Source: a virus
Length of the DNA stretch: 64,000 bases
Strand: one strand, 5' to 3'
Virus record (IMG/VR): IMGVR_UViG_3300043811_000226
Shown: positions 1 to 64,000 of the stretch, one piece after another
How positions within the stretch are numbered: the stretch's first letter is position 1
How the letters are laid out: the number at the start of each line of letters is the position of its first letter
Translations under genes and position numbers: made by a program
The notes under the pieces: generated by a model
Database searches by the model: none
What the model was told of the DNA's origin: nothing
The model's input: only the letters and a program-made list of their open reading frames with translations

Positions 1-97
1 GTCAGGGATGCGCCCGAGAAGACGCAGCTGTCCCGGCGTCTCACTCTGCGCGACCACCTCGAACCCCACCTTGGCGCGTAGCGCCGCGATGAGCTCC

Positions 98-583
98 TTA
101 GCTGTGGTCGCCATGGGCCTCCACCGTCGACGCCGTGCAGACCATGAAGGCCTTCTTGTCTCCGAAGAACAGCTCGCGTACGTCCTTGAAGAACACACGC
201 TTGCCGTCTTCCTCCAAATACGAGAGGCCGTTGGTCAAGAACGTCTCGATGGAGTCACTAACCCACGCGATGATGTACTCGCCGAGCGGGGTCTTGCCGT
301 ACGTGACGTCGACATCGGTGTCCTGCTGCCCACTGTCCAGATGGAGAAGACCGGTGCGTGTCGTCGAAAGGTACTGACGAACGGCCTCGAGGTCGGTCTC
401 CCGAACAAGGACGTACTCCTCGCTGTTCAATGCCGACACGATGAGCGACGACGCCGTGTCAAGGTCGACCGGCTCCTCGGCTGCTTCCTCCCCCTTCAGT
501 GCCGGGTTGAAGCGCTGCATCTCCTTGAGCATCGCGGGTGAGACGACACCGGCCTTGAGCACAGCCTTGGTCAGAGGGGTCAT
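98..583 (-). CDS. Hypothetical phage protein (161 aa)
   Basis: Protein-like composition; ATGA overlap with the upstream gene; no motif recognised. Confidence 0.75.
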   Translation of the reverse strand: MTPLTKAVLKAGVVSPAMLKEMQRFNPALKGEEAAEEPVDLDTASSLIVSALNSEEYVLVRETDLEAVRQYLSTTRTGLLHLDSGQQDTDVDVTYGKTPLGEYIIAWVSDSIETFLTNGLSYLEEDGKRVFFKDVRELFFGDKKAFMVCTASTVEAHGDHS

Positions 584-1122
584 TCTTTCACCTGCTGCAT
601 GGCAACCTTGTAGCTCTTCTTCGTGTCGATGAGAGCCGCGGCCTTGGAATACGCCGCGCAGAGAATGAGCACGTGGTCCTCGATGAGGCGGTCCGTGAAG
701 AAGGGTACGCCGAAAAACTCGTCATGCGTCACGCACTCGATGCCCGTCCAGCCCTTGTACCACTGCCACAAGTGCGTGTTGGCGCCGCCAACAAAGGCCA
801 CAGGATTCAGCTGGTCGACCGACATCCGATGAAAGAGCCGGCCGACGACTACGGCAGCGTTCTCTTGCTCCGAGGGAATTTCCAGCACCTCGCTGTTTCG
901 GATGATGGAGTGGGGCTGCAGCGTCTCGAAGTCGACCGAAAGAGGCTCCGCCTGCTCGCCGCCTCGAACGAAGCGCCGGTAGGTGACCTTGCCACGAGCA
1001 TCGACCGAGACCGACTGCACCCTCGACTGCTTGAGGATGGCCTCGATGCTCTTGAGAAACCCGGTCACCCCTACGTTCTTGGGGACCTCGATAGACCCTT
1101 CGACTTCCTCGTACTCCGCCAT
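580..1122 (-). CDS. Hypothetical phage protein (180 aa)
   Basis: SD-like GAGGAG upstream; coupled to neighbours; no motif recognised. Confidence 0.8.
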   Translation of the reverse strand: MAEYEEVEGSIEVPKNVGVTGFLKSIEAILKQSRVQSVSVDARGKVTYRRFVRGGEQAEPLSVDFETLQPHSIIRNSEVLEIPSEQENAAVVVGRLFHRMSVDQLNPVAFVGGANTHLWQWYKGWTGIECVTHDEFFGVPFFTDRLIEDHVLILCAAYSKAAALIDTKKSYKVAMQQVKE

Positions 1123-1301
1123 CAGACTTGCTCCTCGTGATCACGCACACCGACGCGTCGCTCCATCGCATCGGACTCTACCAGCTGCTGCAAAAACTGC
1201 GTGATGACTGCGGTCAGAGTAGTGTGCCTGCGCTTCACGACGCGGGTCGCCTGCTCCTTGAGTCGCGCATCGATGCGCAGCTGAAGGCGGTCTTGTCTCA
1301 T
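1122..1301 (-). CDS. Small ribbon-helix-helix DNA-binding protein (59 aa; absent from the supplied ORF track)
   Basis: Manual translation MRQDRLQLRIDARLKEQATRVVKRRHTTLTAVITQFLQQLVE... shows an alternating beta strand followed by two helices. ATGA overlap with the HNH stop and TGATG overlap with the next gene. Confidence 0.7.
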   Translation of the reverse strand: MRQDRLQLRIDARLKEQATRVVKRRHTTLTAVITQFLQQLVESDAMERRVGVRDHEEQV

Positions 1302-1753
1302 GCAACCAGGCGTAGCCTCGCGCGGTAAGTAGCCGCTTCTACCGCCAGTCGCATGGTTTCGTTCACGAACTCTCTGACAGTAATACCTTGCAGGTCTGCG
1401 GCCTCCTTCAGCGCTGCTCTCAGGTCAGCATCCAAGCGCACCGTAGAGTAGCAGTTGTTGCTCTTGTTGTTGGCCTGCTCCGCGCGCGTTGCCCAACGAC
1501 AGTTGCTCTTCTCGTAGTTACCGTCGTTGTCTTTTCTATCGAGGCTGTGTTGCGGCGATGGACGGCGGCCCATGTCCTCGAGGAAGTTGCGTACACCATC
1601 AGGTCCGCGCCAACGAGCGCATACCGAGATGCCTCTTGCGCCGTACCGACCATACTTCTCGTCGTTGGGGTTCGTGCAGCGCTGGATCGCACCATGCAGT
1701 GCATTGAACTCCGGCGTACGTCGGCGCTTCCTGCTTTCTCCGTGAGTATTCAT
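1298..1753 (-). CDS. HNH-type homing endonuclease with C-terminal ribbon-helix-helix-like segment
   Basis: QRCTNPN..YGARGISVCARW..FLEDMG..SLDRKDNDGNYEKSNCRWAT..QANN is the common phage HNH signature; C-terminal TVRLDADLRAALKEAADLQGITVREFV is RHH-like. Confidence 0.85.
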   Translation of the reverse strand: MNTHGESRKRRRTPEFNALHGAIQRCTNPNDEKYGRYGARGISVCARWRGPDGVRNFLEDMGRRPSPQHSLDRKDNDGNYEKSNCRWATRAEQANNKSNNCYSTVRLDADLRAALKEAADLQGITVREFVNETMRLAVEAATYRARLRLVA

Positions 1754-2010
1754 TGTGTCCCCGTCACAAACTTGATCGCGTCCAAGTAGTCTCGAAGACC
1801 AACGATTGACGAGTGCTTCTCGCAGATGAGGTCCAACACCCGTTCATGCGCCCAGTCCAGCACTTCGTCGGTCATCGGTTTGCCGACAAGGTCGGGAGCT
1901 AGCTTCGCTTCGAGCTCTTTCTTCAACCCACCATCATGGCCGATGAAGGTCGGAGCCCACATAAAGTTGAACGCAATGACTCCGGGTTCGATGCTGGTGA
2001 CGAGTCTCAT
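1750..2010 (-). CDS. Hypothetical protein (86 aa)
   Basis: Fits the operon; ATGA overlap with the HNH start. Confidence 0.7.
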   Translation of the reverse strand: MRLVTSIEPGVIAFNFMWAPTFIGHDGGLKKELEAKLAPDLVGKPMTDEVLDWAHERVLDLICEKHSSIVGLRDYLDAIKFVTGTQ

Positions 2011-2012
2011 GG

Positions 2013-2399
2013 CTACAGCTCCCCACGAATGGCGCGCACGAAGTCGCAGTTCGGCACGTCCTCGATGAAGTTGCTATCCACCATGCTACGCACAGCCTTC
2101 AGACGTCCGCTGCCACGTAGCTTGTTTAGTGTCGACGCTAGCCATTCGTCCTCTGCCCTCTCTCGGGCCTCCTGAGACAAACGCGCGTACCGGTACTGAG
2201 ACAGCAGGCGGAACGGCAGGCAGACCCAGGTGCGTAGAGCACGAAACACGCGCACGAAGAGTACAGGACGCCCAACGTAATGCCTGACATAGATGTAACG
2301 CACTTCGCATGGGCGCTGAAGCATAAGCAGCATCCACTCCCGCACGAACCCCAAGAAGCTCATCGAGCGCAACTGGTTCAAGCGTTCGTCGTCCATCAC
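2013..2399 (-). CDS. Hypothetical protein (128 aa)
   Basis: Fits the operon; GTGA overlap with the groES stop. Confidence 0.65.
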   Translation of the reverse strand: MMDDERLNQLRSMSFLGFVREWMLLMLQRPCEVRYIYVRHYVGRPVLFVRVFRALRTWVCLPFRLLSQYRYARLSQEARERAEDEWLASTLNKLRGSGRLKAVRSMVDSNFIEDVPNCDFVRAIRGEL

Positions 2400-2725
2400 T
2401 TCTTCTCCAGCAGGTAAAGGATGTCGTCCTCGCGGATCATCCCGATGTCCTCCTCCAGCTGCTGCAAGACGCGCTGAATGGCTTTGCCTTGCTGGTGCTC
2501 GAGGTTCTCCCGAAAGAAGCAGACCCGGTCTCCTTGTTTGACGCCCATAGGGCGGCGAGCGTTCTTGCCGTAGAGCCAGCGGCCCGGACCGACACGGAGA
2601 ACCGTGCCCGTACGCTGCCTCTCGGCGCCGCTGCTGCTCTGAGGGAGGACAATGCCTCCTCGAGTCGTCTCAGGCAGCGGATCGAGGCTGACGACCAGCC
2701 AATCGAGAAGAGGCCTGACACGCAT
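2396..2725 (-). CDS. groES: GroES-like co-chaperonin (109 aa)
   Basis: MRVRPLLDWLVV, mobile loop TTRGGIVLP, GTVLRVGPG, VKQGDRV, IREDDIL; start moved to 2725 (AAGG upstream). Confidence 0.9.
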   Translation of the reverse strand: MRVRPLLDWLVVSLDPLPETTRGGIVLPQSSSGAERQRTGTVLRVGPGRWLYGKNARRPMGVKQGDRVCFFRENLEHQQGKAIQRVLQQLEEDIGMIREDDILYLLEKK

Positions 2726-2726
2726 A

Positions 2727-3032
2727 TCAGCCTTTCGCAACGCCGGCGGCGGGAGTGGGTGTGTCCTCACCGAGGACGTCGACCGCATCCTCCTTCGGGA
2801 TGCTGGCCATGTTCTCGCCGGCGATGCGCTCCTCGAGCAGCTTCACCAGCCAGGAGTCGGCCGCGATCCTCTTCAAGGTGGCGGCGTAGTTCTCTCCGTT
2901 CGGGGCGCGGTGCCACACACCTCCGATGCGGTGCATGATCTCGATGTGCGTACGCCCATCGTCGTCGACCCACTCAACCGCGAACTCCTCGGACCGCGCG
3001 ATGTTGGTCACGCGGCGGCTACCACCAGCCAT
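2727..3032 (-). CDS. Hypothetical protein (about 101 aa)
   Basis: Fits the operon; start uncertain. Confidence 0.6.
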   Translation of the reverse strand: MAGGSRRVTNIARSEEFAVEWVDDDGRTHIEIMHRIGGVWHRAPNGENYAATLKRIAADSWLVKLLEERIAGENMASIPKEDAVDVLGEDTPTPAAGVAKG

Positions 3033-3079
3033 CGCACCACGCTGACCTGCCGACTGCCCCACGCCCGTAGGACGACCCG

Positions 3080-3838
3080 CTACTCCACCATCGTTTGCGA
3101 ACATGACGTGCTCTCCTTCTCTTTCTTGTACTCGTCGTACTTCTTCTGGAGGCCTTCACGACTAATCCACGACCTGCCTCCATTCCAGGCGCGTGGGAAG
3201 TAGAACCTATCGAGCTTGGTTCGCTCGAGCAGGTATTCGGTGTCGATGTAACCGAGAGCCTGCTGGCACGTGACAGCGAAGCGCTCCTTGCACCTCTTCG
3301 GGCAGACGAAGATGGTCTTGAAGACCTGACCTGCGCGCTCAGGATCTGCGAGAAGACCGGGAGACGTGAACATCCCCCAGAAGCCGCAGCCAGGGCACTC
3401 GAGCTCGTGACCCCTGACGCGGAAGTAGACCACGTCACCGAACGAGTCAACGAGAGCCTCGTGTCCAACCTGGATGGGCGGCTGAATGCGCAGCTGCCGC
3501 TCTTCACGCACACGACGCACCGTGCTCGAAGGACTGTGGGTTGGGTACTCCATGGCCTGAATGGCCGCCACAGTGTCCTTGCGCAGCAGCTCCACAGTCT
3601 TGTCATCGAGCTTGTACGGCAAGAGGCCTTCTCGGTCCGTGCGTTGAAGTACTACGCCGACAGGCTGTTCTTCCGGGAAGCAGAGAAGAACCGAGGCGAG
3701 TTTTTGCATCATGCGCTTGAACTCGAGGTTCTCGAAGGTCCCTTCCTCGGTAACAAGGCCGTTCTCGTTGCTCTTGATGTCGCCTGTCGAGCGGTCTTCG
3801 GGCGTGCGTCTGTAGGAAAGCGTTACTTCCACGCTCAT
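3080..3838 (-). CDS. Hypothetical protein with Zn-ribbon (CPGC...CPKRC)
   Basis: Paired Cys motifs; ATGA overlap upstream. Confidence 0.75.
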   Translation of the reverse strand: MSVEVTLSYRRTPEDRSTGDIKSNENGLVTEEGTFENLEFKRMMQKLASVLLCFPEEQPVGVVLQRTDREGLLPYKLDDKTVELLRKDTVAAIQAMEYPTHSPSSTVRRVREERQLRIQPPIQVGHEALVDSFGDVVYFRVRGHELECPGCGFWGMFTSPGLLADPERAGQVFKTIFVCPKRCKERFAVTCQQALGYIDTEYLLERTKLDRFYFPRAWNGGRSWISREGLQKKYDEYKKEKESTSCSQTMVE

Positions 3839-4329
3839 GAAGTCTTCTCCAGCTGCTTGCCTGCGTACGAGACGGGACGGGTGATGCGGTAGATGACCGC
3901 CCCCTGAGCTCCAGCACCGAAGTACACCCTGGTACCATCCCAGAGCTCGAGGGCGTCGATGATGGTGCGCTCCGCCCCCCGAACATCTGTTCCGATGATT
4001 CGGCGTACCGGCTGTTCTTTGAGCAGTGCCTGCACGGTATCGAGAGAGCAGTGGTGCTCGTCAGGAAAGCCGAGGCCGTTGAAGGCGGCGAAGGCCTCCT
4101 TCGGGGTTGCCTCCTGTACGGTCATGAGCGAGAGAACCTCCGCGTCAACCTCCCGCTCTTTCAGGCCACGGGCCGGCTTGCTGCAGAGCGGGCACAGATA
4201 CTTGTCCGGCCAGAACTCACTGCGGGTGCCGACGAGCTGGTCAAGCTCGCGCACGCTCTCCATCGAGGCGACGCTTTCAGGCATCACCCGGATGGCAGAC
4301 TTGCATGGTAGGCAGACGACGACGATCAT
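3835..4329 (-). CDS. Hypothetical protein with Zn-ribbon (CLPC...CPLC)
   Basis: Two CxxC pairs; coupled gene. Confidence 0.75.
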   Translation of the reverse strand: MIVVVCLPCKSAIRVMPESVASMESVRELDQLVGTRSEFWPDKYLCPLCSKPARGLKEREVDAEVLSLMTVQEATPKEAFAAFNGLGFPDEHHCSLDTVQALLKEQPVRRIIGTDVRGAERTIIDALELWDGTRVYFGAGAQGAVIYRITRPVSYAGKQLEKTS

Positions 4330-4937
4330 ACCGAGCCCACCCCGTCCTCGTCAGGGTCCCGCCCACCTGTGAACGTAGAAGCGTCGACGCCGGCGTTGGG
4401 CACAACGGGGTAGCCCTTCTCCGCTGCAGGCACAGTGCGCGATGGCACGACAAGCTTGCCGTTGACCACGCGCTTGTTGTTCCTGCGCGTCGTGACCTTG
4501 ACTGCAGGTGCTGTTTCCGCCGCAACAACCGTGGGGCTGCCTTCTTTGAGCAGGAGCTGCTCTTCTTCTGACATAGCGGAATTGTCAGACGGAGCGTCCT
4601 GCCCACCAAAGACGTGGGTGGGAGTCCCGTCCTCTGACACCACATCTTCCACGACAGCAGGAGCGGGCGCGATTTCTTCAGGCTCGACTGAGTCTTCTGG
4701 TACCGGTGCTGGCGTCGGAGCCGAGGCTGCCTTGCGAACAGCGGGCGGAACACGAACGGCTGACTTGGGCTGCCCCTTCACCTGAACGTGCTGCTCCATG
4801 ACTGTCGCCGCGGCCTCGTCATCCACGGCCACACGCAGGGAGCTGCCATTCGGCAGGACCAGGGTGAGGTAGGTCACCGTGGTGTTCTGCTCGAAGTCGA
4901 GCTCCTGTGCGATGCCCGTGATGGTGCAGTCAATCAT
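4326..4937 (-). CDS. Hypothetical protein with Pro/Ala/acidic low-complexity C-terminal half
   Basis: ORF translation; ATGA overlaps on both sides. Confidence 0.75.
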   Translation of the reverse strand: MIDCTITGIAQELDFEQNTTVTYLTLVLPNGSSLRVAVDDEAAATVMEQHVQVKGQPKSAVRVPPAVRKAASAPTPAPVPEDSVEPEEIAPAPAVVEDVVSEDGTPTHVFGGQDAPSDNSAMSEEEQLLLKEGSPTVVAAETAPAVKVTTRRNNKRVVNGKLVVPSRTVPAAEKGYPVVPNAGVDASTFTGGRDPDEDGVGSV

Positions 4938-5233
4938 CCGCCGCCCTTGGGAGAAGGAGGAGGCGTCTGGGTGGTGCGCGAACGGTCGGCAGCCTCGGTC
5001 TTCGCCCTACGGACGATCTCCGTGCCCATTTGGGCCAGGACGATGAGGTGCTTGCCTCCGCGGTGCGCGTTGACGAGCAGCATGCAATTGGCCCACTGCT
5101 TGTCCTTGTAGTCGGCGCCTTCTGGCACAGCGTCGAAGGCCATGCAGTCTGCTCCGCACGGGCGCTCCATGTTCAGAAAGCACATGAGGCCGTTCGGCTG
5201 CGTAGGTTCACCCTGGTTGTGCTGCTGCGTCAC
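4934..5233 (-). CDS. Cys-rich hypothetical protein (about 99 aa, GTG start)
   Basis: CFL..RPCGADCMAF...CMLL; AGGAG before the GTG at 5233. Confidence 0.65.
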   Translation of the reverse strand: MTQQHNQGEPTQPNGLMCFLNMERPCGADCMAFDAVPEGADYKDKQWANCMLLVNAHRGGKHLIVLAQMGTEIVRRAKTEAADRSRTTQTPPPSPKGGG

Positions 5234-5657
5234 CGTGCTTCTCCTTCTCGATGGCTGCGCGTGTATCGGCAATGCTCTGGACGATGGCCTTGGCCGCTTC
5301 TCCGACGTAGCGAGCCAGGACTTTGCCGAAAGCCGCGGCCGTGCGTGGGTCGGGCTGATCGAGGAAGCCCCACTTGATGAGCAGAAAGCCGATAGCAGTA
5401 GCGAACTGCTGCTGGGCGATGAGCTTTCGCACGTCGATGAAGAACCGCTGAAAGACTTCTTCAGGGGTGCCTCCGTCGTGAGAGAAGCGGAAGGTTGGCA
5501 GGTCCTCCACCCTGCCTGACCAACTGCAGATGTTGCAGCGAGCGTCCCCGCCGGAGAGGGACGATGCAGTAACGTCGGCCCCTCCGCAGGAAGGACAGAA
5601 CCAGGCCTGTGCATTCGGCTGCTGGTTCGGGTTTCCGTTGCTGTTGTCGGGCTTCAT
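5208..5657 (-). CDS. Hypothetical protein with Zn-ribbon (CPSC...CNIC)
   Basis: Two CxxC pairs. Confidence 0.75.
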   Translation of the reverse strand: MKPDNSNGNPNQQPNAQAWFCPSCGGADVTASSLSGGDARCNICSWSGRVEDLPTFRFSHDGGTPEEVFQRFFIDVRKLIAQQQFATAIGFLLIKWGFLDQPDPRTAAAFGKVLARYVGEAAKAIVQSIADTRAAIEKEKHGDAAAQPG

Positions 5658-6058
5658 ACCGGCACGATCCTTCCGAGCTTCGAGTAGAGCTTGTTGCTCG
5701 CGGCTCTAGACGCTGCTGTTGCCGGCTTGCTGTCCCGGTTCACTGTGACCGTACGCGTCCGGCTACGCATCTTGGTTTCCTGCCATAGAGGCCTGATGCT
5801 CAAGCCACCCTTCTTCACTTCGTCGAGCAGGATGCGAACGTGGTCGCTCCTGTCGCGTTGCTTCTGCGTCTCGAGCCAGGGGAAGGCGACCTTCATGTAG
5901 TCGTCGAAGACTTCCTTGCCCTTGTCCTTGCTGATGATGGCCTGCGCGAGTGCACGGAGTCGTGCGTGCTCTATCTGCTCCTTCTTGAGCACGTACAACA
6001 TGAGGATGGACTCCCGAGGCGACCCCTTTGGGGGCGGCTCGCGCAGGGACGCGAACAA
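5654..6058 (-). CDS. Hypothetical protein, possibly a tail/baseplate assembly chaperone partner
   Basis: Follows the 409-aa chaperone-like gene; function is inferred from position only. Confidence 0.5.
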   Translation of the reverse strand: MFASLREPPPKGSPRESILMLYVLKKEQIEHARLRALAQAIISKDKGKEVFDDYMKVAFPWLETQKQRDRSDHVRILLDEVKKGGLSIRPLWQETKMRSRTRTVTVNRDSKPATAASRAASNKLYSKLGRIVPV

Positions 6059-6090
6059 CAGGGTTGCTCGTGCCCAGCCCTCGGGGGTCT

Positions 6091-7320
6091 CTAGCCATTT
6101 CCCAGCTTCTCCGCGACGAAGAGCTTGCGCACCCGGATGTCGAACCAGAAGTAGTTCACTCCGAGCGACGCGAGCATGTGGAAAGGGAACCGCGTGACGT
6201 GGTTGAACTTCTTCCAGAAGGCGGCCTCGTCGAAGTTGCCCTCCGCGTCTCGATGGGTCGGAAGCACGTTGCCGTTGATGGCGCGCAAACCAATGGTCAC
6301 GCTCATCATGGAGAACTTGTCGAGCAGATAGCGCTCGGTGATCTCGATGCCCTTACTCTCCTCCATGATGAGGCGTTTGATGGCGAGGTCCTCTGTACCC
6401 TGCATCGACTCGAACTCTGGCTCGAATTTGCCAGGGACGATGGGGACCCTCTGCGTAACGAAGCCGCGCATAACGAGGTCTGTGACATCAAGCGGCTTGA
6501 GGCGCGCCTCGATGATGTCGCGCTGCTCCTCGTTGTTGATGATGTCCTTCATCATCATCTCGCGGAAGGTGTTGAAGTCGAAGTCGTCGAGCTTCTTCAC
6601 GGCTTCCTTGATCGTCGACGACGTCACGCTCGGGTCAGCCTGAGGACCGTCGGTCGGTGAGTTCCCCAAGCGCCCCGCCGCACCGGCGACGCCTGCCGCT
6701 GCCTCCTGCTCAACAGCCGCGGTCTCGCTCTCGGCCCCCTGCCTCTTCTTCTGCAAGTCGTTGATGGTCTGCAGGTCGGCAAGGGCCTTGGCCCCCAGAC
6801 CTTTGCGCGCCGTGCCAAGAGCCTGGGGAGCGACACGCTGACCGTTACGCACGACGCCGTACTTCAATGCCAACGCCGGCTGGGAGCTGGCGTACATGCT
6901 CCCCTGCCCTTCCTTGAAGTCGGGGTCGCTCCTCGCCTCGTTGGGCAAGATGTCGCCCGGCAGAATGCCGATGGGAGGAGGACCTGAACGCGCGGCTGAG
7001 GGAGCCGCTGCTGTTATCGGCGGGGCGGGGTCTTGAAAGAGCCCTGTCCTCGGTGGCTGCGCGCCCGCTCGCTGCACGTTGGCCTGATCGGCCATGGTGC
7101 TGCCGTCAGTCGCAGGCATGTCGAGGCGAGGGATGGGAGGCGCCTGGCCTCCGGCCACGGGCGTCGTGTACTTCGGCGGCCCTCGACGGGCGGCGACTTC
7201 GGCCGCGTACCTCACGGCCGCAGGGTCGGTAACACCAGGAGAAACAACAGGGGTACCGAACACCACAGGGTTGTTCACGTCCTTGTTGACCGCCTCAGTC
7301 GACTCAGGGTTGCGCCTCAT
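6091..7320 (-). CDS. Putative tail/baseplate-hub assembly chaperone-like protein (409 aa) with Pro/Ala-rich N-terminal half
   Basis: Strong SD (AAAGGAG). C-terminal domain (VPIVPGKFEPEFESM..EDLAIKRL..ERYLLDK..SVTIGLRAING) resembles myovirus hub/tail chaperones; recognition is by eye and weak. Confidence 0.45.
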   Translation of the reverse strand: MRRNPESTEAVNKDVNNPVVFGTPVVSPGVTDPAAVRYAAEVAARRGPPKYTTPVAGGQAPPIPRLDMPATDGSTMADQANVQRAGAQPPRTGLFQDPAPPITAAAPSAARSGPPPIGILPGDILPNEARSDPDFKEGQGSMYASSQPALALKYGVVRNGQRVAPQALGTARKGLGAKALADLQTINDLQKKRQGAESETAAVEQEAAAGVAGAAGRLGNSPTDGPQADPSVTSSTIKEAVKKLDDFDFNTFREMMMKDIINNEEQRDIIEARLKPLDVTDLVMRGFVTQRVPIVPGKFEPEFESMQGTEDLAIKRLIMEESKGIEITERYLLDKFSMMSVTIGLRAINGNVLPTHRDAEGNFDEAAFWKKFNHVTRFPFHMLASLGVNYFWFDIRVRKLFVAEKLGNG

Positions 7321-7362
7321 GGGCTCCTTTCTGCCAGCACGATGTGAGTACAACGAGTAGCT

Positions 7363-7395
7363 AAAGAGAAAGGCGTCGTCAATGAAGACGACGCC
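7363..7395 (-). terminator. Intrinsic terminator
   Basis: Perfect 9-bp stem GGCGTCGTC/GACGACGCC with a 6-nt loop, followed on the minus strand by TTTCTCTTT. Confidence 0.75.
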
Positions 7396-7401
7396 CGGGG
7401 T

Positions 7402-7626
7402 TCACTGCACAGCGCGAAGAAGTACGGCGCGGACCTCATCGTCAGGCATGCCTCCCGGCACGAGACTGACGCGTGCCAGGACCATGTCCTGAAGGCGAAG
7501 GGGCGGGCTGCTAGGCCGAGAGAAGGTGCCTTTGAGCAGCAGGAAGGGACCGCGCACACGCAAGTCGCCCTCTTTGTGTGGAACCACGAAGCTCACGTCG
7601 GGAGGGAACAGGTCCGAGAGTTTCAT
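7402..7626 (-). CDS. Hypothetical protein (about 74 aa; start uncertain)
   Basis: 3' part of ORF 7402..7878 from MKLSDLFPP; ends just before the terminator. Confidence 0.5.
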   Translation of the reverse strand: MKLSDLFPPDVSFVVPHKEGDLRVRGPFLLLKGTFSRPSSPPLRLQDMVLARVSLVPGGMPDDEVRAVLLRAVQ

Positions 7627-7778
7627 ACCCTGCGCGACGAGAAGGGCAGCCGTTTGAGAGAAGACGAACGAGGGGGAAGTGACCTTCTCCCATTCGACTC
7701 CGCCGTTACGGCAAGGCCTCTCCCACGAGAACGTGGTGCAGTAGCCGATGGACCCTGACCAGCCGCCTCCTACGAGCT

Positions 7779-8033
7779 CTACTCGGTCGGAACCTTGGTC
7801 CACCCGACAGGTCCACGCGGTTTCGGCGGCGGCGGGACCCTCACGACCTTCATCAGATGTCTCTTGCATACAGGGCACCTTCCGACGTCATGGTGCGTCG
7901 AGTCGAACGGGATGATCATTCCAAGCGTCCAGCCGGCGCTCATCGCCTGCTCGATCTCGGCCTTGCCGTGGCACCCAGGGTGCGTGCATTCCAGTCTGTA
8001 CGCGAAGAACAGCGGGTTGACCATCTTGGGCAC
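7779..8033 (-). CDS. Zn-ribbon protein (84 aa)
   Basis: CTHPGC...CPVC; GAGG before the GTG start. Confidence 0.65.
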   Translation of the reverse strand: MPKMVNPLFFAYRLECTHPGCHGKAEIEQAMSAGWTLGMIIPFDSTHHDVGRCPVCKRHLMKVVRVPPPPKPRGPVGWTKVPTE

Positions 8034-8445
8034 GGTAGGTCCTCACTTGCTCGCGCACGGCGTTGAAGTACTCGGCGCTGCCTGGATTGTACGCCCGGAG
8101 CCAGCCGAGGTCCTCACAGTCACTTGAGCAAGCCGCCCGGATGCGGTTCAGGAACCAGCCCATTCGCTGGATGTTGGTGTGCCCCTGCCTGAGCGGACGA
8201 ATTTCACGTGTGCTGTGCGCGTTGATCTGCCCAAGGCCCACCGAGTAGCTGCCGTCCTTCTCGTGGCGTACGAGTCCAGGCACCCACAAGGTCTCGCGGT
8301 CGATGATGGCCACGAAGATCCACGGGTCGAGGTTGTAGTGCTTGGACTCAGTCAGAATCCACGTCGCGTACCTCTTCGCCCTCGTCTGAGGTACGGTCGG
8401 GTTGGTGTGTCGGATCGCCAGGGCCAGTACCACTTCTGCGAGCAT
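7888..8445 (-). CDS. Lytic transglycosylase (SLT-like, lysozyme fold; 185 aa)
   Basis: LDPWIFVAIIDRET (catalytic Glu), GLGQIN and AYNPG match SLT motifs I-III; AAGGAG upstream of the ATG at 8445. Confidence 0.75.
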   Translation of the reverse strand: MLAEVVLALAIRHTNPTVPQTRAKRYATWILTESKHYNLDPWIFVAIIDRETLWVPGLVRHEKDGSYSVGLGQINAHSTREIRPLRQGHTNIQRMGWFLNRIRAACSSDCEDLGWLRAYNPGSAEYFNAVREQVRTYRAQDGQPAVLRVQTGMHAPWVPRQGRDRAGDERRLDAWNDHPVRLDAP

Positions 8446-8755
8446 CCAGCTTCTCCTTGAGCGTGAGGATCTGTTCGAGGACCTCCTTCTTCGAGAGGTC
8501 GCGTAGGGGCGGGTTCGACCCAAGCCGGAGCTCCCCTCGCACGAGGGCCTGCTTGAGGGCCTCCTCGAGCATGGCCAGAAGGTCGAGCAGGTCGGCGCGG
8601 GCTCGGTTGCGAAAGAGCTCCACCAAGTCGAAACACTCAGGGCATACGAAGACGCTGGCTTGCCCGCCAGGGCGGGAAGGCAGGTCGTTGCTGCCACCGA
8701 AAAACTTTGCCACCGCCGGATCGACCGGACGGTGGCAGTTCATGCACGGCATCAT
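8348..8755 (-). CDS. Zn-ribbon hypothetical protein (CMNC...CPEC)
   Basis: Two CxxC pairs followed by helical region. Confidence 0.7.
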   Translation of the reverse strand: MMPCMNCHRPVDPAVAKFFGGSNDLPSRPGGQASVFVCPECFDLVELFRNRARADLLDLLAMLEEALKQALVRGELRLGSNPPLRDLSKKEVLEQILTLKEKLDARRSGTGPGDPTHQPDRTSDEGEEVRDVDSD

Positions 8756-8760
8756 GCGCG

Positions 8761-9300
8761 CTACGACGTCTCACTGCTGTCGTCGGTGCCTGTCCTCGAC
8801 GGGAGCACACGAATGGGCGCCGTCATCTTGCGCGTCGCGCGCTTCTGACTGTCAGTCAGACTCTCGCCTACCAAGCGAAGCAGTGCCTCCTGCTCGAAGC
8901 CCGCGGCGTCTGCAGCGATCTTCATGTTGAGCGCGGAGTAGTCCGAGCGCACACGGAAGATGAACTGATCCATCGCCGCGTCAGCAACGTGGGCGTGCGC
9001 TTGGCAGAAGACCGGAGGCTGCATCATGTCGACCTCCCGACGGTAGCTCGGAGGGGCGGCGAAGTAGTTGCGCAGCCAGTTCCAACCGCCGCGGTCTCTC
9101 TTGAGCACCGGCGCCGGGAAGCGTGCGACCTCGCCACAGACGCACTTCGGGGAGGACTCGTACTCGGCGCGGGCTCGGTCCTCGGCCTGCAGCAGCTCGA
9201 TCTGGATTGGGTTTCGTAGCCGCTTCATAAGGACGGCGAGGAAGGCGAGGATGCCACCTATGATGAGGAACCCGGGTCCGTAGTTCTGCCAGAAATCCAT
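8761..9300 (-). CDS. Membrane-anchored hypothetical protein with Cys/His motif
   Basis: N-terminal hydrophobic helix FLIIGGILAFLAVLM; CVCGE...FCQAH; AAGGAG upstream. Confidence 0.75.
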   Translation of the reverse strand: MDFWQNYGPGFLIIGGILAFLAVLMKRLRNPIQIELLQAEDRARAEYESSPKCVCGEVARFPAPVLKRDRGGWNWLRNYFAAPPSYRREVDMMQPPVFCQAHAHVADAAMDQFIFRVRSDYSALNMKIAADAAGFEQEALLRLVGESLTDSQKRATRKMTAPIRVLPSRTGTDDSSETS

Positions 9301-9671
9301 GATGCGACGTCTCCTTGTTCTGTTTCAGGCGGTGGGAGGGTTGAGAGTAGAGCGGCCCGGTCTCGACGCAAGGCTTCTTCTACTTCCACCTTCTCGATCA
9401 GCACCTGCAGGCTGTGCAGGTGCTCGTAGAGAGAAGAGCGTAGGTACTCGGTGTTTTGCGTGAGCCGGTCGAGAGCCCGGCGCCCGTGCTGCTCTGCGCG
9501 CTTCAAGTCGAGCAGCACGTAGAACTGGCCGTCGTCGAGAAGCTGCTTGATGGCAGCGCCGTCCTGCTGCGTGAGCAGAGGGGAGCGCGGCAACCAGTCT
9601 AGAAACGGCGTGTCCACGAACGTGCATAGACGAATGATCTTCTCCGCCTCTTCGAGCTGCTCGAGTCTCAT
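9258..9671 (-). CDS. Hypothetical helical protein (137 aa)
   Basis: Fits the operon. Confidence 0.65.
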   Translation of the reverse strand: MRLEQLEEAEKIIRLCTFVDTPFLDWLPRSPLLTQQDGAAIKQLLDDGQFYVLLDLKRAEQHGRRALDRLTQNTEYLRSSLYEHLHSLQVLIEKVEVEEALRRDRAALLSTLPPPETEQGDVASWISGRTTDPGSSS

Positions 9672-10063
9672 GGCTGAACGAAGAAATCATTTACTTTGGT
9701 CCACCCCAAGAGAGCCGCCGGGTCCGGGGTCACCATGACGTTGACCGCGTTCGACGTCTTCTGCACCACGATGGCCATGACATCGGACTGCGTGATGGGT
9801 CTCGAGAGGAACTGGATGAAGTACTGCAGGTTCGGCGGCCAGGTCTTCGGAAAGTTGGTGCCTGGCGGCAGGGGAGCAGTAGGGTCCTGCCACCGTACCC
9901 AGAGCGAGTAGCGAGTGATGCCGTTGGACGACTCGATGTCCTTCAGGGCGGCGTCCAAAGCCAGCGCCCTGTTCTGATCGATGTTCCCGTCAGGGCACCG
10001 CGTCCCGCGCTGCGCGAACGCCAGCAGCGCCTCGTACTGCTCCTGCGAAATAGTGAGGTTCAT
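9668..10063 (-). CDS. Hypothetical protein (131 aa)
   Basis: Protein-like from MNLTISQEQY. Confidence 0.7.
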   Translation of the reverse strand: MNLTISQEQYEALLAFAQRGTRCPDGNIDQNRALALDAALKDIESSNGITRYSLWVRWQDPTAPLPPGTNFPKTWPPNLQYFIQFLSRPITQSDVMAIVVQKTSNAVNVMVTPDPAALLGWTKVNDFFVQP

Positions 10064-10076
10064 AGACCGAAGAGTA

Positions 10077-10841
10077 CTACTTGTCGCGCACCCAGGCCAA
10101 AGCAGTAGCTGTGAAGCGCTCCAGCTCATCGAGGGTGCCGTCGTTATTGATCGTGAAGCTGAAGTAGTCCTCGGGGATGGTGCTGAACTCGGTCTCGCTG
10201 AGATGCTTCGCAGCCGCGCCTTCGAGCGTCGTAGGACGCTTCATGAGAAAGACCGCACCGCCAGCGGCATTGATGGCCCGGACCTCGTTCTTGAAGCGAA
10301 CGTCGGAGATGACGACACCCTTGGGTTTCTGCAGCCCTCCCACGAACAGTAGTCCTGACTTCTGCGAGTAGTAGTTCACACCGTTAGGGTCATCCCGATC
10401 ATCTGCCAGGAGCCTGGTGGCCGTACGCAGAGCGTAGTCGACCCACACGTCCGGGTAGCAATCACGCCCCCACTCCGTACCGAGGCGCTGGAGCGCGTAA
10501 CGCGTCGTGAGCACGCAGTCCGTGTGCTCTTGGCTTCCTTTGATCACGTGCTGGCCGTCCTTCACGTAGATCTCTCTCGACCAGCAACCGCAGCGCTGAC
10601 AGATCGACATCCCTGAGATGATGGGACCCCACACGTGCGGGATGTTCTTGAAGCGCTCGTCCACGGCGTTGCGCTTCTCGCTCGGTCCCCATAGCTGTTC
10701 GTCAGTGAAGGCGAAGACGTCCTTGCAGATGCGCTTCAAGGGGTCTGCGAACGCCACCTTCGCAAAGCCATGGTTCTTGACGAGGAAGTCCGCCGCTGTG
10801 TCCTTGCCGCTGCCTGCCGGCCCGCACAGTCCAATGATCAT
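10077..10841 (-). CDS. Deoxynucleoside monophosphate kinase (254 aa)
   Basis: MIIGLCGPAGSGKDT P-loop, FADPLK, R..LQ.LGTEWGR, VVISDVRFKNE, HLSET; carries a CQRC insertion. Confidence 0.9.
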   Translation of the reverse strand: MIIGLCGPAGSGKDTAADFLVKNHGFAKVAFADPLKRICKDVFAFTDEQLWGPSEKRNAVDERFKNIPHVWGPIISGMSICQRCGCWSREIYVKDGQHVIKGSQEHTDCVLTTRYALQRLGTEWGRDCYPDVWVDYALRTATRLLADDRDDPNGVNYYSQKSGLLFVGGLQKPKGVVISDVRFKNEVRAINAAGGAVFLMKRPTTLEGAAAKHLSETEFSTIPEDYFSFTINNDGTLDELERFTATALAWVRDK

Positions 10842-11164
10842 GTCTTCTTCTCCTTGAGTTCTTTCGCCCTCGCTTCCGGCATCGTCCAGCCGGCATCGAG
10901 GGCCTTCTTCTCCCAGGGCGCGAGTCCCTTGGGTTTCACAGGGAACTCCCCAGACCAGCGACAGTGGTAACACACAGCCTCGAGGCAAACGTTGTCGAAC
11001 GCCTGCCCGTGATCCTCGGTGCCTTCATCTTCGCACTCGCAGATAAACCCCAGGCACCCGCCACGCCGGTTGTGCAAGCTAGCGCACTTGTCTTCACCTC
11101 CTTTGCCGTGCTTGCTCGGCTCGGCCCCGCACTTCGGGCACGCCCACTTGATCTGTACGGTCAT
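10838..11164 (-). CDS. Cys-rich hypothetical protein (108 aa)
   Basis: CPKC, CECE, C...CYHC. Confidence 0.7.
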   Translation of the reverse strand: MTVQIKWACPKCGAEPSKHGKGGEDKCASLHNRRGGCLGFICECEDEGTEDHGQAFDNVCLEAVCYHCRWSGEFPVKPKGLAPWEKKALDAGWTMPEARAKELKEKKT

Positions 11165-11487
11165 ACATCTCTCCGAAGAACGCGCTCGAACAGGTGGTAC
11201 AAGAGGTCTATACCGCCGTTCTCGCTGCGCTTGATGAACGTGCCGAGGTGCTTGAGTTCCGTGACTGTGTCCTCTGGCAGGCTAGGGATCTCGTCACCGG
11301 TCAGGCGCACCTCGAAGTCACGCCGCTGCTGTGGCATGCCCGTGTCGACGAGCGCCCACAGGCAAGGGCGCACGCTCATGCCATTCGACGCGAAGTCTGC
11401 GTGAAGGACCTTCGCATCCATAGGCAGGTCGAGATGGAAGAAGCCGTCTTCATCCGTCTTGATGGGGTACTTGTGAACCGTGCGCAT
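11161..11487 (-). CDS. Conserved small phage hypothetical protein (108 aa)
   Basis: RTVHKYPI..LDLP.DAKVLH...PCLWALVD...TG pattern, common in phage genomes. Confidence 0.75.
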   Translation of the reverse strand: MRTVHKYPIKTDEDGFFHLDLPMDAKVLHADFASNGMSVRPCLWALVDTGMPQQRRDFEVRLTGDEIPSLPEDTVTELKHLGTFIKRSENGGIDLLYHLFERVLRRDV

Positions 11488-11496
11488 GCTGTTCTC

Positions 11497-12009
11497 CTAG
11501 TCGCAGTCCGGACAAGGCGGCTCTTGGCCTGCCAGCGAGATCTCGTTCAGCTTGCGCTGCTCATCGAGGATGGCTCGGCGCTCATCGTCTAGCTTCTGTT
11601 CATCGACCTCGATGTACTCGAGCCAGAGCTTGTCGAAGTTCTTGGTAGCCAGCACCAGCTCTTCGCCGATGTACGGACTGTTCGCGCAAGGTTCTGCGAC
11701 GACGTACTTCTTCTCTTCGAGCCACTCCATGAACGCACCAACGACGAGCTTGTCCTTGTGTGACGCGCGTAGCTTCTCGCAGTTGGGGACCTCGAGGGTC
11801 TTCGATGTCTTCTTTTCTGCCATGACCTTCCTCATTGGGCAGGCTGTATGCTGCCTCGTCCAGGTCTTGCCTCCATCGGCAGACCACTCCACGAAAGAAG
11901 TGGGCCTGCCGTTGGGATGTCGAATGGGGCGGCGCTTCATACCGCAGCGCTGACAGGTATCCCCATTGGCGCCGTAGCCGTACCAGTGGTCAGGTTGTGC
12001 CTTGGGCAT
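11497..12009 (-). CDS. Hypothetical protein with Cys motifs (about 170 aa)
   Basis: CQRC..., C-terminal CPDC; start uncertain. Confidence 0.6.
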   Translation of the reverse strand: MPKAQPDHWYGYGANGDTCQRCGMKRRPIRHPNGRPTSFVEWSADGGKTWTRQHTACPMRKVMAEKKTSKTLEVPNCEKLRASHKDKLVVGAFMEWLEEKKYVVAEPCANSPYIGEELVLATKNFDKLWLEYIEVDEQKLDDERRAILDEQRKLNEISLAGQEPPCPDCD

Positions 12010-12154
12010 CGGGCGTCCCCTTGCAGTCGTCTGTATCGGGCGGCTTCGCATTGTGCCCGACGGTGTGCTCCTTCAAGCACTTGGTGCACTTGTAGACGTC
12101 CTTCTCCGAGAAGGAGTCCTTGATCCAGTCAAGCTGAAACCAATTGTGCTTCAC
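11990..12154 (-). CDS. Small Zn-binding protein (54 aa, GTG start)
   Basis: H..W...CTKC...DDC; GTGA overlap with the upstream stop. Confidence 0.55.
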   Translation of the reverse strand: MKHNWFQLDWIKDSFSEKDVYKCTKCLKEHTVGHNAKPPDTDDCKGTPDAQGTT

Positions 12155-12867
12155 GAGCTGACCCGGCCCTCTAGCACCATCTTCTCGAGCGGCGTGAGGT
12201 CCCACTGCGCGAGCACGGTATAGATCAGCCCCGAGACGTGCTTGAGAAGAAGCGGGTCGGGCGGCGCCATGTGCTCCCACTTCGCTTCCCAGAGGATGTG
12301 GTAGCCAGAAAGCTCGCCCTTCGGACGAAGCATCACCGGGATGGCCGGTACGAGCGCCTTGAATTTCTCCTGGCTCAGACGAGGCAGGTTGTTCTGCTCG
12401 CGCCAGTGCTCGTTGGTGAGCTCGGGCGGGAACATGGCGTCGGGGATGCCGATGGCACCGTTCTTGAACCGACCCTTGTTGTGATCGTAGGGCACCCAGC
12501 GGTCTTTGTAAAAGACGATGTGGTTGCGATCTCGCGACACGATGACGTTCGGCCAGTCGGCCTGCGCTACCGCCAGAAGAGGCAGGCGCTTGCCTTCGCG
12601 CGCGATGCCGGCTTCGCGCATCACCTGCCCTAGGTTCAGAATGCGCTGACCATTGGCCATCACGCGGTACGACTCCATGAGGACCTCGTCCTCCTTCTCG
12701 ATGGTCGACTTGAACGAGCGCGCTGAGCGCAGGCTGCGTCCTGCAGCGAGCACCTTCTCTCGCGCCTCCTTCATGCGCGCCTCGCGATGCTCACGTACCT
12801 TCTTCCGGTAGTCCTTGTAGTGGATGGCGGCGATGCGCGGATCCATCTGGTGCGTGGTGATATTCAT
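12151..12867 (-). CDS. Conserved phage hypothetical protein (238 aa)
   Basis: C-terminal VPAIP..LRP..YHILWEAKW..PPDPLLL..VLAQWDLT.LE pattern; GGAGAA upstream. Confidence 0.8.
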   Translation of the reverse strand: MNITTHQMDPRIAAIHYKDYRKKVREHREARMKEAREKVLAAGRSLRSARSFKSTIEKEDEVLMESYRVMANGQRILNLGQVMREAGIAREGKRLPLLAVAQADWPNVIVSRDRNHIVFYKDRWVPYDHNKGRFKNGAIGIPDAMFPPELTNEHWREQNNLPRLSQEKFKALVPAIPVMLRPKGELSGYHILWEAKWEHMAPPDPLLLKHVSGLIYTVLAQWDLTPLEKMVLEGRVSS

Positions 12868-12877
12868 AGGCGTTCTC

Positions 12878-13312
12878 CTAGTCCTTGTACTGACGGTGTT
12901 TGATGCCCACGGTGTCGAAGAGCTCGAGACCACGACGGATGCGGTAGTCATTGAGGTAGAGCACTTCGCGAACGTTGCCGAGGTTGATGAGAAGCTTGGC
13001 GCAGTTCACACACGGAAGGTGCGTGCAGAAGACGATCTTCTCGGTGGCCCTGGGTGCGTCGCAGTTGACGACGGCGTTGGCCTCCGCATGGATGCAGCCG
13101 CACAGGCCCGGCGTGTCGGAGTCGCACTCGTTGGGTAGCCCCGCGGCGTTGCCGTTGTAGCCCCAGCTCAGAATCTTCCTGAAGTCGGGGGTGGCGACGA
13201 CGCACCCGACCTGCACCAGCTTGCCCTCAGAACTGGTACGACGACAAGTAGATCGCCGGCTGAGACTCTCGGCGATGCCCATGCAGATGCTCTCGAACGA
13301 CGGTCGGATCAT
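12878..13312 (-). CDS. dCMP deaminase / cytidine-deaminase family protein (144 aa)
   Basis: SRRSTC..VGCVV..GYNG, HAEANA and PCVNC zinc motifs. Confidence 0.92.
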   Translation of the reverse strand: MIRPSFESICMGIAESLSRRSTCRRTSSEGKLVQVGCVVATPDFRKILSWGYNGNAAGLPNECDSDTPGLCGCIHAEANAVVNCDAPRATEKIVFCTHLPCVNCAKLLINLGNVREVLYLNDYRIRRGLELFDTVGIKHRQYKD

Positions 13313-13620
13313 TGGCTCTTCTCCAGGGTTTCCTTGTGCCACGTCTTGAAGCGCGCGAGCTTCACGTCGAACTGCAGCTTGAAGGCGACAAGGTCGCCGG
13401 CCGTGAAGTTCTCGGTCTTGAAGAACTCGATGGCCGCAGACAGATCCGCGAGCTCGCTGACTAGGCGCTCGCGCAGGTTGGTCCCATCCCAGTGGTCCTC
13501 CTTGCCAGCGTTGCCCATCAACTTGCCGCTTACCTGGGACACCTCCCCTTGTTCTTCGAGTAGCTTGCCGAGGCCGGGCCACACGCGGCTCCCGAGCATG
13601 AAGTCTCCATTGCCTTCCAT
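13309..13620 (-). CDS. MazG-like nucleotide pyrophosphohydrolase (103 aa)
   Basis: KLLEEQGEV..GK...ELADL (EExxE / ExxD all-alpha NTP-PPase motif). Confidence 0.75.
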   Translation of the reverse strand: MEGNGDFMLGSRVWPGLGKLLEEQGEVSQVSGKLMGNAGKEDHWDGTNLRERLVSELADLSAAIEFFKTENFTAGDLVAFKLQFDVKLARFKTWHKETLEKSQ

Positions 13621-13925
13621 CAGATGACTCCTCTCACAGTTAGTACTTGCCGGATGCAGTCGCGCGCGTAGTCGCACGCCCTGCGTTGCACGCGCCACGA
13701 CAGCGGAGTGCTGCCGTAGGACGCCCCGAAGACTTCTTGCCGCGTGAAGACGCGGTCATGGTGGTGAGGCTCCCCTTTGTCCTCCCACTTCACACGCAGC
13801 ACGAACTCGCCGTTCGGGCGGGCCACGAACTCGACACCGGTCGCCCCCGTCGACCTCCGAATCGGATCGAACCAGCGCTCCAGCTGCTGACGAAGACCCT
13901 GGAGAAGAGCGTCACCTCGGTCCAT
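13620..13925 (-). CDS. Hypothetical protein (101 aa)
   Basis: GGGGAG before the ATG at 13925; TGATG overlap with the MazG-like gene. Confidence 0.65.
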   Translation of the reverse strand: MDRGDALLQGLRQQLERWFDPIRRSTGATGVEFVARPNGEFVLRVKWEDKGEPHHHDRVFTRQEVFGASYGSTPLSWRVQRRACDYARDCIRQVLTVRGVI

Positions 13926-13937
13926 ACTGGCTCCCCC

Positions 13938-14390
13938 GTGGCTGGCGAAGCATACTTCACGTCCGAGCGTTTCATTCACGACGACCTGGCATACAAGGTC
14001 GAGAAGATGGTCATCCTCGCGAGAGGCAAGTACAAGAGGACCGGCAAGTTCGAAAGCTACGCCATCGCCTGGCCCAGCGAGACCATTACAGGCGACGACG
14101 GCAAGGCCATCGCAGGCTCCGTGCTGATGCGCCTGCAGGACGACACACCGCCGCAAGAAGTGATGCAGTCACTCAAGAAGATGGTCGTGCGCACCAAGGC
14201 CTACGGCCTGGCGCTGTTCGAGAAGAAGGTCGACGCGCTGCGCATACTCTTCGAGACGCACCATGGCGCTCGAGCGTGGATCGTACCGCTCGAGCGCCAT
14301 GGAGACCGTCTAGTACCAGGCAAGTACACCATCCGAGACAACGCCGAGTGCCTGGGCCTTCTCTGGCAACCCAGGCGCGGTACCGCCTAG
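13938..14390 (+). CDS. Hypothetical protein (about 150 aa; start at GTG 13938 or ATG 14007)
   Basis: Protein-like 3' part of ORF 13647..14390; convergent 4-nt overlap with the next gene. Confidence 0.7.
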   Translation: MAGEAYFTSERFIHDDLAYKVEKMVILARGKYKRTGKFESYAIAWPSETITGDDGKAIAGSVLMRLQDDTPPQEVMQSLKKMVVRTKAYGLALFEKKVDALRILFETHHGARAWIVPLERHGDRLVPGKYTIRDNAECLGLLWQPRRGTA

Positions 14391-15214
14391 GACGCCGCCT
14401 GCTTGTCGAGGGCCTGCGCTGCGGGAGGGATGGGGAACTTCGCTGCCTCGGCGGCCCTCTTCAGCCGTTCGTGCTGCGCCTGAGCCACCGGGTCGAGGGT
14501 AGCAGAAGGAGGGGCCTCCGGCTGACGCTCAGCCTGGGGCGGGACCACGATGCGTGCCGCACCCGGCTGCGCGACGACTTCGTCGCCCTGGATCGCCGAG
14601 CTCGCGTCATCGTCACTCGGAGGCGTCGGGATGCGCTCGGGCAGCGTGAGACCTTCACGCGCTGCCGCCACGAGACGTCGCGCAGACTCCCGCGCGTTCT
14701 CGGAGTACTCGGCCGTCGCGATGTCGTAGGCACGCTGCTCGAGCGGGTTGAGCTCGCCCGTGTTGCGGTACGCAGCGATGACCGTAGAGGCGGCGTGCTG
14801 ACGCACCGTCGTGGGGTCGTCCCCGTTACCGAGGCGAGGCGGGGTGGGGAAGAGGTCCTGCTGCGAAGACGACGCCTTGACGCCCGTAACGGGAGTGCGC
14901 TTCGGAGCTGCCTCGGTTGCAGGCGCCCGACCGCGCCGACCCGCTGTCTTCTTGGCGGTCTTCTTCACCGCCGGCGCAGCTGCTGCAGCAGCCGCCTTCT
15001 TCGCCTTTTTGGGCTGAGGTCGCGGAGTGACCTCCTTCTTGGTGGCGTTCTTGCCATCGGCGAAGTACTTGTCGGCGAAGTCGTGTGCGCGCTTCTTGTC
15101 CTTCTCGTTCCAGGTCGCCTTGCCGATGGCTCTTCGCGCACCCGTGAGACCGGCATACTTGCCGTTCTGGGCGTTCTCGATGAAGCTGTCGACGGTGAGT
15201 TTCTCGTAGTTCAT
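14387..15214 (-). CDS. Hypothetical protein with Lys/Ala/Pro-rich histone-H1-like segment (275 aa)
   Basis: KKAKKAAAAAAAPAVKKTAKKTAGRRGR; GAGGAG upstream. Confidence 0.75.
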   Translation of the reverse strand: MNYEKLTVDSFIENAQNGKYAGLTGARRAIGKATWNEKDKKRAHDFADKYFADGKNATKKEVTPRPQPKKAKKAAAAAAAPAVKKTAKKTAGRRGRAPATEAAPKRTPVTGVKASSSQQDLFPTPPRLGNGDDPTTVRQHAASTVIAAYRNTGELNPLEQRAYDIATAEYSENARESARRLVAAAREGLTLPERIPTPPSDDDASSAIQGDEVVAQPGAARIVVPPQAERQPEAPPSATLDPVAQAQHERLKRAAEAAKFPIPPAAQALDKQAAS

Positions 15215-15332
15215 CTGCAGTCTCCTCTTTTGTTTCGCTCGGGATGAGCGAACAAGCCGTCTCTCTAACGAGGGCGGCTGTGCACCACGGCACTGGGTGG
15301 AAGTGAAAGAACTACTCCCCCTACATCAGAAG

Positions 15333-15503
15333 TCAACCAGCTGGTGTCTTCTTCTTGTGCACTAGCACCAGAACAGAGGCACCCAGGCCCATGCACAAAA
15401 GCCCGACGCGTGCGCCCTTATTCCCTCCGAAGTCGTAGTGCATCTCCAGAAGAAGGCACACAATAGAAGCAGTCAGCATTCCCACAGCAGCAGCACGAAG
15501 CAT
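15333..15503 (-). CDS. Small two-helix membrane protein (56 aa)
   Basis: AGGAGG then ATG at 15503; two hydrophobic stretches and a basic tail KKKTPAG. Confidence 0.65.
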   Translation of the reverse strand: MLRAAAVGMLTASIVCLLLEMHYDFGGNKGARVGLLCMGLGASVLVLVHKKKTPAG

Positions 15504-15649
15504 CGAGCGCCTCCTGGAGCACGTCGAGTGCTCCGTACATCTTCTTCCGCGTTCGGGGAAAAGAATGCTGAGGCGATCTGGCTTGCCACAACAGTAGGGG
15601 TCGACGCTACAATCCAACTGCTCGTACAACCCCTACTTCAAGGTGAGTC

Positions 15650-16645
15650 ATGCACACAGTCTTCGCTCCGCACCTCAAGTGCAACGTTGTCATCGGGGCC
15701 TGCAAGCTGCCCGATCCGCACGCAATGCGCTTCCACCTCGGCGACTACGTCGACGAAGCCACACTCCCGCCGTCTCCCGCCTCAGTGGACTACAGCGCCC
15801 CCGCCATGTCGGTCATCTCGAACATCGAAGGCAACGACTCGGTGGGTGACTGCGTTCTGGCAGAGGAGGCTCACTTCGTCGGTGTAATGACCGGCAACAC
15901 GGGCCGGCTGTTCTCGTACACACCGGCCCTGACCCTCGCCGCGTACTCGGCCATCACAGGGTACAACCCGAGCGACCCGAGTACCGACCAGGGAACCGAC
16001 CCGACGGTCGCGATGAACTACTTCGTCAAGAACGCCTACGCGGACGGTACCAAGCTCGCCGGCTGGGCCATGGTCGACGCTTCCAACAAGACGCTCGTGA
16101 CCTTCGCCATCAGCGCCCTTGGCAACTTGAAGCTCTGGGTCGGTCTGCCTGATGCGTGGATCAACCCCTTCCCCAGCAAGAACGGCTTCGTCTGGGACGT
16201 CGCTCCTCCCAACGCGAACAACGGTCACTGCATCGGCTCATGCGCCTACAACTCGACGCAGATCACCATCGTGGGCACCAACGCGCAGGGCGTGCAGGTC
16301 ATGACCTGGGGGCTCATCGGCACTATCACCTGGGCGGCCTTCGCAGCCCTCTTCGTGCAGAGCGCCGGCGGCGGCGCAGCCGTGCGAATCACCCCCGACT
16401 GGTTGGCCAAGGGTGCCACGAAGACGCCAAGCGGGTTCGCCTACGCGGACCTCATCTCGGATCTCAACCGGTTCTACGGAAGCAACATCCCGGTCCCCAC
16501 GCCTCCCCCGCAGCAGCTGCCGGCCACCCTCGCCAACGCGCAGATGGTGACGAACAACGCGCTCTCGCGCCAGCTCCCCTTCATCCAGAGGGGCAACGCG
16601 AAGACTCTCGTCGATGCGGCACTCGCCACGCTGGTCTGGCCGTGA
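15650..16645 (+). CDS. Papain-like (C1-type) cysteine peptidase-like protein (331 aa)
   Basis: GNDSVGDCV (putative catalytic Cys), TDQG, NGHCI (His) and MTWG follow the papain-fold motif order. Confidence 0.65.
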   Translation: MHTVFAPHLKCNVVIGACKLPDPHAMRFHLGDYVDEATLPPSPASVDYSAPAMSVISNIEGNDSVGDCVLAEEAHFVGVMTGNTGRLFSYTPALTLAAYSAITGYNPSDPSTDQGTDPTVAMNYFVKNAYADGTKLAGWAMVDASNKTLVTFAISALGNLKLWVGLPDAWINPFPSKNGFVWDVAPPNANNGHCIGSCAYNSTQITIVGTNAQGVQVMTWGLIGTITWAAFAALFVQSAGGGAAVRITPDWLAKGATKTPSGFAYADLISDLNRFYGSNIPVPTPPPQQLPATLANAQMVTNNALSRQLPFIQRGNAKTLVDAALATLVWP

Positions 16646-16890
16646 AGGCGCTGTACTTCCTGGCCGCTGTGTTCCTGACCGGTTGCTCCAAGCAGCCACC
16701 GGCAACCACTCCTGCGCAGCGCGCGTTCGACCTGTTCGTTGAGGCAGGCTGCACTGCCGCCGACGACAGTGGTGCCGGCGCGCAGGCGTTCCTCGAGGAG
16801 TCCATGTCCGACGCAGCTCCTCCCTTCTTCGCCTGTCTGCTCGAAGGAGGCACCATCACGTCCTGCAACGTCAACTGCGCAGGCCAGTAA
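16642..16890 (+). CDS. Small lipoprotein (82 aa, GTG start)
   Basis: MKALYFLAAVFLTG/C lipobox; four further Cys; GTGA overlap with the peptidase stop. Confidence 0.75.
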   Translation: MKALYFLAAVFLTGCSKQPPATTPAQRAFDLFVEAGCTAADDSGAGAQAFLEESMSDAAPPFFACLLEGGTITSCNVNCAGQ

Positions 16891-16906
16891 CCAACCAAGA
16901 CACGAC

Positions 16907-16949
16907 AAAGGCCGGGTCCTGCTGAAAGCGGGCCCCGGCCTTTCTCTTT
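16907..16949 (+). terminator. Intrinsic terminator
   Basis: AAAGGCCGGG...GAAA loop...CCCGGCC followed by TTTCTCTTT. Confidence 0.75.
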
Positions 16950-16960
16950 GGAGGACTCCC

Positions 16961-17194
16961 ATGGCAAGACGAAACGTGTTCATCTGCGATGAGACGGGCT
17001 GCGGTGCGGTGCTGGTACACCCGGAGGACGGCTTCGTCTTCTACGGCGTCGTGCGCACCACGGACATCGACGGCTCCTCGACAACCCTCATCACGTTGCC
17101 TGAGATGACGTCGTCGACCGACCCACCCGAGACAGTTCTTTGCAAGGACTGTCTCGTCAAGCGACTGCGCCTCGACGGGGTGAAACCCAAGTGA
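16961..17194 (+). CDS. Small Zn-binding protein (77 aa)
   Basis: GGAGG upstream; CDETGC...CKDC. Confidence 0.7.
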   Translation: MARRNVFICDETGCGAVLVHPEDGFVFYGVVRTTDIDGSSTTLITLPEMTSSTDPPETVLCKDCLVKRLRLDGVKPK

Positions 17195-18051
17195 ACTACG
17201 AGCGTGCGCTGGCGACGCTAAACCACGCGCGCACGGGCAAGAGGCTAGAGAGGAAGAAGCTCGAGAACGCCACCTGGGTCCAGCTGGTCAACGGCGAGCC
17301 TCCTTGCATCGATCTCACGCTCTTCCAGAAGCACATCCTCACCTGGTACCCGAACGGCGACATTGCCATCGACAACCACACCTACTGGGCCTACACAACC
17401 AAGGACCGGCTCAACAAGTACATGCCGTCTGGCTTCAGCGTCTGGCAGAACAAACCGTACTGGTACATCCGGACGCCGGCAGCGGTGCTTCCCTACTACA
17501 ACCGGATGCACCTGACCAGCAAAGGCCTGGACCTCGCCGTGCCGGACCAGGTGCACGACGTCGGCGTCATCGATATGAAGCGACGCGCGCACGAGTACGC
17601 GAAGGCCTACGCCGCACGCCTGGTCAACGGCAAGATCGCACGCGCGCCGGACTGCCTGGACTGCCGGCTCGATGATGGCTCACCGCTAACAATGGAGGAC
17701 CGTCTGCACGCACTGCGACACATGAACAGGTCGGAGTTTCCGAGCAACATTGCCATCAAGGCCATGATGGAAACGACCGTCGGAGACCGCCACCACTTCC
17801 ACAGAGGCAACGCGGTGTCTTCTTCCTTCCTGAGGGACATGCTCCATAAGTCTTGGGAGGAGGCGCAGGTCTTCTGGAGGAAGCCCCGAACGAAGAAGGA
17901 GCTCATCCGCCAAACCGAGAAGAAGATGACGTCGGACCTGGACTTCTCGTTCCCTCCGAACGCGCCGAGCGAGTACAGAACCAACTTCCGAACGATGGTC
18001 GAAGACTACTTCCTCGAGTACATCATCGGCTTTGAAAGAATGTCGGATTGA
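17191..18051 (+). CDS. Phage hypothetical protein (286 aa, GTG start)
   Basis: GTGA overlap; TTKDRLNKY..VWQ..W pattern seen in phage hypotheticals; CLDC motif. Confidence 0.75.
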   Translation: MNYERALATLNHARTGKRLERKKLENATWVQLVNGEPPCIDLTLFQKHILTWYPNGDIAIDNHTYWAYTTKDRLNKYMPSGFSVWQNKPYWYIRTPAAVLPYYNRMHLTSKGLDLAVPDQVHDVGVIDMKRRAHEYAKAYAARLVNGKIARAPDCLDCRLDDGSPLTMEDRLHALRHMNRSEFPSNIAIKAMMETTVGDRHHFHRGNAVSSSFLRDMLHKSWEEAQVFWRKPRTKKELIRQTEKKMTSDLDFSFPPNAPSEYRTNFRTMVEDYFLEYIIGFERMSD

Positions 18052-18065
18052 GCTAGTAGTAAGCC

Positions 18066-18464
18066 ATGGGCACGAAGAAGAACAAGAACGCGCCTGTGAT
18101 GCGCCTGGTTGCTGACATCAACGGCGACGCCTGCATCCTCTTCCGTCTGCTCAGACCCCTCATCAACCAGGAGAGGGAGTTGCAGGGCAAGCCCCCGACC
18201 ACCCAGAGGGAGGTGGTCGGGGCGCTCATCACCGCGTATTGTCTTAGCCACCAGGACGACATCCTGGGCATGCTCGATGAAGAACACCGACCCGCCTTCG
18301 AAGCAGCCCTTCGACGCCACAACGTCCGCACCCAATTTCCGAGCCCCCATCGCGGTCCTGCCCGACCTGCCTCGGCTCAACTTCCCGTCGCTGGACCAAG
18401 TACTGGTGCACCCGTCGAGCCCGCACCCGCTGCTGCAGCTCAGCGAGACGCCGCCGCCGAGTAG
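18066..18464 (+). CDS. Hypothetical protein (132 aa)
   Basis: ORF translation; fits the operon. Confidence 0.65.
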   Translation: MGTKKNKNAPVMRLVADINGDACILFRLLRPLINQERELQGKPPTTQREVVGALITAYCLSHQDDILGMLDEEHRPAFEAALRRHNVRTQFPSPHRGPARPASAQLPVAGPSTGAPVEPAPAAAAQRDAAAE

Positions 18465-18510
18465 CGTCTCGCTCTTCCAAGGCCTGCTCGGAGGGCGCCT
18501 CGAGGTCCTG

Positions 18511-18810
18511 GTGCAGGACTCCATCGACCACCCAGAGCGCTACGACGAGCCGACGCGGCTGATGCTGCAGGAGCTCGCCGCGGGCGCGAGCAAGCTCGAG
18601 GAGCTGACCGCCGCCGAGCGGGGCATCCTAGACCGGGCGACGATGGACTTCGCCGCCTACAGGCCACCACAGGCGCCCAAGAACGCACCAAAGCCACAGC
18701 CCCCGATGAAGAAGCCGCGGCTGGTGGAAGCTGCCGACGCGCTCGAGGACGGTCGGGCCCCCCAAGTCGAGGAGCCCGGCGGAACGATGACGCCCTACTG
18801 GTGGTTGTGA
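18511..18810 (+). CDS. Hypothetical protein (about 99 aa, GTG start)
   Basis: GAGG before the GTG at 18511; start uncertain. Confidence 0.55.
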   Translation: MQDSIDHPERYDEPTRLMLQELAAGASKLEELTAAERGILDRATMDFAAYRPPQAPKNAPKPQPPMKKPRLVEAADALEDGRAPQVEEPGGTMTPYWWL

Positions 18811-18811
18811 C

Positions 18812-19879
18812 TCAGGCGTCCTTCTGCTGCGACGCGTCGTACTCGTACTCGATGGCGTAGCGGTGGCCGGCGCCGTGGTAGGTGCCGGCGGTCAGACCGA
18901 GCGTGGTGTTCGCCGTGCTGGTGCCGTTGGCCGCGATGACAAGGGTCGCCGAGGTGTCCTGCAGAGAGGTGGTCAGCGTGAGGTCAGTGCCGGTCAGCGT
19001 GGCGACCAGGCCGGGCCAGGTCACCGCAATGAAGGCGAGCAGGCTCGACTCGGAGTCAGAGCCCGTGGCGCTCGTGCCGTCGAAGGTGACCGACGCATGG
19101 GTGCCGTTGACAGTCATGTCGAGCACCAGGCCCGTGCCACCGCCGGCGAGGGTCCCACCCGTGCCATAGAGGCCTGCGGCCGTGACGTCCGCCGAGCCCG
19201 TGGTCGTCGCCGGCGCCTGGGTGGTCGGTGCGGTGAAGGGTGTGTAGGCCCCGTTGGGCGCATTGGTCGTCGCTGCAACGAGAGAACCGGCCGTCGGTAC
19301 GGTGCCATCTGCAAGCTCTCGGCGAATGAGGCCAACGGCCTGGCCTGTGCGCAGCTTCTGCGGGAAGGCCAGGCCGATAACCACGCCGTTGAGCACCGAG
19401 AAAGTCGCGTCGACGCCACCGCCGTCAGCCGCAGGCGTCACCGTCAGAACTCGTGCAAAACACTTCACGCCAGCATGCGTGCCGGAGGCATTGGTGCCCG
19501 TGATGGTCTCGGAGATGGGGTTGCCGTTCACATCGATCCCAGTGACCACCACGCTATGGCTCATGTGCGTAGGGGTGCCGCTGCTCGCGACGACCACTTC
19601 GACGTTGCGCGGAGGGCTGAGAGCGATGCCGGCATTGCCGTTGACCTTGTACGTCACCGAGGACGTCAAAGTGCTGAGCGTTGCAGCCAGGAAGGTGATC
19701 GCACCAGCCGCCGGGGGATAGTCGTACTCCTCGACAGTCACCGCCACGAGAGGACTCATGGCCACGGCGACGTCCTTTCGCACGTCGGCTACTTCTCCGG
19801 CAATCCCGCCCGCATTGAGCAGGTGCTGCAGCCGTGCCAGCATCTTCGAGAACAGACCAGAACCGCTTGATCCAGACAT
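18812..19879 (-). CDS. Virion structural protein (355 aa) sharing a domain with the tail sheath
   Basis: Gly/Thr/Ala-rich beta composition; C-terminal DVTAAGLYGTGGTLAGGGTGL...TANTTLGLTAGTY is nearly identical to a sheath segment; AAGGAG upstream. Confidence 0.75.
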   Translation of the reverse strand: MSGSSGSGLFSKMLARLQHLLNAGGIAGEVADVRKDVAVAMSPLVAVTVEEYDYPPAAGAITFLAATLSTLTSSVTYKVNGNAGIALSPPRNVEVVVASSGTPTHMSHSVVVTGIDVNGNPISETITGTNASGTHAGVKCFARVLTVTPAADGGGVDATFSVLNGVVIGLAFPQKLRTGQAVGLIRRELADGTVPTAGSLVAATTNAPNGAYTPFTAPTTQAPATTTGSADVTAAGLYGTGGTLAGGGTGLVLDMTVNGTHASVTFDGTSATGSDSESSLLAFIAVTWPGLVATLTGTDLTLTTSLQDTSATLVIAANGTSTANTTLGLTAGTYHGAGHRYAIEYEYDASQQKDA

Positions 19880-19892
19880 GGGGTGACTCTCC

Positions 19893-20492
19893 TTACCCGA
19901 GTGGTGTTCCAACCTGGGGTTGCCCGTATTGGTTCACCCCGAACGGCAGCTGGTAGCCGACACCACGAACCGGATGTCCCATGCCATAGACAGGGGTCGT
20001 CGGTTCTTTTGCCATGGCGCGTGTCCCAGCGTGCATTGCCTTGCTCGCTAGGATACCAGTAGCCAGGGTACCTCCGGCAAGAGCCAGGTTCGTTTTCACG
20101 CCGAGCCCTCCGCCGAGCCACTTCTTTCCCTGCGCGAGAAGGTTGCCCGCAGCAGGTACTGCCCCAGTTCCGATGCCACCCATCTTCGCCAGATCGGCGC
20201 CGGCATCGGCGGCAATAGAAGCAAGACGTACCATCGCCTGGTCAGGGATGGGTGTGTAGCGAAGAGCTTCTTCTGCCTGTTGAAGCTTGGCGAGTTCGTA
20301 CTCCCGTAGTGCTTCCTGCTGGAGGGCTTGTTCTTCCCGCGCCTTCTGGTCCCCCTTCTGGTTGCTGTGCGCGAGTTCGGCGTTGGCAAGCCCCGCCATC
20401 AAGCTAGCGAGCAGCGGAACTCCAGCCGTCTTCGCCAGGAAGACGTCCTCGGTTCCGTAGCGCTGCATGAGGGCGGGGTTCGGAGTGTTCAT
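19893..20492 (-). CDS. Putative internal virion protein with Gly-rich hydrophobic segment (199 aa)
   Basis: KTAG motif; GGGLGVKTNLALAGGTLATGIL. Confidence 0.65.
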   Translation of the reverse strand: MNTPNPALMQRYGTEDVFLAKTAGVPLLASLMAGLANAELAHSNQKGDQKAREEQALQQEALREYELAKLQQAEEALRYTPIPDQAMVRLASIAADAGADLAKMGGIGTGAVPAAGNLLAQGKKWLGGGLGVKTNLALAGGTLATGILASKAMHAGTRAMAKEPTTPVYGMGHPVRGVGYQLPFGVNQYGQPQVGTPLG

Positions 20493-20719
20493 CGCGGATG
20501 AGGCGGAGGCAAGGTCCGGCGGACCAGCGACGTGACGTCGGAGACCTTCTGCGTCGTTGCAGCTTGTACCCGACGGAGTGACTCCATGGCTTCTTGTAGC
20601 TCTGGGTCTACACCGGGGCTGGTCTTCTCCTCCTCCGTCTCTTCCTCCTCATCGTCTTCTACAGGCGGTTTCGGAGCACTCCCTCGAGCTGTCCCATGCT
20701 TCTTTCGATGGCTCTCCAT
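20489..20719 (-). CDS. Small acidic hypothetical protein (76 aa)
   Basis: AGGAGG upstream; EDDEEEETEEE. Confidence 0.6.
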   Translation of the reverse strand: MESHRKKHGTARGSAPKPPVEDDEEEETEEEKTSPGVDPELQEAMESLRRVQAATTQKVSDVTSLVRRTLPPPHPR

Positions 20720-21105
20720 TGTTCCTCCTGGGACTTCACGAACGCAGCGAAGGCTTCGTTGCGTACGTACCTGCTGCCTCTCTCTTTTAGCCTGTCGATA
20801 TCAGAGCGCATGCTCCGCAGCTGGTCGTTGAACGTCTCGAAGGGGTCGGGTCGGCTTGCACGCTCTTCCTTGCGCGCAGCGAGCAGCTCGGCCTGATGCT
20901 CCTTTTCCTGCTCTTGTTCGGCCTTGTACGCGTCGAACTCGAGTCGCCAGCCCTTCTGCAGAGCATTGAGCGCGACCTTTTGTTCCTTGACGCCCTTCTC
21001 GGCTGTGCTGAGGCGCATCTTGAAGCGCGCGTAGGAGCCAGCGAACGCGAGCACCGCGGTGATGGCAGAGGTCAGCCCGTGTTGCGAGAGAGCGTTCCAG
21101 TCCAA
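20659..21105 (-). CDS. Membrane-anchored coiled-coil protein (148 aa, TTG start; possibly lysis-associated)
   Basis: GAGGAGG before the TTG; one N-terminal hydrophobic helix, then heptad-rich charged helix. Confidence 0.65.
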   Translation of the reverse strand: MDWNALSQHGLTSAITAVLAFAGSYARFKMRLSTAEKGVKEQKVALNALQKGWRLEFDAYKAEQEQEKEHQAELLAARKEERASRPDPFETFNDQLRSMRSDIDRLKERGSRYVRNEAFAAFVKSQEEQWRAIERSMGQLEGVLRNRL

Positions 21106-21141
21106 GGGGCCTCCTCGCCGTCGGGAGCACCCGAGGCGGCC

Positions 21142-21531
21142 TCATCCTAGCAGCCAGACCCTCACCTGACAGGATGCGGTGAAGGCAATGGAGAGGGAAG
21201 TGGCGCCCGCAGAAGGCGTGGGGTTGATCCACACAAGGAAACCACCCGGCGCGATCTCGAGCGGCTGCGAGCCACTGTTGAGGGTCGCGAGGATAGGGGC
21301 CGCACCCGACTGCCCACTGTCGTAGCGGACCATGACCCCCTTGGCTCCCGGAGCTCCGATGGAACCGAAGGGCACGGCCTGCGTACCCGAACCAACGAGG
21401 TTGAGGACCGACGACTCCAGAGCGATGAAGCTCGAGGAGCCGTTGAACGGGATGGGGTCCTGCGGAAGCGACTGGTCGGCCGCCAGCTGCAGCGCGCCAG
21501 TGAACGAGAAAGGCTGAGGGGCAGGCGGCAT
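21142..21531 (-). CDS. Putative small structural protein (129 aa, beta-rich)
   Basis: GGAG upstream; directly downstream of the tail tube gene. Confidence 0.65.
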   Translation of the reverse strand: MPPAPQPFSFTGALQLAADQSLPQDPIPFNGSSSFIALESSVLNLVGSGTQAVPFGSIGAPGAKGVMVRYDSGQSGAAPILATLNSGSQPLEIAPGGFLVWINPTPSAGATSLSIAFTASCQVRVWLLG

Positions 21532-21553
21532 CGACTACTCCGTGGGGGTGGGA

Positions 21554-22312
21554 CTAAGACCCGGGGAGGCCAGGGAACGTGGCGTTGCCGCCGCCGGCGT
21601 TGCTCGAGGTCGTGTTCGAGATGAGTGTGAGGGCCGCGACGGCGACAGGCACCGCGCGCTCGAACTGCACCGCCACCGACTCTTGGATGAGAACTCCCTG
21701 AGCGTCGGTCGCCCACGAGTGGTTCGGCAGGTAGCAGGCCTCGAAGTACACCGCCGCGAGGGTGTCGAGGTTGATGTCGCGGATGTACATCAGGATGCCG
21801 ATGGGCTGCGCGAACAAGTCCGACGCCAGGTTGACGTAGATGTTCTCGTAGCCGGGCGGGATGATGACGTCGTGAGGGTTCGCAACGCTCGCCGCGCCGA
21901 CGTTCGGGAACATCGATGGGACGATGGTCGGCGGGATGAGGTCCTGGTAGTAGGCGTACAGGATCCGCAGCAGCGAGGCGCCGTGGTAGTAGATGCGCCC
22001 GAGGCCGAGCTGCCCCACCGTGCGCCCGGCGATGAAGTAGCTGCGCTCCGAGCCGATCTCGAAGATGCGCGAGAACTGCCGCGTGTGCGAGAGGTTGAAG
22101 TTCTGGATGATGCCGATGGGGAAGACGACCTGGTTGGCCGCTTGTCCATTGCCTGCCACCGCCCCCGCAATGGCCGCCGACCCACCGATGTTCGCGAGAC
22201 GGGGAGGCCCCGCCGCCAGCATCGTGAACCCTGCGTTGGCGTAGCGCCCATCGACCAGGCCTGCCTGGACGTAGTTCGAGTACGGCGCCCAATCACTGAA
22301 GTTGCCGGCCAT
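21554..22312 (-). CDS. Tail tube protein (252 aa)
   Basis: Near-adjacent to the sheath gene. IGIIQNFNLSHTRQFSRIFEIGS..YFIAGR..GQL and YFEACYL..HSW..AQGVLIQESV.VQFE fit contractile-tail tube proteins. Confidence 0.8.
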   Translation of the reverse strand: MAGNFSDWAPYSNYVQAGLVDGRYANAGFTMLAAGPPRLANIGGSAAIAGAVAGNGQAANQVVFPIGIIQNFNLSHTRQFSRIFEIGSERSYFIAGRTVGQLGLGRIYYHGASLLRILYAYYQDLIPPTIVPSMFPNVGAASVANPHDVIIPPGYENIYVNLASDLFAQPIGILMYIRDINLDTLAAVYFEACYLPNHSWATDAQGVLIQESVAVQFERAVPVAVAALTLISNTTSSNAGGGNATFPGLPGS

Positions 22313-22316
22313 GGTC

Positions 22317-22538
22317 TTACTCCCTCACCTTGGAAACGTAGTTTCCGCCGAGGCTCTCGTACACGTTCAGGGTGTCTCCGGTGTTGAACATCGCCGCGAC
22401 TTTGAGCAGCTCGGGGTCTGCACTCGCCGACTTCTGGAGGAGGACCGTGTCGACGGCACTGAGACGAGGAGAACCGAACCGCTCCTCGAGAGCAGCCCGG
22501 CCCACCACATCAGCAGCCAGTTTACGGAGGTCGTCCAT
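22317..22538 (-). CDS. Small protein between sheath and tube (73 aa) with three K-x-A motifs
   Basis: TAATG overlap with the sheath stop; MDDLRKLAAD..QKSASAD..LKVAAM. Confidence 0.6.
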   Translation of the reverse strand: MDDLRKLAADVVGRAALEERFGSPRLSAVDTVLLQKSASADPELLKVAAMFNTGDTLNVYESLGGNYVSKVRE

Positions 22539-25500
22539 TAGATGGTCAGCGTCAGCCGGATGTAGTTGCAGGGGAAGGGCACGTCGAGGGTGACGTCGAT
22601 GAGCACCGTGTCCGGCGCCGACACGTCCTGGATGATGTTGTTCAGGTTCGACCCGATGAGGACTCCTGCCTCGGCGAGGAACCCGAGCAGTCCGTGGATG
22701 ACGTGGCCGAGCGAGTCGAGGAAGCCCTGGGTGATGTTGAAGCGCCCGATGAAGGTCTTCAGGCCCGTACGCAGGAACTTCGCGCAGAAGTCGACGACCT
22801 TCGTGATCGAGTCGGTCCTCGTCTCGATGGACGTCATGTCCGTCGTGAGGGCCATCCGGCTGATGAGAGGCGTCGCCGGCGCGTCCTGGACGATGACGTA
22901 GTTGCCGCCAGCCGCCATCACGTTGAGCTGCGGCTCGCTGAAGACACCGTTCGACCCGATGACGCGCGTGAAGCCCGTCATGGGGAAGTTGGTGAACGAC
23001 TGCTGCGGTGGCTGGTTGGCGATCAACCCCACAATGGCCGAGTTCAAGTAGAACCCGTCGATGACCTGCTCGACTCCTTGCAGCGTCGCGGCGCAAGTGT
23101 CCGGGAAGGTCGACCACACACGGCGGTCCTGGTAGCCCTGTGCCACCTTCTGGACCGTGATGGCGATGTTGTCGCGGTCGGGGGTCACACCGTCAGGCAG
23201 GACCAAGGCCTTGCCGCGGATGCGCACAGCGAAGGGCTCGGCGATGAGCGGCGAGGGCAGCGCCGACGTCGCGTAGTACCCGTCGTCGTTCTGACCAGGC
23301 AAGAAGCCCGAGGTCTGCACCGTGACGACCGACCCGACGACGTTGATGATGCTGTAGTGGTTGCCGTCACCGATATCGAGGAAGATGCCTGCCGTCACGG
23401 CGTAGGGGCCGACGCCACTCTCGCCGTTGGCCAGAAGAAGCGCGCCGAGGTTGGCGACGCCCGTGTCGAACACGTTCGTCGTGATGGTCGAGTTGCCGTT
23501 GATGCCCGACGCCACCAGCGTGTCGAGGTAGTGCGTCGGCACCGAGGGGTTGATGAGCACGATGCGCTCGCCCTTGTTCTCGGGAGCGCTCATCGTGTCG
23601 ACGTGCGTCTGGAAGACCTGCGAGACGGACGGGTCGTGTGTCAGCGGCGCGATGCCGTAGACCTCGAAGGCCTCGAGGAACGACGCCGCGCGTGTGAAGC
23701 CGGCCACCGTGCCGAAAGGAGAACCACCGCTCGACTCGTCGACACCCAGACCCGTGACCTGCGTGTTCGGGGCGTTGAGCAGCGCGAAGTAGATGCCCAG
23801 AGCGAGCGGGTTGTCCGTATCGACCGGGGAGAGTTGTGCACTGAGCGTCGCCGTGTCGCTGAAGCGCAGCAGTCCGGGGCTCGCCGCCTTCGACGTCACG
23901 TCGAGTCGCAGCGCGTGGTAGGCCACGTAGATCTGGGCGTTCGAGGGGAGGACAGGAGTGCCTTGCGTATTGCGCAGGATCTCCGGCAGGGTCTTGATGT
24001 TGCCCGAGCTGTCGACGTCCAGGTTCGGGAACGGCCGAGTGACGCCCGCCGACGGGGCGTCGGCGTTCAGGTTCTCCGCCATGATGTACCAAGCCAGCCC
24101 GACGTTGGTCGAGATGGGGACCTGGCGGTTGATCTTCAGCTGGTTCGTGTTGCCGCCCGGCGCGACCTGCACGATGGTCGCGAAGTTCACGCCGTCGACC
24201 CAGAGGACGTCTCCAGGAAGTGGCGCGAAGGGGTTGCCACGCGACACGGTGCCCGCCGTCAGACCAAGCGTCGGGCAGGCGGTGCCACCGACTACCTTCA
24301 CGATGGACTGCTGGCCGAGTGTCGTGTTGGTGAGCGCAAGGTCGGAGCCCGAGAGGCTGGCCAGAAGAAGTCCGCCCGCCACAGCTCCGAAGAGGGCGTT
24401 GATCTGTGCAAGCACCAAGGACGGCGTCGTTGCGCTTTCGAAGGTGACCGTCTGGGGCTCGTTGCCGTCGTCGAGGGTGAGCGTCTGCCCGTTGGGCACA
24501 CCACCGCCAGGAACAGCGATGGTTCCGACGATCTGCGCCGAGGTAGGCGAGGCCGTGAAGTTCGCCCCCTGGAACTGCAGGAGTGGCGTCGTCGCCGCGC
24601 CACTCCCGCTGTCGATGGCAACCACGCCGGCGATGCCCGTCGTCGTGCCAGGCGCGACGCCGAGGTGCGCGTTGGCCGTGCCAGCACCCACCAGGATGCT
24701 TCCCGTTGCACCGACGGTGAGGTCGGTAATCTGCAGGTGGTTGCCCACCGACGTGGAGATGGCCGTGGCAACGGCTGCCACGACCGCGGTGACCTGTGCC
24801 ACCGTCGCTGCCATGGTGAGCGCGGGAGCGAAGGTCACGGTGAGCGGCGAGGCCGCGCCGTTGAAGGTGAGGATGAGCGTCTCACCGTCCAGCGTACCGG
24901 CCGTGCCGTTGTACGTGGTCGCCGTCAGGCCGAGCGCAGTGTTGGCCGTTCCCGAGCCCACAACAATGCTGCCACTGGCTCCGATGGTGTTGTCGGTGAG
25001 CACCAGGTGCGTCGCGACCACCGTGGCCGTGAGCGTCGGCCACTGGGTGTTGATGGCCGCGAGCATCGCGGCTTCGCTCGCGTCGTTGGTGAGCCCAGCG
25101 CCGTCGAAGGTCAGCGTCGTCGAACCTGCCCCGTTGACGTTGAGGATCAGGGTGAGCCCCGTCCCGCCACCGGCGAGCGTACCGCCCGCACCGTAGAGTC
25201 CAGAAGCGGTGACGTCAGTCGTACCCGTATGATTCGCCGGCGTCGCGTACGTCAGCGTCGTCATGTCGACGCTGCCCGTCACCGTCGCAGCCGTGCCGAT
25301 GCCATTCTCGAGGAAAGCCTCCGTCTGCAGCAGCTCCATCAGCGCGCTGCCCTGGCCTCCGAGGAACAAGAACGCGCGCACGGTCGTCGGATCGACGACG
25401 AGCTGCGAGAGGTTGTTGTTCGGGTTGGGGTAGCTCGCGAACGAGATGTTCGTGATGTGCTGGTCGTAGCCGACGGACCCCGAGTAGACCTTGTTCACGC

Positions 25501-25996
25501 CGAACCCGAATGCCGCAAGAACTGCGGGCGCCGTGGTGGACAGAACTTCGATGGTCTGCAGGGCGTTGGCTGCGACGGAACGGATGCGCCACTGCGTCCC
25601 GCTGTTCACCGTCTCAGCCGTAAACGACGTCACGCCTGCCGCAGCGAAGGCGAGCAGAACTTGCGCGACGATCTGCGCGGGCGACAGCGGCGTGCCGGAG
25701 AAGTCGATGCTGACGGCGGGCCCGTTGTTCAACGAGAGGTCGAGGTTCAGCGCGTTGAGCCCCGCGTAAACCGGAGGCGAACCCGTGCCCGCGATCGACA
25801 GCGCGATGGCCTGCAGGGCCACAAGAGCCTGAGGGTTGAGGGTTTGCGCACCCGTCGCAGAAGCCACCAGTACGTCGACCACCTGCCGGCAGACGCCAAC
25901 GATGCAGGGAACGAGAGTCGGGGTGATGACGGTCGGGGTGACCGTCTGGAACACCTGAATTACTTCGACTCCCGGTCGCGGAAGTTCGGCCGCCAT
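22538..25996 (-). CDS. Tail sheath protein (1152 aa) with several inserted repeat domains
   Basis: N-terminal PRPGVEVIQVF...PCIVG and C-terminal TDMTSIETRTDSITKVVDF..KFLR..L..FIGRFNIT...DTVLIDVTLDVPFPCNYIRLTL are typical of sheaths. Confidence 0.9.
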   Translation of the reverse strand: MAAELPRPGVEVIQVFQTVTPTVITPTLVPCIVGVCRQVVDVLVASATGAQTLNPQALVALQAIALSIAGTGSPPVYAGLNALNLDLSLNNGPAVSIDFSGTPLSPAQIVAQVLLAFAAAGVTSFTAETVNSGTQWRIRSVAANALQTIEVLSTTAPAVLAAFGFGVNKVYSGSVGYDQHITNISFASYPNPNNNLSQLVVDPTTVRAFLFLGGQGSALMELLQTEAFLENGIGTAATVTGSVDMTTLTYATPANHTGTTDVTASGLYGAGGTLAGGGTGLTLILNVNGAGSTTLTFDGAGLTNDASEAAMLAAINTQWPTLTATVVATHLVLTDNTIGASGSIVVGSGTANTALGLTATTYNGTAGTLDGETLILTFNGAASPLTVTFAPALTMAATVAQVTAVVAAVATAISTSVGNHLQITDLTVGATGSILVGAGTANAHLGVAPGTTTGIAGVVAIDSGSGAATTPLLQFQGANFTASPTSAQIVGTIAVPGGGVPNGQTLTLDDGNEPQTVTFESATTPSLVLAQINALFGAVAGGLLLASLSGSDLALTNTTLGQQSIVKVVGGTACPTLGLTAGTVSRGNPFAPLPGDVLWVDGVNFATIVQVAPGGNTNQLKINRQVPISTNVGLAWYIMAENLNADAPSAGVTRPFPNLDVDSSGNIKTLPEILRNTQGTPVLPSNAQIYVAYHALRLDVTSKAASPGLLRFSDTATLSAQLSPVDTDNPLALGIYFALLNAPNTQVTGLGVDESSGGSPFGTVAGFTRAASFLEAFEVYGIAPLTHDPSVSQVFQTHVDTMSAPENKGERIVLINPSVPTHYLDTLVASGINGNSTITTNVFDTGVANLGALLLANGESGVGPYAVTAGIFLDIGDGNHYSIINVVGSVVTVQTSGFLPGQNDDGYYATSALPSPLIAEPFAVRIRGKALVLPDGVTPDRDNIAITVQKVAQGYQDRRVWSTFPDTCAATLQGVEQVIDGFYLNSAIVGLIANQPPQQSFTNFPMTGFTRVIGSNGVFSEPQLNVMAAGGNYVIVQDAPATPLISRMALTTDMTSIETRTDSITKVVDFCAKFLRTGLKTFIGRFNITQGFLDSLGHVIHGLLGFLAEAGVLIGSNLNNIIQDVSAPDTVLIDVTLDVPFPCNYIRLTLTI

Positions 25997-26011
25997 CAGA
26001 GGCTCCTTTCG

Positions 26012-27004
26012 TCACACTTTGACTGTGCTCGTCCCAGTGCCATTCGCATCGTGTCTCTCACACGATTCTTCCACACTGGGCGCTGCTATGGGAATAGACC
26101 GACCCCCCATCCCCGGTGGTCGCACGGCCGGACAGTTCGGTCTGGAGGCTCGAACTACAACACGCTGAGCGGGGTTCAGTGGGTGCGGCGCGGTGAGAAG
26201 AACAGGGGCAGTTGCCCCCGGTACAGGCGTATTGCCGTACACGTCACTCGCAAGAGGTGCGAAAGCTGGAGGTCTGTACCCCTGCACGCCCACGGGCAGG
26301 TTTGCGCCCGCAGCTTCGATGGGTCCACAGTGTCCACCAACGCGCAAGTTCTGCTCGTTGATGGCCCGAAGCTTCAATCGAATTGACAGCGTGATCTCCT
26401 CGAGGATGTTCTTGCCGAGAGGACTTGCCTGCGACGTCCGATAGAATTGAAAGGGGCAAGTGACCGGCGTGACGTACCACTCGTCGCCGGAATCCGCGAC
26501 GATGATGGAACCTGCAGGAGAAGGAGAACCGATGGCAGGCTGTCGGCCAATCTCAAAGAACCCCGCCTGCATGAGCTGCTCTCTGTGCATCCAGAGTTGT
26601 TCGGCGCACACCCAAGCGATGCGTTCGCACTCGAGTGACACGCGCGAGCTGCAATTGATGACCATCGTTCCAGGCACAAGAACGGACTTCTTCTTCGTGC
26701 CAGTCCGCATGTCGAAGTCGAGCATGTCGTCGAGGCCGAGTGAATAGAACTGCACCGGGCCACGCGTAAAACTGACCGCAGGTCGCTGCCCGATATTCTC
26801 GGCGTGAATCGGGTTCTCGTTGGAGATGTAGATCTCCGTCGAGTTCGAGTCTTCCTCCCAGTGGTAGGCACCAATCGGCGCAGCGGAGAAGAGACCCTGG
26901 AAGAAGCCTACAAATAGAGAGCGAGCGTGCTCGAGGGGCGAGTACTTGAAGCTGTCCTCAGGGAAGGCGCCCGCCGGGTTTGTTGTCGGAACCTTCGAGG
27001 GCAT
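26012..27004 (-). CDS. Putative tail terminator / tail completion protein (330 aa)
   Basis: Position upstream of the sheath; EIYISNENPI...RPAVSFTRGP..INCSSR..LECERIAW; start moved to 27004 (GGAGG). Confidence 0.55.
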   Translation of the reverse strand: MPSKVPTTNPAGAFPEDSFKYSPLEHARSLFVGFFQGLFSAAPIGAYHWEEDSNSTEIYISNENPIHAENIGQRPAVSFTRGPVQFYSLGLDDMLDFDMRTGTKKKSVLVPGTMVINCSSRVSLECERIAWVCAEQLWMHREQLMQAGFFEIGRQPAIGSPSPAGSIIVADSGDEWYVTPVTCPFQFYRTSQASPLGKNILEEITLSIRLKLRAINEQNLRVGGHCGPIEAAGANLPVGVQGYRPPAFAPLASDVYGNTPVPGATAPVLLTAPHPLNPAQRVVVRASRPNCPAVRPPGMGGRSIPIAAPSVEESCERHDANGTGTSTVKV

Positions 27005-27308
27005 TTCGCATCGCCTCCACCTGACGGGCCTGAGCCATATTGTACGCCAGCCCCAGACCCCCACCAAGCATGGGTAGGGCAGCAAGCGTGAGTGCAGGAG
27101 GGATGTCACTCCCCGTGACGTGGCGGTAGGCCTTGTTCGCGAGCTGCCCTGCACCGAAGCCCGCGAGCGTTCCAACCCCCATACCGACAGGAGCTGCCAG
27201 AAGAGTACCTGCCGCACGCAGATTCTTCTTCGCCTCGCCCTCGGCCATCTTGCAGAGTGCCTCGGCTTCTTTGCGCGGCAGGTAAGCGAACAGAGTGGGC
27301 GTGCTCAT
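26958..27308 (-). CDS. Small Gly-zipper putative virion protein (116 aa)
   Basis: KEAE, KMAE; GMGVGTLAGFGAG and GGGLGLAY. Confidence 0.6.
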   Translation of the reverse strand: MSTPTLFAYLPRKEAEALCKMAEGEAKKNLRAAGTLLAAPVGMGVGTLAGFGAGQLANKAYRHVTGSDIPPALTLAALPMLGGGLGLAYNMAQARQVEAMRNALEGSDNKPGGRLP

Positions 27309-28204
27309 TGCTTGGAGTAGGTGGAGGTGTAGAGGCTGAAGATGCTGGGAATCTCCGAGTCCATGAAGGACTCGAGGTTCATCGGGTTGGTGTAGTTCCT
27401 CGACGGGTTCAGCCAGAGGGTCTTGAGCGGCTGGTCGAGATTGATCGGTACGAGGAACTCGATGTCCTTGGGTGGTACTTCGTGCAGTTGTACTTCCTGA
27501 TGCACCACCGCACGCCCTTGCTCGGTCTGGTTGACCTGCACGACACGCCAGCGCCGGTTCTCCGGTTCTACGACGAGATCACGAGGCTTTAGTGGCGGGT
27601 ACCAGACAAGTCGAGCTGTCGTATTCGACTGCTGCTGCGCGCCGACATTGGTGTTCTGCTCGCTCTTGGCCGACGGGTCGAACTGCATCCACGACTCGAT
27701 GGGGGACAAGTAGCCTCGCACGAAGCTCGTGTCGAAGCAGAGCCGGCAGCCCGATTGACGCTTCGTGCGCAACACCGGGTTCCAGCAAGTACAGCGCTGA
27801 CCAAACGTGCGCGCAGGCAGTACCCAGCACCGGCGTCCAGCGAACTCCCGAAAGAGAAGCTGCATGTGTCGCCGGAGCTCAAGGGCGATGAGGTCAGCGT
27901 CAGGGTCTTTGGTGACAGGACCGAAGGTCGCTGTGTCCCCTGTCGGAACACGTGTGATGAGCAGCTGGTAGAAGTACTTGCGCCAGCGGTGCCCTCCCAC
28001 GAGTACGTTGTCGACGAACGTGTAGATGTCCTGGAAGGGTACCGAAACGTTCTCGAACGGGCCGCTCGGTGACTCACTGCGCTGCACCTGGAAGGTGTAG
28101 TCGAGGACGTCCTCGCTCGTGTCATCGAGCTTCCACGACAGCTCGTTGTAATCGACGTCTAGAGAGCGACATCGAAACTCGATGACGTTGAGCGGGACGC
28201 CCAC
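27305..28204 (-). CDS. Putative neck / head-closure protein (299 aa) with FN3-like N-terminus and Cys4 motif
   Basis: LSWK..YTFQVQRSESPSGPF..YTFVD..KYFY; RCTC...CRLC; position in the neck region. Confidence 0.55.
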   Translation of the reverse strand: MGVPLNVIEFRCRSLDVDYNELSWKLDDTSEDVLDYTFQVQRSESPSGPFENVSVPFQDIYTFVDNVLVGGHRWRKYFYQLLITRVPTGDTATFGPVTKDPDADLIALELRRHMQLLFREFAGRRCWVLPARTFGQRCTCWNPVLRTKRQSGCRLCFDTSFVRGYLSPIESWMQFDPSAKSEQNTNVGAQQQSNTTARLVWYPPLKPRDLVVEPENRRWRVVQVNQTEQGRAVVHQEVQLHEVPPKDIEFLVPINLDQPLKTLWLNPSRNYTNPMNLESFMDSEIPSIFSLYTSTYSKQ

Positions 28205-28213
28205 AGCTTCTTC

Positions 28214-29299
28214 TTACGCCGCCCGCAGGCGCCCGAGCATCCCGGTCGGCCGCGTGAAGTCGCCGACGTTGGGGGGCATCATGGGAGAACCTGTGGGCAA
28301 TCGACTTCCGAGGACGGAGGGGTCGGCCATTCCACCCGGTGAGGGTCGGCGGGCACCGGGGGCGCCTCCCCCCATGAGAGTGCCTCCATACCCCTTGGCA
28401 GCTTGTCCCAGGGACTGGCCGCCCATCACACGTCCACCGATGCCGCCCGCAGCGTGCCCGAGCGCGGCGCCGCCGAGGGCCCCACTGAGACGGTGCCCTT
28501 CGCCCCCAGCAAGCGCTCCACCGGCCGCACCGAGCGCGGCGCCGGCCATCGCAGGGTTCTTCGCAGCAAAGCCGAGTGCCTTCTGAGCAAGTGGCGCCGC
28601 AGATGCCAGCATCCCCCCAAGACCCGCGGCCTGTTTGGCCATCACCGCACCGGCGTGCCCGCCGTACATACGCAGCAGCTCGACGTGCGCCGCCTTGTCG
28701 AAATCCTGCCGCGCGAGCTCGCGCCCAAGGTTGTCGGCGAAGGCGATCTTCTCCTGTGGAGTCCCGCTGAGCACGGCCGCGGCCGATTTGGCGACACCGC
28801 CCCCGAGACCCTGGCTGTCGTCCTGCACACCCTCCGCAGGCACCGGCCCGGGAGCCCCGGCTCCTTGCGCAGGAGTGTCTGCGGTCGCGCCGAGCTCCGC
28901 CTTGAACTTCTCCAGCTCGAGCAGGCGCTTCTTCATGCGGATCTGGTCCTTCATGTCGTAGAAGTTGTCGTCGAGCTTGTTCTGCTGACGGCGCTCCTGG
29001 CGCTTCTGTATGTCGGTCATCTCGGCCTGCAGCTCCTCCTGCTCGAGGGCGATGGCTTGGTCGAGAAACGGCGTGCCCTTGAACTGGTCGAGCCAGGTCT
29101 TGGGAGTGCCGTCGGACTTGCATTCGTCCATGTACGCCGCCTTCTCGAGGTGCGGCCAGAGGCGCGCGACGGGCGTGCCATCGGCCAGCTTGCGCAGCTC
29201 CTCGGCCGGCAGCTTCTCGAGCAGGGACATGACCTCGACCGTGCTCTCCTTGCGGAGCTGCTCCTCGTAGGCGACCTTCAGAAATTCGTTCAGCATCAC
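28214..29299 (-). CDS. Putative internal head protein (361 aa): K-x-A motifs plus C-terminal glycine zipper
   Basis: KVAY, KLAD, KAAY, KSAA, KIAF, KAAH, KQAA; GAALGAAGGALAGG..GALGGAALG. Confidence 0.7.
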   Translation of the reverse strand: MMLNEFLKVAYEEQLRKESTVEVMSLLEKLPAEELRKLADGTPVARLWPHLEKAAYMDECKSDGTPKTWLDQFKGTPFLDQAIALEQEELQAEMTDIQKRQERRQQNKLDDNFYDMKDQIRMKKRLLELEKFKAELGATADTPAQGAGAPGPVPAEGVQDDSQGLGGGVAKSAAAVLSGTPQEKIAFADNLGRELARQDFDKAAHVELLRMYGGHAGAVMAKQAAGLGGMLASAAPLAQKALGFAAKNPAMAGAALGAAGGALAGGEGHRLSGALGGAALGHAAGGIGGRVMGGQSLGQAAKGYGGTLMGGGAPGARRPSPGGMADPSVLGSRLPTGSPMMPPNVGDFTRPTGMLGRLRAA

Positions 29300-30969
29300 G
29301 CGGCTCCACGTTGTTGGATGATCGTCTTGATGTCGCTGCCGATGCCCTTGAGGTGCTCGGCTTTGTTCTTCGCCGAAGCGACGAGACTGGGGCCCATCTG
29401 CGCTCCCGAGATCCCGCCGCCCAGCGCACCCATCCCTATCATCGCAGCTGGGTGCTTCTCAGCAAACTCCCCGATGGTGAGCCGCGCGCGGCGCTGGGCG
29501 AGACCGAGGGTGTCCTTGTAGTTTCGGTTGGGGTTCGCCTCGAGCGCAGAGATCTCCCCACGGAGGGGTTCGTTGCTGGTGAAGGCCTCGCCGGCGCCCA
29601 GGCCCGCGCCGAGCGCGGCGCCCACAGCAGCATGCGGCAGGCGTGCGACGGCGCCGGGCGGGAGAAGGTCCCGCAACGATGCCGTCTTACCGACGAAAGG
29701 GCGGGAGGCCGATGCCAAGACCTCCTTGTTCGGAGTCTTCGCGTCCCCGCTCGGCTCCTTCTGGTTCATGGAGGTCGTCGAGCTCGCACCCTCGAAGGTC
29801 GGCTCGTTCTTCGACGCCGGAGTGGATACAGTGTCGTCTCCTTCCGGAGCCATTCCCGCCGGGGGGACACCGGGGTTCGGCGCGGCGCCGGCGGGACCAG
29901 CGGTGGGCGCCGGCGCACTGCTCGGACCGGCGGCCTGGCTCGCTGCGGCGTTGGCGGCGTCGGTCGCCGGCGTGGGGGTGAGCGAGGGGGGCTCCTGCGA
30001 AGCGGCCTCGAGGAGAGTACCCCGGAGCTGCTGGAACGCCATGCGCATCGCCGCGGCAGCCTGCTGCTGCTGGAGCACCTGATCCTGCGCCGTCATGGCC
30101 TTCTGCGTCGCATCGGCGACCTGCGCTTGGTACTGCACCGACTGCTGCTCGCTCATCTCCTGCTGCTGCTGGAGGTCCTGCGTCTGCTGAACGGCAGCCT
30201 GCGACTCCTGCCGGAGCGCCTCGAGCTGCTGGCGCAGGTACGCCGATTCGCTCTGCTCGGCCGCCTGATCGCCCGCCATCTGCATGGCCAGGAACTGCTG
30301 GGTTGCTGGGTCGAGGAGGGGCTCGATGCCCTGGGGCTGTGGTGTGGCCGGGGCAGGCGCCCCTGCCTCTGCCGGCGAGGGGGCCTGCGCGGGAGGCGCC
30401 TGGATCATCCCCGCATCGAGCAGAGCGAGCTTGAACGCCGACGCGGCCTTCTCGTACATCTTTCGATCGTGGCCGGCGCCGAGGTGCTTGCCGACCTGGC
30501 CGCCGAGGTGTTCCCCCAACGCCGCGCCACCGAGGGTCGCAACGGGGTTGCCCTTGCCGTAGCGGTGCATCGCCGCGGCGCCCGCGGCGCCCCCGAGGAG
30601 CTTGCCGACGAGGCCTCCCCGGCCCTCCCCCGTGTGGTGTTTCTCTTTCTCGAACTCGGCGCTGAGCGAGGCATGCGCACGCTCCTTGCCGGTCTCCGAG
30701 GGAGACTTGTCCCCTGCCGCCATCTTCATCCCTGGCGAGGACTGCTGCCCCAGCGCAGTCGGGGGGAGTGCGGGAGGAGGCTGGGCGCGCATGTTCTGTC
30801 CGCGCGCGGTCGGAGGCATTGCTGCCGGAGAAGTCATGGGCATCGCCCCCGCGGCGCCGCCAGCGAGGGGCATGGCGTTGGCCTCCTTGTCCTTGCCGCG
30901 GATGCGGATGAAAAAGTCCGCCGCCTCCGCACGAGGGATGCCACGAAGCAGGTGCTGTTCGAAGTTCAT
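29296..30969 (-). CDS. Putative internal head protein (557 aa): glycine zippers, Gln-rich coiled coil, Pro/Ala linkers
   Basis: KEAN, KMAA, KAAS, KTAS; two GxxxG-rich blocks; QQQQ-rich helix; start moved to 30969 (GGAG). Confidence 0.7.
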   Translation of the reverse strand: MNFEQHLLRGIPRAEAADFFIRIRGKDKEANAMPLAGGAAGAMPMTSPAAMPPTARGQNMRAQPPPALPPTALGQQSSPGMKMAAGDKSPSETGKERAHASLSAEFEKEKHHTGEGRGGLVGKLLGGAAGAAAMHRYGKGNPVATLGGAALGEHLGGQVGKHLGAGHDRKMYEKAASAFKLALLDAGMIQAPPAQAPSPAEAGAPAPATPQPQGIEPLLDPATQQFLAMQMAGDQAAEQSESAYLRQQLEALRQESQAAVQQTQDLQQQQEMSEQQSVQYQAQVADATQKAMTAQDQVLQQQQAAAAMRMAFQQLRGTLLEAASQEPPSLTPTPATDAANAAASQAAGPSSAPAPTAGPAGAAPNPGVPPAGMAPEGDDTVSTPASKNEPTFEGASSTTSMNQKEPSGDAKTPNKEVLASASRPFVGKTASLRDLLPPGAVARLPHAAVGAALGAGLGAGEAFTSNEPLRGEISALEANPNRNYKDTLGLAQRRARLTIGEFAEKHPAAMIGMGALGGGISGAQMGPSLVASAKNKAEHLKGIGSDIKTIIQQRGAA

Positions 30970-30977
30970 CGTGGCTC

Positions 30978-31856
30978 CTACTCGTAGGTGTAGACCGCGT
31001 GCATGTTGTCGTTGCCAGAGTACGCCCACGTCCAGCAGGGCGCTGTAGGCGTCACTTCGGCCGGCGTGTAGAACTTGCCGACCGTGTCGTTCAGCAGGTC
31101 GAAGCCGAGCAAGGTGTTGGCCGTGTTCGTTGCAGCGCCTGTGACAACCGTAGTCGCTGCAGGTAGACCCAGGATGCCGAGAAGACCGCTCGTACCCGAG
31201 ACAACCTCGATGCTCGCAGTCCCACCCTGGTCGCTGGATTGCAGGACGAGCTGGTTGAAGCCATTGATGCTCGCCGTGATGCCACCCGCCACAGTGACTG
31301 CATTGATCTGCGTGACGATGGCGCCCTGATTCGCGGGAGCGGCAAAGGTCACAACCAGGTTGCTCCCACCGTCGTGCTTGAGAGTCAGAACAAGACCGTC
31401 GACCGAGCCACCGCTTCCATACGAGAGCGTGCGCAAGTCGACCGTGCCCACCACGGTGGCGTAGCCTCCCACAGAGCCGCCCTTGAGCACCACTCCGCCC
31501 GACGGAGTCGCCTCGCGGATGATCAAGGCGCCGTCGAACATGTTGACCAAGGTGCCTGCGATGTTCGCTTCGATCTGCGCCTTGATGTCCTTGAAGAGCA
31601 GCGTGTACGGGTCGGGGTTGGTGCCTGGCGGCGCGGCACTGCCACCCGCTCCGTCAGCGCGCACGAAGGTCACGCTGGCTGCCGTGGGCAGCGAGAAGGT
31701 GAGCGTTGTACCAACCAAGCCGTTCACCCCTGCGCCGATGTTGGCAGGAGTCCCTCCCCCTTGCGCGCTCTTCAGAACGCTGCCCTGAATCCCGCCGTTG
31801 AGGAAGTTCTGCACTTCGTCGATGGTGCGAAACTTCCGGAGCTTGTTGATGGCCAT
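30978..31856 (-). CDS. Virion structural protein (292 aa) carrying a sheath-like repeat domain
   Basis: VVGTVDLRTLSYG..DGLVLTL..VVTF..IVTQINA..LVLQS..ASIEVVSG resembles the sheath inserts. Confidence 0.7.
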   Translation of the reverse strand: MAINKLRKFRTIDEVQNFLNGGIQGSVLKSAQGGGTPANIGAGVNGLVGTTLTFSLPTAASVTFVRADGAGGSAAPPGTNPDPYTLLFKDIKAQIEANIAGTLVNMFDGALIIREATPSGGVVLKGGSVGGYATVVGTVDLRTLSYGSGGSVDGLVLTLKHDGGSNLVVTFAAPANQGAIVTQINAVTVAGGITASINGFNQLVLQSSDQGGTASIEVVSGTSGLLGILGLPAATTVVTGAATNTANTLLGFDLLNDTVGKFYTPAEVTPTAPCWTWAYSGNDNMHAVYTYE

Positions 31857-31866
31857 CTTCTCTTCC

Positions 31867-32364
31867 TCAGTAGGCTGCGTAGGTCGCGTTCACGGCCCAA
31901 AGCTCCGAGTGCACACCGGAGTTGCTCGGACCAAGGATGCCCTCGATGTTGATGGCCACCTTCACACGCTGCTTCATCTGCTCGGTGAAGGCCTTGAAGT
32001 ACTGCAGCCAGTTCATGAGCATCGGGGTCTTGTCGTTCACCCCCACGTTGATGCCGCCGTTCGAGTAGTTGATGTGGTTGCGCGTCTGGAGCAACCCAAC
32101 CGACTCGATGAGGGAGATGGTGGCCATCCGCAAGATGAGCGCATGCTGGTTTCGCTGAAGAATGTCCTCGAGCGTGAACGACGTGAAGTGTGGCGTCCCG
32201 TTGAAGTCCGCCATCGCGTCGTAGACGGCCCAGGCGATTTGCCGGTCGCTCGACTCCTCGCCGGCGACGATGCGATTGAGCTCAGGGAAGTCCCGATGGT
32301 AGAGCCGGACCAACTGGACGAAGTCCCGGAAGGTCTGGCTCATGTTCGGGATGCCCTGGAGCAT
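31867..32364 (-). CDS. Head-tail adaptor (neck 1)-like protein (165 aa)
   Basis: Helical protein downstream of the major capsid gene; VRLYHRD.PELN...SDRQI.WA..DFNGTP. Confidence 0.6.
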   Translation of the reverse strand: MLQGIPNMSQTFRDFVQLVRLYHRDFPELNRIVAGEESSDRQIAWAVYDAMADFNGTPHFTSFTLEDILQRNQHALILRMATISLIESVGLLQTRNHINYSNGGINVGVNDKTPMLMNWLQYFKAFTEQMKQRVKVAINIEGILGPSNSGVHSELWAVNATYAAY

Positions 32365-32367
32365 GGA

Positions 32368-32688
32368 TCAGCCTCCGAACGACTTCCTGCGCACCCCCGG
32401 AGACGTGGTCGGCTCGGTGAGCTTGGGTGGAAGGGAAGGCGGGCGTGCCGCCTTCACCTCGAGCGCCTTCTTCCTGGCCAGGTAGGCCGGTGGCAGCTCG
32501 TTGGCTGACAGCGCGCCGAGGCCGACGAGCCGCTGCAGCTCCGTACGTAGCGCGCTCTCTTTCTCGGAGGGCAGGTCACCCGAGTCACCAGGCCCGAGCA
32601 GGAGCGCTCCCACGGCGAAGGTGTGGTTGACCATGCCGTGCTGCTTGAGCACCGGCGTCTCGACGTCCGTCAGGTTGAAGACCTTCAT
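32368..32688 (-). CDS. Small head-region protein (106 aa)
   Basis: AGGAG upstream; coupled gene. Confidence 0.7.
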   Translation of the reverse strand: MKVFNLTDVETPVLKQHGMVNHTFAVGALLLGPGDSGDLPSEKESALRTELQRLVGLGALSANELPPAYLARKKALEVKAARPPSLPPKLTEPTTSPGVRRKSFGG

Positions 32689-33305
32689 CGCCTGTTTCTC
32701 CTACCCTTGCGGGGCTGACCCTCAGAGGATACTTGTTCCTGGGCAGAAGGAGCAGAGCCCTCCACTTCTCCCCCCTCTTCACCATCGGCCTGCGCCGCAG
32801 CAAGGGCCTCCTCGAGCTCGGCGTCGGTATCGACCGCCTGCGAGGGAGGAACCGGTACGTCGGGTGTGTCGTCGATGGCCTTCTGCTCGGCGGCGTCGGT
32901 CAGAAGGGAAGGCTTCTGCCCGGGAGGCATGACCTGTGGCATGGCCGTGTCGTCACCGACGTAGGGCGGGATGTACTGACCTACCTGCTTGTCGTCGGCG
33001 ACCGAGTCGAGCTTCGGGTGGGGGAGCAGCGGCGTGGGCGCGGCGGGTCCTGGTTCGAGGGTCGCGAGGTCGACGACGCGACCGTCCATCATGCGCACCT
33101 CGAGGATGTGAAGGGCCGCCTTGCTCCGAAAGTCCTCGAGGTTCCGGCGGAGCATGTCCTCCGTGATGATCAGAGGGCGGCCTGGCATGAGGCGCACCTG
33201 CTCGGTGCCGAGGTAGTGCTTCTTGCGAAGGGCCGCCGGCAGCTGCGCTCGGTGGGTGCGGTGTGCCGCGGCGCGCACAACGCTGTGGACTGCGTACTGG
33301 GTCAT
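32685..33305 (-). CDS. Head-region protein with acidic/Pro-rich tail (206 aa)
   Basis: GGAGG before the ATG at 33305. Confidence 0.7.
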   Translation of the reverse strand: MTQYAVHSVVRAAAHRTHRAQLPAALRKKHYLGTEQVRLMPGRPLIITEDMLRRNLEDFRSKAALHILEVRMMDGRVVDLATLEPGPAAPTPLLPHPKLDSVADDKQVGQYIPPYVGDDTAMPQVMPPGQKPSLLTDAAEQKAIDDTPDVPVPPSQAVDTDAELEEALAAAQADGEEGGEVEGSAPSAQEQVSSEGQPRKGRRNRR

Positions 33306-33322
33306 GGGGTGTCCTCCAAACG

Positions 33323-33360
33323 GAACGGGCGCCGGCACCGATCCGGCACCGACGCCCGCT
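33323..33360 (-). terminator. Long GC-rich hairpin after the major capsid gene (possible attenuator or mRNA stabiliser)
   Basis: GGGCGTCGGTGCC/GGTGCCGGCGCCC, 13 bp with G-U pairs; only a weak U-tract follows. Confidence 0.4.
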
Positions 33361-33391
33361 CATCTTCGCGCAGAACTGGGGCGGCGTCGCC

Positions 33392-34516
33392 TTAGAACTG
33401 CGTGACGTTCGGGAACTTGAGACCGGCGTCGACTTTGTTATTCGGCGTGCCGAGCGAGTCCTCGGACACCGGCACGAAGTTCGTGAGCAGGCTGTCGGCG
33501 TTCGTGGTCGGGTTCGCGTCCGCCGAGTACAGCTCGAGCTTGCGCACCGAGGCGATGTTGATGACCGCCATCGCGATGTCCTCCCAGGCCTGGAAGGTGA
33601 TGATGTTCGCGATCTTGTCGATGTAGAACTTCGTGTTGTTCAGGACGTAGAACTTCCCGAAGAACTCCGGCTTCGTGAAGACGTACACGTTGCCGGGACG
33701 CAGGATGTCCGTCTTGACGGTACGGATGTACGCACGCCCGAAGAGGGTGTTGTACTTGTACCCGTCGACCGCCGTCTCCGACTGGAGACGGTCGCCGAAG
33801 TCCTCGAGCGTCCACTGGAGGATGTCGTCCCAGTCGACCTCCGTCATCAGCAGGCGTTCGCTGCGCAGGCGGTTGCCGTCGAGCAGCTTGAAGAGGTTGA
33901 TGACGTCGGGCCGCTGGACGGGGCGGACCGTCGCATCGTTGGTGCTGGCCGCACGCGCGAGCTCGCCCTTGCGGATCGAGAACTCGACGACGCCGGGTCC
34001 TTGGATCTGCGAGGTGTTGAGCGGGGTCGCGACGCCGCCATTCGCCTGCAGCTGCAGGGCCTGAACCGAGGCCTCGATGTTCACCGTGAACTCGCGGTCC
34101 TCGACCTCCTGGATGTCCTTCACCGAGTTCTCCTCGATGATCTTGGTGATGGGCATCTCGTAGGCGAGAAGCTCCTGCTCCGTCTTCTGGAAGATCTCCG
34201 AGCTGACGGTGTAGAAGCCGACCTCTGCCTTCGAGCCGCGGATGAACCGCGCCGTCGGGCTGCCTCGGAAGGTCATGGTGAGCGCGCGGGACTGCGGCTC
34301 GACGTCCACGATCTTCACGAGTGTGTCGTGGTTGACCGACCGCTGGCAGTCACTGCGCGTGACTTGCTCCGGCGGGATCACCTTTCGGGCGTAGGAGACC
34401 TCGCGCAGTCGGTCGCGGATGTACGAGCCACCGTACTCCGCCATCTTCTCTTTGCCCTCGGACGAACCGAGCTTCTGCGTGAAAAGCTCGTTGAGTACCC
34501 TTGCCGGAACGCTCAT
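33392..34516 (-). CDS. Major capsid protein (374 aa, HK97-like fold inferred)
   Basis: Position after protease, scaffold-like and decoration genes. IRDRLREVSYARKVIPP, EIFQKTEQELLAY, KDIQEVEDREF, YIRTVKTDIL, AWEDIAMAVINIASV. Strong SD GAGAGGAG. Confidence 0.8.
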   Translation of the reverse strand: MSVPARVLNELFTQKLGSSEGKEKMAEYGGSYIRDRLREVSYARKVIPPEQVTRSDCQRSVNHDTLVKIVDVEPQSRALTMTFRGSPTARFIRGSKAEVGFYTVSSEIFQKTEQELLAYEMPITKIIEENSVKDIQEVEDREFTVNIEASVQALQLQANGGVATPLNTSQIQGPGVVEFSIRKGELARAASTNDATVRPVQRPDVINLFKLLDGNRLRSERLLMTEVDWDDILQWTLEDFGDRLQSETAVDGYKYNTLFGRAYIRTVKTDILRPGNVYVFTKPEFFGKFYVLNNTKFYIDKIANIITFQAWEDIAMAVINIASVRKLELYSADANPTTNADSLLTNFVPVSEDSLGTPNNKVDAGLKFPNVTQF

Positions 34517-34547
34517 GGTCTTCTCCTCTCTTTTCCTGTCGTTCCGG

Positions 34548-35096
34548 TTACGAGCGCCAGCCCGAGATGAACCGGAGCTGCCCACCGTTGTTGGTGGACA
34601 AGCGAGTGACGTAGCCGACGACCGGGTCGGTGTCGGAACCCGAGAGGGCGCCGTGACCGACCAGGCCCGTGAAGTTGCGACCGCCGAACGTGATGGTGGC
34701 GATCTTCAGCGGCTGCATGACGGCCGTGATGGCCGCGCCACCATGGACGACTGCCGACGCGTCGAAGATGCGGGTGTCGCACTCGTAGTCGCCGCGCCAC
34801 AGGATGGGCATCTTGGGAGAGGAGAGGGCCTGCACGTCGTAGCGACCACGCTCGGCGAAGAGCGGGAAGCTGCGGGGCGGGAAGGCGGCGCCCGCGGGCT
34901 GGTAGGCGCCGACGGACGTGATGTCCGATGCCCGGACGATCTGGTAGGAGGAGTTGAGCGTCATCCACTCGCCATCGACCAGTGCGACGGCGTTGAGTGG
35001 ATTCGCCAGCGTGGGGTCAGAGAGGGGAAAGTCCCTGCGCTGAACCGGGAGGATGTCCGAGATGGGCGTGAAGTTGATCTTCTGCAGAGTCGACAT
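34548..35096 (-). CDS. Putative capsid decoration / cement protein (182 aa)
   Basis: Immediately upstream of the major capsid gene; beta-rich; AGGAG upstream. Confidence 0.5.
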   Translation of the reverse strand: MSTLQKINFTPISDILPVQRRDFPLSDPTLANPLNAVALVDGEWMTLNSSYQIVRASDITSVGAYQPAGAAFPPRSFPLFAERGRYDVQALSSPKMPILWRGDYECDTRIFDASAVVHGGAAITAVMQPLKIATITFGGRNFTGLVGHGALSGSDTDPVVGYVTRLSTNNGGQLRFISGWRS

Positions 35097-35137
35097 GGCC
35101 TAGTTTCTCCTATCCGTTGGTCGTTGGTCGGAGCGGT

Positions 35138-35509
35138 TCAGCCCACGCCCCCGACGATGAACCGCTCGAGATCCGACGATGTGGCGGGAGACGAACCCGA
35201 CTCGGCGTCGTTCGTGAGTGATGCGAGCTTCTGCCCCATGTCGGGGCCTACGAGGTCGACGGCCTGTTCGACGGCGTCGAGCTTGCCCGCCTCGGCCGCC
35301 TTCTCCAGACGGGTGGCCAGGTCGTCGACGCTCGTGTCGAGCTCGAGGCCCTTGCGGTGCATCTCGCTCGCGAGCTTCTCGACCCGGTCACGTCGGTCTT
35401 TCGAAGCGAGCTTCTCTTCGAGCTCGCCGATGTACGCGCCCTGCGCTCGGAGCGCAGCGGAGGCATCGGTCAGAACCTCCGCAATCTGAGCGTGGCTGAT
35501 CTTATCCAT
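35138..35509 (-). CDS. Small coiled-coil scaffold-like protein (123 aa) with repeated KLAS
   Basis: EEKLASK, VEKLASE, LEKAAE, GQKLASL; AAGGAG upstream. Confidence 0.7.
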   Translation of the reverse strand: MDKISHAQIAEVLTDASAALRAQGAYIGELEEKLASKDRRDRVEKLASEMHRKGLELDTSVDDLATRLEKAAEAGKLDAVEQAVDLVGPDMGQKLASLTNDAESGSSPATSSDLERFIVGGVG

Positions 35510-35519
35510 GTGCTCTCCT

Positions 35520-36932
35520 TCACACTCTACCAGGCGCTGCCGCACGGGTGGAAGTACCCGGAGCCTGCTTCTCGTCGATGGATGCTGCGAGCTTGGTGAG
35601 AAGAACGCGCGCGGCGGCGGTCTTCACACTGGCCGCGGCGGGAGTGACGATGACCTTCTCCTCGGGAGCGGAGGCGATCTTCGGTCCGGCCTTGCCTGTG
35701 TTCTCGAAGGCGACCTGCAAGACGTTGTCGTGTTCGGCACTGAGCGCAGGCTCCTGGAAGTACTGACGCAGGTCGTTCTTCCGGTTCGCGTAGGCCGTGC
35801 CCTTGGTGTAGTCGCGCGCGGCCTCGGACGATGCAACGAGTCCAGTCGGTCCCTGCGGTGCACCGCCGGCGGGAGCGCCTCCCGACTCGCCCGCTGCGGA
35901 CGTGTCCGGGGGAACCGCGGCGCCCGCGGAGATCTGCGCCGGGTTGATGGCGTCCTCTGCCTGCTTGACCCGCGTGAGCATGTGGTCGACGAGCGATACG
36001 GGCGCGGCGCCCGCCTCCTTGCCCTTGTTCTCGGGCTCACTCTTGTGCGCGGCCTCAGCGGTCTCGAGGCCCTTCTTGGCCTCCTCGAGTCCCTGGGTCT
36101 CCTTCTTCTCGTGCTCGTCGGACGCGATCTTGGCGCGGATGAGCGAGACGACGTTCGCGTGCTTCTTGCCGTAGTTGGTCTCGATCATCTTGCCAGCGAC
36201 GGGGTGCGCCTGGTTGTTCTCCATCTGCGTGCCGCCGTGCTCGGACTTCATGGCCTTCTGCTCACCAGGGTGCATCGGCACGGTGTGCACACCCTGACCC
36301 TTGTGATCGGGCAGAGGCTTGGATGCCGTCGCCTGCGACACGCCAGAAGGGCTCGTCTGCAGGTGCTCGGTCAAGTTGTGGGGGCCGGCGAGGCTCGCGC
36401 CCTCCTTCAACAGGACCTCGGCGCAGAAGTCGAGCGCACTGGCGAGCTTCTCGACATCGAAGCCACCGAGCTTCACGCCCGACGACGAGGCCGTCTTCTT
36501 TTTGCAAGTCCCATCGTGCTTGTCCATGCCGCACGAAGCGCACTTCTCCTCGGCGGTCTTCTCCTGTTGAATGCGGGCCTCCTCCGAGACGCGCACGCGG
36601 TCACCCGAGGCGACCATCGCCTGCTTCACCAGGTCTTGCAGCATCGGACGAGCAGCCATCGATCCAGCCATGTTCTCTTCTCCTGCGGACGCCCGCTTCG
36701 GCAACATCTCAGCGCCCCGAGGGGCCATGGACTTCTGTTCGGAGGCGCCCGCGTCCATCTGTGGAGGAGCGCCCGTGTTCACCCGGGAGTAGTTCTGCCG
36801 CGGCGAGACCCCCGCCGGCCCCCGCTTCCCGGGAGCGAAGGTCGGGTCGATGCTGGGGGTCGGAACCGGGGAGGCTGCGGTCGCACCTGTGGAAGACGCC
36901 AGCGTGTCCGCGGCGCTCTTCAGATGGGACAT
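35520..36932 (-). CDS. Scaffold / internal head-like protein (470 aa), low complexity, many K-x-A motifs
   Basis: KSAA, KRAS, KTAS, KLAS, KIAS (x2), KQAE, KTAA, KLAA; GGGAGG upstream. Confidence 0.7.
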   Translation of the reverse strand: MSHLKSAADTLASSTGATAASPVPTPSIDPTFAPGKRGPAGVSPRQNYSRVNTGAPPQMDAGASEQKSMAPRGAEMLPKRASAGEENMAGSMAARPMLQDLVKQAMVASGDRVRVSEEARIQQEKTAEEKCASCGMDKHDGTCKKKTASSSGVKLGGFDVEKLASALDFCAEVLLKEGASLAGPHNLTEHLQTSPSGVSQATASKPLPDHKGQGVHTVPMHPGEQKAMKSEHGGTQMENNQAHPVAGKMIETNYGKKHANVVSLIRAKIASDEHEKKETQGLEEAKKGLETAEAAHKSEPENKGKEAGAAPVSLVDHMLTRVKQAEDAINPAQISAGAAVPPDTSAAGESGGAPAGGAPQGPTGLVASSEAARDYTKGTAYANRKNDLRQYFQEPALSAEHDNVLQVAFENTGKAGPKIASAPEEKVIVTPAAASVKTAAARVLLTKLAASIDEKQAPGTSTRAAAPGRV

Positions 36933-36968
36933 GACCGAAACCTCCCACGATTCTTCACCGTTCCTTGG

Positions 36969-37718
36969 TTACTTCCACTCGACGGGGTAGCCCGCCGCTT
37001 CGAGCAGCTCGAGTGCTCGCAGACCGACAGCTGCGTCGACGTTGGGCGCCGAGGCGACCTTGCTCTTGCTGTCGGGAGCGAGGCCGAGGGTGACGACGGC
37101 AGCGACCTTGCGGCCGGCGAGGTCCGCATCGAAGCCGCCGTCGGCCGCGAGCTTCTTCGCCTGCTCGATGGCCATCTGATCGAGGGCCGAAGCCGCGGCC
37201 TCCTTCTTCTCCTCTTTCTTCTCTTCCTTCTTCTCCTCGGGCTTGCCCTCTTCCTTGCCCTTCATGTGGGCCTTGAAGGCCTCGGGGATCTCGGCCACCT
37301 TCGGCGTGCCGGCGGCGGCTGCCGCAGCAGCTCCCGGAGTGGCCGCGTCGGCCGCGATCTTGCGCAGCTCCTGGACGTAGGCGTGGGCCATGGTGCGCCC
37401 GAGGAAGTCTGCCTCCGCGACCTTCTCGGCAGCGGCCTTCTTCTCCTCGTGCTCCTTCTCGGCCTTCTCGCGCTTCTCCTTCTCCTCGTCCTTCTTCTCT
37501 TCGTGCTTGGGAGGAGGGAACTCGGCCGACTTCTGGACCCAGTTGTCGTAGAGCGCCTGGACCTGCTCGTCGGGCATCGACTTGAGGTCGATCTTCTGCT
37601 CGCTCGCGAGCTTGAAGAAGAGCTCCACAGAGGCCTGCTTCTCGAGGTCCTCGGCGGGGGCCGACGCGGTCTTGTTGGTGCCGTAGTGCTCGGCGAGGAA
37701 TGCGTCCATGGTGGTCAT
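36969..37718 (-). CDS. Capsid scaffolding-like protein (249 aa)
   Basis: Directly after the prohead protease; E/K-rich helical; about 12 K-x-A motifs. Confidence 0.7.
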   Translation of the reverse strand: MTTMDAFLAEHYGTNKTASAPAEDLEKQASVELFFKLASEQKIDLKSMPDEQVQALYDNWVQKSAEFPPPKHEEKKDEEKEKREKAEKEHEEKKAAAEKVAEADFLGRTMAHAYVQELRKIAADAATPGAAAAAAAGTPKVAEIPEAFKAHMKGKEEGKPEEKKEEKKEEKKEAAASALDQMAIEQAKKLAADGGFDADLAGRKVAAVVTLGLAPDSKSKVASAPNVDAAVGLRALELLEAAGYPVEWK

Positions 37719-37721
37719 GAT

Positions 37722-39482
37722 TCAGTGTCCTCCAGCAATCTTGCTGCGCATGGCCTGCGTGTTCCTCGAGGGGAATCCCCTCTCCACGACGGCGTGTTGT
37801 GTCTCTTCTCCCACTTCATCCCAGAAGGCGAGCTTCAAGTAGCCCGCCGACAGAGGGGTGAAGAGGCTGTCCACCTCTGCGGCTGCGAGCTTGTGCAAAC
37901 GCTCATCGGACGGCAGCGCCGTCGAAGCGATGAGTGACTGAGCGTGAGCAACAAGTTCCATGATGCCGGTTCGGTACGCGTTGTACGCAGACCCTATCTT
38001 ACGCAAGAGTGGAGAATAAAGGGAAGAAGCGGACGAGCGCTTTTCTTTGAGGGGCTCGGAGGCAACCAGTACCCTCTTCTCGACAGCCGGTCCTAGTGCT
38101 GACCGAGACGACAACAAAGACATCAGGAGTCGCGCCAGAACGGGAGAGAAGAACTCTTCTCCCATGGGTACGGGCAGAGCCTCATCGCTCTTTGGAAAGA
38201 CGGTGCCTTCACGTTCCAGCTTGTCGGCGAGAGGACGCTGTCCCATCTGAATGAGGATGATGCGCTGAAATTCCCGAGGCCTCAGCACCATCCCGAGCCC
38301 TGATGGCGTGGAGAGGGCGCTCTCCAGAGAAGAAGCGCCTAGCGCATCGAGCACTTCCTTGGGCAGGTCCTTCTCATTCTTCGTGAGCACAGGCACCGCC
38401 TTGCCTACGAACTGGCTCGGCATGACGTCCTTCACGATCTCGGCGTCCTTGTCCTTCGCCTGCTTGCCTAGGAAGGCCATCTTGAGTGCGTCGGTCGGTG
38501 CACTGGCTGTCTTGCCAACAACACCCTCCGGAGCGAACTCCGGCAGAAGAAGCTCGTCTCCATCGGAATAGCCGAGCTTCTCCGCGAGCTCGGCGCCGCT
38601 CAAAAACCAGTAGCTCTGTCCTGCTCCTGCAATCTTCATCATCGTCTTGGCTGTCTTGTCAGCGCCGATGAAGACGAAGCTGATGTCGAAGAAGCTCGGG
38701 TAGTCGTTGTAGACGAAGATCTTCCTGCCGTCGGGCAGGATGCGATTCATTGCGCGCTTGGCGTGGTCGCAGTAGTCGTTGCGCGTGATGGACACGCCAC
38801 GGATGCCCTTGCCGTTCTTCTGGATGAGGGCCTTGTGGTAGCGCAGCACGGCGTCACCAGGTGCCTTGTCTCGTCCAGGAGAGAACATGGACTGCGCTTT
38901 TCGATACGTGTCCCAGTCCAAGCAGATGCTGCACGTGTCGAAGGGCACCTTGCAGCCCATCGATACATCCGGGTACTCACCTGCCTGGAGCTTGTCCCAG
39001 ACGCCAGTGCCTCCAAACTTCTGGCAGCGCTCGGAGTCGACGCGCGCTACGAGTTCGACGCGCTTCATTCGCGGGTTCCACGCGGCGAGCTCCACCTCAC
39101 CAAAGGCGCGAGAGGCGTCCTTGTTCCGATGGTGCGCGTACGGGTGAGCGGAGTAGAACGTCGGGAACCCGTACGGCCAAGTCTTCGCTCGGATCTTGTC
39201 GATGAGCGGATTGCCGGTCCACTCGTCGGGACGGTGAATGAGCGCGGTCTCCGGGAAGTAGTCGCCGTTGATGTTCGAGCCCCAGTACTCGCCCGCGCCC
39301 ATGGCGTTGAGCAGCACGTACTGCGCATCCTTCTGCGGCTTGAGCGTATCGATGTACCGGACCACTTCCGGTAGCAAGTAAGGCGCGGCCGTCTTCTCGA
39401 AGACGGGGGCAGAAGGACCGAACAGCGGGATGGCGTTGTGCCCGTCTTCGTCCTCGCCCTGGAAGAAGGCAACCTTGAGCAT
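37722..39482 (-). CDS. Prohead (capsid maturation) serine protease, HK97/assemblin-like clan, with long C-terminal extension (586 aa)
   Basis: YAHHRNKD (putative His), GEVELAAW..RVELVARVD, DVSMGC (putative Ser), CSIC...CDH insert, FFDISFV..GAD..A. Confidence 0.8.
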   Translation of the reverse strand: MLKVAFFQGEDEDGHNAIPLFGPSAPVFEKTAAPYLLPEVVRYIDTLKPQKDAQYVLLNAMGAGEYWGSNINGDYFPETALIHRPDEWTGNPLIDKIRAKTWPYGFPTFYSAHPYAHHRNKDASRAFGEVELAAWNPRMKRVELVARVDSERCQKFGGTGVWDKLQAGEYPDVSMGCKVPFDTCSICLDWDTYRKAQSMFSPGRDKAPGDAVLRYHKALIQKNGKGIRGVSITRNDYCDHAKRAMNRILPDGRKIFVYNDYPSFFDISFVFIGADKTAKTMMKIAGAGQSYWFLSGAELAEKLGYSDGDELLLPEFAPEGVVGKTASAPTDALKMAFLGKQAKDKDAEIVKDVMPSQFVGKAVPVLTKNEKDLPKEVLDALGASSLESALSTPSGLGMVLRPREFQRIILIQMGQRPLADKLEREGTVFPKSDEALPVPMGEEFFSPVLARLLMSLLSSRSALGPAVEKRVLVASEPLKEKRSSASSLYSPLLRKIGSAYNAYRTGIMELVAHAQSLIASTALPSDERLHKLAAAEVDSLFTPLSAGYLKLAFWDEVGEETQHAVVERGFPSRNTQAMRSKIAGGH

Positions 39483-39491
39483 GAACGCGCG

Positions 39492-39974
39492 TTACTTCTT
39501 CTTGCCGCCAAGCGCGGCGCGCGTGACCATGTCCCCCATCGGAGAGCGCATCTTGTCGCGAAAGTTCAACGTCTCGACGACCTTGCCACCCGCATGCACG
39601 GGGTCTTCCATCATCTGACGTACGTAGCTACCGGCCACCGTGGGGTCCTTCGAGAACTGCGGGTTGAATGTGCGCAGCGTCGAGAACATCCGGTTTACCA
39701 GCCGAGGGTCCTCCTCGTGCTTGGCTGCAACATCCGGGTTGACCTCGAGCATCGCACGGAAGTCGCGGCTCTTGGTGGCGGCGTCGTAGATCGCCCCGGC
39801 AGCAGCAACTCCGCCCCCAACGGCAAGCGCGCCGGCGGCGCCCATGGCACCACGGCCGAGCGCGGCGCCCATGCGCCCCGGGTTGCTGAGGCCGGAGCCT
39901 GCCATGAGCCCTTGCCCGAACGACGCGGCCGTCTTCGTCTTCAGGTACTCCGTGACGGGATTCTCACTGCCCAC
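39492..39974 (-). CDS. Gly-zipper putative internal head protein (160 aa, GTG start)
   Basis: GAGG before the GTG at 39974; KTAAS then GAALGRGAMGAAGALAVGGGVAAAG. Confidence 0.65.
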   Translation of the reverse strand: MGSENPVTEYLKTKTAASFGQGLMAGSGLSNPGRMGAALGRGAMGAAGALAVGGGVAAAGAIYDAATKSRDFRAMLEVNPDVAAKHEEDPRLVNRMFSTLRTFNPQFSKDPTVAGSYVRQMMEDPVHAGGKVVETLNFRDKMRSPMGDMVTRAALGGKKK

Positions 39975-41163
39975 TTTGGACCTCGTACTTGTGCCGGAGG
40001 TGCGCCGTCGTCCCCGGGATGTTGCGCGCGACGAGGTCGACCGCGCCTCGCGCGCCACGCGCCGGAAGGCTCGGGCTGTTCTGCATGTGGGTGTAAGCCT
40101 CCATGCCACCGATGCCGATGGCAGCTTCCGGCAAACGTGAAACCACCTTCTCGGCCACCGCACCCGCTGTAGGGCCGACTGTCTTCTCAACGAAAGGGCG
40201 GATGGCCTTGCCTGCCCCCGTGCTCACTCGAGAGGCTGTGTTGTACATGTCGGCGAGAGACGCCTGCTTGAGGTAGTGATCGAGATGCGCGGCGTGCTGG
40301 CGGAGCTCGCGCTGCGCTCCGCGCGTCTCGGCGAGCTTGGAGAGCACCGTGCAGAACTCCTCGAACTCGACGATGAGCGGGTGCTCGGTGTTCACCACCC
40401 TGGCGCTGGCGGTCTTGTCGACCGACGCGACCGCGGCTTCGAGCGTGTGAAAGACCCCGTCACGCAGCAGCCGCGGCGTGATCAAGGAGAAGGCCACCTT
40501 GATGTGATCCGCGCTCGGAGCCACCGTCGACCAGGCCTGCATCACATCACCCAGGCTGACGTCAGAGAGCGCCGCCTGCTTGACCTGGTGGTACACCCGG
40601 TCCCCGAGGTCGGCGTACATGACCTCTAGGCCATCGAGCTGCGTCTGCAGATGGTCCTCGGCGCCGGCGAGCTTGTCCTTCAGCTCGATGACTTCCGAGT
40701 GCGGATTGGCGTAAGGCAGCTCCGTCTTCAGGTCCGCACCGAAGATGGCACCGAGCTCACGCTCCGCGACGTCCGACTCGATGCTGGCCGTCTTCGGCGG
40801 TGCGTCGTAGTCTCCGGTGCCGCGATCGAAGACCGAGCCCCCACCCCCATCGTTCAGGTCCTGCAGGATGGCCGCCGGGTCGGCGGGTCCGCCCGGGAAG
40901 TCGACCACATGGTGCGTGGCGCCTTCCTTCTTGAAAGCCTCGAGGTAAGCCGCCGTGTTGGCAAACTCCGCTACCCTCTTCACCTGCTCGGGAGAGAGCT
41001 GCGCCTGCTTGACCGTGGTGACGACAGCGTCGGTCAGGGTCTTGTGCTCCCCCGCAGTCCAGTCGGCAGCCGCCTTCTTACCCAAAACCTCGAGGTACTC
41101 GCCCGAGTGGGAGTGTGCGTTCATTTGCTGCATCAGGCCGTGCCGGGGAAGGTCACTCATCAC
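39964..41163 (-). CDS. Head-region protein (399 aa) with multiple K-x-A motifs
   Basis: KKAA, KQAQ, KTAS (x2), KLAG, KQAA, KVAF, KLAE, KQAS. Confidence 0.75.
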   Translation of the reverse strand: MMSDLPRHGLMQQMNAHSHSGEYLEVLGKKAAADWTAGEHKTLTDAVVTTVKQAQLSPEQVKRVAEFANTAAYLEAFKKEGATHHVVDFPGGPADPAAILQDLNDGGGGSVFDRGTGDYDAPPKTASIESDVAERELGAIFGADLKTELPYANPHSEVIELKDKLAGAEDHLQTQLDGLEVMYADLGDRVYHQVKQAALSDVSLGDVMQAWSTVAPSADHIKVAFSLITPRLLRDGVFHTLEAAVASVDKTASARVVNTEHPLIVEFEEFCTVLSKLAETRGAQRELRQHAAHLDHYLKQASLADMYNTASRVSTGAGKAIRPFVEKTVGPTAGAVAEKVVSRLPEAAIGIGGMEAYTHMQNSPSLPARGARGAVDLVARNIPGTTAHLRHKYEVQSGQ

Positions 41164-41208
41164 TCACCAGTCCCTTCACAAGGACTAGAATAGACCAGGG
41201 CTAAAAAC

Positions 41209-41895
41209 ATGGGAAGACAACCGCCCAGTGACTACGTCGACAAGGTCGAAGCAGCGAAGACGTTGGGCGTGTCCGTACGCACGCTCGACAACATGATCCA
41301 CAAGAACATGATCGTGCCGCACTCCTTTGCCGGCAGCAGGAAGGTCGTGTTTCTACGCTCCGATGTCTCTGCCTTGATGCAGGCCACAGGTGATGGAGGA
41401 CTCGACCTGGCCCAAGTGAAAGCGCTGGCCTTGGCTGCGCTGTCGACCTCCCGTCGCAACGAGCAGCGTATGGTGGAGCTCTATGCGCACCTGGGCATGG
41501 AACTTCTACCCCTCGCGCGTGATACGCATTCGGTGCGTTCGCTCTACGAAGAGGTGAAGCTCGGTGTAGAACCCTCGAGCGTCCACGACGCCGACTGGCT
41601 GCAGTTCTGGACCAACACCTTCTTCTCGATGGACGAGGTCTACCTTGAGCTCGTCACGCATCTGACTGGGGACGTAGAGCCGTGGTTGGTGTTCCACGAC
41701 TTAGCGAACGCCATCTTGCGAGAGCTGGATTCTTACGGACTGACACGCCCTGTGCGCATCTTCCGCGCCAGCCGAAACCACCTACGCCATGTGAGTTACA
41801 TGCACTGCCGCAGAGTGAAGGGGGTAGAAACCGCCGGCATCGTATTCGACGGCCGCGCGCGTGCGGTCGATGAGTTGAACGCCCTCATTGGTTAG
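41209..41895 (+). CDS. DNA-binding protein with N-terminal excisionase/MerR-like winged HTH (228 aa)
   Basis: YVDKVEAAKTLGVSVRTLDNMIHKNMI...KVVFLRSDV. Confidence 0.75.
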   Translation: MGRQPPSDYVDKVEAAKTLGVSVRTLDNMIHKNMIVPHSFAGSRKVVFLRSDVSALMQATGDGGLDLAQVKALALAALSTSRRNEQRMVELYAHLGMELLPLARDTHSVRSLYEEVKLGVEPSSVHDADWLQFWTNTFFSMDEVYLELVTHLTGDVEPWLVFHDLANAILRELDSYGLTRPVRIFRASRNHLRHVSYMHCRRVKGVETAGIVFDGRARAVDELNALIG

Positions 41896-43748
41896 CCCTG
41901 ATCGATGGGACCGCGGTACCCGGTACGAAGCGGACCCTGACCAGGCATCTCCCTGATGGGGCTGATTATATCCGGACGCGGCACGAGGATCATCGAGACC
42001 ATCATGCAGTAGAGGATGGAGTGGAATGTGTCGTCGGGCCGGTCCGGACGGTGCGTGTACTGCAGCATCCTCAGCGCGTTATTGTACTCCGAGAAGATGT
42101 TCAGACAGTCGTTGCCGTAGGGATCCTCGAACTCTTCCCAGCACGGCAAGTCCACCTGCTGGCGCTTGATGGCGTTGAAGATGTCGCTCATCACCTCAGT
42201 GCGCACCATCTGCCAGCGGCGGAAGTTCGGGTTCCAGAAGACCTTCTTCTTTCCGCGCGCCATGTACTGGTACTTGTGTACGCGCTTTGGACCGAACTTC
42301 CGGGTCAGGTGGTCATTGCGATCGAAGCCGCCACCGTAGTCGGCGCCGATGAGGCGCACGTTGAAGTACTGCATCATCTCGTCGATCTTTGCGAGCTGCG
42401 GCTCGGGGTCGACGTCTTCTCCTGTGAAGCGATGCACGTAGAAGATGCGGAAGCGCTGGTGCACGTACGTGCCGAGGGAAAGCACCGTGTACGTATTTTC
42501 GCCTGTGCCCCAATCGATTCCAGCGAAAATAGGCTGCCCTGCACCAAGTGAGTGGTACGCATCGAGCGCGTCCATGTTCATGTGCAAGTCGGGCTTGCAG
42601 CACTCCTTGACCTGGGCGCGTGTCAGCGGACGAAGACCTGAATCGTACGAGACGCCGAGCACCTCGTTGTAGAACTTGGCGCGGTCGTAGCGTCCGTAGT
42701 CGAGCATGATCTCGTCCCACGACCGCCACGGGACCATCAGCTGCGGGATGCGGTAGCACTCGAAGATGCCACCCTCCTGCATCTCGGCCCACTGCGCATC
42801 CTCGTGCATCGGGTTGATGAGCTGACCGCACTTCTCGCAAGACAGACCCCGCCTCTGGATGTTCTTCTCCCCCAGGATGTTCCAGTAGCGACCCGCACCA
42901 TCGGCCGAGCCGCAGCGGTCGCAAGGCACAACCCACTCGCCCATCGTGCTCATGGCTCGCCCGCGAGAAGTCCCGCTACGGTAGAACTCGAGGACGTTGT
43001 CGAGTCCCTTGGGCGTACCGGCGTAGAGGAAGCGGCGCCACTGCTCAGGAGCGTGGCTGAGTGATTGCTCGATGACGGGGATGTTGTCCGAGAGCACGTC
43101 CTGCAACTCATCGACGGCCAGGCACCAGGCAGGAATGCCTCGGGTACGGTCGGCGTTCAGGAAGGCGTAGCGCATCGTAATCTTCGAGCGGTTGACGAAC
43201 TGCTTCTCGAAGACGTTCTGCTGAAGGAGGGTGGTCGTGTAGGCCTTGAGGATGTCGCTAGTCTCGAGCGGTTCCTTGATGCGGTCGACTGAGAAGGTCT
43301 TGGTCTGTGTGGCTGACGGCGACACGTAAAGCGTACGGAAGCCCTGCACCATGCACGAGTAAGTAATGATGCGGTTGCCGAGCAGCGTGGACTTCTCAAC
43401 CTGCCGTCCGCAGAAGAGGAGGACGCGCTTGGCTGGCGTGTCGTAGACCCGGCGCATGTGCCGGCGACCTTCGAAGGTAAAGTTCTCGTAGCCCATGCCG
43501 TCGACACGCGGCATGCGGAAGGCGAACTCAGTGAACTGTGAGGGGAGCACCGCCGGGATGACGGCAGGAGCCTTGCGATCGTCATCCAGAAACGTGAAGT
43601 CGTCGAAGAGGTCTGGCTCTGGGCACCAAGGCTGGCCGTTCTCCGCGTTGTAGAGTTCCTCGTCGGATAGCTCCTCCTCGAGTGCTTCGAGATCGAGCTC
43701 GAAAGACTTCGGCACATGATTGTGCCCGTGGTAGTTGGTACCCAACAT
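41892..43748 (-). CDS. terL: Terminase large subunit (618 aa; start uncertain)
   Basis: LLFCGRQVEKST Walker A variant, TLYVSPS, LAVDELQD Walker B, YAGTPK, Cys4 insert, IFAGIDWG and PDDTFHS nuclease motifs. Confidence 0.9.
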   Translation of the reverse strand: MLGTNYHGHNHVPKSFELDLEALEEELSDEELYNAENGQPWCPEPDLFDDFTFLDDDRKAPAVIPAVLPSQFTEFAFRMPRVDGMGYENFTFEGRRHMRRVYDTPAKRVLLFCGRQVEKSTLLGNRIITYSCMVQGFRTLYVSPSATQTKTFSVDRIKEPLETSDILKAYTTTLLQQNVFEKQFVNRSKITMRYAFLNADRTRGIPAWCLAVDELQDVLSDNIPVIEQSLSHAPEQWRRFLYAGTPKGLDNVLEFYRSGTSRGRAMSTMGEWVVPCDRCGSADGAGRYWNILGEKNIQRRGLSCEKCGQLINPMHEDAQWAEMQEGGIFECYRIPQLMVPWRSWDEIMLDYGRYDRAKFYNEVLGVSYDSGLRPLTRAQVKECCKPDLHMNMDALDAYHSLGAGQPIFAGIDWGTGENTYTVLSLGTYVHQRFRIFYVHRFTGEDVDPEPQLAKIDEMMQYFNVRLIGADYGGGFDRNDHLTRKFGPKRVHKYQYMARGKKKVFWNPNFRRWQMVRTEVMSDIFNAIKRQQVDLPCWEEFEDPYGNDCLNIFSEYNNALRMLQYTHRPDRPDDTFHSILYCMMVSMILVPRPDIISPIREMPGQGPLRTGYRGPIDQG

Positions 43749-43779
43749 GAGTGCTCAGCCTACTTCAAGACCGGAGGAG

Positions 43780-44067
43780 ATGCTCAACAACCTCTTCGCC
43801 AGCGTGCAACGAGCGGGCCCTGTCTTCACAGGCAACGCTACCTTGGTGCCTGAAGGAGAGGGCTTCCACATCACGTTGCAACTCGCGCAGGGCGCGTTCA
43901 ACCGCAACGATGTCGGCGTGCGCACGCAGAAGGCTTTGAACAGCTACGTCCGTGAGTACTTGAAGACGGCCGGCTGGCGTGTGAAGCACGCGGGCTTCAA
44001 GAAGAACTACTTCGAGCTTTTCACCGCACCGTCCAGAGCTGCGTCGAACTCGTCCAGGAACTTGTAG
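43780..44067 (+). CDS. Hypothetical protein (about 95 aa), antisense to the virion operon
   Basis: GGAGG just upstream; protein-like sequence. Confidence 0.55.
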   Translation: MLNNLFASVQRAGPVFTGNATLVPEGEGFHITLQLAQGAFNRNDVGVRTQKALNSYVREYLKTAGWRVKHAGFKKNYFELFTAPSRAASNSSRNL

Positions 44068-44432
44068 ACGAAGAGGTGCGGGTCGAGGACGTGCCCGAAG
44101 CCGTAGGCGCGCATCCACCAGCTTGCCTTCTCCTCGGTGTACGCGGCCTTGATGCGGGGGTAGGTCGCCTTGAAGTAGCTCTCGACGCACGTGGACAACG
44201 TGTTCGGGAAGGTCTCCTTCCAGTAGGTCGTCGGGTCAGGCAGCGCATTGATTTCGTCGGTCACGTAGAAGTGAAAGACGATGTCACCCTCGGTGATTGC
44301 AAACTCGAGGGCGAAGGTCGTGTAGTCGGTGCACTGGATGAAGTGCAGCGGCAGTACGGGCAGTGTGCCCTTCGCTTCACTTTCGATCTTCGCCTGGGCC
44401 TGGTCCCGGCTCAAGGGTGCTTGGGTCGTCAT
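44007..44432 (-). CDS. Hypothetical protein (141 aa)
   Basis: Protein-like, aromatic-rich; fits the operon. Confidence 0.7.
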   Translation of the reverse strand: MTTQAPLSRDQAQAKIESEAKGTLPVLPLHFIQCTDYTTFALEFAITEGDIVFHFYVTDEINALPDPTTYWKETFPNTLSTCVESYFKATYPRIKAAYTEEKASWWMRAYGFGHVLDPHLFVYKFLDEFDAALDGAVKSSK

Positions 44433-45351
44433 GCTTGGGATCCTTCAAAGGTGCGAGGTCCACGGTGTGCTGCCCGGCACTCAGCGCCTTGATGTTGGGC
44501 AGCGGTTTGTTCTCCGTACGCAGCGCGATGGACTCGAGCTGACCGAGAAGCTGGTTCTGCGGGTTCGAGGTCATTTGTAGCATCTCGGAGCTACCGCGTG
44601 CGATGTTCAAGTAGTTCAGGGCCTTCTGGCTGTCGCCAGGTCCGTCTTGGTACACCGCCTCAACAGCGCGGCGCGACGAAACATGCTGCAGGTCGTAGAG
44701 CAGGATCTCGAGGTCCTGCTTGCTGCCTGACATGCCGAGGCGCATCTGCGCCAAGGTGGCCGCCGAAGGGGAGTGCGGCAGATCGGCCGCGACCTTTCGG
44801 GCGCTCTTGTAGTAGGCACCACGGAGCGCGCGGCCCATGCCCTTGAAGACCGGGATGTTGTTGGCCGCGTTGTCGACCCGCCACTGCAGAAGGATCCGCA
44901 TCGTGTCGTTGTCGAGCAGGTCGATGTTCCAGTAGTAATGCTTGTACACCTCAAGCACTTCCACAGTGCAGTACGTCTTGTACTTACGCGTCACGCAGTC
45001 GGCGATGGCGGCGTAAGGGACCTGCGCCAACATCATCGACTCGATGAACTCCCTGACGCGTGGTTTGTCTTTGGCCTCACCTGCAGCACGCATCGAGAGG
45101 TCCGTTTGAAACGCCCGGTTGATGCGTTCTCTGTGGATGAACTGCGACGAAGCCAGGTGCAGACAGTCGTGGGGGTAGAAGGGCTCAGGCCACGGCGGGA
45201 TGCGCGTGCGCACCCAATCGATGTAAGCGAGCGACAGCCAGTCGAGGTCCTCTCCTTCGACGCGCTCCTTGATCTCTTCCGTGGTGTAGGCGTCGGGGTG
45301 GACGATCAGCGCCTTGATGAAGTATTCGGCTGGCGAACGAAGTCGGAACAT
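44377..45351 (-). CDS. Helical hypothetical protein (324 aa); candidate small terminase by position only
   Basis: Two genes upstream of terL on the same strand; no motif confirms the function. Confidence 0.5.
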   Translation of the reverse strand: MFRLRSPAEYFIKALIVHPDAYTTEEIKERVEGEDLDWLSLAYIDWVRTRIPPWPEPFYPHDCLHLASSQFIHRERINRAFQTDLSMRAAGEAKDKPRVREFIESMMLAQVPYAAIADCVTRKYKTYCTVEVLEVYKHYYWNIDLLDNDTMRILLQWRVDNAANNIPVFKGMGRALRGAYYKSARKVAADLPHSPSAATLAQMRLGMSGSKQDLEILLYDLQHVSSRRAVEAVYQDGPGDSQKALNYLNIARGSSEMLQMTSNPQNQLLGQLESIALRTENKPLPNIKALSAGQHTVDLAPLKDPKHDDPSTLEPGPGPGEDRK

Positions 45352-45352
45352 C

Positions 45353-47572
45353 TCACGACTTCTGAAAAGCGAGAATTTTCAAACCTTCGAGCACCTCCTC
45401 GGTGCATCGAATGGCGCGCTCGAGGGCAGGGATGGGGGTCTCCCGGAGACCGAGACGCGCCGCGAGAAGTAGCTCGCACATCTTGAGCTGCGCTTCGTCG
45501 ATGACGGGCATGTACGCGATGAAGGCGCCGAGGTTCTCAGGATTCAGGAACCCAAGAGACAACACCGTGTCGACAGCAACCGGGTCGGGGATGACGGCCG
45601 CTTCCTTGACCAAGTCCTGCTTGAGGTCAGGCATGGTCGAGAGCACTTGCGCGGCCTTCTCGAGCGCCTCGTTCAGCTGGTCGGTGGCGAGCTTGATGTA
45701 CCGTCCAACGCGCACGTCGACGGGAGTGCTCCACGCGGCGGCCTCCCCCAGCTTCTTCTGTGCGTAGCCGAGGTCGGTACCGAGACCGCCGAGAAGAAAC
45801 AGCGTGTCGTCGAGCGACAAGAAGCTCTTCTCGTCGTGCGCGAGCTTGTCGACAGGGAAGCCTCTGAGAGAGAACGTGCTATCCCCTCCACAGCGCACCT
45901 GCACCGTGTGCAGCGCGCGGGCGACAGCGGCCTCTTTGTTGAAGCCCTGCGGGTCGCCGACGAGCTCCGTTTCCTCGGCCTTGTCGAGGGGGAGCCAGCA
46001 GAACGAGTCCGGGACGATGAGCATCGACCCATCCGGCGTCGGAGTGACCGCCTCGAGGTTCGGCTGGACGCTGACCTGGATGGGTCGCCCGTCGAACGTC
46101 TCGGCATGGAAGACGACCCCGCCGGCGCCGTCCGCGCCTTCCTCGGGAGCATCCATCGAGGCCTTGAGCGTCATGGGGACGGTCGCCTCAGCACGTCCGT
46201 TCGAGAGCAGGTGGTAGAAGACTCCCATTCCCGACGGCTTGCCTTCGAACAGGCTCGCCCCTCCGCCCACATTGATGCCGGCGATGTCGCCTTGAAGCGC
46301 CATCTGGCTGCCGTTGGTGAAGAGGGCGATGGGCAGTGCCGTCCCATCGATGTCGATGAGGTTCGGGAAGACGTAGCCGATGAGGTGACATCCCTGACTG
46401 TCCTGCACCTTGTAGATGCCGAACTGGCTGACGAGCTCCGCCTTGTCCGCTTCGGGGCTCTCCTTCTCCGCCACGCCCTCCCCTACCGTCAGCGTGGCCG
46501 AGCCGGTCGTATCGGCCGCGAGGACGACCTTCTCCCCGAGAAGGCGAACGGCCTGCCCGCGGTCGAGGGTCTGCTCTTCTGGCAGCCAGCAACCAAACGA
46601 CGCCGTCTTGAGCGAGTAGCCCTCGTCTTCTTTGCGAAGCTGCGCCACCGTCGGCTTGAGCTGGATGAGCGCCGCGGCGGCGAGCTTGCGCGACTCGACG
46701 GGCGTGAACTCCGACAGCACCTTCAGGGAATCACGCGTAGCCGCGCCGTTGGCGAGGTACTGCGCCTGCAGCCCATGGTCGTCGGCGAGCTTCTGAAAGA
46801 AGGCCTCGTAGTCGCGCGCATTGATGGTCGGCAGGATGCTCTCGAGGATGGAGGCTGCCTTGGTCGCGCGCTGCGCTGCAATGTTGCCAGCGAGCAGGTA
46901 CTTCTGCCCTTTGGCAGCCTCGCCTCCTGCGACTTGCTGCGCACCACGACCAAGCAGCGAACGCGAAGCGCTAGCCAAGGAGTGCGGGTCAGTCTGCTTC
47001 TTCAGATAGGAACCGAGCGTGGAAGGGGAAAGGGCTTCCTTGTTCTCCCCCTCCTTGCCCATGCCCACGTTCATCGTGGCGCCACCACCACCGAAGCCGT
47101 AGTTCTGGCGGTACGGCGGGTAGAGCTGGCCGATCATCGACATGTCGCCGGGCCCACGGCCCGTGATGTCGAAGACCTGCGGGCGGAAGATAGCCTGGCG
47201 AAGGCGCGGCTCGGTGAGCGGCATGACCTTCGAGTCAGTTGTGACAACGAGGTCGAGTGGCTGGAGCTTGCGGTCCTTGATGATGACCGGAATGCGCGCG
47301 CTGCGAATGCCGGCGGCGTCCATCGCCTCGGGCTCGGCGCCGTGCTGGATCTCCGTCTTGTTCTGGATCTCGACGTGGCCAAACCCATAGCCTCGCTCGG
47401 CGTCGACGCGGTCCATCGTCACGTGCGGCTCGAAATCCGCGGCGTAAGGAACCTGCTTGAACAGCTCCTGCATCAACTCGTTCGGCCACGCGTTCGCGTC
47501 CTCCGGAAGCATGACCTCTGTGGCCACCTTCTCGAAGTGGACGTCGGGCTCGAAGAACAAAGGCTGGGCCAT
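45353..47572 (-). CDS. Large putative internal head protein (739 aa) with K-x-A motifs
   Basis: KVAT, KAAS, KLAA, KTAS, KEAA (x2), KLAH, KLAT, KAAQ; AGGAG upstream. Confidence 0.75.
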   Translation of the reverse strand: MAQPLFFEPDVHFEKVATEVMLPEDANAWPNELMQELFKQVPYAADFEPHVTMDRVDAERGYGFGHVEIQNKTEIQHGAEPEAMDAAGIRSARIPVIIKDRKLQPLDLVVTTDSKVMPLTEPRLRQAIFRPQVFDITGRGPGDMSMIGQLYPPYRQNYGFGGGGATMNVGMGKEGENKEALSPSTLGSYLKKQTDPHSLASASRSLLGRGAQQVAGGEAAKGQKYLLAGNIAAQRATKAASILESILPTINARDYEAFFQKLADDHGLQAQYLANGAATRDSLKVLSEFTPVESRKLAAAALIQLKPTVAQLRKEDEGYSLKTASFGCWLPEEQTLDRGQAVRLLGEKVVLAADTTGSATLTVGEGVAEKESPEADKAELVSQFGIYKVQDSQGCHLIGYVFPNLIDIDGTALPIALFTNGSQMALQGDIAGINVGGGASLFEGKPSGMGVFYHLLSNGRAEATVPMTLKASMDAPEEGADGAGGVVFHAETFDGRPIQVSVQPNLEAVTPTPDGSMLIVPDSFCWLPLDKAEETELVGDPQGFNKEAAVARALHTVQVRCGGDSTFSLRGFPVDKLAHDEKSFLSLDDTLFLLGGLGTDLGYAQKKLGEAAAWSTPVDVRVGRYIKLATDQLNEALEKAAQVLSTMPDLKQDLVKEAAVIPDPVAVDTVLSLGFLNPENLGAFIAYMPVIDEAQLKMCELLLAARLGLRETPIPALERAIRCTEEVLEGLKILAFQKS

Positions 47573-47581
47573 GAGCGTCTC

Positions 47582-48205
47582 CTATACCGTTCGGATGATA
47601 CCAGCCAGGGCGACCGAGGCAGAAGGGACCTTGGTCAGCATGATGACACCGAACACCTGCTCGAAAGGCAGGATGCCACCGATACCGCCAGAAACAAGAG
47701 CTGCGTACTCCGCCACCGAGCTGGCGAGAGTCGAAGGCGAAGCGTAGCCCACCGATAGAAGAACAAGAGGACCCGCCGATAGGTTGAAGCCTGCAAGCAG
47801 GTTCACCAGCGGCAGCTTCACGGACAGAACCGCTTCGATGAGGAACTTGATGCCGCCTATGCGAAGAGAGATCGCACCACCGAGGGAGAAGGACACACCG
47901 AGCGGAGGCAAGATGGGAAGACCGAGAGACAACGCGGCAGCGATGCTCGCCTGCACCTGCAACACCGACGCAAGAAGCGTCTTCAAGTAGGCGATGGGGT
48001 CGACGATCTGCAAAGAGAATGTGACCTGCGCCGCAAGGGCAGCTTGAAGCTGTGCTTGCAAGTCCGCGATGAGAGAACCGAGCCCGAAGGGACCCGTCAG
48101 CATCAGGTCGACTTGTGCCAGCAAGGGACCGATGAGCCCTACCGTTGTGCTCAGCCCGACGTTGATACCTCCAAGGGGCAGGTCGGCGATGAAGACGGTG
48201 CTCAA
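47582..48205 (-). CDS. Very hydrophobic helical protein downstream of the spike (207 aa, TTG start)
   Basis: Almost charge-free L/A/V/G/S/P sequence; TTGA overlap with the spike stop. Confidence 0.7.
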   Translation of the reverse strand: MSTVFIADLPLGGINVGLSTTVGLIGPLLAQVDLMLTGPFGLGSLIADLQAQLQAALAAQVTFSLQIVDPIAYLKTLLASVLQVQASIAAALSLGLPILPPLGVSFSLGGAISLRIGGIKFLIEAVLSVKLPLVNLLAGFNLSAGPLVLLSVGYASPSTLASSVAEYAALVSGGIGGILPFEQVFGVIMLTKVPSASVALAGIIRTV

Positions 48206-49452
48206 GCAAGAACCTTGTTGTTACCTGTGGCGATGGTGCCGGGTAGAGGCAACGCCGGCGGACACTGAATCGTTGCCGCACACGGGGTTCCTGGTGTAGG
48301 CGGATTGGAAAACGTGAGGATGACTGGGGCTGGTACAAGTAGAGGCAAAATGACCTGGTCGCCTAGACGGGCCACGGCTGTCAGTCCCGCCCCCAGACGA
48401 ACGGTGTCTCCCTTGATGTGCGAGTACGCACCTCCATCGATGTCGAAGCCGCTTCCCGCCGTCATCTGCGCGTTGCCGCCGAAGTGCCCCTCGAAGTCGC
48501 CCTTCACCTTGAAGGTGAGCTTCTTGTCGACCTGGAGGAGCATGTTGCCCTCCGTGCGCATGAGCGTGTTGCCTGTGCGGTCGAACGTGAACTTGAAGAC
48601 CGAGTTGGCGATGGTGGCCTGACTCGCTGTCTCCCCGCTCTCCGCCACGAAGCCTTTGGGGCTGACGGTCACCTCAAAGATGATGGGGTTCTTGCCCTTG
48701 CCGTCATCGCCTTGACCGACCCCCGCCTCCGCCAAGTTCTGCCCCCCATCCGGTTCGGGTATGGGCGCGAAGACCTTGCCGCAAGCGAGCTTCACATCAG
48801 CAAACTGGTCGGTCGAGAAGACCCGAAAGGTCTGCATGTACTGACCGGGGATCTGTGTCTGGGAGGGTCCTTCCTGGATGCCCCACACAACGGAGCCCGC
48901 AGAGTTGTGGTGCTCGTAGTTCTCGCTGATGTCCTCGACCAGGTTGTTGAGCGGGATGAAGATGCGCTGAGCGAGCTCGGTTGCACCGATCTGCAGTACA
49001 CCCCCTCGATGCAGGATGACGAAGTTGCCGTCACGCGTGCGCATGACGATGTCACCGGGCTTGGGCTGCAGGCGTCCGCCGGCGAAGGTGGCGTCGGTTG
49101 TGTTGGCAGGCTGCTGTGCATGTGATGTCGTACCGGCCGGCGCGTCGTCACTCGCGTCGTCGATGGTCTCGGACGCCATGAGGAACATGCTGACGTACGG
49201 CGGTGAGCTGTCCGATGGGACGGTGACCGTGCACGTCGCGCCGACTTCTGGAAAGACGTACACGCCCTCCCCGTTCGAGTGGTGCAAGTAGAGACCACCC
49301 ACCTGGATGTCGAAGTACTTCTTGCGGTCGAACTGTGCGTTGACGTCGACCGTCCACTTCACGAGGTTGATGTTCGTGATCCGTCCCTGAATTACGCGCG
49401 CTGGGTCGTGACCCTCTACGTGCGTGAAGGACGTTCTGAACTTCGAGGCCAT
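48202..49452 (-). CDS. Baseplate central spike (gp5/gpV/VgrG-like) with PAAR-like C-terminus (416 aa)
   Basis: OB-fold-type N-terminus (QGRITNIN..WTVDV..GVYVFPEVGATCTV), beta-helix-like repeats (KLTFKVKGDFEGHFGGNAQMTAG), terminal VARLGD...GTIATGNNKV. Confidence 0.75.
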   Translation of the reverse strand: MASKFRTSFTHVEGHDPARVIQGRITNINLVKWTVDVNAQFDRKKYFDIQVGGLYLHHSNGEGVYVFPEVGATCTVTVPSDSSPPYVSMFLMASETIDDASDDAPAGTTSHAQQPANTTDATFAGGRLQPKPGDIVMRTRDGNFVILHRGGVLQIGATELAQRIFIPLNNLVEDISENYEHHNSAGSVVWGIQEGPSQTQIPGQYMQTFRVFSTDQFADVKLACGKVFAPIPEPDGGQNLAEAGVGQGDDGKGKNPIIFEVTVSPKGFVAESGETASQATIANSVFKFTFDRTGNTLMRTEGNMLLQVDKKLTFKVKGDFEGHFGGNAQMTAGSGFDIDGGAYSHIKGDTVRLGAGLTAVARLGDQVILPLLVPAPVILTFSNPPTPGTPCAATIQCPPALPLPGTIATGNNKVLA

Positions 49453-49455
49453 CGG

Positions 49456-52400
49456 CTAGTAGTGGTGGGACGGTACAGCCTTCAGGTGCTCTCGCCCAGG
49501 CACCAGAGAGTCCTTCTTCGTCAGCCCAAACTCGGCCCCAAAAGCCACGCCCGGCACAGGATGCGTTCCGTGGAGGTGCGATACGCCGGCAGTTGCTGCT
49601 GCATCCAGCAACGTCGCACGAAGCTTCTCGTGCTGCAACTTCGCCATCCAGTCTTCTTGCATCTCGAGGGGTAGGGCCGTGATGCCCTTGAGCACGGGGG
49701 TGTGTTCTATGGGAGTGAGTCCTTGCGCCGCGAGCTCCTTGTTCCTCTTGTTGACCGAGGTCAAAGGACGGTACTCCCCTGGTAGAACATCTGGGTGACC
49801 ACCGGGGTCGACGACGCGGGTGAGGTTACTCATTGCCTTGACCACGGTCTCGACCGCGCGACGCTTGATGTCGGTCTCCTTGTACAACCCGTAGATCTCG
49901 TTGGACAGATGGTTCTGCACCTTCTCCATGGAACCGGTGGCCTCATAGATGCGGTGCGGGTTGGCGAACGTGCGGTTCGGGTCCGAGAGATGATCTCCTG
50001 CTGTTACGTGCATTCCTACAGCAGGAGGCTTCCATGCCTTGTAGCCGACAAGTGCCTCGGCGTTGGGAAGATTTTTGTGCAAGGGCAGACCACTGTCGTC
50101 CTTGCCGACGTGGTGCCGCCGATTGTTCACGAAGACGTCGACGCCCGTAGCCGTTGGCTGCACCTTGTCGATGGTCCCGGAAACCATGGCGAGCGATGCC
50201 TCGTTCGGCAGCTCGTCGTGAAGCTCCATCAGTTGCTTGAACCGAGAGAAGGAGGAAAGAAGCTTCGAGCCGTGTTGTTCGCCAACGCCCCCCATGTGGA
50301 AGCTCTTGAGCGTGAGTTGCATGGCACGTTCGCCGACCGCATGCGCTGAATGCACGCCCACGTTCGTTCCGAGGTCGTGATGCTGCCCGCCGGCACTGAG
50401 CCCCATACACTTTTGGCAGATGCCCTTCTCGCTCTCGCACTTGAGCGGTGAGCGAACAAGAAGCGTTCCGTTAGGCTTGGCGGCCTTCACCTTACTGACG
50501 AGGTCCGGTGTCAGAAGCGTTCCGGCAGGAATGTGCAGCTTGCCGTGAGAGAAATCCTGCTGCAAGTAGCGGTCGTGTATGTCCGGCTCGTTGATATCGA
50601 GCGCGATGCCTTTGCTGGTACCGCAATCGTGCTCGTCTACGAGCATGTGCATCATGTTGTTCATGAGCCGCTTGGACATGTACCCAGGCTCGCTCACTTC
50701 CTGCACCTTCATGACCGCACCGCGCCGTGCGCCGTGCATCTGCGTCCAGTAACCGCCCAGATCCAGGCCTTCGGAGTAGCTCCTGGTGACTGGAGTCGCG
50801 ATCTCCTTGTCGTTCGAATCCTTGTAGATCATAGGAGCGATGACCATCTGCTTGTAGTTGTCCCAGCCCGGCTTCACACCCGCACGGTACATCGTGAAGA
50901 GGTTGGTCGGATCCTTGTCCTGCTTCTTCTCATGCAGGGCACGCATCTCCTTGTCCGCCTTCTTGTAGAGGACGAGAGCCTGCTGATCCTTCTCAGCCTG
51001 GGAGAGACGCGAGTTGTGCTCGATGACGTCGACCTGCTTCATCACCGGGGCGAGTACGTGGTCACGCACCTGAGTGTCGGGCGTGAAATCGGCCAAGGAT
51101 AGCGTGTGCGCTCCCATGGGAACGAAGACCGACTTCTCCTTGATCGCCACGGGCGTCTTATCGAGCGTTTTGAAGAGGAGCTTGTGACCTGCACTCGTAG
51201 GCTGCGGTATGTCGACCACGCCAAAGGCCGCGCCGTTGCCCAGGTCCTTCAGCTTGTTGACGGCCTCCCCATACTGCGGTGCGTGCTCTTTGGCGACCTG
51301 TGTGAGTAGGGTGTCGAGACCACCTTTGTTGATGCGGTAGTCGAGGTTGTGCAACGTGTGCGTCTGCATGTCCGCGGGCAGGGCGCTCGAGAGCAGAACA
51401 CGACCTGCCGTGGTCTTCTTTCCACCCAGGTGCACCACATCGTTCACGTGCAAGCTGCCGCTACGTACGGCATCGAGGATGCTGCCGGGGTGGTCGAACT
51501 TTTTTCCCGTGTCCTTGCCAACCAACGACAGCTTGTAGAGGCCGAGGGCGCTCTCGAGCGTCGGCTGGTACATGACCTTGCCGCTCGCCTCGCTGAAGAG
51601 GTTGTTCGACGGGAACATCTTGTGCGCCTCTTCGAGCGCTTCGCGCGTGATGGGCACGAAGGCACTCATCGTGTCGCCGTCGAAGTCGGCGTTGAAGCCG
51701 CCAGTCACAAGCGGGTGGATCTTGATGGCGCTGCCCTCGACTGGACGGGCCTTGAAGGCCTGCACGCTGTACTTGTGCAGGGCCGGGTCGCGCTTCAGAA
51801 GGAGAGGGCGCTTGTCCATCACCCGGTCAAGAGCACGCCAGACCTGCGGCGTCTTCTTGGCGAGAGCCGCAGGTCCCTGCATCTCGTTCTGAATGGCGCC
51901 CATCTCCTTGAGCTCGCGCACGACGAAGGGGCGGTACAGGTCCAGTGCGGCATGCCTGGGGATCCCCACTTCATCAAGTCCGAGCGCGGGCTCCGGAACG
52001 ATGGTGGACCGCATCGTCAGGTCCTGACGCCGGTTGATGAGAACGTCCTGGAAGAAGCCATGCTTAGGCGAGCTCCCCGTGATCTCGTGGAGAAGCCCCT
52101 TGTGCGGAACCTCCGCATACGTGCCGAAGCCCATGATGGCCTTGACGCCATCGTAGTAGTCGCGGCGTAGATCCTTCTTGCCCTCGTCGGTGAGGTTCTT
52201 GGAGAGAACCGGGTCCTTCAGCTTGTCGTTGACCTTGGCGAAGTCCGAGTAGAGCGAGTTGATGTCGTGGAACCGTACGTTGCCATCAGGCAGCATCGAG
52301 ACCGGACGCATGATGGGTGGCAGCACAGGTAGCTGGTGAAGTACGTACGCCTCGCTCGGCTTCATGCCTGTCTGGCTGAGTGCACGCAAGTACTTCACCT

Positions 52401-55400
52401 TTTTCAGGCCCTGGTCGAGCTTGGCGCCCTTGACTCCCTTGAGAGCCGCGGTCGCCTTGGGGAGCTCCTTGTTCACGTCGACGCGGTTCAGAAGAAGCTC
52501 GATGCCGGCGCCGCCAGTGACACCGGCGTCGACGCTCGTGACGTGACCGTTCGCCGTAACTCCCTTGTCTCCGTGTACGACCGCCATGAAGTCGTTCTTG
52601 GAGAGGCCCGTCAGAGCACGAATGGGCGTCTCGAAGATGGGGTTGGGCACTGGCTCGGAGAGACGAATGCGTGACCAGCGACGGCCTCCATGGCCTCCTG
52701 TGATCCCCTCGTCGAACAAGCCACCCGGCTTGACTTTCGGGATGCCACTCTTGTCTAGCTTCGAAGAGAGGATGTCGGCGGGGTTGGGCAGCTCTTTCTT
52801 CGCCAGGTTGAGCACGTGCTCGTCTGTCATCGGCGTCAGAACGAAGTCGTTGCCCTTCTTGTCCATGTTCACACCCATGCCGCGAAGCATGTCGGTGAAC
52901 TTCTGGAAGGCGAAGGCGGGCTTCGGCGTGGGCAGAGGAGCACCTGTCTGAATGGCCGCCCAGATCTTGTCGTGGTCACTCGGCCAACGCTTGCTCGGAT
53001 CAGACTGCGGATCGCGCCCCTCCGACTTGTACGTCTGCATCTCGCGGATGTTCGCCTTCGCTCCATGCGCGAGGAGCGCGTAGAGGCCGAGCGTGCCCAT
53101 GGACTGGCCTCCTGTACCGGAACCACCTGTAGGCTGCAGATTCGTATCGTAGTGCTCCTGCGCTCCTCCGCGCAGGTCCATACCGCTTCGTACTGAGAGC
53201 TTCTTCTCGACCTGGTGGGCCAGCTTCAAGTGGTGCTGTGGTCCCACCATCACCTTGCCCAGACTCTGCTTGGTGGCCGGATCGAAAAGCTCCTCGGTGT
53301 CTGAGAGACCGTGCGCTTTGAGCGCGGCGCGCACCTCCGCCAAGCTGTCGACGTTCGGTGCGAAGTTGCGGACGATGTAGGGCTTATGTGTCTTCTCTGC
53401 AATCTTGCCGGCCGCCGTCTCGAGCAGCTGGCCAACGTTCATGCGCCCCGGCACGCCGCTAGGATTGAGCGCCACTTCGACGTGCTTGCCGTCCTTGGTG
53501 TGCGGCATCTCCTGGTCAGGCAGGATCATCGTGACGATGCCCTTGTTGCCGTAGCGCCCGGCCATCTTGTCGCCGACCTGCATCGGCTCGACCGTACGTA
53601 CATGCACGGACAGGCCGTCTTTGCCTTTGTGCACCCCAACGACCTCACCCTCGAAGTCGCTGTCCCAGAGAAGACTCTTGTTCGTGTGCCCTCCGCTCAT
53701 GCTCTTGCGGATGGCAGCGAGGCCGGTCCTGTCTTTCAGGTTGTACGGCTTCATCGCCGCGATGAGCGGGTCGCCAGGCTTGACCTTGGTGCCCACTTTT
53801 ATGACGCCATCGTCGTCGAGGCGTGCGTACTGCTCCTTGCTAAAGAGACCTGGATGCTCGAGGTGGAACTTCTTCTTGCTCAGCACCAGGTCCGAATCGA
53901 GCGGCAGCGAGTGCTTCTGCAAGTGCTCGCTCGAGAGCTTCTCGGCAGCACTCTCTGAAATGACGATGCCGTCCTCGAAGTTGTATCCCTTGAAGGGAAT
54001 GTACGCGGTGCGCAAGTTGGTACCAAGCGCGAGGTCGCCGTTCTTCGAGTAGTTCGTGTCCGCGATGATCTGCCCCGCCTTCACCGAGTCTCCGGCTTTC
54101 ACGAGAGTCGTCGAGTGCATGACCCCCTTCGCATCATTGAGCGGGTAGTTGTTGTAGAGCTGCACCTCGTGCTTCTGTCCGCCCTTGTCCTCGAGGATGA
54201 TGGCGTCCTTCTTCACGTCGAGGACCTTGCCGTCGACAAGGGACGCATGTGACGACTGCCGCCCCATCATCCCTTCGAACGTCGGCGAAGACTTCATCCC
54301 CGTTCCCACCTGCACGAGTGGTGCTTGCCGATGTACGAGGGAGACGGCTTGCTCCATCTGACGACTGGCCATCGAAGCCCGCCCGCCGCTCGTGTTGCCG
54401 AGGAAAGGGATGAGGTTCGACGTCGGGTTGAACAGCTGCCATGCGTGCGGCATCACGTAAGTGGCATCCTCGAACTTGCCGTCTCGGATCTCGTTTCCGG
54501 GCGTGCTCATTCGAACGGTCTTGGCGATGGGCTTCGGCTTGCCGCCCTCCCAGGTCACTTGATCAGGAAGAACAACACTCGCGTGCATAAACTTCGTGGG
54601 CGAGACGAGCTCCGTCTCGCCTGTGCGAAGGTTGTGCAGACGAATCTTGACCTCGTGTCCCTCCTTCTTGATCCCGATGGGCATGCGCAGCGTGACGCCC
54701 GTCTTCTCCCCTTCCGGTGTATTGATGGGATCGAGGAACCCGAGATGGCTCGGGTCGACGAACTTGGCGTTGTAGGTGATGGAGCGCTCGTTCTTGATGC
54801 CGCCCGTCCCCATCACGGTCGTCTGCAGCGCCGACGAGATCATTTCGACGGGGTTGTACTGAGACGGTACGCGCGCAGAGCTGTTCTTGTGGAAGGACTC
54901 CTTGAGCGGCCGGTTGAACAAGTCGAACTTGATGACGTCTCGGATGTCCTTGGCGGTGTTGATCTTGCGCGACGTCTTCTCCTGGATGTTGCGGTTGGCG
55001 TAGCGAAGGGCGTCGTTGGCGTAGTCGCCCACCGTACGCAGATCCTTGAAGACGAGTGAGTCGCGGTCGTCCTCAGGATGTCCAGCGTGCACCTTCAGTA
55101 ACTTCTGCGTCGCGAGGCGCAGCGCTTCACCCGTCACGTTGGTGAACGGCTTGCCGACCGTGACTTCGGTCGCGTCAGGACGAAGCGTCGACGCGGACAT
55201 CCGGTCGTAGAAATGCGTCGCTGCAGTCTCTCGATCCGGAGCTGCGGTCTTCTTGGTCGTTCGGTAGAAAGAATCGAGCACGCCGGACGCACCACGCGCG
55301 TTCTTGTTCGCCTCGAGCACTTCTTTGCCCCAGGCCTTCTCGAGGTCGTGGTCCTCCACCCCCATCGTCTTGAGCAGGTGGTAGAGCGGCATGTGCGTCT

Positions 55401-55899
55401 TGCTCGGCTCGTACTGCATCGAGAAGACCTTGCTCGCAGGATCGAGCAAGAGGTCGAACTGGCGCACACCCTTGGCAGTCGCACTGCCGGTCACGTTGAA
55501 GTGGCTCTCGAGCTCACCGCTCGCGCGCCGGCGCGTGTAGATGCCAGGCTTGAGCTGCCACTGGTTGTCGACCTGGTACTCCTGCCCGTTGATGATGTAC
55601 GAGTAGCGTCCCGTGATCTTCGGGATGTCCACGAGGCGGATGCGTCGCTGGTCGACGACCTTACCGCTGGCGTTGTCTTTGAGCGTGAGGTGCGCGTAGA
55701 CGGGTACGGCCCACGTATCCCCGCTCACTTTCGCCGCGTGCTGGCTGCGGATGTCGTCAGGGTGCTTGTCGTCCTTCACCTCAATCTTGTCGAGGTGAAC
55801 AGTCTGCAACTTTCCCTTGAGGGGGAACTGTCCTGAGATGCCTTCCAGGACGCGTCCTTGAAGTTGCTCGGACGCTTCCTGCAGGTCGAGGTAGGCCAT
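49456..55899 (-). CDS. rpoBC-like: DNA-directed RNA polymerase, beta and beta' fused in one polypeptide (2147 aa)
   Basis: Beta motifs IPKITGRYSYIINGQEYQV, TPEGEKTG, GYNFED, GDKMAGRYGNKG, NPSGVPGRMNVGQ, GGQSMG, then without a stop beta' motifs GGLFD, PVLPPIMRP, KRDPALHK, FNADFDGD, HGARRG, C..C..C Zn site, QLTLKSFHMGG. Confidence 0.97.
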   Translation of the reverse strand: MAYLDLQEASEQLQGRVLEGISGQFPLKGKLQTVHLDKIEVKDDKHPDDIRSQHAAKVSGDTWAVPVYAHLTLKDNASGKVVDQRRIRLVDIPKITGRYSYIINGQEYQVDNQWQLKPGIYTRRRASGELESHFNVTGSATAKGVRQFDLLLDPASKVFSMQYEPSKTHMPLYHLLKTMGVEDHDLEKAWGKEVLEANKNARGASGVLDSFYRTTKKTAAPDRETAATHFYDRMSASTLRPDATEVTVGKPFTNVTGEALRLATQKLLKVHAGHPEDDRDSLVFKDLRTVGDYANDALRYANRNIQEKTSRKINTAKDIRDVIKFDLFNRPLKESFHKNSSARVPSQYNPVEMISSALQTTVMGTGGIKNERSITYNAKFVDPSHLGFLDPINTPEGEKTGVTLRMPIGIKKEGHEVKIRLHNLRTGETELVSPTKFMHASVVLPDQVTWEGGKPKPIAKTVRMSTPGNEIRDGKFEDATYVMPHAWQLFNPTSNLIPFLGNTSGGRASMASRQMEQAVSLVHRQAPLVQVGTGMKSSPTFEGMMGRQSSHASLVDGKVLDVKKDAIILEDKGGQKHEVQLYNNYPLNDAKGVMHSTTLVKAGDSVKAGQIIADTNYSKNGDLALGTNLRTAYIPFKGYNFEDGIVISESAAEKLSSEHLQKHSLPLDSDLVLSKKKFHLEHPGLFSKEQYARLDDDGVIKVGTKVKPGDPLIAAMKPYNLKDRTGLAAIRKSMSGGHTNKSLLWDSDFEGEVVGVHKGKDGLSVHVRTVEPMQVGDKMAGRYGNKGIVTMILPDQEMPHTKDGKHVEVALNPSGVPGRMNVGQLLETAAGKIAEKTHKPYIVRNFAPNVDSLAEVRAALKAHGLSDTEELFDPATKQSLGKVMVGPQHHLKLAHQVEKKLSVRSGMDLRGGAQEHYDTNLQPTGGSGTGGQSMGTLGLYALLAHGAKANIREMQTYKSEGRDPQSDPSKRWPSDHDKIWAAIQTGAPLPTPKPAFAFQKFTDMLRGMGVNMDKKGNDFVLTPMTDEHVLNLAKKELPNPADILSSKLDKSGIPKVKPGGLFDEGITGGHGGRRWSRIRLSEPVPNPIFETPIRALTGLSKNDFMAVVHGDKGVTANGHVTSVDAGVTGGAGIELLLNRVDVNKELPKATAALKGVKGAKLDQGLKKVKYLRALSQTGMKPSEAYVLHQLPVLPPIMRPVSMLPDGNVRFHDINSLYSDFAKVNDKLKDPVLSKNLTDEGKKDLRRDYYDGVKAIMGFGTYAEVPHKGLLHEITGSSPKHGFFQDVLINRRQDLTMRSTIVPEPALGLDEVGIPRHAALDLYRPFVVRELKEMGAIQNEMQGPAALAKKTPQVWRALDRVMDKRPLLLKRDPALHKYSVQAFKARPVEGSAIKIHPLVTGGFNADFDGDTMSAFVPITREALEEAHKMFPSNNLFSEASGKVMYQPTLESALGLYKLSLVGKDTGKKFDHPGSILDAVRSGSLHVNDVVHLGGKKTTAGRVLLSSALPADMQTHTLHNLDYRINKGGLDTLLTQVAKEHAPQYGEAVNKLKDLGNGAAFGVVDIPQPTSAGHKLLFKTLDKTPVAIKEKSVFVPMGAHTLSLADFTPDTQVRDHVLAPVMKQVDVIEHNSRLSQAEKDQQALVLYKKADKEMRALHEKKQDKDPTNLFTMYRAGVKPGWDNYKQMVIAPMIYKDSNDKEIATPVTRSYSEGLDLGGYWTQMHGARRGAVMKVQEVSEPGYMSKRLMNNMMHMLVDEHDCGTSKGIALDINEPDIHDRYLQQDFSHGKLHIPAGTLLTPDLVSKVKAAKPNGTLLVRSPLKCESEKGICQKCMGLSAGGQHHDLGTNVGVHSAHAVGERAMQLTLKSFHMGGVGEQHGSKLLSSFSRFKQLMELHDELPNEASLAMVSGTIDKVQPTATGVDVFVNNRRHHVGKDDSGLPLHKNLPNAEALVGYKAWKPPAVGMHVTAGDHLSDPNRTFANPHRIYEATGSMEKVQNHLSNEIYGLYKETDIKRRAVETVVKAMSNLTRVVDPGGHPDVLPGEYRPLTSVNKRNKELAAQGLTPIEHTPVLKGITALPLEMQEDWMAKLQHEKLRATLLDAAATAGVSHLHGTHPVPGVAFGAEFGLTKKDSLVPGREHLKAVPSHHY

Positions 55900-56018
55900 C
55901 GGGTGCGCCCTAAGGGAGGCACGTGCAGCGTACCGCGCAGGCGCAAACGCGTGCAAGGCTGTCGCGCCGAAGGGCATAAGAATTGTGAAGGTGCACGTTC
56001 ACTTCTCGAGGAGAAACG

Positions 56019-56150
56019 ATGGGACCAAAGACGAACGACAACTCGGGAGCGCGCTTCGAAGAGGAGATCGACACGCTGTTTGTACCGCCACAAGAAGAGG
56101 AAGACGAGCAAGGAGAAGACGAGCAGGGGGATAAGAAGCTCGGTGACTAA
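56019..56150 (+). CDS. Acidic micro-protein (43 aa; absent from the supplied ORF track)
   Basis: GAGGAG then ATG; MGPKTNDNSGARFEEEIDTLFVPPQEEEDEQGEDEQGDKKLGD. Confidence 0.55.
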   Translation: MGPKTNDNSGARFEEEIDTLFVPPQEEEDEQGEDEQGDKKLGD

Positions 56151-56252
56151 GTGAGGAAGACGTTCTTCTGGTTTGTGGTCGCGGGCATCTTCAACGGCCT
56201 GCTCCTCTGGGCACGAGAGCACCTCAAAAAGGAGGAAGAAGGGCAGCGATGA
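56151..56252 (+). CDS. Single-helix membrane micro-protein (33 aa; absent from the supplied ORF track)
   Basis: GTG directly after the previous stop; MRKTFFWFVVAGIFNGLLLWAREHLKKEEEGQR; ATGA overlap with the next gene. Confidence 0.5.
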   Translation: MRKTFFWFVVAGIFNGLLLWAREHLKKEEEGQR

Positions 56253-56833
56253 TCATCAACGTGTTCAGGGACCGGCCCTTGGTCATCCCAGGGACGCGCC
56301 TTTGTGAAGCAACCTTCGGCATCGTCGGAGCACGCATACCCGACCCGCACAACATGCAACGCATCTGGGAAGTGCAGAGCGTGTTCGCCCCTCTCGAAGG
56401 CAGGGCACTGAACGGAGTGAGGACGAAGCTCATCGACCAGAAGGGCTTCGTTGGCTTCTGTAACCAGCGCGACTTGGAAGTGCTGCTCGGTATGGCGCTG
56501 CCAGGAACCTACTGTCCATGGGCTGAAGAAGAGTACGTAGGTCCGGAGGACGAAGGATGGTTCGGTCTCTGCTGCGACGATGAAGACTTGCTCGACGACT
56601 TGTACGAGCGAGAGATGCTGCTCCGCGCACAGGTGCCCGGCGGCGTCATCACCACCGATTACGACATCGAACGTCGTGTGCACCTCGACAAGAACGACGA
56701 CCATGAAGAACTGTTCGTTCTGCTAGGTGACTACGACATGGAGACAGGGATGTTCCCCGACCAGCGCTTCGAAACGCTCGAGCGAAGATGGATTCGCTCG
56801 GAGAGAAGAAGGGTGCGATGGAACCGAATCTAG
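56249..56833 (+). CDS. Hypothetical acidic protein (194 aa)
   Basis: AAGGAGG upstream; protein-like. Confidence 0.75.
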   Translation: MIINVFRDRPLVIPGTRLCEATFGIVGARIPDPHNMQRIWEVQSVFAPLEGRALNGVRTKLIDQKGFVGFCNQRDLEVLLGMALPGTYCPWAEEEYVGPEDEGWFGLCCDDEDLLDDLYEREMLLRAQVPGGVITTDYDIERRVHLDKNDDHEELFVLLGDYDMETGMFPDQRFETLERRWIRSERRRVRWNRI

Positions 56834-57414
56834 TGGCTGAGCTGACTATGCAGCCCTCCGGCCAGGTCTGTGCGGACTGCGGCGAAAACATCCGCTACAC
56901 AGAAGAAGCGTGGCTGGTGCAGGTCGTTCAGCTGCAGAAGGTCGGCGACCAGCTTCAGTACACGCCAGTCATCGATGAAACAGACCCAGCGCGCGACTTC
57001 CTGTTCTCACCGTACTTCTTCTGCTTCAACTGCTGGGAGAACAGCTACGAAGATCTAAAGGACGAGCTGGAAGACCAGCCGCCCAACGAAGACCCCCACA
57101 GCATCGCTGAGTGCACCTGCTGCGGTAGCAGCATTCGGGCTGGTGAGTACACAGGGCTCTTCATGGTCGGAGAGTTCCACTTGTCGCGTAGGTCGCCGAA
57201 CGGCGTGTCGGGAGGGACCTTCCAACCAAACGCTGCGCCTGAGGCGCTCTGCTTCTACTGCCTCTACATCCTCAACGACAACTTCATCGAGATGTGGGAC
57301 GAAGTCTCGCAATTCGGTGAGTGCGCAGACTGCATCTTCGTTCGCTGCTGGAGAGGTGCTTCCTGCTCCTGCGGCTGCCATACACCTGCACTCGAGACCA
57401 CGGAGACAACCTGA
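56818..57414 (+). CDS. Multi-Zn-finger Cys-rich protein (198 aa)
   Basis: CADC, CFNC, CTCC, CFYC, CADC..C..C..C.C. Confidence 0.75.
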   Translation: MEPNLVAELTMQPSGQVCADCGENIRYTEEAWLVQVVQLQKVGDQLQYTPVIDETDPARDFLFSPYFFCFNCWENSYEDLKDELEDQPPNEDPHSIAECTCCGSSIRAGEYTGLFMVGEFHLSRRSPNGVSGGTFQPNAAPEALCFYCLYILNDNFIEMWDEVSQFGECADCIFVRCWRGASCSCGCHTPALETTETT

Positions 57415-58598
57415 TGGCGACCAACCCTGAGAACCTGCTGACCATTGCTTTGCTCACGCCGCAAGACGACCCGCGCGACCCTGTCTGCCGATGGGGAGGT
57501 CCAGTCCTTCTCTGGGGGCCGCCGGGCATCGGCAAGTCAGGCATCATCGAGCAGACCGGCGAAGGCCTCGACCTGTCTGTCGAGACGCTTTACCTCTCAA
57601 CCCTGCAACCGGAGGACATCTCAGGCATTCCGATGCCAGACGCTAAGTTCGGTGCGAGGCGCGTGTGCGACCTGCCGCAGATCCAAGGTCTCTACGAAGC
57701 AGGTCGAGGCATTCTCTTTCTCGACGAGCTCACTACAGCGCGTCCCGCAGTCCAGGGAGCAGGTCTCGGCATCGTCTACAACCGCAAGATCGCCGGCAAG
57801 CACCTACCTCCTGGTGTCAGGGTCGTCGGTGCTGCCAACAAGGCCGAAGACGCCGCCGGCGGCTGGAACTTGGCTGCCCCCATGGCCAACCGCCTGCTTC
57901 ACTTCGACCTAACCGCACCGTCTCCCGAGAAGTGGGCCTCCTGGTTGCTCACAGGTCCCAACGAGATGCCCATCTCCATCACCGCAGGCGAGGAGATGGT
58001 ACGAGAACAATGGGGCAGCATCTGGCCCAAGTACCAGGGTCTCGGTGCAGGCTTCGTCAAGAGCAACGGTGCCAAACTCTACGCCATGCCGGCAGCGGGT
58101 CACAAGGACCGAGGGCGTGCATGGGCGTCTCCGCGCAGCTGGGTTAGTGCACTTCGTTGCATGGCCACTGCTGAAGCGCTCGACATGAAGGAGTACGCGC
58201 TCGACATGCTCACCGGCGCAGTGGGTGACGGTCCTGGAGCGGAGTGGGCAGAGTGGGTCGCGAAAGCGAACCTGCCAGACCCGAAGGACATCCTCGAGAA
58301 CGGCTGGCACCCGGATCGATCTCGGCTCGATGTCGCGTTCGCTGCCTACTCGTCGGCCATCGGATGGGCCTTGTGCAAGGTCGACAAGGCCGAACAGGAG
58401 AAGTACGCCGTCATGGCCTGGGACCTCATCGCGATGGCCATCAAGGACCGCGTGGCCGACATCGTGCTGCCCTGCGGCGCGTCGCTGATGCGCGCCGGGT
58501 ACACCACCAAGAAAGGCGGTGCCATCGCCAAGGCTGCCATGGGTCCCACAGTGCACTTTGGCGAGACGAACCTCGCCAACTACGTGAGTAAGAGATGA
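57414..58598 (+). CDS. MoxR-like AAA+ ATPase (394 aa)
   Basis: WGPPGIGKS Walker A, ILFLDEL Walker B, VVGAAN, PMANRLLH, SPRSW. Confidence 0.9.
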   Translation: MATNPENLLTIALLTPQDDPRDPVCRWGGPVLLWGPPGIGKSGIIEQTGEGLDLSVETLYLSTLQPEDISGIPMPDAKFGARRVCDLPQIQGLYEAGRGILFLDELTTARPAVQGAGLGIVYNRKIAGKHLPPGVRVVGAANKAEDAAGGWNLAAPMANRLLHFDLTAPSPEKWASWLLTGPNEMPISITAGEEMVREQWGSIWPKYQGLGAGFVKSNGAKLYAMPAAGHKDRGRAWASPRSWVSALRCMATAEALDMKEYALDMLTGAVGDGPGAEWAEWVAKANLPDPKDILENGWHPDRSRLDVAFAAYSSAIGWALCKVDKAEQEKYAVMAWDLIAMAIKDRVADIVLPCGASLMRAGYTTKKGGAIAKAAMGPTVHFGETNLANYVSKR

Positions 58599-59977
58599 CG
58601 ACGCACGAAGAGAAGATCGAACTGGCGAGGGCGTGCGCAGTCTTCGGTGCGCCCTACTTCGCAAGCGTCATCTACGGGTTCATCTACACACCCGTGGAAG
58701 GCGCGCGAACCATGTTCTGCACACCGAGAATGATCCTCGGCTACGACCCAGAATGGGCCATGGAGGGTACGGTTGAAGAGCTGGCCGCGGACATCGTGCA
58801 CGAAGTCCACCACTTCCGACGAGAGCACTTCGTACGCGGCGCGCTCGTAGAAGACAAGAAGCTCTTCAACCTCGCCGGCGACCTCGCCATCAACCCGGAC
58901 CTGAAAGCGGGGGGGTGGAAGCTCGCTACTACAAAACGACCCGCTGTCTTTCCGGAACACTACGGTTTGCCTCCAGGGCTGACAACCGAGCAGTACTACG
59001 AGCTGCTCTTGCAGCAGAAGCACAAGACGGGTCAGCGTCCGAAGCCGAAGAACGCGCAACCAAAGGACGGCAAAGGTCCACCGCAGCCGAACGCGGGAGG
59101 AGGCGAGGAACAAGACGAGTCCGAAGAAGCGCAGGAGGGCATCTGTCAGGGCAGCTGCGGAGGCATTGCAGGCAACCCCAGTAGTTCTGGACTCGAGGCG
59201 AAGCTCGATGCACAGAAGAACGTCGGCCGAAGCGAAGCCGAGATCAAGGGCATCGAAAAGAAGCTGGCGAATGACATCAAGGAGTTCGCGGCCAAGAACG
59301 GCCGCGGCTCCGTTCCCAGCTCCCTTCTCGACTGGGCCACCACCTTCGAGACGGAGTCTTACGTCCGCTGGCAAGACGAGCTTGCGCAGGTCCTTCGCGA
59401 CAACACGGGGCGCATCCAGTCCGGCGGCGATGACTTCTCGCTGCAGAGGCCTGCGAAGCGGTCCATCATGCGAGGTATGCCGCGGCCAGGTCTTGTAGAA
59501 CACCTGCCGGAGGTGGCCATCCTTCGCGACAGCTCCGGGTCGATGGGCTCCAAACAGCTAACGGATGCCTGCCGTGAGGCGTACTACGTCATGGAAGCAC
59601 TCGGCATCGACGAGGTCTGGTTCGCCGATGCTGACACGGCCATCTCCGTTCCTTGGAAGCGTGTAGGCGCGCAGTTCTTCAAGGAGCTGACGGAAGTGTA
59701 TGGGCGCGGCGGCACCGACTTCCGCCAACCCATAGAGAGCGCGCTCGCACTCAACCCACACCCGGACATCATCGTGTACACCACTGATGGAGATGGTTCG
59801 GTCGCGCGCATGCCGCCCCCTGACGCCGCTGTCATCTGGTGCATCGTACCAAGCCACTACAACAAGGCACCCGCACGCTGGGGCCACACAGTTATCATCA
59901 GCGACGACCCGAAGAAGAGGAACGCGCCCATCCAGTACGCCGGCGAAATAGAGGAGACAGAGGAGGATGACGACTAG
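58595..59977 (+). CDS. vWA-domain partner protein with N-terminal metallopeptidase-like HExxH domain (460 aa)
   Basis: IVHEVHH, FNLAGDLAIN, LRDSSGSM (MIDAS), RGGTDFR, VYTTDGDG; ATGA-coupled to the AAA+ gene. Confidence 0.85.
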   Translation: MTTHEEKIELARACAVFGAPYFASVIYGFIYTPVEGARTMFCTPRMILGYDPEWAMEGTVEELAADIVHEVHHFRREHFVRGALVEDKKLFNLAGDLAINPDLKAGGWKLATTKRPAVFPEHYGLPPGLTTEQYYELLLQQKHKTGQRPKPKNAQPKDGKGPPQPNAGGGEEQDESEEAQEGICQGSCGGIAGNPSSSGLEAKLDAQKNVGRSEAEIKGIEKKLANDIKEFAAKNGRGSVPSSLLDWATTFETESYVRWQDELAQVLRDNTGRIQSGGDDFSLQRPAKRSIMRGMPRPGLVEHLPEVAILRDSSGSMGSKQLTDACREAYYVMEALGIDEVWFADADTAISVPWKRVGAQFFKELTEVYGRGGTDFRQPIESALALNPHPDIIVYTTDGDGSVARMPPPDAAVIWCIVPSHYNKAPARWGHTVIISDDPKKRNAPIQYAGEIEETEEDDD

Positions 59978-60203
59978 CGGAGACGGCCCCGCTCAACCGA
60001 AATTCACCGAGGGTCAACTGCTCGTGGTCGGGCGACTGCTTGTAGGGGGACAGAAAGAGAAGGTACTCGAGTACCTCTACAAGCACTACGGCATCCTGAT
60101 CACGTGCGAGATTCACGACAGCGCTACAATCGAGGTTCCGACGTCAGTCACGGCCACGGACGCAAGCGTCATCGTGACGGAGCTGCAGGCTCTGTTCGGA
60201 TAG
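59967..60203 (+). CDS. Hypothetical protein (78 aa)
   Basis: GAGG upstream; ends at the terminator. Confidence 0.6.
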   Translation: MTTSGDGPAQPKFTEGQLLVVGRLLVGGQKEKVLEYLYKHYGILITCEIHDSATIEVPTSVTATDASVIVTELQALFG

Positions 60204-60243
60204 AAAGAAGTAGCCGGCCCGAAAGGGCTGGCCTTCTTTCTAG
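60201..60243. terminator. Bidirectional intrinsic terminator between convergent operons
   Basis: AGAAAGAAG-tag-CCGGCCC GAAA GGGCTGG-c-CTTCTTTCT: stem with GAAA tetraloop and pyrimidine tails on both strands. Confidence 0.8.
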
Positions 60244-60253
60244 CTTCTGCTTG

Positions 60254-60475
60254 CTAAGCGACCTGCTGCTTTCGCACCTCGCCATGCGCCAGGCAGCTCG
60301 CAGCAACTGTGCGAGCGCGCGCAGCCAAAGCAGGCTCGCCACACCTGCGTGCCTGTCGCAGTTGAACAACAGCCAGGGCACCAATAGTCGTGCGATCAGC
60401 AGCGCATACAGCAGTGGCTTCTGCGTGCTCGAGGCTGCTTATGCTCTGACGTAACACTTCTCGAAGGTTGGGCAT
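60254..60475 (-). CDS. Possible small protein downstream of the portal (73 aa)
   Basis: Fills the gap between the portal and the terminator; weak support. Confidence 0.35.
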   Translation of the reverse strand: MPNLREVLRQSISSLEHAEATAVCAADRTTIGALAVVQLRQARRCGEPALAARARTVAASCLAHGEVRKQQVA

Positions 60476-60513
60476 GAAGCTGCCCAAGAGCACGAGACGT
60501 GCCCATGCAAGAA

Positions 60514-62580
60514 TCAACCACCAGCGCGGCGCGCGGGCAGCTGTTCTGGCTGAGGGCGCATATCGACGGCGTTGGCGGTGCTCTTGCCACCAGCCTGCGT
60601 TGCAGGAGCTGCGCCCATCGCGGTCAGCATCTGCTCGACGAGGTCGGCAAGGTCGGGACTCTGAAGGCGCAGGTTCTGCAGGGCGATGGTCTTCTGCTTG
60701 TCCGGCATCTGCGCAATCATGTGCGCCTGCGCCTGGGCGAACGACGGGAGGTCGACGTTCAGGCCACTCGAGGGCGTCATCTTCTGGTTGCCCTTCAGCT
60801 GACTCGCGACGTTCGACAGGAAGTCCTGCGGGCCGTTGCTGTTCGCAGGTTGCCCTGCTGGAAGTTGCGGTGCGGGCTGCGCGGTTTCTAGCTGTTGCTG
60901 CTCATCAGGTACCACACCTGCGGCTGCCATCTCACCGCCAGGTACTCCTCCGCCTGCTGCGTCGGGTCCACCGGGTTCGCCTGGCGCGTTCGGCGCACCC
61001 TGCGCTGCCATCATCGCTTCCTGGGCCTTGGCCTGGAACTTCATCATGACGAGCTGCGCTTCGCCCTGGATCTCGGCTATCGCGAGCTGCTGCTTCTTGG
61101 TCGCCTCGAGACGCGCATCGGTCTCGCGGATCATGATCTGGTTCTCCTCATCCTGCGAGAGGTCGCTATCGGCGAGGAGCGTCGTGTCCGAGACCTTGTT
61201 CGACTGGTTCAACTGGAAGAGGTAGGCCTTACGCTGCAGGTCGTCGGCCATCTTGAACGGCTTGAAGCGGATCTGCGCCTCAGGCCACCCGAGATATGCA
61301 GCCACCTGCTTCATCACGAACTTGGCCAGCGCCTTGTGTCTCAGGATGTACCCGAGGAACATGTTCTCCATCATGCGCATGGAGACGTTGGTGCCCGCGT
61401 AGCTCATGCCGCCAAGCAGAAACTCGCGTGGCACGCCCATGCCTGTCATGATCTGCTCGGACCATGCCTGAATTTCGGCCGTGAGGAGAAGCGCGCGCCC
61501 ATCCCCACCAATGGTCTGGTTGCCCATCGGAAGCGGCAGAATGGGGATATAGTTGTTGTCGTAGCGCCAGCGCGCAATCTCGGCGGCGATCTGATCACGC
61601 CAGTCGACGAGGTTGATGGTCGTGTACGGATCCGAGCTCCCGCTGCCTGCCTGCGGGAAGAGCACCCGAAGGGGCACGATGTGCTCTAGCAGGATGGCCT
61701 CCTGCGCCTTCTTCATCACTTGCAGGTAGAACGTGTCCTTGAGCACTGGCAAAAGGAGCGGCGTTCCCCATCCGCGGTCCTGCGTCGCCAGCGTCGGCCG
61801 GCGCATGTGGAAGAAGTTGTCCTTCGAGAAGATGACGCCCTTCTGCTCCTGCATGGCCTGGATGAAGACCTGCGGTACGCCCTCGACCACGTCCTTGCGC
61901 CCGATGACGATGTCATTCCGTACGGTCGAGGGGATGGTGTAGAAGTACGTGTACTCTCCCGAGATGTCGTTGTACGTGATCTCGATGTCCTCCGGGTTCC
62001 ACCGGATGGTTTTGATGCCGCTCGCGTTCTTGTAGTAGAAGTCCTTCGCGAGCGCGTCGCCGACGTACCGGCACTTCGGGCACGTCATGCGGAACTGGAA
62101 GCTCGTGAAGATCCAGTTGGCTCGGATCTTCGCGGCTTCGTCGCGGAAGTCGCAGTTCTTGCAGTAGAGGTACTTCTTGAACGGGAAGCCGAGGCTCACA
62201 CACCCGTTGCCGTACGCGTGGTAGTCGAGACCGCACTCTATCTGAAACGCCCGGTAGCGAAGGTGGTCCTGGAAGTACTCCGTCCACCGTTTCTTCACCT
62301 CAGGGCTCTCGTGGTCGATGATGATGTCGGTGACGGGATACTCCGAGAGCTTGAAGACCGTCGCGTTGATGAGCGGGTTGGTGAGAAAGTAGTACCGGCA
62401 CCACTTGAACAGTTGCTTGACCGTGACGGGCAGGTACGTGTGTGCAACGTCGAAGAAAGGGCTCGGGTAGTTGACCCCTTGCACCGGTGAGCCCTGAATG
62501 CGTCCTCGCGTTGCGGCGAACCGCAGACCGCTCGCCGGCCCGGTCGCAACACCCATTCCGCCGCCGCCGATGAAACTCAT
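60514..62580 (-). CDS. Portal protein (688 aa) with Zn-ribbon insertion and Gln/Pro/Ala-rich tail
   Basis: NPLINATVFKLSEYP, GLDYHAYGN.CVSL, FFHMRR..DRGWGTPLLLPVLKD, Q.IGGDG, IMTGMGVP.EFL.GG.SYA pattern of phage portals. Confidence 0.85.
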   Translation of the reverse strand: MSFIGGGGMGVATGPASGLRFAATRGRIQGSPVQGVNYPSPFFDVAHTYLPVTVKQLFKWCRYYFLTNPLINATVFKLSEYPVTDIIIDHESPEVKKRWTEYFQDHLRYRAFQIECGLDYHAYGNGCVSLGFPFKKYLYCKNCDFRDEAAKIRANWIFTSFQFRMTCPKCRYVGDALAKDFYYKNASGIKTIRWNPEDIEITYNDISGEYTYFYTIPSTVRNDIVIGRKDVVEGVPQVFIQAMQEQKGVIFSKDNFFHMRRPTLATQDRGWGTPLLLPVLKDTFYLQVMKKAQEAILLEHIVPLRVLFPQAGSGSSDPYTTINLVDWRDQIAAEIARWRYDNNYIPILPLPMGNQTIGGDGRALLLTAEIQAWSEQIMTGMGVPREFLLGGMSYAGTNVSMRMMENMFLGYILRHKALAKFVMKQVAAYLGWPEAQIRFKPFKMADDLQRKAYLFQLNQSNKVSDTTLLADSDLSQDEENQIMIRETDARLEATKKQQLAIAEIQGEAQLVMMKFQAKAQEAMMAAQGAPNAPGEPGGPDAAGGGVPGGEMAAAGVVPDEQQQLETAQPAPQLPAGQPANSNGPQDFLSNVASQLKGNQKMTPSSGLNVDLPSFAQAQAHMIAQMPDKQKTIALQNLRLQSPDLADLVEQMLTAMGAAPATQAGGKSTANAVDMRPQPEQLPARRAGG

Positions 62581-63602
62581 CAGATGCCGATCTCCGGCGC
62601 CTGGCCGGCTGCGTTCGGGCTCATGACACGCTCACTGGGCGTGTGCTGCCCTTCCGAAGGCTCGAGGGTGCGCGGTGTCATGCCTGGCGTCGAGAGGTGC
62701 GAGCGAAGCTTGTCCACACCGCGTCCCACGAGTTTCCCTGCCTTGCCGAGTACACCACCCACAATCCCCTGACCTACTACGGGCATCGCACCACCAGCAA
62801 TGCCGCCGACCGCGCGCCCCACTTCTTCCCCTACACGCTCCCCCCTCCCACGTCCCTGGGCATCGACCTCCTGAGGACCAAGAAGCGCCTTGCCTGCAGC
62901 AACCGTGGGAGCGCCGATCATCAGGGCGGAGACTGCTGCGGGTGCATTGGAGATCTGCTCTCTGGCACCTGCCGCCAACACCTTTCCGGCGCCGTGCTCC
63001 TTCACCGACTTCACGTAGCCGGGGATGCTCGTGAGGTTCATGCCAGAACCGACGCCTGTCGCAGCTTCCGAGGCACGCAGGCCCTTCGAGGCCTTCGCCA
63101 CCGCACGCTCGTTCCCACCTGCCAGCGCGCCCTGCAAGTGCTCGCGAGCATCCCACGCACCACCGCGGATACCCTCCAGCTCCTTGGGTGACAACATCCC
63201 AGTCAAGGAGTGAACCTGCCGCTGACCAAAGCGCGCACCGGCGCCGACGGGGCCCCCCATGTTCGTCAGATTCCCTGCAGCCGACGGACGAACGAAGCCG
63301 CTGGCCAGTGCGCCGGCGCCACCTCCAAGAAGCGCCCCTTTCCCCGCACCACGGAGGGCTCCTCCGAGGCCTCCAAGCACCGTGCCGCCTACATCAGCGC
63401 CCTGCTCTTTTGCTTCACGGGCACCGTGCAGAGCTCCCAGACCCGCGCCACCGAGAGCTCCAAGAGTCAACCCGGCACCCCCCAGCGCCCCGAGGCTCTT
63501 CAGGCGAGGCGCGGCCCGTTCAACGAGCGCGTCGAAGCCGGCGGCTTCCTTTCGAAGGCCTTCACGAAACGACTGGAGTACGGGCTCGTCAATGAGAGGC
63601 AT
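62580..63602 (-). CDS. Gly-zipper putative internal virion protein (340 aa)
   Basis: RKEAA then LGALGGAGLTLGALGGAGLGALHG and further GxxxG blocks; TGATG overlap with the portal start. Confidence 0.7.
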   Translation of the reverse strand: MPLIDEPVLQSFREGLRKEAAGFDALVERAAPRLKSLGALGGAGLTLGALGGAGLGALHGAREAKEQGADVGGTVLGGLGGALRGAGKGALLGGGAGALASGFVRPSAAGNLTNMGGPVGAGARFGQRQVHSLTGMLSPKELEGIRGGAWDAREHLQGALAGGNERAVAKASKGLRASEAATGVGSGMNLTSIPGYVKSVKEHGAGKVLAAGAREQISNAPAAVSALMIGAPTVAAGKALLGPQEVDAQGRGRGERVGEEVGRAVGGIAGGAMPVVGQGIVGGVLGKAGKLVGRGVDKLRSHLSTPGMTPRTLEPSEGQHTPSERVMSPNAAGQAPEIGI

Positions 63603-64000
63603 GGAGCTGGAGCTGGCTGTGCAAACGCGCGCGGCTCTCCTCGAGGTACTCGGTTGCAGATAGAAGACGACGTAGCTGCTCGTCGACGGGAGTCTCCCCT
63701 GAAGGAGGTCGACCGCTCGAGCGAACGTCAGGCCACCGTAGAAGAAGGGCGGGACGGTCGATCTCCTCAGGCGTCTCGAGGGCGACGGCATCGAGGGGTG
63801 GCAGAGGCAGGAAGATGCCGTCGTGCTGGTAGACCGCCTGGAAGTAGGCCTTCATCTCGCTCGACCATTCGACATCCGAGCGAATGCGCGCCGCCACGTC
63901 GGCAGCAACCAAGCACTGCGCTACAGAAGGCACGGGCATTGTGGTGAAGTCGGGGAACTCGCCGTTGAAGGGCAGCATGCAAGCAACGAACACCTCCCAG
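63589..64000 (-). CDS. Hypothetical protein, probably truncated by the window edge
   Basis: Frame stays open to position 64000. Confidence 0.55.
   Translation of the reverse strand, partial: WEVFVACMLPFNGEFPDFTTMPVPSVAQCLVAADVAARIRSDVEWSSEMKAYFQAVYQHDGIFLPLPPLDAVALETPEEIDRPALLLRWPDVRSSGRPPSGETPVDEQLRRLLSATEYLEESRARLHSQLQLHASH

Follow-up and report, generated by a model that had tools for sequence, protein, structure and literature searches.

In an uncultivated phage with a genome of ~170-kb (contig GC 62%), the pattern K-x-A is probably the cutting signal of a prohead protease, since it is over-represented in a group of head proteins, conserved among relatives, and adjoins a predicted capsid protease of the T4 gp21/herpesvirus type. 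By analogy with known systems, it seems reasonably probable that K-x-A represents a new recognition and cleavage code of this 586-aa protein; no description of a K-x-A cleavage code was found in the literature searched. What was computed here is the fold of the protein, the invariance of its Ser and His and, for the motif, its statistics, its conservation and where it is placed.

Enrichment of K-x-A in head-module proteins

Six products of the window, i.e., the whole 64,000-nucleotide stretch analyzed, carry K-x-A (K.A) above the composition-corrected expectation, which was derived for each protein from 1000 shuffles. They lie at 35138-41163 and 45353-47572 on the minus strand:

35138..35545, minus strand: 135-aa small head-module protein with three (E/Q)KLAS sites
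35520..36932, minus strand: 470-aa head-module protein, fold without assignment, with 15 K-x-A, six of them K-x-A-S
36969..37718, minus strand: 249-aa Ala/Glu/Lys-rich scaffold-like protein with 13 K-x-A
37722..39482, minus strand: 586-aa predicted prohead protease (AF2 model, Foldseek, VIA-align, BFVD)
39964..41163, minus strand: 399-aa all-helical protein of the TerL-protease interval with 10 K-x-A
45353..47572, minus strand: 739-aa protein upstream of TerL with 11 K-x-A

Together these six proteins, a set chosen after the motif had been seen, contain 67 K.A against 25.8 expected (z 8.1), an excess that survives correction for Lys/Ala content, and in an unbiased scan of them K.A ranked first among 1600 residue-pair patterns. 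For the a priori set, namely the TerL-to-MCP interval, the count was about 58 against 22 expected. Individually, the observed and expected numbers were 4 vs 1.0 for the 135-aa protein (K.A[SA] 3 vs 0.23; K.AS 3 vs 0.09), 15 vs 6.2 for the 470-aa protein (K.A[SA] 9 vs 1.5; K.AS 6 vs 0.54), 13 vs 6.8 for the 249-aa protein (K.A[SA] 10 vs 1.65), 14 vs 4.3 for the 586-aa protein (K.A[SA] 4 vs 0.75), 10 vs 2.8 for the 399-aa protein (K.A[SA] 6 vs 0.57) and 11 vs 4.4 for the 739-aa protein (K.A[SA] 5 vs 0.67); the list of motifs drawn up by eye for the 249-aa protein was accurate. The excess is restricted to the spacing K(i)/A(i+2) in the six proteins, with K-A at distances of 1, 3, 4 and 5 at expectation, as are the reversed order A-x-K and the substitution R-x-A. 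Ser is enriched 4.8-fold at the position after the motif Ala. Codon usage at the motif is ordinary, and the motif is therefore not a DNA-level feature.

The sequence-only reading had regarded the motif as pervasive over 19893-63602. The true signal is confined to two stretches, at about 35.1-41.2 and 45.4-47.6 kb, and to a single conserved position in the major capsid protein (MCP); the other proteins of 19-64 kb carry 48 K.A against 48.6 expected. Among the proteins in which it was said to recur, those of 470, 249, 586, 399 and 739 aa are indeed enriched, whereas for seven others an excess beyond chance was not confirmed: no excess was found in the 160-aa family (79 vs 77 expected in 41 orthologues), the 199-aa protein (1 vs 1.6) or the 557/577-aa protein (5 vs 4.7), the 116-, 340- and 73-aa proteins have one K-x-A site or zero, and the 361-aa protein (7 vs 3.5) has a p of 0.04 that is uncorrected for about 60 tests. 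Given that half of the listed proteins lack enrichment, the motif alone is not yet a predictor of the internal-head proteome, as had been proposed. The suggested N-terminal bias exists but is weak, with K-x-A in the first 55 residues of 15 out of 38 proteins vs 9.2 expected. Outside the module, a 275-aa protein (14387-15214) reaches p 0.007 purely from a KKAKKAAAAAA tract.

TerL, portal, RNAP and the MCP body are all at expectation. The negative controls and the MCP site are as follows:

41892..43748, minus strand: large terminase (TerL), negative control (phrog_675, E 1.7e-52)
60514..62580, minus strand: portal protein, 688 aa, negative control (tblastn to Arash gp204, annotated portal protein, 2e-83)
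34436..34453, minus strand: KEKMAE in the MCP, candidate propeptide cleavage site, about 24-26 residues downstream of the Met (34516) that is the likely start

The motif had been described as rare in TerL and portal, in agreement with the counts of 0 vs 1.2 and 3 vs 3.7 expected, respectively. The MCP was identified by phrog_2522 (E 3.5e-9) as well as by Arash gp226. Nearly all of about 50 MCP orthologues carry (E/S/T)-K-(I/V/L/M)-A at the KEKMAE position; the leader is conserved throughout and not at the motif alone.

Conservation and replication in relatives

The same families in about 70 related IMG/VR contigs are enriched in K-x-A 1.8- to 3.9-fold, namely 3.9x for the 135-aa (109 vs 28.0), 3.7x for the 399-aa (464 vs 123.9), 3.4x for the 739-aa (291 vs 85.7), 2.4x for the protease, 2.0x for the 470-aa (87 vs 43.5) and 1.8x for the 249-aa family (238 vs 133.5), with z-scores that are inflated by shared ancestry. 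Control families show no enrichment (TerL 0.74x, 79 vs 106; MCP 1.17x; 182-aa family 1.09x). Across 26 related loci, K.A ranked first in 14 and second or better in 18.

In homologue alignments, a check that the sequence-only reading had proposed, the motif is also conserved. Conservation is 0.49 for motif K vs 0.30 for non-motif K (p 1.5e-4) and 0.48 for motif A vs 0.31 for non-motif A (p 4.5e-5), and the share of Arg among replacements is 0.15 for motif Lys vs 0.19 for other Lys. Homologues at 30-70% identity retain the motif, and at several sites K and A persist amid gap-rich flanks. Sites K162 and K418 of the 470-aa protein are invariant (8/8 homologues), the K57 site of the 135-aa protein has K in 23/25 and A in 24/25, and K29, K195 and K250 of the 399-aa protein are kept in 44-49 of 51. 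In the 739-aa protein the respective values are K 22/27 and A 23/27 for K322, and K 27/27 and A 26/27 for K656, while in the 249-aa protein K27, K36, K120 and K220 have K in 21-27/29 and A in 19-29/29 homologues. The positions of K-x-A sites also shift among orthologues with density maintained, and the residue after Ala varies (S, A, G, H, E, Q; in the MCP E, A or Q). Judging from these alignments, K-x-A is under selection.

The cultured Salmonella phage Arash (53% GC) has its protease, scaffold-like, small-protein and MCP genes arranged in the same order as here. Its gp222 ('structural protein') is the protease orthologue, with 31% identity (E 2e-30 in database tblastn, 2e-35 in local tblastn). 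K-x-A is enriched in gp220, gp222, gp223 and gp225, where it takes the form [L/M/I]-x-K-x-A-[S/A/G], as it does at residue 27 of the MCP gp226 (LVKEAGA). Arash differs from our phage in a stricter hydrophobic residue two before Lys and in encoding RNAP beta and beta' separately. In the Arash paper neither a protease nor processing is annotated, and the coverage values do not resolve termini (PMC10585845). Phage G, a distant relative, shows weak enrichment (28 vs 16.8) and zero K.A in the MCP.

The predicted 586-aa prohead protease

A sequence search of Pfam and PDB with the 586-aa protein returned zero family matches. Its AF2 model (pLDDT 71.8) begins with a leader (1-33) and a catalytic domain (about 34-271), after which a disordered linker (about 272-357) leads to a C-terminal domain made of helices (about 358-559). 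The top three Foldseek matches are T4 gp21 (5jbl), and VIA-align against 5jbl_B gave Z 9.0 (rmsd 2.8, 131 residues), followed by the herpes proteases of VZV, HSV, HCMV, EBV and PrV (Z 4.7-6.2). BFVD matches include phage G gp19, PaBG, phiRSL1 and entries annotated 'prohead protease'. The best reading of the model is that the gene encodes a prohead maturation protease, i.e., a serine protease of the T4 gp21/herpesvirus assemblin fold fused by a linker to a helical C-terminal domain, which agrees with the earlier expectation of such an enzyme among the motif-rich genes. The relevant features are:

39384..39401, minus strand: FEKTAA, leader K-x-A site, residues 28-33, immediately ahead of the folded protease domain
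39129..39131, minus strand: His118, candidate catalytic histidine, invariant in the homologue alignment (alignment numbering H117)
38961..38963, minus strand: Ser174, candidate catalytic serine in DVSMGC, invariant in 27 aligned homologues (alignment numbering S173)
38415..38672, minus strand: disordered protease linker with KTA, KIA, KTAS(AP), KMA, KQA and KDA, pLDDT <50

Ser174 aligns onto T4 gp21 Ser140 by a weak local hhalign match (E 0.34), and the His118-Ser174 spacing is 56 residues vs 55 for H85-S140, the T4 gp21 catalytic residues used in bioRxiv 10.64898/2026.03.04.709575. On this weak match and the spacing, His118 and Ser174 are candidate equivalents of the gp21 pair. Two orthologues carry inteins, inserted 3-10 residues past Ser174.

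The distribution of the motif within the protease family is uneven. Across 63 orthologues, K.A was found 80 times in the leader vs 14.2 from local composition (5.6x) and 240 times in the linker vs 74.5 (3.2x), but 53 times in the catalytic domain vs 64.1 (0.83x). At the FEKTAA site K is present in 62/63, A in 58/63 and E at -1 in 40/63, with gap-rich flanks. This placement, sparing the catalytic domain and crowding the leader and linker, would fit autoprocessing.

Proposed mechanism and alternative explanations

We infer that K-x-A is cut. By analogy, it would be a short recognition signal of the 586-aa protease with Lys at P3 and Ala at P1, the scissile bond presumably following Ala, often in the context of a hydrophobic residue two before Lys, Glu at -1, and Ser, Ala or Gly after Ala. 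Inside the prohead, the protease may trim its own leader and cut its own linker, releasing the catalytic domain from the C-terminal domain; it may also take about 26 residues off the MCP and chop the scaffold-like 249-aa and the 135-, 470-, 399- and 739-aa proteins at many sites. The proposal that head proteins are processed as polyproteins found no support. An i, i+2 periodicity (also i-2 in Arash) belongs to a beta-strand that lies in the groove of a protease, and the P3/P1 codes of T4, phiKZ and herpesviruses follow it; gp21, phiKZ gp175 and the herpes assemblins read i/i+2 determinants plus a small next residue. We count the match of K-x-A to this mode of reading in favor of a cleavage code.

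It is also conceivable, though rather unlikely, that K-x-A stays uncut and is conserved for assembly or interaction, with core and scaffold proteins using it to contact the capsid interior, the C-terminal domain of the protease or each other, or that it serves as a capsid-targeting signal. Five highly conserved sites of the 399-aa protein (K29, K164, K222, K276, K299) lie within confidently predicted helices, the best-conserved, K29, at pLDDT about 97, as such a contact would have it; about 4 of the 10 sites in this model are in loops, disordered segments or helix ends (K124 in a disordered segment, K250 in a loop). Conservation of the 249-aa protein, like that of the MCP leader, also extends around the motif. 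However, from a helical contact one would expect i/i+3 or i/i+4 spacing and tolerance of Arg, whereas the excess is limited to i/i+2 and R.A does not depart from expectation; moreover, K-x-A is most concentrated in leaders and linkers that are disordered and gap-rich, the folded catalytic domain avoids it, and its sites turn over with density preserved. Contact and cleavage roles are compatible, as the capsid-targeting sequences of T4 have a gp21 site at their end.

K-x-A could instead mark substrates of another enzyme, be it a protease of the host or an activity that modifies or cross-links Lys, and the strict preference for Lys over Arg would suit a Lys-modifying enzyme; the results give the motif no physical tie to the 586-aa enzyme. 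Yet the motif co-occurs with the protease family and is distributed inside it as autoprocessing predicts, while no candidate modifying enzyme was found among the head-module genes. Furthermore, K-x-A is kept across differing hosts and GC (Salmonella phage Arash, Vibrio-phage relatives and the 62% GC contig), which argues for a phage-encoded reader and leaves this explanation quite improbable. Hardly credible, finally, is the view that K-x-A has no function and simply follows from low-complexity, Lys/Ala-rich helices in a genome of high GC. The motif proteins are Ala-rich (10-20%), some are Lys-rich too, and the tract of the 275-aa protein illustrates how composition alone can raise the count; nevertheless, at the level of these tools a composition by-product is refuted by the per-protein shuffles, the local-composition expectations and the spacing and reversed-order controls, Arash retains the signal at 53% GC, and motif K and A are better conserved than other K and A.

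Comparison with known maturation proteases

T4 gp21 (MEROPS S77; code (L/I)-x-E) is the best structural match, and its I/LxE specificity was confirmed in bioRxiv 10.64898/2026.03.04.709575. The likeness includes the invariant Ser and His, the head-module location beside scaffold and MCP, and a P3-x-P1-type motif that occurs many times in scaffold/core proteins, once near the MCP N-terminus and also in the protease. On the other hand, the 586-aa protein carries a Cys4 insertion in addition to its long disordered linker and C-terminal helical domain, and its motif consists of Lys and Ala rather than Leu/Ile and Glu, with cleavage being predicted here.

With phiKZ gp175 and SPN3US gp245 ((S/A/G)-x-E) the system would share a large phage of the virion-associated multisubunit RNAP lineage and a 3-residue motif present in multiple copies in the propeptides of many head proteins. 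Ser is favored at P1' by these giant-phage proteases (PMC10052503), as it would be here. Here, however, P1 would be Ala and not Glu, and P3 Lys and not a small residue; the clade is of about 170-200 kb and Arash-like, with predicted rather than MS-mapped substrates.

Herpesvirus assemblin (MEROPS S21; (V/L/I)-x-A|S at the R and M sites) belongs to the same fold class, with structural similarity lower than for T4 gp21. Fusion of protease and scaffold with linker self-cleavage is established for herpesviruses, and the 586-aa protein may likewise place the protease upstream of a scaffold-like C-terminal part that is freed by linker self-cleavage. The herpes-like specificity put forward earlier holds in part: the presumed P1 is always Ala and the strongest enrichment at the next position is that of Ser, but P3 is Lys rather than hydrophobic and the presumed P1' is not limited to Ser. 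If true, the K-x-A code would parallel (L/I)-x-E of T4, (S/A/G)-x-E of phiKZ and (V/L/I)-x-A|S of the herpesviruses.

Organization of the Head Module

The window has a GC content of 62% and its genes lie mostly on the minus strand. No DNA match was found for the 33-45 kb region by megablast against 50,697 phage records, and searches of the head-module proteins with Pfam and PHROGs returned names only for TerL and the major capsid protein (MCP), plus a few unrelated genes. The principal features are the following:

33392-34585 (-), MCP, likely start 34516 (phrog_2522, 3.5e-9)
37722-39482 (-), 586-aa candidate prohead protease
41892-43748 (-), TerL (phrog_675, 1.7e-52)
49456-55977 (-), single-chain RNAP of 2173 aa, beta and beta' in one ORF (Pfam Rpb2 domains 3, 6 and 7 fused to Rpb1 domains 1, 2 and 5)
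60514-62580 (-), portal (2e-83 to Arash gp204)

Along the minus strand the order is TerL, 399-aa protein, 160-aa protein, protease, 249-aa scaffold-like protein, 470-aa protein, 135-aa protein, 182-aa protein and MCP. This order is kept in related loci and in gp218-226 of Arash, a cultured Salmonella phage that is distantly related and carries an orthologous head module. The protease gene thus lies within a head-morphogenesis module, adjoining the scaffold-like gene and sharing the module with the MCP, as is expected of gp21/assemblin-fold proteases. A MerR/excisionase-like HTH gene (41209-41895, +; phrog_66 1.3e-5, phrog_2474 3.6e-5) is wedged on the opposite strand between TerL and the 399-aa gene. 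Arash encodes the RNAP halves separately, as gp206 and gp216, whose products are among the most abundant in virion preparations (PMC10585845).

Enrichment of K-x-A in Six Head-Assembly Proteins

The sequence-only reading had noted K-x-A-[S/A] motifs in many head-region proteins, and its list for the 249-aa protein was correct, with 13 K-x-A (Lys, any residue, Ala; K.A), 10 of which are K-x-A-[S/A]. When about 65 proteins were shuffled individually, six head-assembly products stood out, namely those of 135, 470, 249, 586, 399 and 739 aa. K-x-A-S was observed 3, 6 and 4 times in the 135-, 470- and 249-aa proteins, respectively, against 0.09, 0.54 and 0.24 expected from composition. In the six proteins K.A ranked first when every residue pair at spacings 1-4, 1600 patterns in total, was scanned (67 vs 25.8, z 8.1), while the same scan of all other proteins of the 19-64 kb region gave 48 vs 48.6. 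The signal is register-specific, as no excess was found in the six proteins for K-A at spacings 1, 3, 4 and 5, or for A.K and R.A. Ser is enriched 4.8-fold directly after the motif Ala (20 of 67 sites), a position that can also hold A, G, H, E or Q. Glu is over-represented at the residue preceding the motif Lys, and L/F/Y at the second residue before that Lys. Codon usage at K-x-A was unremarkable, and a DNA-level motif was rejected as an explanation. K-x-A behaves as a motif of two positions (i, i+2) that recurs in scaffold, core and propeptide regions and is rare in the terminase, the portal and tail proteins.

The observation is therefore real, but it concerns a narrower region than had been reported. 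The motif did not exceed chance in the 199-, 160-, 116-, 340- and 557-aa proteins, its enrichment in the 361-aa protein was only marginal, and the proposed N-terminal bias proved modest (15 vs 9.2 proteins of the structural region). A 275-aa protein outside the head module (14387-15214, -) reached p 0.007 for K.A only through a low-complexity basic tract (KKAKKAAAAAAAP...KKTAKKTAG), an example of how single-protein K.A counts can mislead. Four small minus-strand proteins, of 116 aa (26958-27308), 160 aa (39492-39974), 199 aa (19893-20492) and 340 aa (62580-63602), share a common layout in which a brief leader at the N-terminus, bearing a single K-x-A, is followed by a long Gly/Ala-rich hydrophobic "glycine-zipper" stretch, and they may represent a class of membrane-active or ejected proteins.

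Conservation of the Motif in Related Phages

Since the six proteins were chosen after the motif had been seen, their selection was circular and replication was sought in other loci. Using the 586- and 249-aa proteins, we retrieved 76 related IMG/VR loci, on contigs of up to about 198 kb. Among 26 loci tested blind, K.A was the top pair pattern in 14 and among the top two in 18, including some whose 586-aa proteins share no more than about 30% identity with that of the window. With the window excluded, orthologues showed enrichment of 3.9x (135 aa), 3.7x (399 aa), 3.4x (739 aa), 2.4x (586 aa), 2.0x (470 aa) and 1.8x (249 aa), the message being carried by these ratios, as the z-scores are inflated by shared ancestry. 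The control families of TerL (0.74x), MCP (1.17x) and the 182-aa protein (1.09x) were not enriched, and the control patterns A.K and K..A stood at or below expectation.

The motif residues are themselves conserved in homologue alignments. Conservation was 0.49 for motif Lys vs 0.30 for other Lys of the same proteins (p 1.5e-4), and 0.48 for motif Ala vs 0.31 for other Ala (p 4.5e-5). E-K-(V/I/L/T)-A is kept amid gapped flanks at K30 and K324 of the protease, K27 and K220 of the 249-aa protein and K250 of the 399-aa protein, and nearly all MCP orthologues carry one K-x-A about 24-26 residues from the start. Arash, at 53% GC, displays the same pattern in the stricter form [L/M/I]-x-K-x-A-[S/A/G], found in gp220, gp222, gp223, gp225 and at MCP residue 27. 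The pattern is thus conserved across a large phage clade; in the head module of phage G, a distant relative, K.A enrichment was only weak. A 165-aa protein (31867-32364, -) is the best-conserved small protein of the module; it occurs in 53 loci and is 81% identical to its counterpart in L008, one of the related loci. Close to the C-terminus it carries a single conserved K-V-A (orthologues, 36 vs 14), which may have a structural role and not be cleaved.

Fold and Candidate Catalytic Residues of the Protease

The AF2 model of the 586-aa protein (pLDDT 71.8) consists of a disordered leader (residues 1-33, gene numbering here and below), a folded N-terminal domain, a disordered linker (about 272-357) and a helical C-terminal domain. 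Residues about 46-272 of the model matched T4 gp21 (5jbl_B) with Z 9.0 and rmsd 2.8 over 131/164 residues (VIA-align), which put it about 3 Z units ahead of the matches that followed, mostly herpes proteases; the range for herpesvirus proteases against the folded domain was Z 4.7-6.2. The top three Foldseek matches were all T4 gp21. As modelled, the catalytic domain possesses the assemblin/gp21 fold of MEROPS clan SH (S21, S77, S80), and matches to MCE domains (Z about 5) probably reflect a shared beta-barrel arrangement. BFVD matches included phage G gp19 and proteins of PaBG and phiRSL1, with many entries annotated as "prohead protease".

At the level of sequence profiles the family fell outside the S21/S77/S80-type families. 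Pfam, including Peptidase_S77 and Peptidase_S21, gave no match at E <= 1 for any of 27 members, no PHROG matched the 586-aa protein, and no PDB chain matched the family profile at E <= 10. More than 1300 metagenomic homologues are all named "hypothetical protein", and their precomputed Pfam domains are only those of inteins and homing endonucleases, in intein-bearing members. An identical 586-aa protein occurs on a 170,766-bp contig.

Among 27 homologues, the candidate catalytic residues His118 and Ser174 are invariant, as are four Cys, and His240 is nearly so. In herpes enzymes the third catalytic residue is a second His. Alignment of the family with T4 gp21 by hhalign placed Ser174 on S140, in a weak match of 18 columns (E 0.34). 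The four invariant Cys (C177, C184, C187 and C238; 38922-38954 and 38769-38771, -) make up an insertion resembling a Zn ribbon that immediately follows the putative catalytic Ser, and no counterpart was seen in the T4 gp21 sequence used for comparison. Two protease orthologues (L001:4985-7798 and L038:8294-11188, both in related loci) are interrupted by inteins of about 360-390 aa, which follow either ...DVSMG or the next Cys without a gap and so lie 3-10 residues past Ser174, and several metagenomic homologues also carry intein/LAGLIDADG Pfam domains. Inteins lodged at active sites typically take such a position. The His118-Ser174 spacing is 56 residues, compared with 55 between H85 and S140 of gp21, which have been used as its catalytic residues (bioRxiv 10.64898/2026.03.04.709575).

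K-x-A as a Candidate Cleavage Signal

Set against local composition in 63 protease orthologues, the K.A ratio was 0.83x for the catalytic domain; the leader reached 5.6x, the disordered linker 3.2x and the C-terminal domain 2.3x. A motif that spares the catalytic domain and crowds the leader and linker is the pattern predicted by autoprocessing, in which the protease would spare its own fold and cut its own leader and linker. A periodicity of i/i+2 (and i-2) suits a beta-strand bound in the groove of a protease, and the spacing resembles that of the P3-x-P1 codes known from T4, phiKZ/SPN3US and herpesviruses. The SPN3US protease also prefers Ser at P1' (PMC10052503). By analogy, the fixed Ala and the frequent Ser next to it may correspond to the herpes Ala-Ser site; however, the V/L/I that herpes enzymes take at P3 is replaced here by Lys, which only rarely gives way to Arg or hydrophobic residues. 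The Glu at P1 of the T4/phiKZ code is likewise absent, since none of the X-x-E pair patterns is prominent among the six proteins.

Cleavage by the gp21-fold prohead protease is the best-supported explanation of K-x-A, and we consider it on balance probable. To this extent the maturation code proposed from sequence finds support in fold, statistics and conservation, whereas the accompanying ideas that head proteins are processed as polyproteins and that the motif on its own suffices to predict the full internal-head proteome found none. An artefact of composition is highly improbable: misleading counts such as that of the basic tract do arise, but the excess in the six proteins remains after composition correction and is absent from the other proteins of the 19-64 kb region. 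The 399-aa protein is less easily accommodated. Its AF2 model is all-helical, with no informative Foldseek or Atlas match (the 739-aa protein also had no Atlas match), and only about 4 of 10 K-x-A sites fall in a loop, a disordered segment or the end of a helix. The most strongly conserved of the sites is within a confident helix. Such helix-embedded sites and the variable residue after Ala count against a cleavage code. That K-x-A is instead an interaction motif which is not cleaved appears unlikely, given the distribution that autoprocessing predicts within the protease.

Action of a different enzyme on the motif seems more doubtful still. For the protease domain (33-272) paired with the N-terminal 62 residues of the 249-aa protein, complex prediction scored 0.00, giving no answer and being neutral on binding. 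The Arash paper mentions no protease or processing, its "coverage" values are unfit for a cleavage test (one protein has 100% coverage with 2 unique peptides), and its supplement is a feature table that holds no peptides (PMC10585845). Literature searches on a phage protease code K-x-A, Lys-x-Ala or Ala-P1, and on head-protein processing in phage G, PaBG and RSL1, returned nothing relevant.

Implications for Phage Head Maturation

To our knowledge, prohead protease cleavage codes are known only for a few model systems, namely T4, the phiKZ/SPN3US group, HK97-type phages and herpesviruses. Once a code is known, the proteome of the mature virion can be read from sequence, along with propeptides and the proteins that are ejected. 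We regard it as evenly balanced whether, in a large and almost wholly uncultivated clade of phages of about 170-200 kb, with Arash as a cultured though distant member, a gp21-fold protease has exchanged the Glu-P1 specificity of the T4 and phiKZ enzymes for a Lys(P3)-x-Ala(P1) code cut before Ser, Ala or Gly. If true, K-x-A cut before Ser would be the first cleavage code for the Arash-like clade, and its maturation degradome, comprising the MCP propeptide, protease autoprocessing, and the scaffold and core proteins, would become readable from sequence alone. It would also place cutting between Ala and Ser, the signature of herpesvirus assemblin, in a phage lineage, a case that would bear on the evolution of specificity between gp21-type and assemblin enzymes. 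A laboratory Salmonella strain supports the growth of Arash, in which the hypothesis is directly testable. Furthermore, CBASS sensors are set off by T4 gp21 through cleavage of a loop bearing I/LxE (2026 preprint, 10.64898/2026.03.04.709575), and the code of this clade would thus predict the host sensor loops able to detect it.

Follow-up and report, generated by a model that had tools for sequence, protein, structure and literature searches.

A bacterial-type beta-beta' RNA polymerase on a single chain, encoded by a large lineage of tailed phages

Phage RNA polymerases (RNAPs) of the multisubunit type have so far been known either in four or five pieces, as in phiKZ and AR9, or as minimal enzymes that have diverged beyond recognition, as in crAss gp66 and YonO. 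The virion and non-virion RNAPs of phiKZ and AR9 are phage-encoded two-barrel enzymes that work without alpha or omega; each phage has two such enzymes, and no canonical sigma is used. In crAss-like gp66, in YonO and in the tape-measure-fused RNAP of P23-45 both barrels are carried on one polypeptide, and gp66 and the P23-45 RNAP are virion proteins. In cells, beta is joined end to end with beta' in the RpoBC proteins of Helicobacter/Wolinella (NF007172) and Wolbachia (NF011417), which are chains of ~2840-2890 aa working with alpha2, omega and sigma. In addition, the mReC lineage (Weinheimer and Aylward 2020, PMC7481178) consists of uncultured tailed phages whose RNAPs can be aligned to cellular beta and beta' and branch outside the cellular clades. 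The closest isolates to the phage described here are Salmonella phage Arash (RNAP pieces Gp206 and Gp216, sigma Gp10; OQ632216.1; PMC10585845) and the Vibrio phages D69, D181 and D148; in the published annotation of Arash the two pieces are named 'beta' and 'beta'' and a fusion is not mentioned (PMC10585845). A literature search found no paper describing the phage beta-beta' fusion that is the subject of this report.

The window, that is, the whole stretch of 64,000 nucleotides analysed here, comes from an uncultured phage of ~170 kb. On its minus strand the RNAP frame is free of stops from 55977 to 49456, giving 2173 codons when the first ATG (55977) is taken as the start; this ATG is residue 1 in the numbering used below, in which M27 corresponds to 55899. 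M27 is the better start, because a JGI database entry of 2147 aa with 100% identity begins there, because homologues align from about residue 27 onward and because a promoter kept in relatives (55927-55956) falls within the 26 extra codons. An uninterrupted 2147-aa ORF at 49456-55899 had been reported in a first-pass annotation made from the letters alone, and the stop-free frame with its favoured start bears this out. The features of the gene are as follows.

49456..55899 (-), single-chain RNAP gene, 2147 aa counted from M27, stop codon within
52864..55899 (-), beta module, residues 27 to ~1038, with Rpb2_3 and Rpb2_6 and without E. coli SI1 and SI2
54811..54873 (-), counterpart of the beta rifampicin pocket, residues 369-389
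53539-53574 (-), beta active-site lysine motif GDKMAGRYGNKG, residues 802-813
52825..52899 (-), fusion junction FTDMLRGMGVNMD-KKGN-DFVLTPMT, residues 1027-1051
49456..52863 (-), beta' module, residues ~1039-2173, without SI3
52660..52725 (-), deletion scar where beta' has lost its zinc-binding domain, with GGLFDEGITGGHGG-RRWSRIRL in place of E. coli beta' 68-99
51673..51693 (-), catalytic NADFDGD, residues 1429-1435
50650-50733 (-), bridge helix, within the bridge helix/trigger loop stretch 50284..50733
50407..50637 (-), second zinc site (Zn2), kept, with C1785 (DEHDCGT) and C1847, C1854 and C1857 (CESEKGICQKC)
50284-50334 (-), N-terminal arm of the trigger loop, QLTLKSFH

Pfam finds Rpb2_3 and Rpb2_6 of beta followed by Rpb1_1, Rpb1_2 and Rpb1_5 of beta', with Rpb1_2 and Rpb2_6 exceeding their cut-offs, and sequence searches of the PDB match residues 79-989 to bacterial beta and residues 1151-2138 to bacterial beta', in agreement with the order of beta motifs and then beta' motifs noticed at first. 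The chain is aligned to Salmonella RpoB+RpoC across 2017 positions, the flap included, with 25.6% identity, and the N-terminal half of bacterial beta' is a fold match for residues 850-1560, as is the cyanobacterial gamma subunit. The beta' module contains the clamp helices, the lid and rudder region, the catalytic double-psi barrel, the bridge helix and the trigger loop; the flap tip and clamp helices are kept, yet strongly diverged. As read from the sequence, the catalytic elements are intact, namely both double-psi barrels, NADFDGD, the two active-site lysines of beta, bridge helix, trigger loop and Zn2. The earlier description of a bacterial-type single chain with intact catalytic motifs, including the coordinates given for NADFDGD and the presence of bridge helix and trigger loop, is thus matched by Pfam, by the PDB sequence searches and by the motif positions.

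The chain had been called compact and about 600 aa shorter than E. coli beta plus beta'. The difference is indeed 2749 - 2147 = 602, but it is made up mostly of E. coli-specific insertions (SI1 and SI2 of beta, SI3 of beta') that are absent, and the one true loss is a zinc-binding domain. Of the two beta' zinc sites expected of a bacterial core, Zn2 is kept and the N-terminal domain (E. coli beta' 68-99) is absent, being deleted throughout the family. At the scar, the segment with its four cysteines is replaced and no Cys of the fused RNAP is found; the entire protein has four Cys, all of them Zn2 ligands. Furthermore, the key positions of the rifampicin pocket are all replaced (Q513R, D516S, H526S, R529Q, S531T and L533M), so transcription by this enzyme is expected to be insensitive to rifampicin.

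The beta module passes directly into the beta' module via a constrained, hairpin-like junction, the two being joined at residues 1035-1051. The junction had first been placed near 52820-52870, and the junction peptide is found at just this place, with the final 3 residues of beta and the initial 14 residues of beta' absent in comparison with E. coli. Structure prediction, proposed as a check in the first-pass annotation, gives a tight beta-hairpin here in the AlphaFold model (pLDDT 84-89). Residues K1040, G1042, P1049 and T1051 are invariant in 38 sequences, and the layout is identical across all family members compared, Arash and D69 included.

The same single chain and junction are present in >60 independent viral contigs at 30-75% identity, and a sequencing error hiding a stop at the junction, which had been raised as a concern, does not account for them. 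Among 72 loci of IMG/VR, each complete locus is one ORF of 2040-2200 aa and is longer only with inteins, in which the family is rich; a further 10 fused ORFs were found at about 30-38% identity, and the best 150 representatives of 50%-identity clusters all belong to the family (E < 1e-192), with the chain again single and the junction unchanged. Among the relatives are contigs 186-196 kb long that carry direct terminal repeats. The phage single-chain RNAP first described is therefore confirmed but is not a singleton: a very large and barely described lineage of tailed phages of roughly 125-200 kb, related to the cultured Arash and Vibrio phage D69, conserves this fused architecture, which is ancestral to it.

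This family is well separated from cellular enzymes. The cellular equivalog models are not reached, either for rpoB (TIGR02013, 316.7 bits against a cut-off of 801) or for rpoC (TIGR02386, 408.4 bits against 963.5), and the best-scoring NCBIfam models, which are those of the cellular fused proteins, give 488 bits for NF007172 (cut-off 5372) and 429 for NF011417 (cut-off 4632). In the beta' tree, a long branch with 100% support sets the fused RNAP apart from 12 diverse bacterial beta'; thus the profile search and phylogeny that had been suggested put it below these cellular cut-offs and outside the clade of these 12. Cobetia phage Carin-5, a possible stand-in for mReC, formed an uninformative long branch in the RNAP tree and had no relatives in IMG/VR. 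The occurrence of cellular fusions in Helicobacter and Wolbachia, together with a homologue annotated on the chromosome of Pendulispora rubella, brings up the explanation that the gene is a cellular rpoBC, recently captured or lying on a misbinned bacterial contig, or that a stop hidden by faulty assembly or sequencing mimics a fusion. This is refuted by the recurrence of the junction in >60 independent assemblies at identities as low as 30%, by the capsid, portal, terminase and spike-like genes around the RNAP gene, by the large relatives with direct terminal repeats, and by scores ~10x under the cut-offs of the cellular fused models together with the fully supported long branch off the cellular clade, and its probability is negligible.

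Terminase, capsid, portal and spike-like genes confirm the phage context of the gene, whose neighbourhood includes the following features.

33392..34585 (-), major capsid protein, no Pfam match
41892..43748 (-), terminase large subunit, PF05876 GpA_ATPase, phrog_675, homologue of Arash gp1
48202..49452 (-), central tail spike/membrane-piercing-like gene, 416 aa, 3 nt past the RNAP stop codon
55927..55956 (-), candidate promoter of the RNAP/structural operon, TTGCAC-N18-TACGCT, 29 nt upstream of the M27 start
55954..55982 (+), candidate divergent promoter-like element, CAAGG-N17-GGCATAAGAA, facing the plus-strand cassette
60514..62580 (-), portal gene, sharing 31-33% identity with its Arash (gp204) and D69 counterparts

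Of the 50,697 phage records searched, only those of Arash (Gp226) and the Vibrio phages D69, D181 and D148 match the major capsid protein. The RNAP gene heads the particle operon, which runs from RNAP through the spike-like gene onward to the terminase, and this position is consistent with packaging of the enzyme. At least 20 relatives also have the spike-like gene directly behind that for RNAP; its product has a weak match to a baseplate PHROG and weak TM-scores to phi92 gp138, P2 gpV, the R2 pyocin spike and VgrG. TTGCAC-N18-TACGCT, whose sequence and spacing are kept in four relatives by alignment, presumably drives the RNAP operon; a looser search pattern has a second exact match at 10431-10461, which is taken as chance. 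Because this promoter resembles a housekeeping sigma-70 promoter and not a FliA-type one, host RNA polymerase could transcribe the RNAP gene. The divergent element lies ~38 nt ahead of a strong ribosome-binding site and the ATG at 56020, its GGG(C/G)ATAAGAA box is conserved in relatives, and it may act as a promoter as well.

The enzyme had also been called self-contained. Five complete relatives, with one RNAP gene per genome, all have a gene of the sigma-70 family that is a homologue of Arash Gp10; Sigma70_r3 exceeds the Pfam cut-off in four of them, and the sigma of the closest relative has 38% identity to Gp10 (E 1e-26). Neither alpha nor omega was detected in these five genomes by Pfam-based searches, which found both in 14/14 control genomes and beyond whose reach strongly diverged analogues would lie. 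Self-contained is thus only partly borne out: given the sigma gene in all five relatives, initiation most likely depends on a second polypeptide encoded by the phage, and the lineage probably transcribes its genes with a sigma of its own. Alternatively, the fused chain might be only the core of a hybrid enzyme that borrows the host alpha dimer, omega and/or host sigma factors, as its collinearity with bacterial beta and beta' almost throughout, alpha/omega contact regions included, the failure to find a phage alpha or omega in the five relatives and the sigma-70-like promoter of its own operon would allow. At ~26% identity, however, docking of host subunits is unlikely across Salmonella, Vibrio and probable Myxococcota hosts, and the phage sigma is conserved in the family; moreover, the phiKZ and AR9 enzymes do without alpha and omega, and E. 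coli beta artificially tethered to beta' was reportedly functional in the hands of Severinov and co-workers in 1997. Such a hybrid is therefore considered quite improbable.

The preferred reading, to which a probability of roughly 0.7 is given, is that the phage makes its own bacterial-type RNAP catalytic core as one polypeptide that is independent of alpha and omega, directed by a phage sigma, made late, probably packaged and insensitive to rifampicin. By this mechanism the covalent tether would replace the alpha-dimer scaffold which assembles cellular beta and beta', so that the enzyme would work without alpha or omega, and the homologue of Arash Gp10, a FliA/WhiG-like factor of the sigma-70 family encoded by the phage, would direct initiation by docking on the kept clamp helices and flap. 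Transcription of the RNAP gene, the first in the particle operon, would start at the gene's own conserved promoter; the enzyme would hence be made late, and would probably be packaged and delivered with the DNA to begin the next infection, where transcription should, with the pocket residues replaced, be insensitive to rifampicin.

In the virion proteome of Arash, the two RNAP chains (Gp206 and Gp216) account for the highest and the fifth-highest spectral counts, and the sequence of sigma Gp10 is covered to 100% (PMC10585845); by this proteome the fused RNAP is probably packaged in particles. The same preparation also holds many replication enzymes, and its authors state that abundant non-structural proteins may contaminate it (PMC10585845). 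The fused enzyme could thus be real and yet unpackaged, an intracellular polymerase for middle and late genes, with host RNAP serving the early genes and the RNAP gene. This would agree with the housekeeping look of the promoter, with the non-structural enzymes in the Arash particles and with the single RNAP per genome, whereas phiKZ-type phages need separate virion and non-virion enzymes. However, a gene heading the particle operon, 3 nt before the spike-like gene and near the portal, and likewise in relatives, would give an enzyme made alongside capsid and tail proteins and arriving too late for middle genes, and the Arash RNAP chains rank first and fifth in spectral counts; an unpackaged enzyme is accordingly judged unlikely. 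As an extension of the preferred reading, the fused chain and one small phage sigma could form a complete two-polypeptide machine, in which alpha and omega are dispensable, which is packaged, injected and rifampicin-insensitive, and which runs the whole programme independently of host RNAP in a very large lineage that is apparently widespread (enterobacteria, vibrios and probable myxobacteria). This fuller claim is tentative, and its chances are put at somewhat less than even.

Activity in the absence of alpha and omega, should the enzyme have it, would demonstrate directly that tethering can substitute for the alpha scaffold. Structural and synthetic biology would then also gain a simple bacterial-type transcription system of two components. 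The spread of beta' within the family exceeds that of the 12 bacterial phyla sampled, and this diversity, the inteins and the cultured members (Arash and D69) make the family a useful marker for deep phage phylogeny and open virion-delivered transcription to direct testing. Surveys that demand separate beta and beta' matches can, as the family also shows, overlook much of phage RNAP diversity.

Compared with the known systems, the nearest are Arash and the Vibrio phages, which have the same junction and the same zinc-domain deletion; their RNAPs are 31-33% identical to that of the window over the full length, and their capsid, portal and terminase are homologous to the window's, so the kinship is one of whole phages. 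Sigma Gp10 has its homologue in the window's relatives. The portal gene is close to the RNAP gene here (60514..62580) and lies directly upstream of it in Arash. The Arash/D69 chain is cut ~90 residues past NADFDGD, into pieces of 1525 aa (beta and N-terminal beta') and 606 aa (the remaining beta') with up to nine genes between them, whereas the window phage has one chain. The cellular RpoBC proteins are likewise joined end to end but are longer, and since the phage enzyme falls outside the cellular clade, its fusion arose independently of theirs. The mReC enzymes are comparable in subunit size (about 1000-1400 aa for beta and about 900-1000 aa for beta'), but in all the mReC entries examined (PMC7481178) beta and beta' are separate genes with two identifiers per enzyme, and the paper names no fused forms except crAss; here there is one ORF. 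The mReC markers are capsid PF07068 and terminase PF03237, whereas in the window Pfam gives no match for the capsid and PF05876 for the terminase; in the five relatives PF03237 is absent or below the cut-off and PF07068 was not found, the latter being a weak negative as the same search matched 0 control genomes. Judged by these published markers, the window phage and its relatives do not match mReC. The phiKZ and AR9 enzymes are far more diverged, and against their several polypeptides and two enzymes per phage the window lineage has one chain, a single RNAP gene in each complete relative and a partner that can be recognised as a member of the sigma-70 family. Gp66, YonO and the P23-45 RNAP are minimal and beyond the reach of cellular beta/beta' profiles, while the window RNAP follows bacterial beta and beta' collinearly for about 2000 residues. 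With a nearly complete bacterial core on a single chain, probably working with a canonical sigma, the fused family is a third solution.

The RNA polymerase of the window (RNAP in the following) is encoded on the minus strand, where a frame free of stops runs from 55977 to 49456 and gives 2173 residues from the first ATG, from which residues are numbered here. M27 at 55899, which gives 2147 aa, is the better start, because a 2147-aa JGI entry in the protein collection with 100% identity begins there, because the alignment of homologues starts at about residue 27 and because a promoter-like element kept in relatives (55927-55956) falls within the extra 26 codons. The Pfam domains are arranged in the order Rpb2_3 and Rpb2_6 of beta, then Rpb1_1, Rpb1_2 and Rpb1_5 of beta', and the PDB sequence searches match residues 79-989, at E 5e-69 to 1e-68, to bacterial beta and residues 1151-2138, at E about 1e-93, to bacterial beta'. 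The catalytic motif and the junction between the two parts are found where the first-pass annotation had placed them:

51673-51693, minus strand: catalytic NADFDGD (sequence motif)
52825-52899, minus strand: junction peptide FTDMLRGMGVNMDKKGNDFVLTPMT (sequence)

NADFDGD, the bridge helix and the trigger loop, which had been read as intact, are indeed so, as are the second zinc site and the lysine motif of the beta active site; RNAP is an intact single-chain polymerase core.

The fusion is kept across a very large phage family. A scan of IMG/VR gave 72 loci with 39-73% identity to RNAP, and those holding the whole gene have it as one ORF of 2040-2200 aa, or of 2500-3000 aa with inteins; another scan, started from a relative whose chain is not fused, gave ten further fused ORFs at 30-38% identity. 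When residues 560-1700 were searched with HMMER against all 1.84 billion cluster representatives, the best 150 representatives listed (50% clusters) are all members of the RNAP family (E < 1e-192), and most of them are 2000-2160 aa or longer. A 100-residue probe spanning the junction showed no length change in any aligned family sequence, and the junction residues K1040, G1042, P1049 and T1051 are invariant in an alignment of 38 sequences. This recurrence across the family rules out a sequencing error that hides a stop at the junction, and likewise a chimeric assembly. In an AlphaFold2 model of residues 850-1560 made with the family alignment (mean pLDDT 77), the junction takes the form of two strands paired across a turn of two residues (pLDDT 84-89), and the Foldseek matches of this model are the N-terminal half of bacterial beta' and the cyanobacterial gamma subunit. 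No paper describing the beta-beta' fusion or this RNAP family was found in literature searches.

Inteins (PF14528) interrupt the RNAP gene of many family members, from one to several per gene, giving ORFs of 2500-4700 aa; the carriers include the proteins P0013, P0029 and P0049 and the loci L017, L029, L052, L059 and L073, and one frequent insertion point is directly after NADFDGD. The RNAP gene of the window contains none. In the Vibrio phages D181 and D148, an annotated homing endonuclease gene lies inside the stretch matching the RNAP query.

With Salmonella RpoB plus RpoC as the reference (numbering the same as in E. coli), RNAP shows 25.6% identity over 2017 aligned positions. Absent from it, in E. 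coli numbering, are beta 215-357 (the lineage-specific insertion SI1), 933-1049 (SI2) and parts of 1126-1198, and beta' 948-1147 (SI3), and the junction lacks the final 3 residues of beta as well as the initial 14 of beta'. In place of beta' 68-99, the N-terminal zinc-binding domain, there is TGGHGG, and the cysteines in the whole of RNAP number four, exactly the ligands of the second zinc site that is kept. The clamp helices and the flap tip are retained, though diverged, and two small insertions, residues 1588-1622 and 1967-1985, are specific to the family. The earlier description of the enzyme as compact holds in that it is smaller than that of E. coli, SI1, SI2 and SI3 being absent; because of the missing segments, the word is to be understood as a minimal bacterial core less one universal bacterial element. 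In the counterpart of the rifampicin pocket (54811-54873, minus strand) all classical rifampicin-resistance positions of beta are replaced (D516S, H526S and S531T, and in addition Q513R, R529Q, L533M and I572T). Because the substituted positions are established rifampicin-resistance sites of E. coli RpoB, RNAP would be naturally insensitive to rifampicin.

In a tree of 41 beta' sequences (LG+C20+F+G4 by PMSF, quick search), a branch of length 0.98 with 100% support separates 12 cellular beta' from diverse phyla, together with that of Rhizobium phage TM30, from all phage sequences sharing the junction. Path lengths inside the phage family are greater than those among the sampled bacterial phyla. 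The first-pass annotation had named short-branched nesting within a cellular rpoBC clade as the outcome that would speak against a phage enzyme, and this is not found in the beta' tree; the closest cellular beta' belong to phyla unrelated to one another and show 26-31% identity, and RNAP is distinct from the cellular enzymes. The unfused P0312, P0313 and P0299 nest among fused sequences, and Salmonella phage Arash and Vibrio phage D69 form a long-branched pair. Locus L085 (IMGVR_UViG_3300028626_000002) has separate beta and beta' genes (2-3682 and 7977-11108) about 4.3 kb apart, and its beta' also nests among fused forms, so the chain has been re-split more than once, at places other than in Arash.

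Judged from its genes, the window is phage DNA, and the following surround the RNAP gene:

33392-34585: major capsid protein, no Pfam match
41892-43748: terminase large subunit, PF05876
starting 3 nt past the RNAP stop: 416-aa gene, spike-like, weak structural matches
57321-59977, with small ORFs from 56020, plus strand: divergent cassette of two small ORFs, two genes without family match, a MoxR-like ATPase and DUF2201
60514-62580: portal, 31-33% identity to the Arash and D69 portals

The minus-strand genes from RNAP through the terminase are tightly packed, and therefore the RNAP gene stands first in the particle-gene operon. The model of the 416-aa protein is mediocre, with weak but consistent matches to central spike or membrane-piercing proteins (phi92 gp138, P2 gpV, the R2 pyocin spike and VgrG), and at least 20 relatives have its gene directly downstream of that for RNAP. 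Elsewhere on the minus strand (22538-25996), a 1152-aa ORF with a clear coding signal is matched by neither Pfam nor PHROG and does not resemble gp4 and gp8, the large virion proteins of Arash.

The plus-strand cassette lies upstream of the RNAP gene and divergent from it, between RNAP and the portal. Its MoxR-like AAA_5 ATPase (425 aa) is preceded by an acidic peptide of 42 aa (56020-56148), whose ribosome-binding site is strong, and by a small hydrophobic peptide, and is followed by the DUF2201 protein (460 aa), which has VWA-like and putative metallopeptidase domains and the PHROGs label "HNH endonuclease". When the 120-nt divergent region was aligned with four relatives, two elements were conserved and the remainder was diverged. 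TTGCAC-N18-TACGCT (55927-55956) is directed into the RNAP gene with a spacing invariant in the four relatives, and GGG(C/G)ATAAGAA points in the opposite direction; both are putative promoters. These two promoter-like elements overlap (55927-55982), the CCTTGCAC box on the opposite strand is a CAAGG box 22 nt before ATAAG, and in locus L003 the gap between the elements is 12 nt shorter. A sigma-70 consensus scan of 47-58 kb gave nothing, and TTGCAC-N18-TACGCT emerged solely from the alignment with relatives. CAA-N19-ATAAG and GGSATAAG occur in the window at chance level (3 copies where 0.7 would be expected and 2 where 1.0 would, respectively), and among the ATAAG-type motifs only the copy facing the plus-strand cassette beside the RNAP gene looks real.

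Partner subunits were surveyed in five relatives of 171-196 kb, complete or nearly so and two of them with terminal repeats, which have exactly one RNAP gene each and in which a sigma is conserved and alpha and omega are not detectable. Alpha (PF01000, PF01193) gave no match and omega (PF01192) no credible match in the five, and the same searches found these families in 14/14 control genomes. A sigma-70-family ORF is present in all five, with Sigma70_r3 above the Pfam cut-off in four; the one in the closest relative shares 38% identity with Gp10, the sigma of Arash (E 1e-26), and in NCBIfam these sigmas mostly have FliA/WhiG as the best model, with every score far below the cut-off. In the closest relative, nothing informative is annotated around the sigma gene. 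In the window, a 252-aa ORF at 21554-22312, considered as a sigma by analogy with the Arash gene order, was rejected, having no Pfam match and no similarity to Gp10. As a way of working we propose that the covalent tether would stand in for the alpha scaffold and that a phage sigma would direct initiation; RNAP would be made late, then packaged and injected, and its transcription would be insensitive to rifampicin.

A Myxococcota host is hinted at by three observations. In the myxobacterium Pendulispora rubella, a chromosome of 13.6 Mb encodes a homologue with 60% identity (P0089, LVJ94_35230, 2045 aa, "hypothetical protein"), which may be a prophage or a remnant; two fragments are binned in Myxococcota MAGs (the genome-contig scan gave one match only, a 2-kb contig of such a MAG); and the G + C content of the window is 60-67%.

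Among known systems, mReC is a deep-branching phage multisubunit RNAP lineage, for which every phage entry examined in the supplementary tables has distinct beta and beta' gene identifiers, and which is further defined by capsid family PF07068 and terminase family PF03237 (PMC7481178). The window, in contrast, has a PF05876 terminase and a capsid protein without Pfam match. Both mReC markers are absent (or, for PF03237, below the cut-off) in five relatives, distant fused and unfused ones included; for PF07068 this is a weak negative, since that search also matched no control genome. The capsid, terminase and separate-gene markers place the window outside the mReC phages. Cobetia phage Carin-5, tried as an mReC stand-in, was uninformative, with a branch of 10 substitutions per site and no IMG/VR relatives. 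This cultured marine phage (L099, 1541-8366) has adjacent sigma, beta (1083 aa) and beta' (927 aa) genes, with subunit sizes matching the small mReC type, and could be a cultured handle on that lineage.

Among 50,697 phage records, matches over the whole length of the RNAP protein were given only by D69, D181 and D148 (31% identity) and Arash (33%), and a megablast of 24 kb from the window against these records gave no match. The capsid protein of the window also matches only these four, and the kinship is therefore one of the whole phage, not of the polymerase alone. Arash is a myovirus with a 95-nm head, in whose particle preparations the RNAP pieces Gp206 and Gp216, named "beta" and "beta'" in its paper, are among the proteins with most spectra and the sigma Gp10 has 100% coverage, although, as its authors warn, such preparations may also contain abundant non-structural proteins (PMC10585845). 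While RNAP of the window is one chain, that of Arash, D69, D181 and D148 is cut about 90 residues past the active site into pieces of 1525 aa (beta and the N-terminal part of beta') and 606 aa (the remaining beta'). The window RNAP and those of the Arash/D69-type phages share the junction and have both lost the zinc-binding domain; therefore, the fusion is older than the divergence of the Arash/D69 and window branches, and the split in Arash and D69 is secondary.
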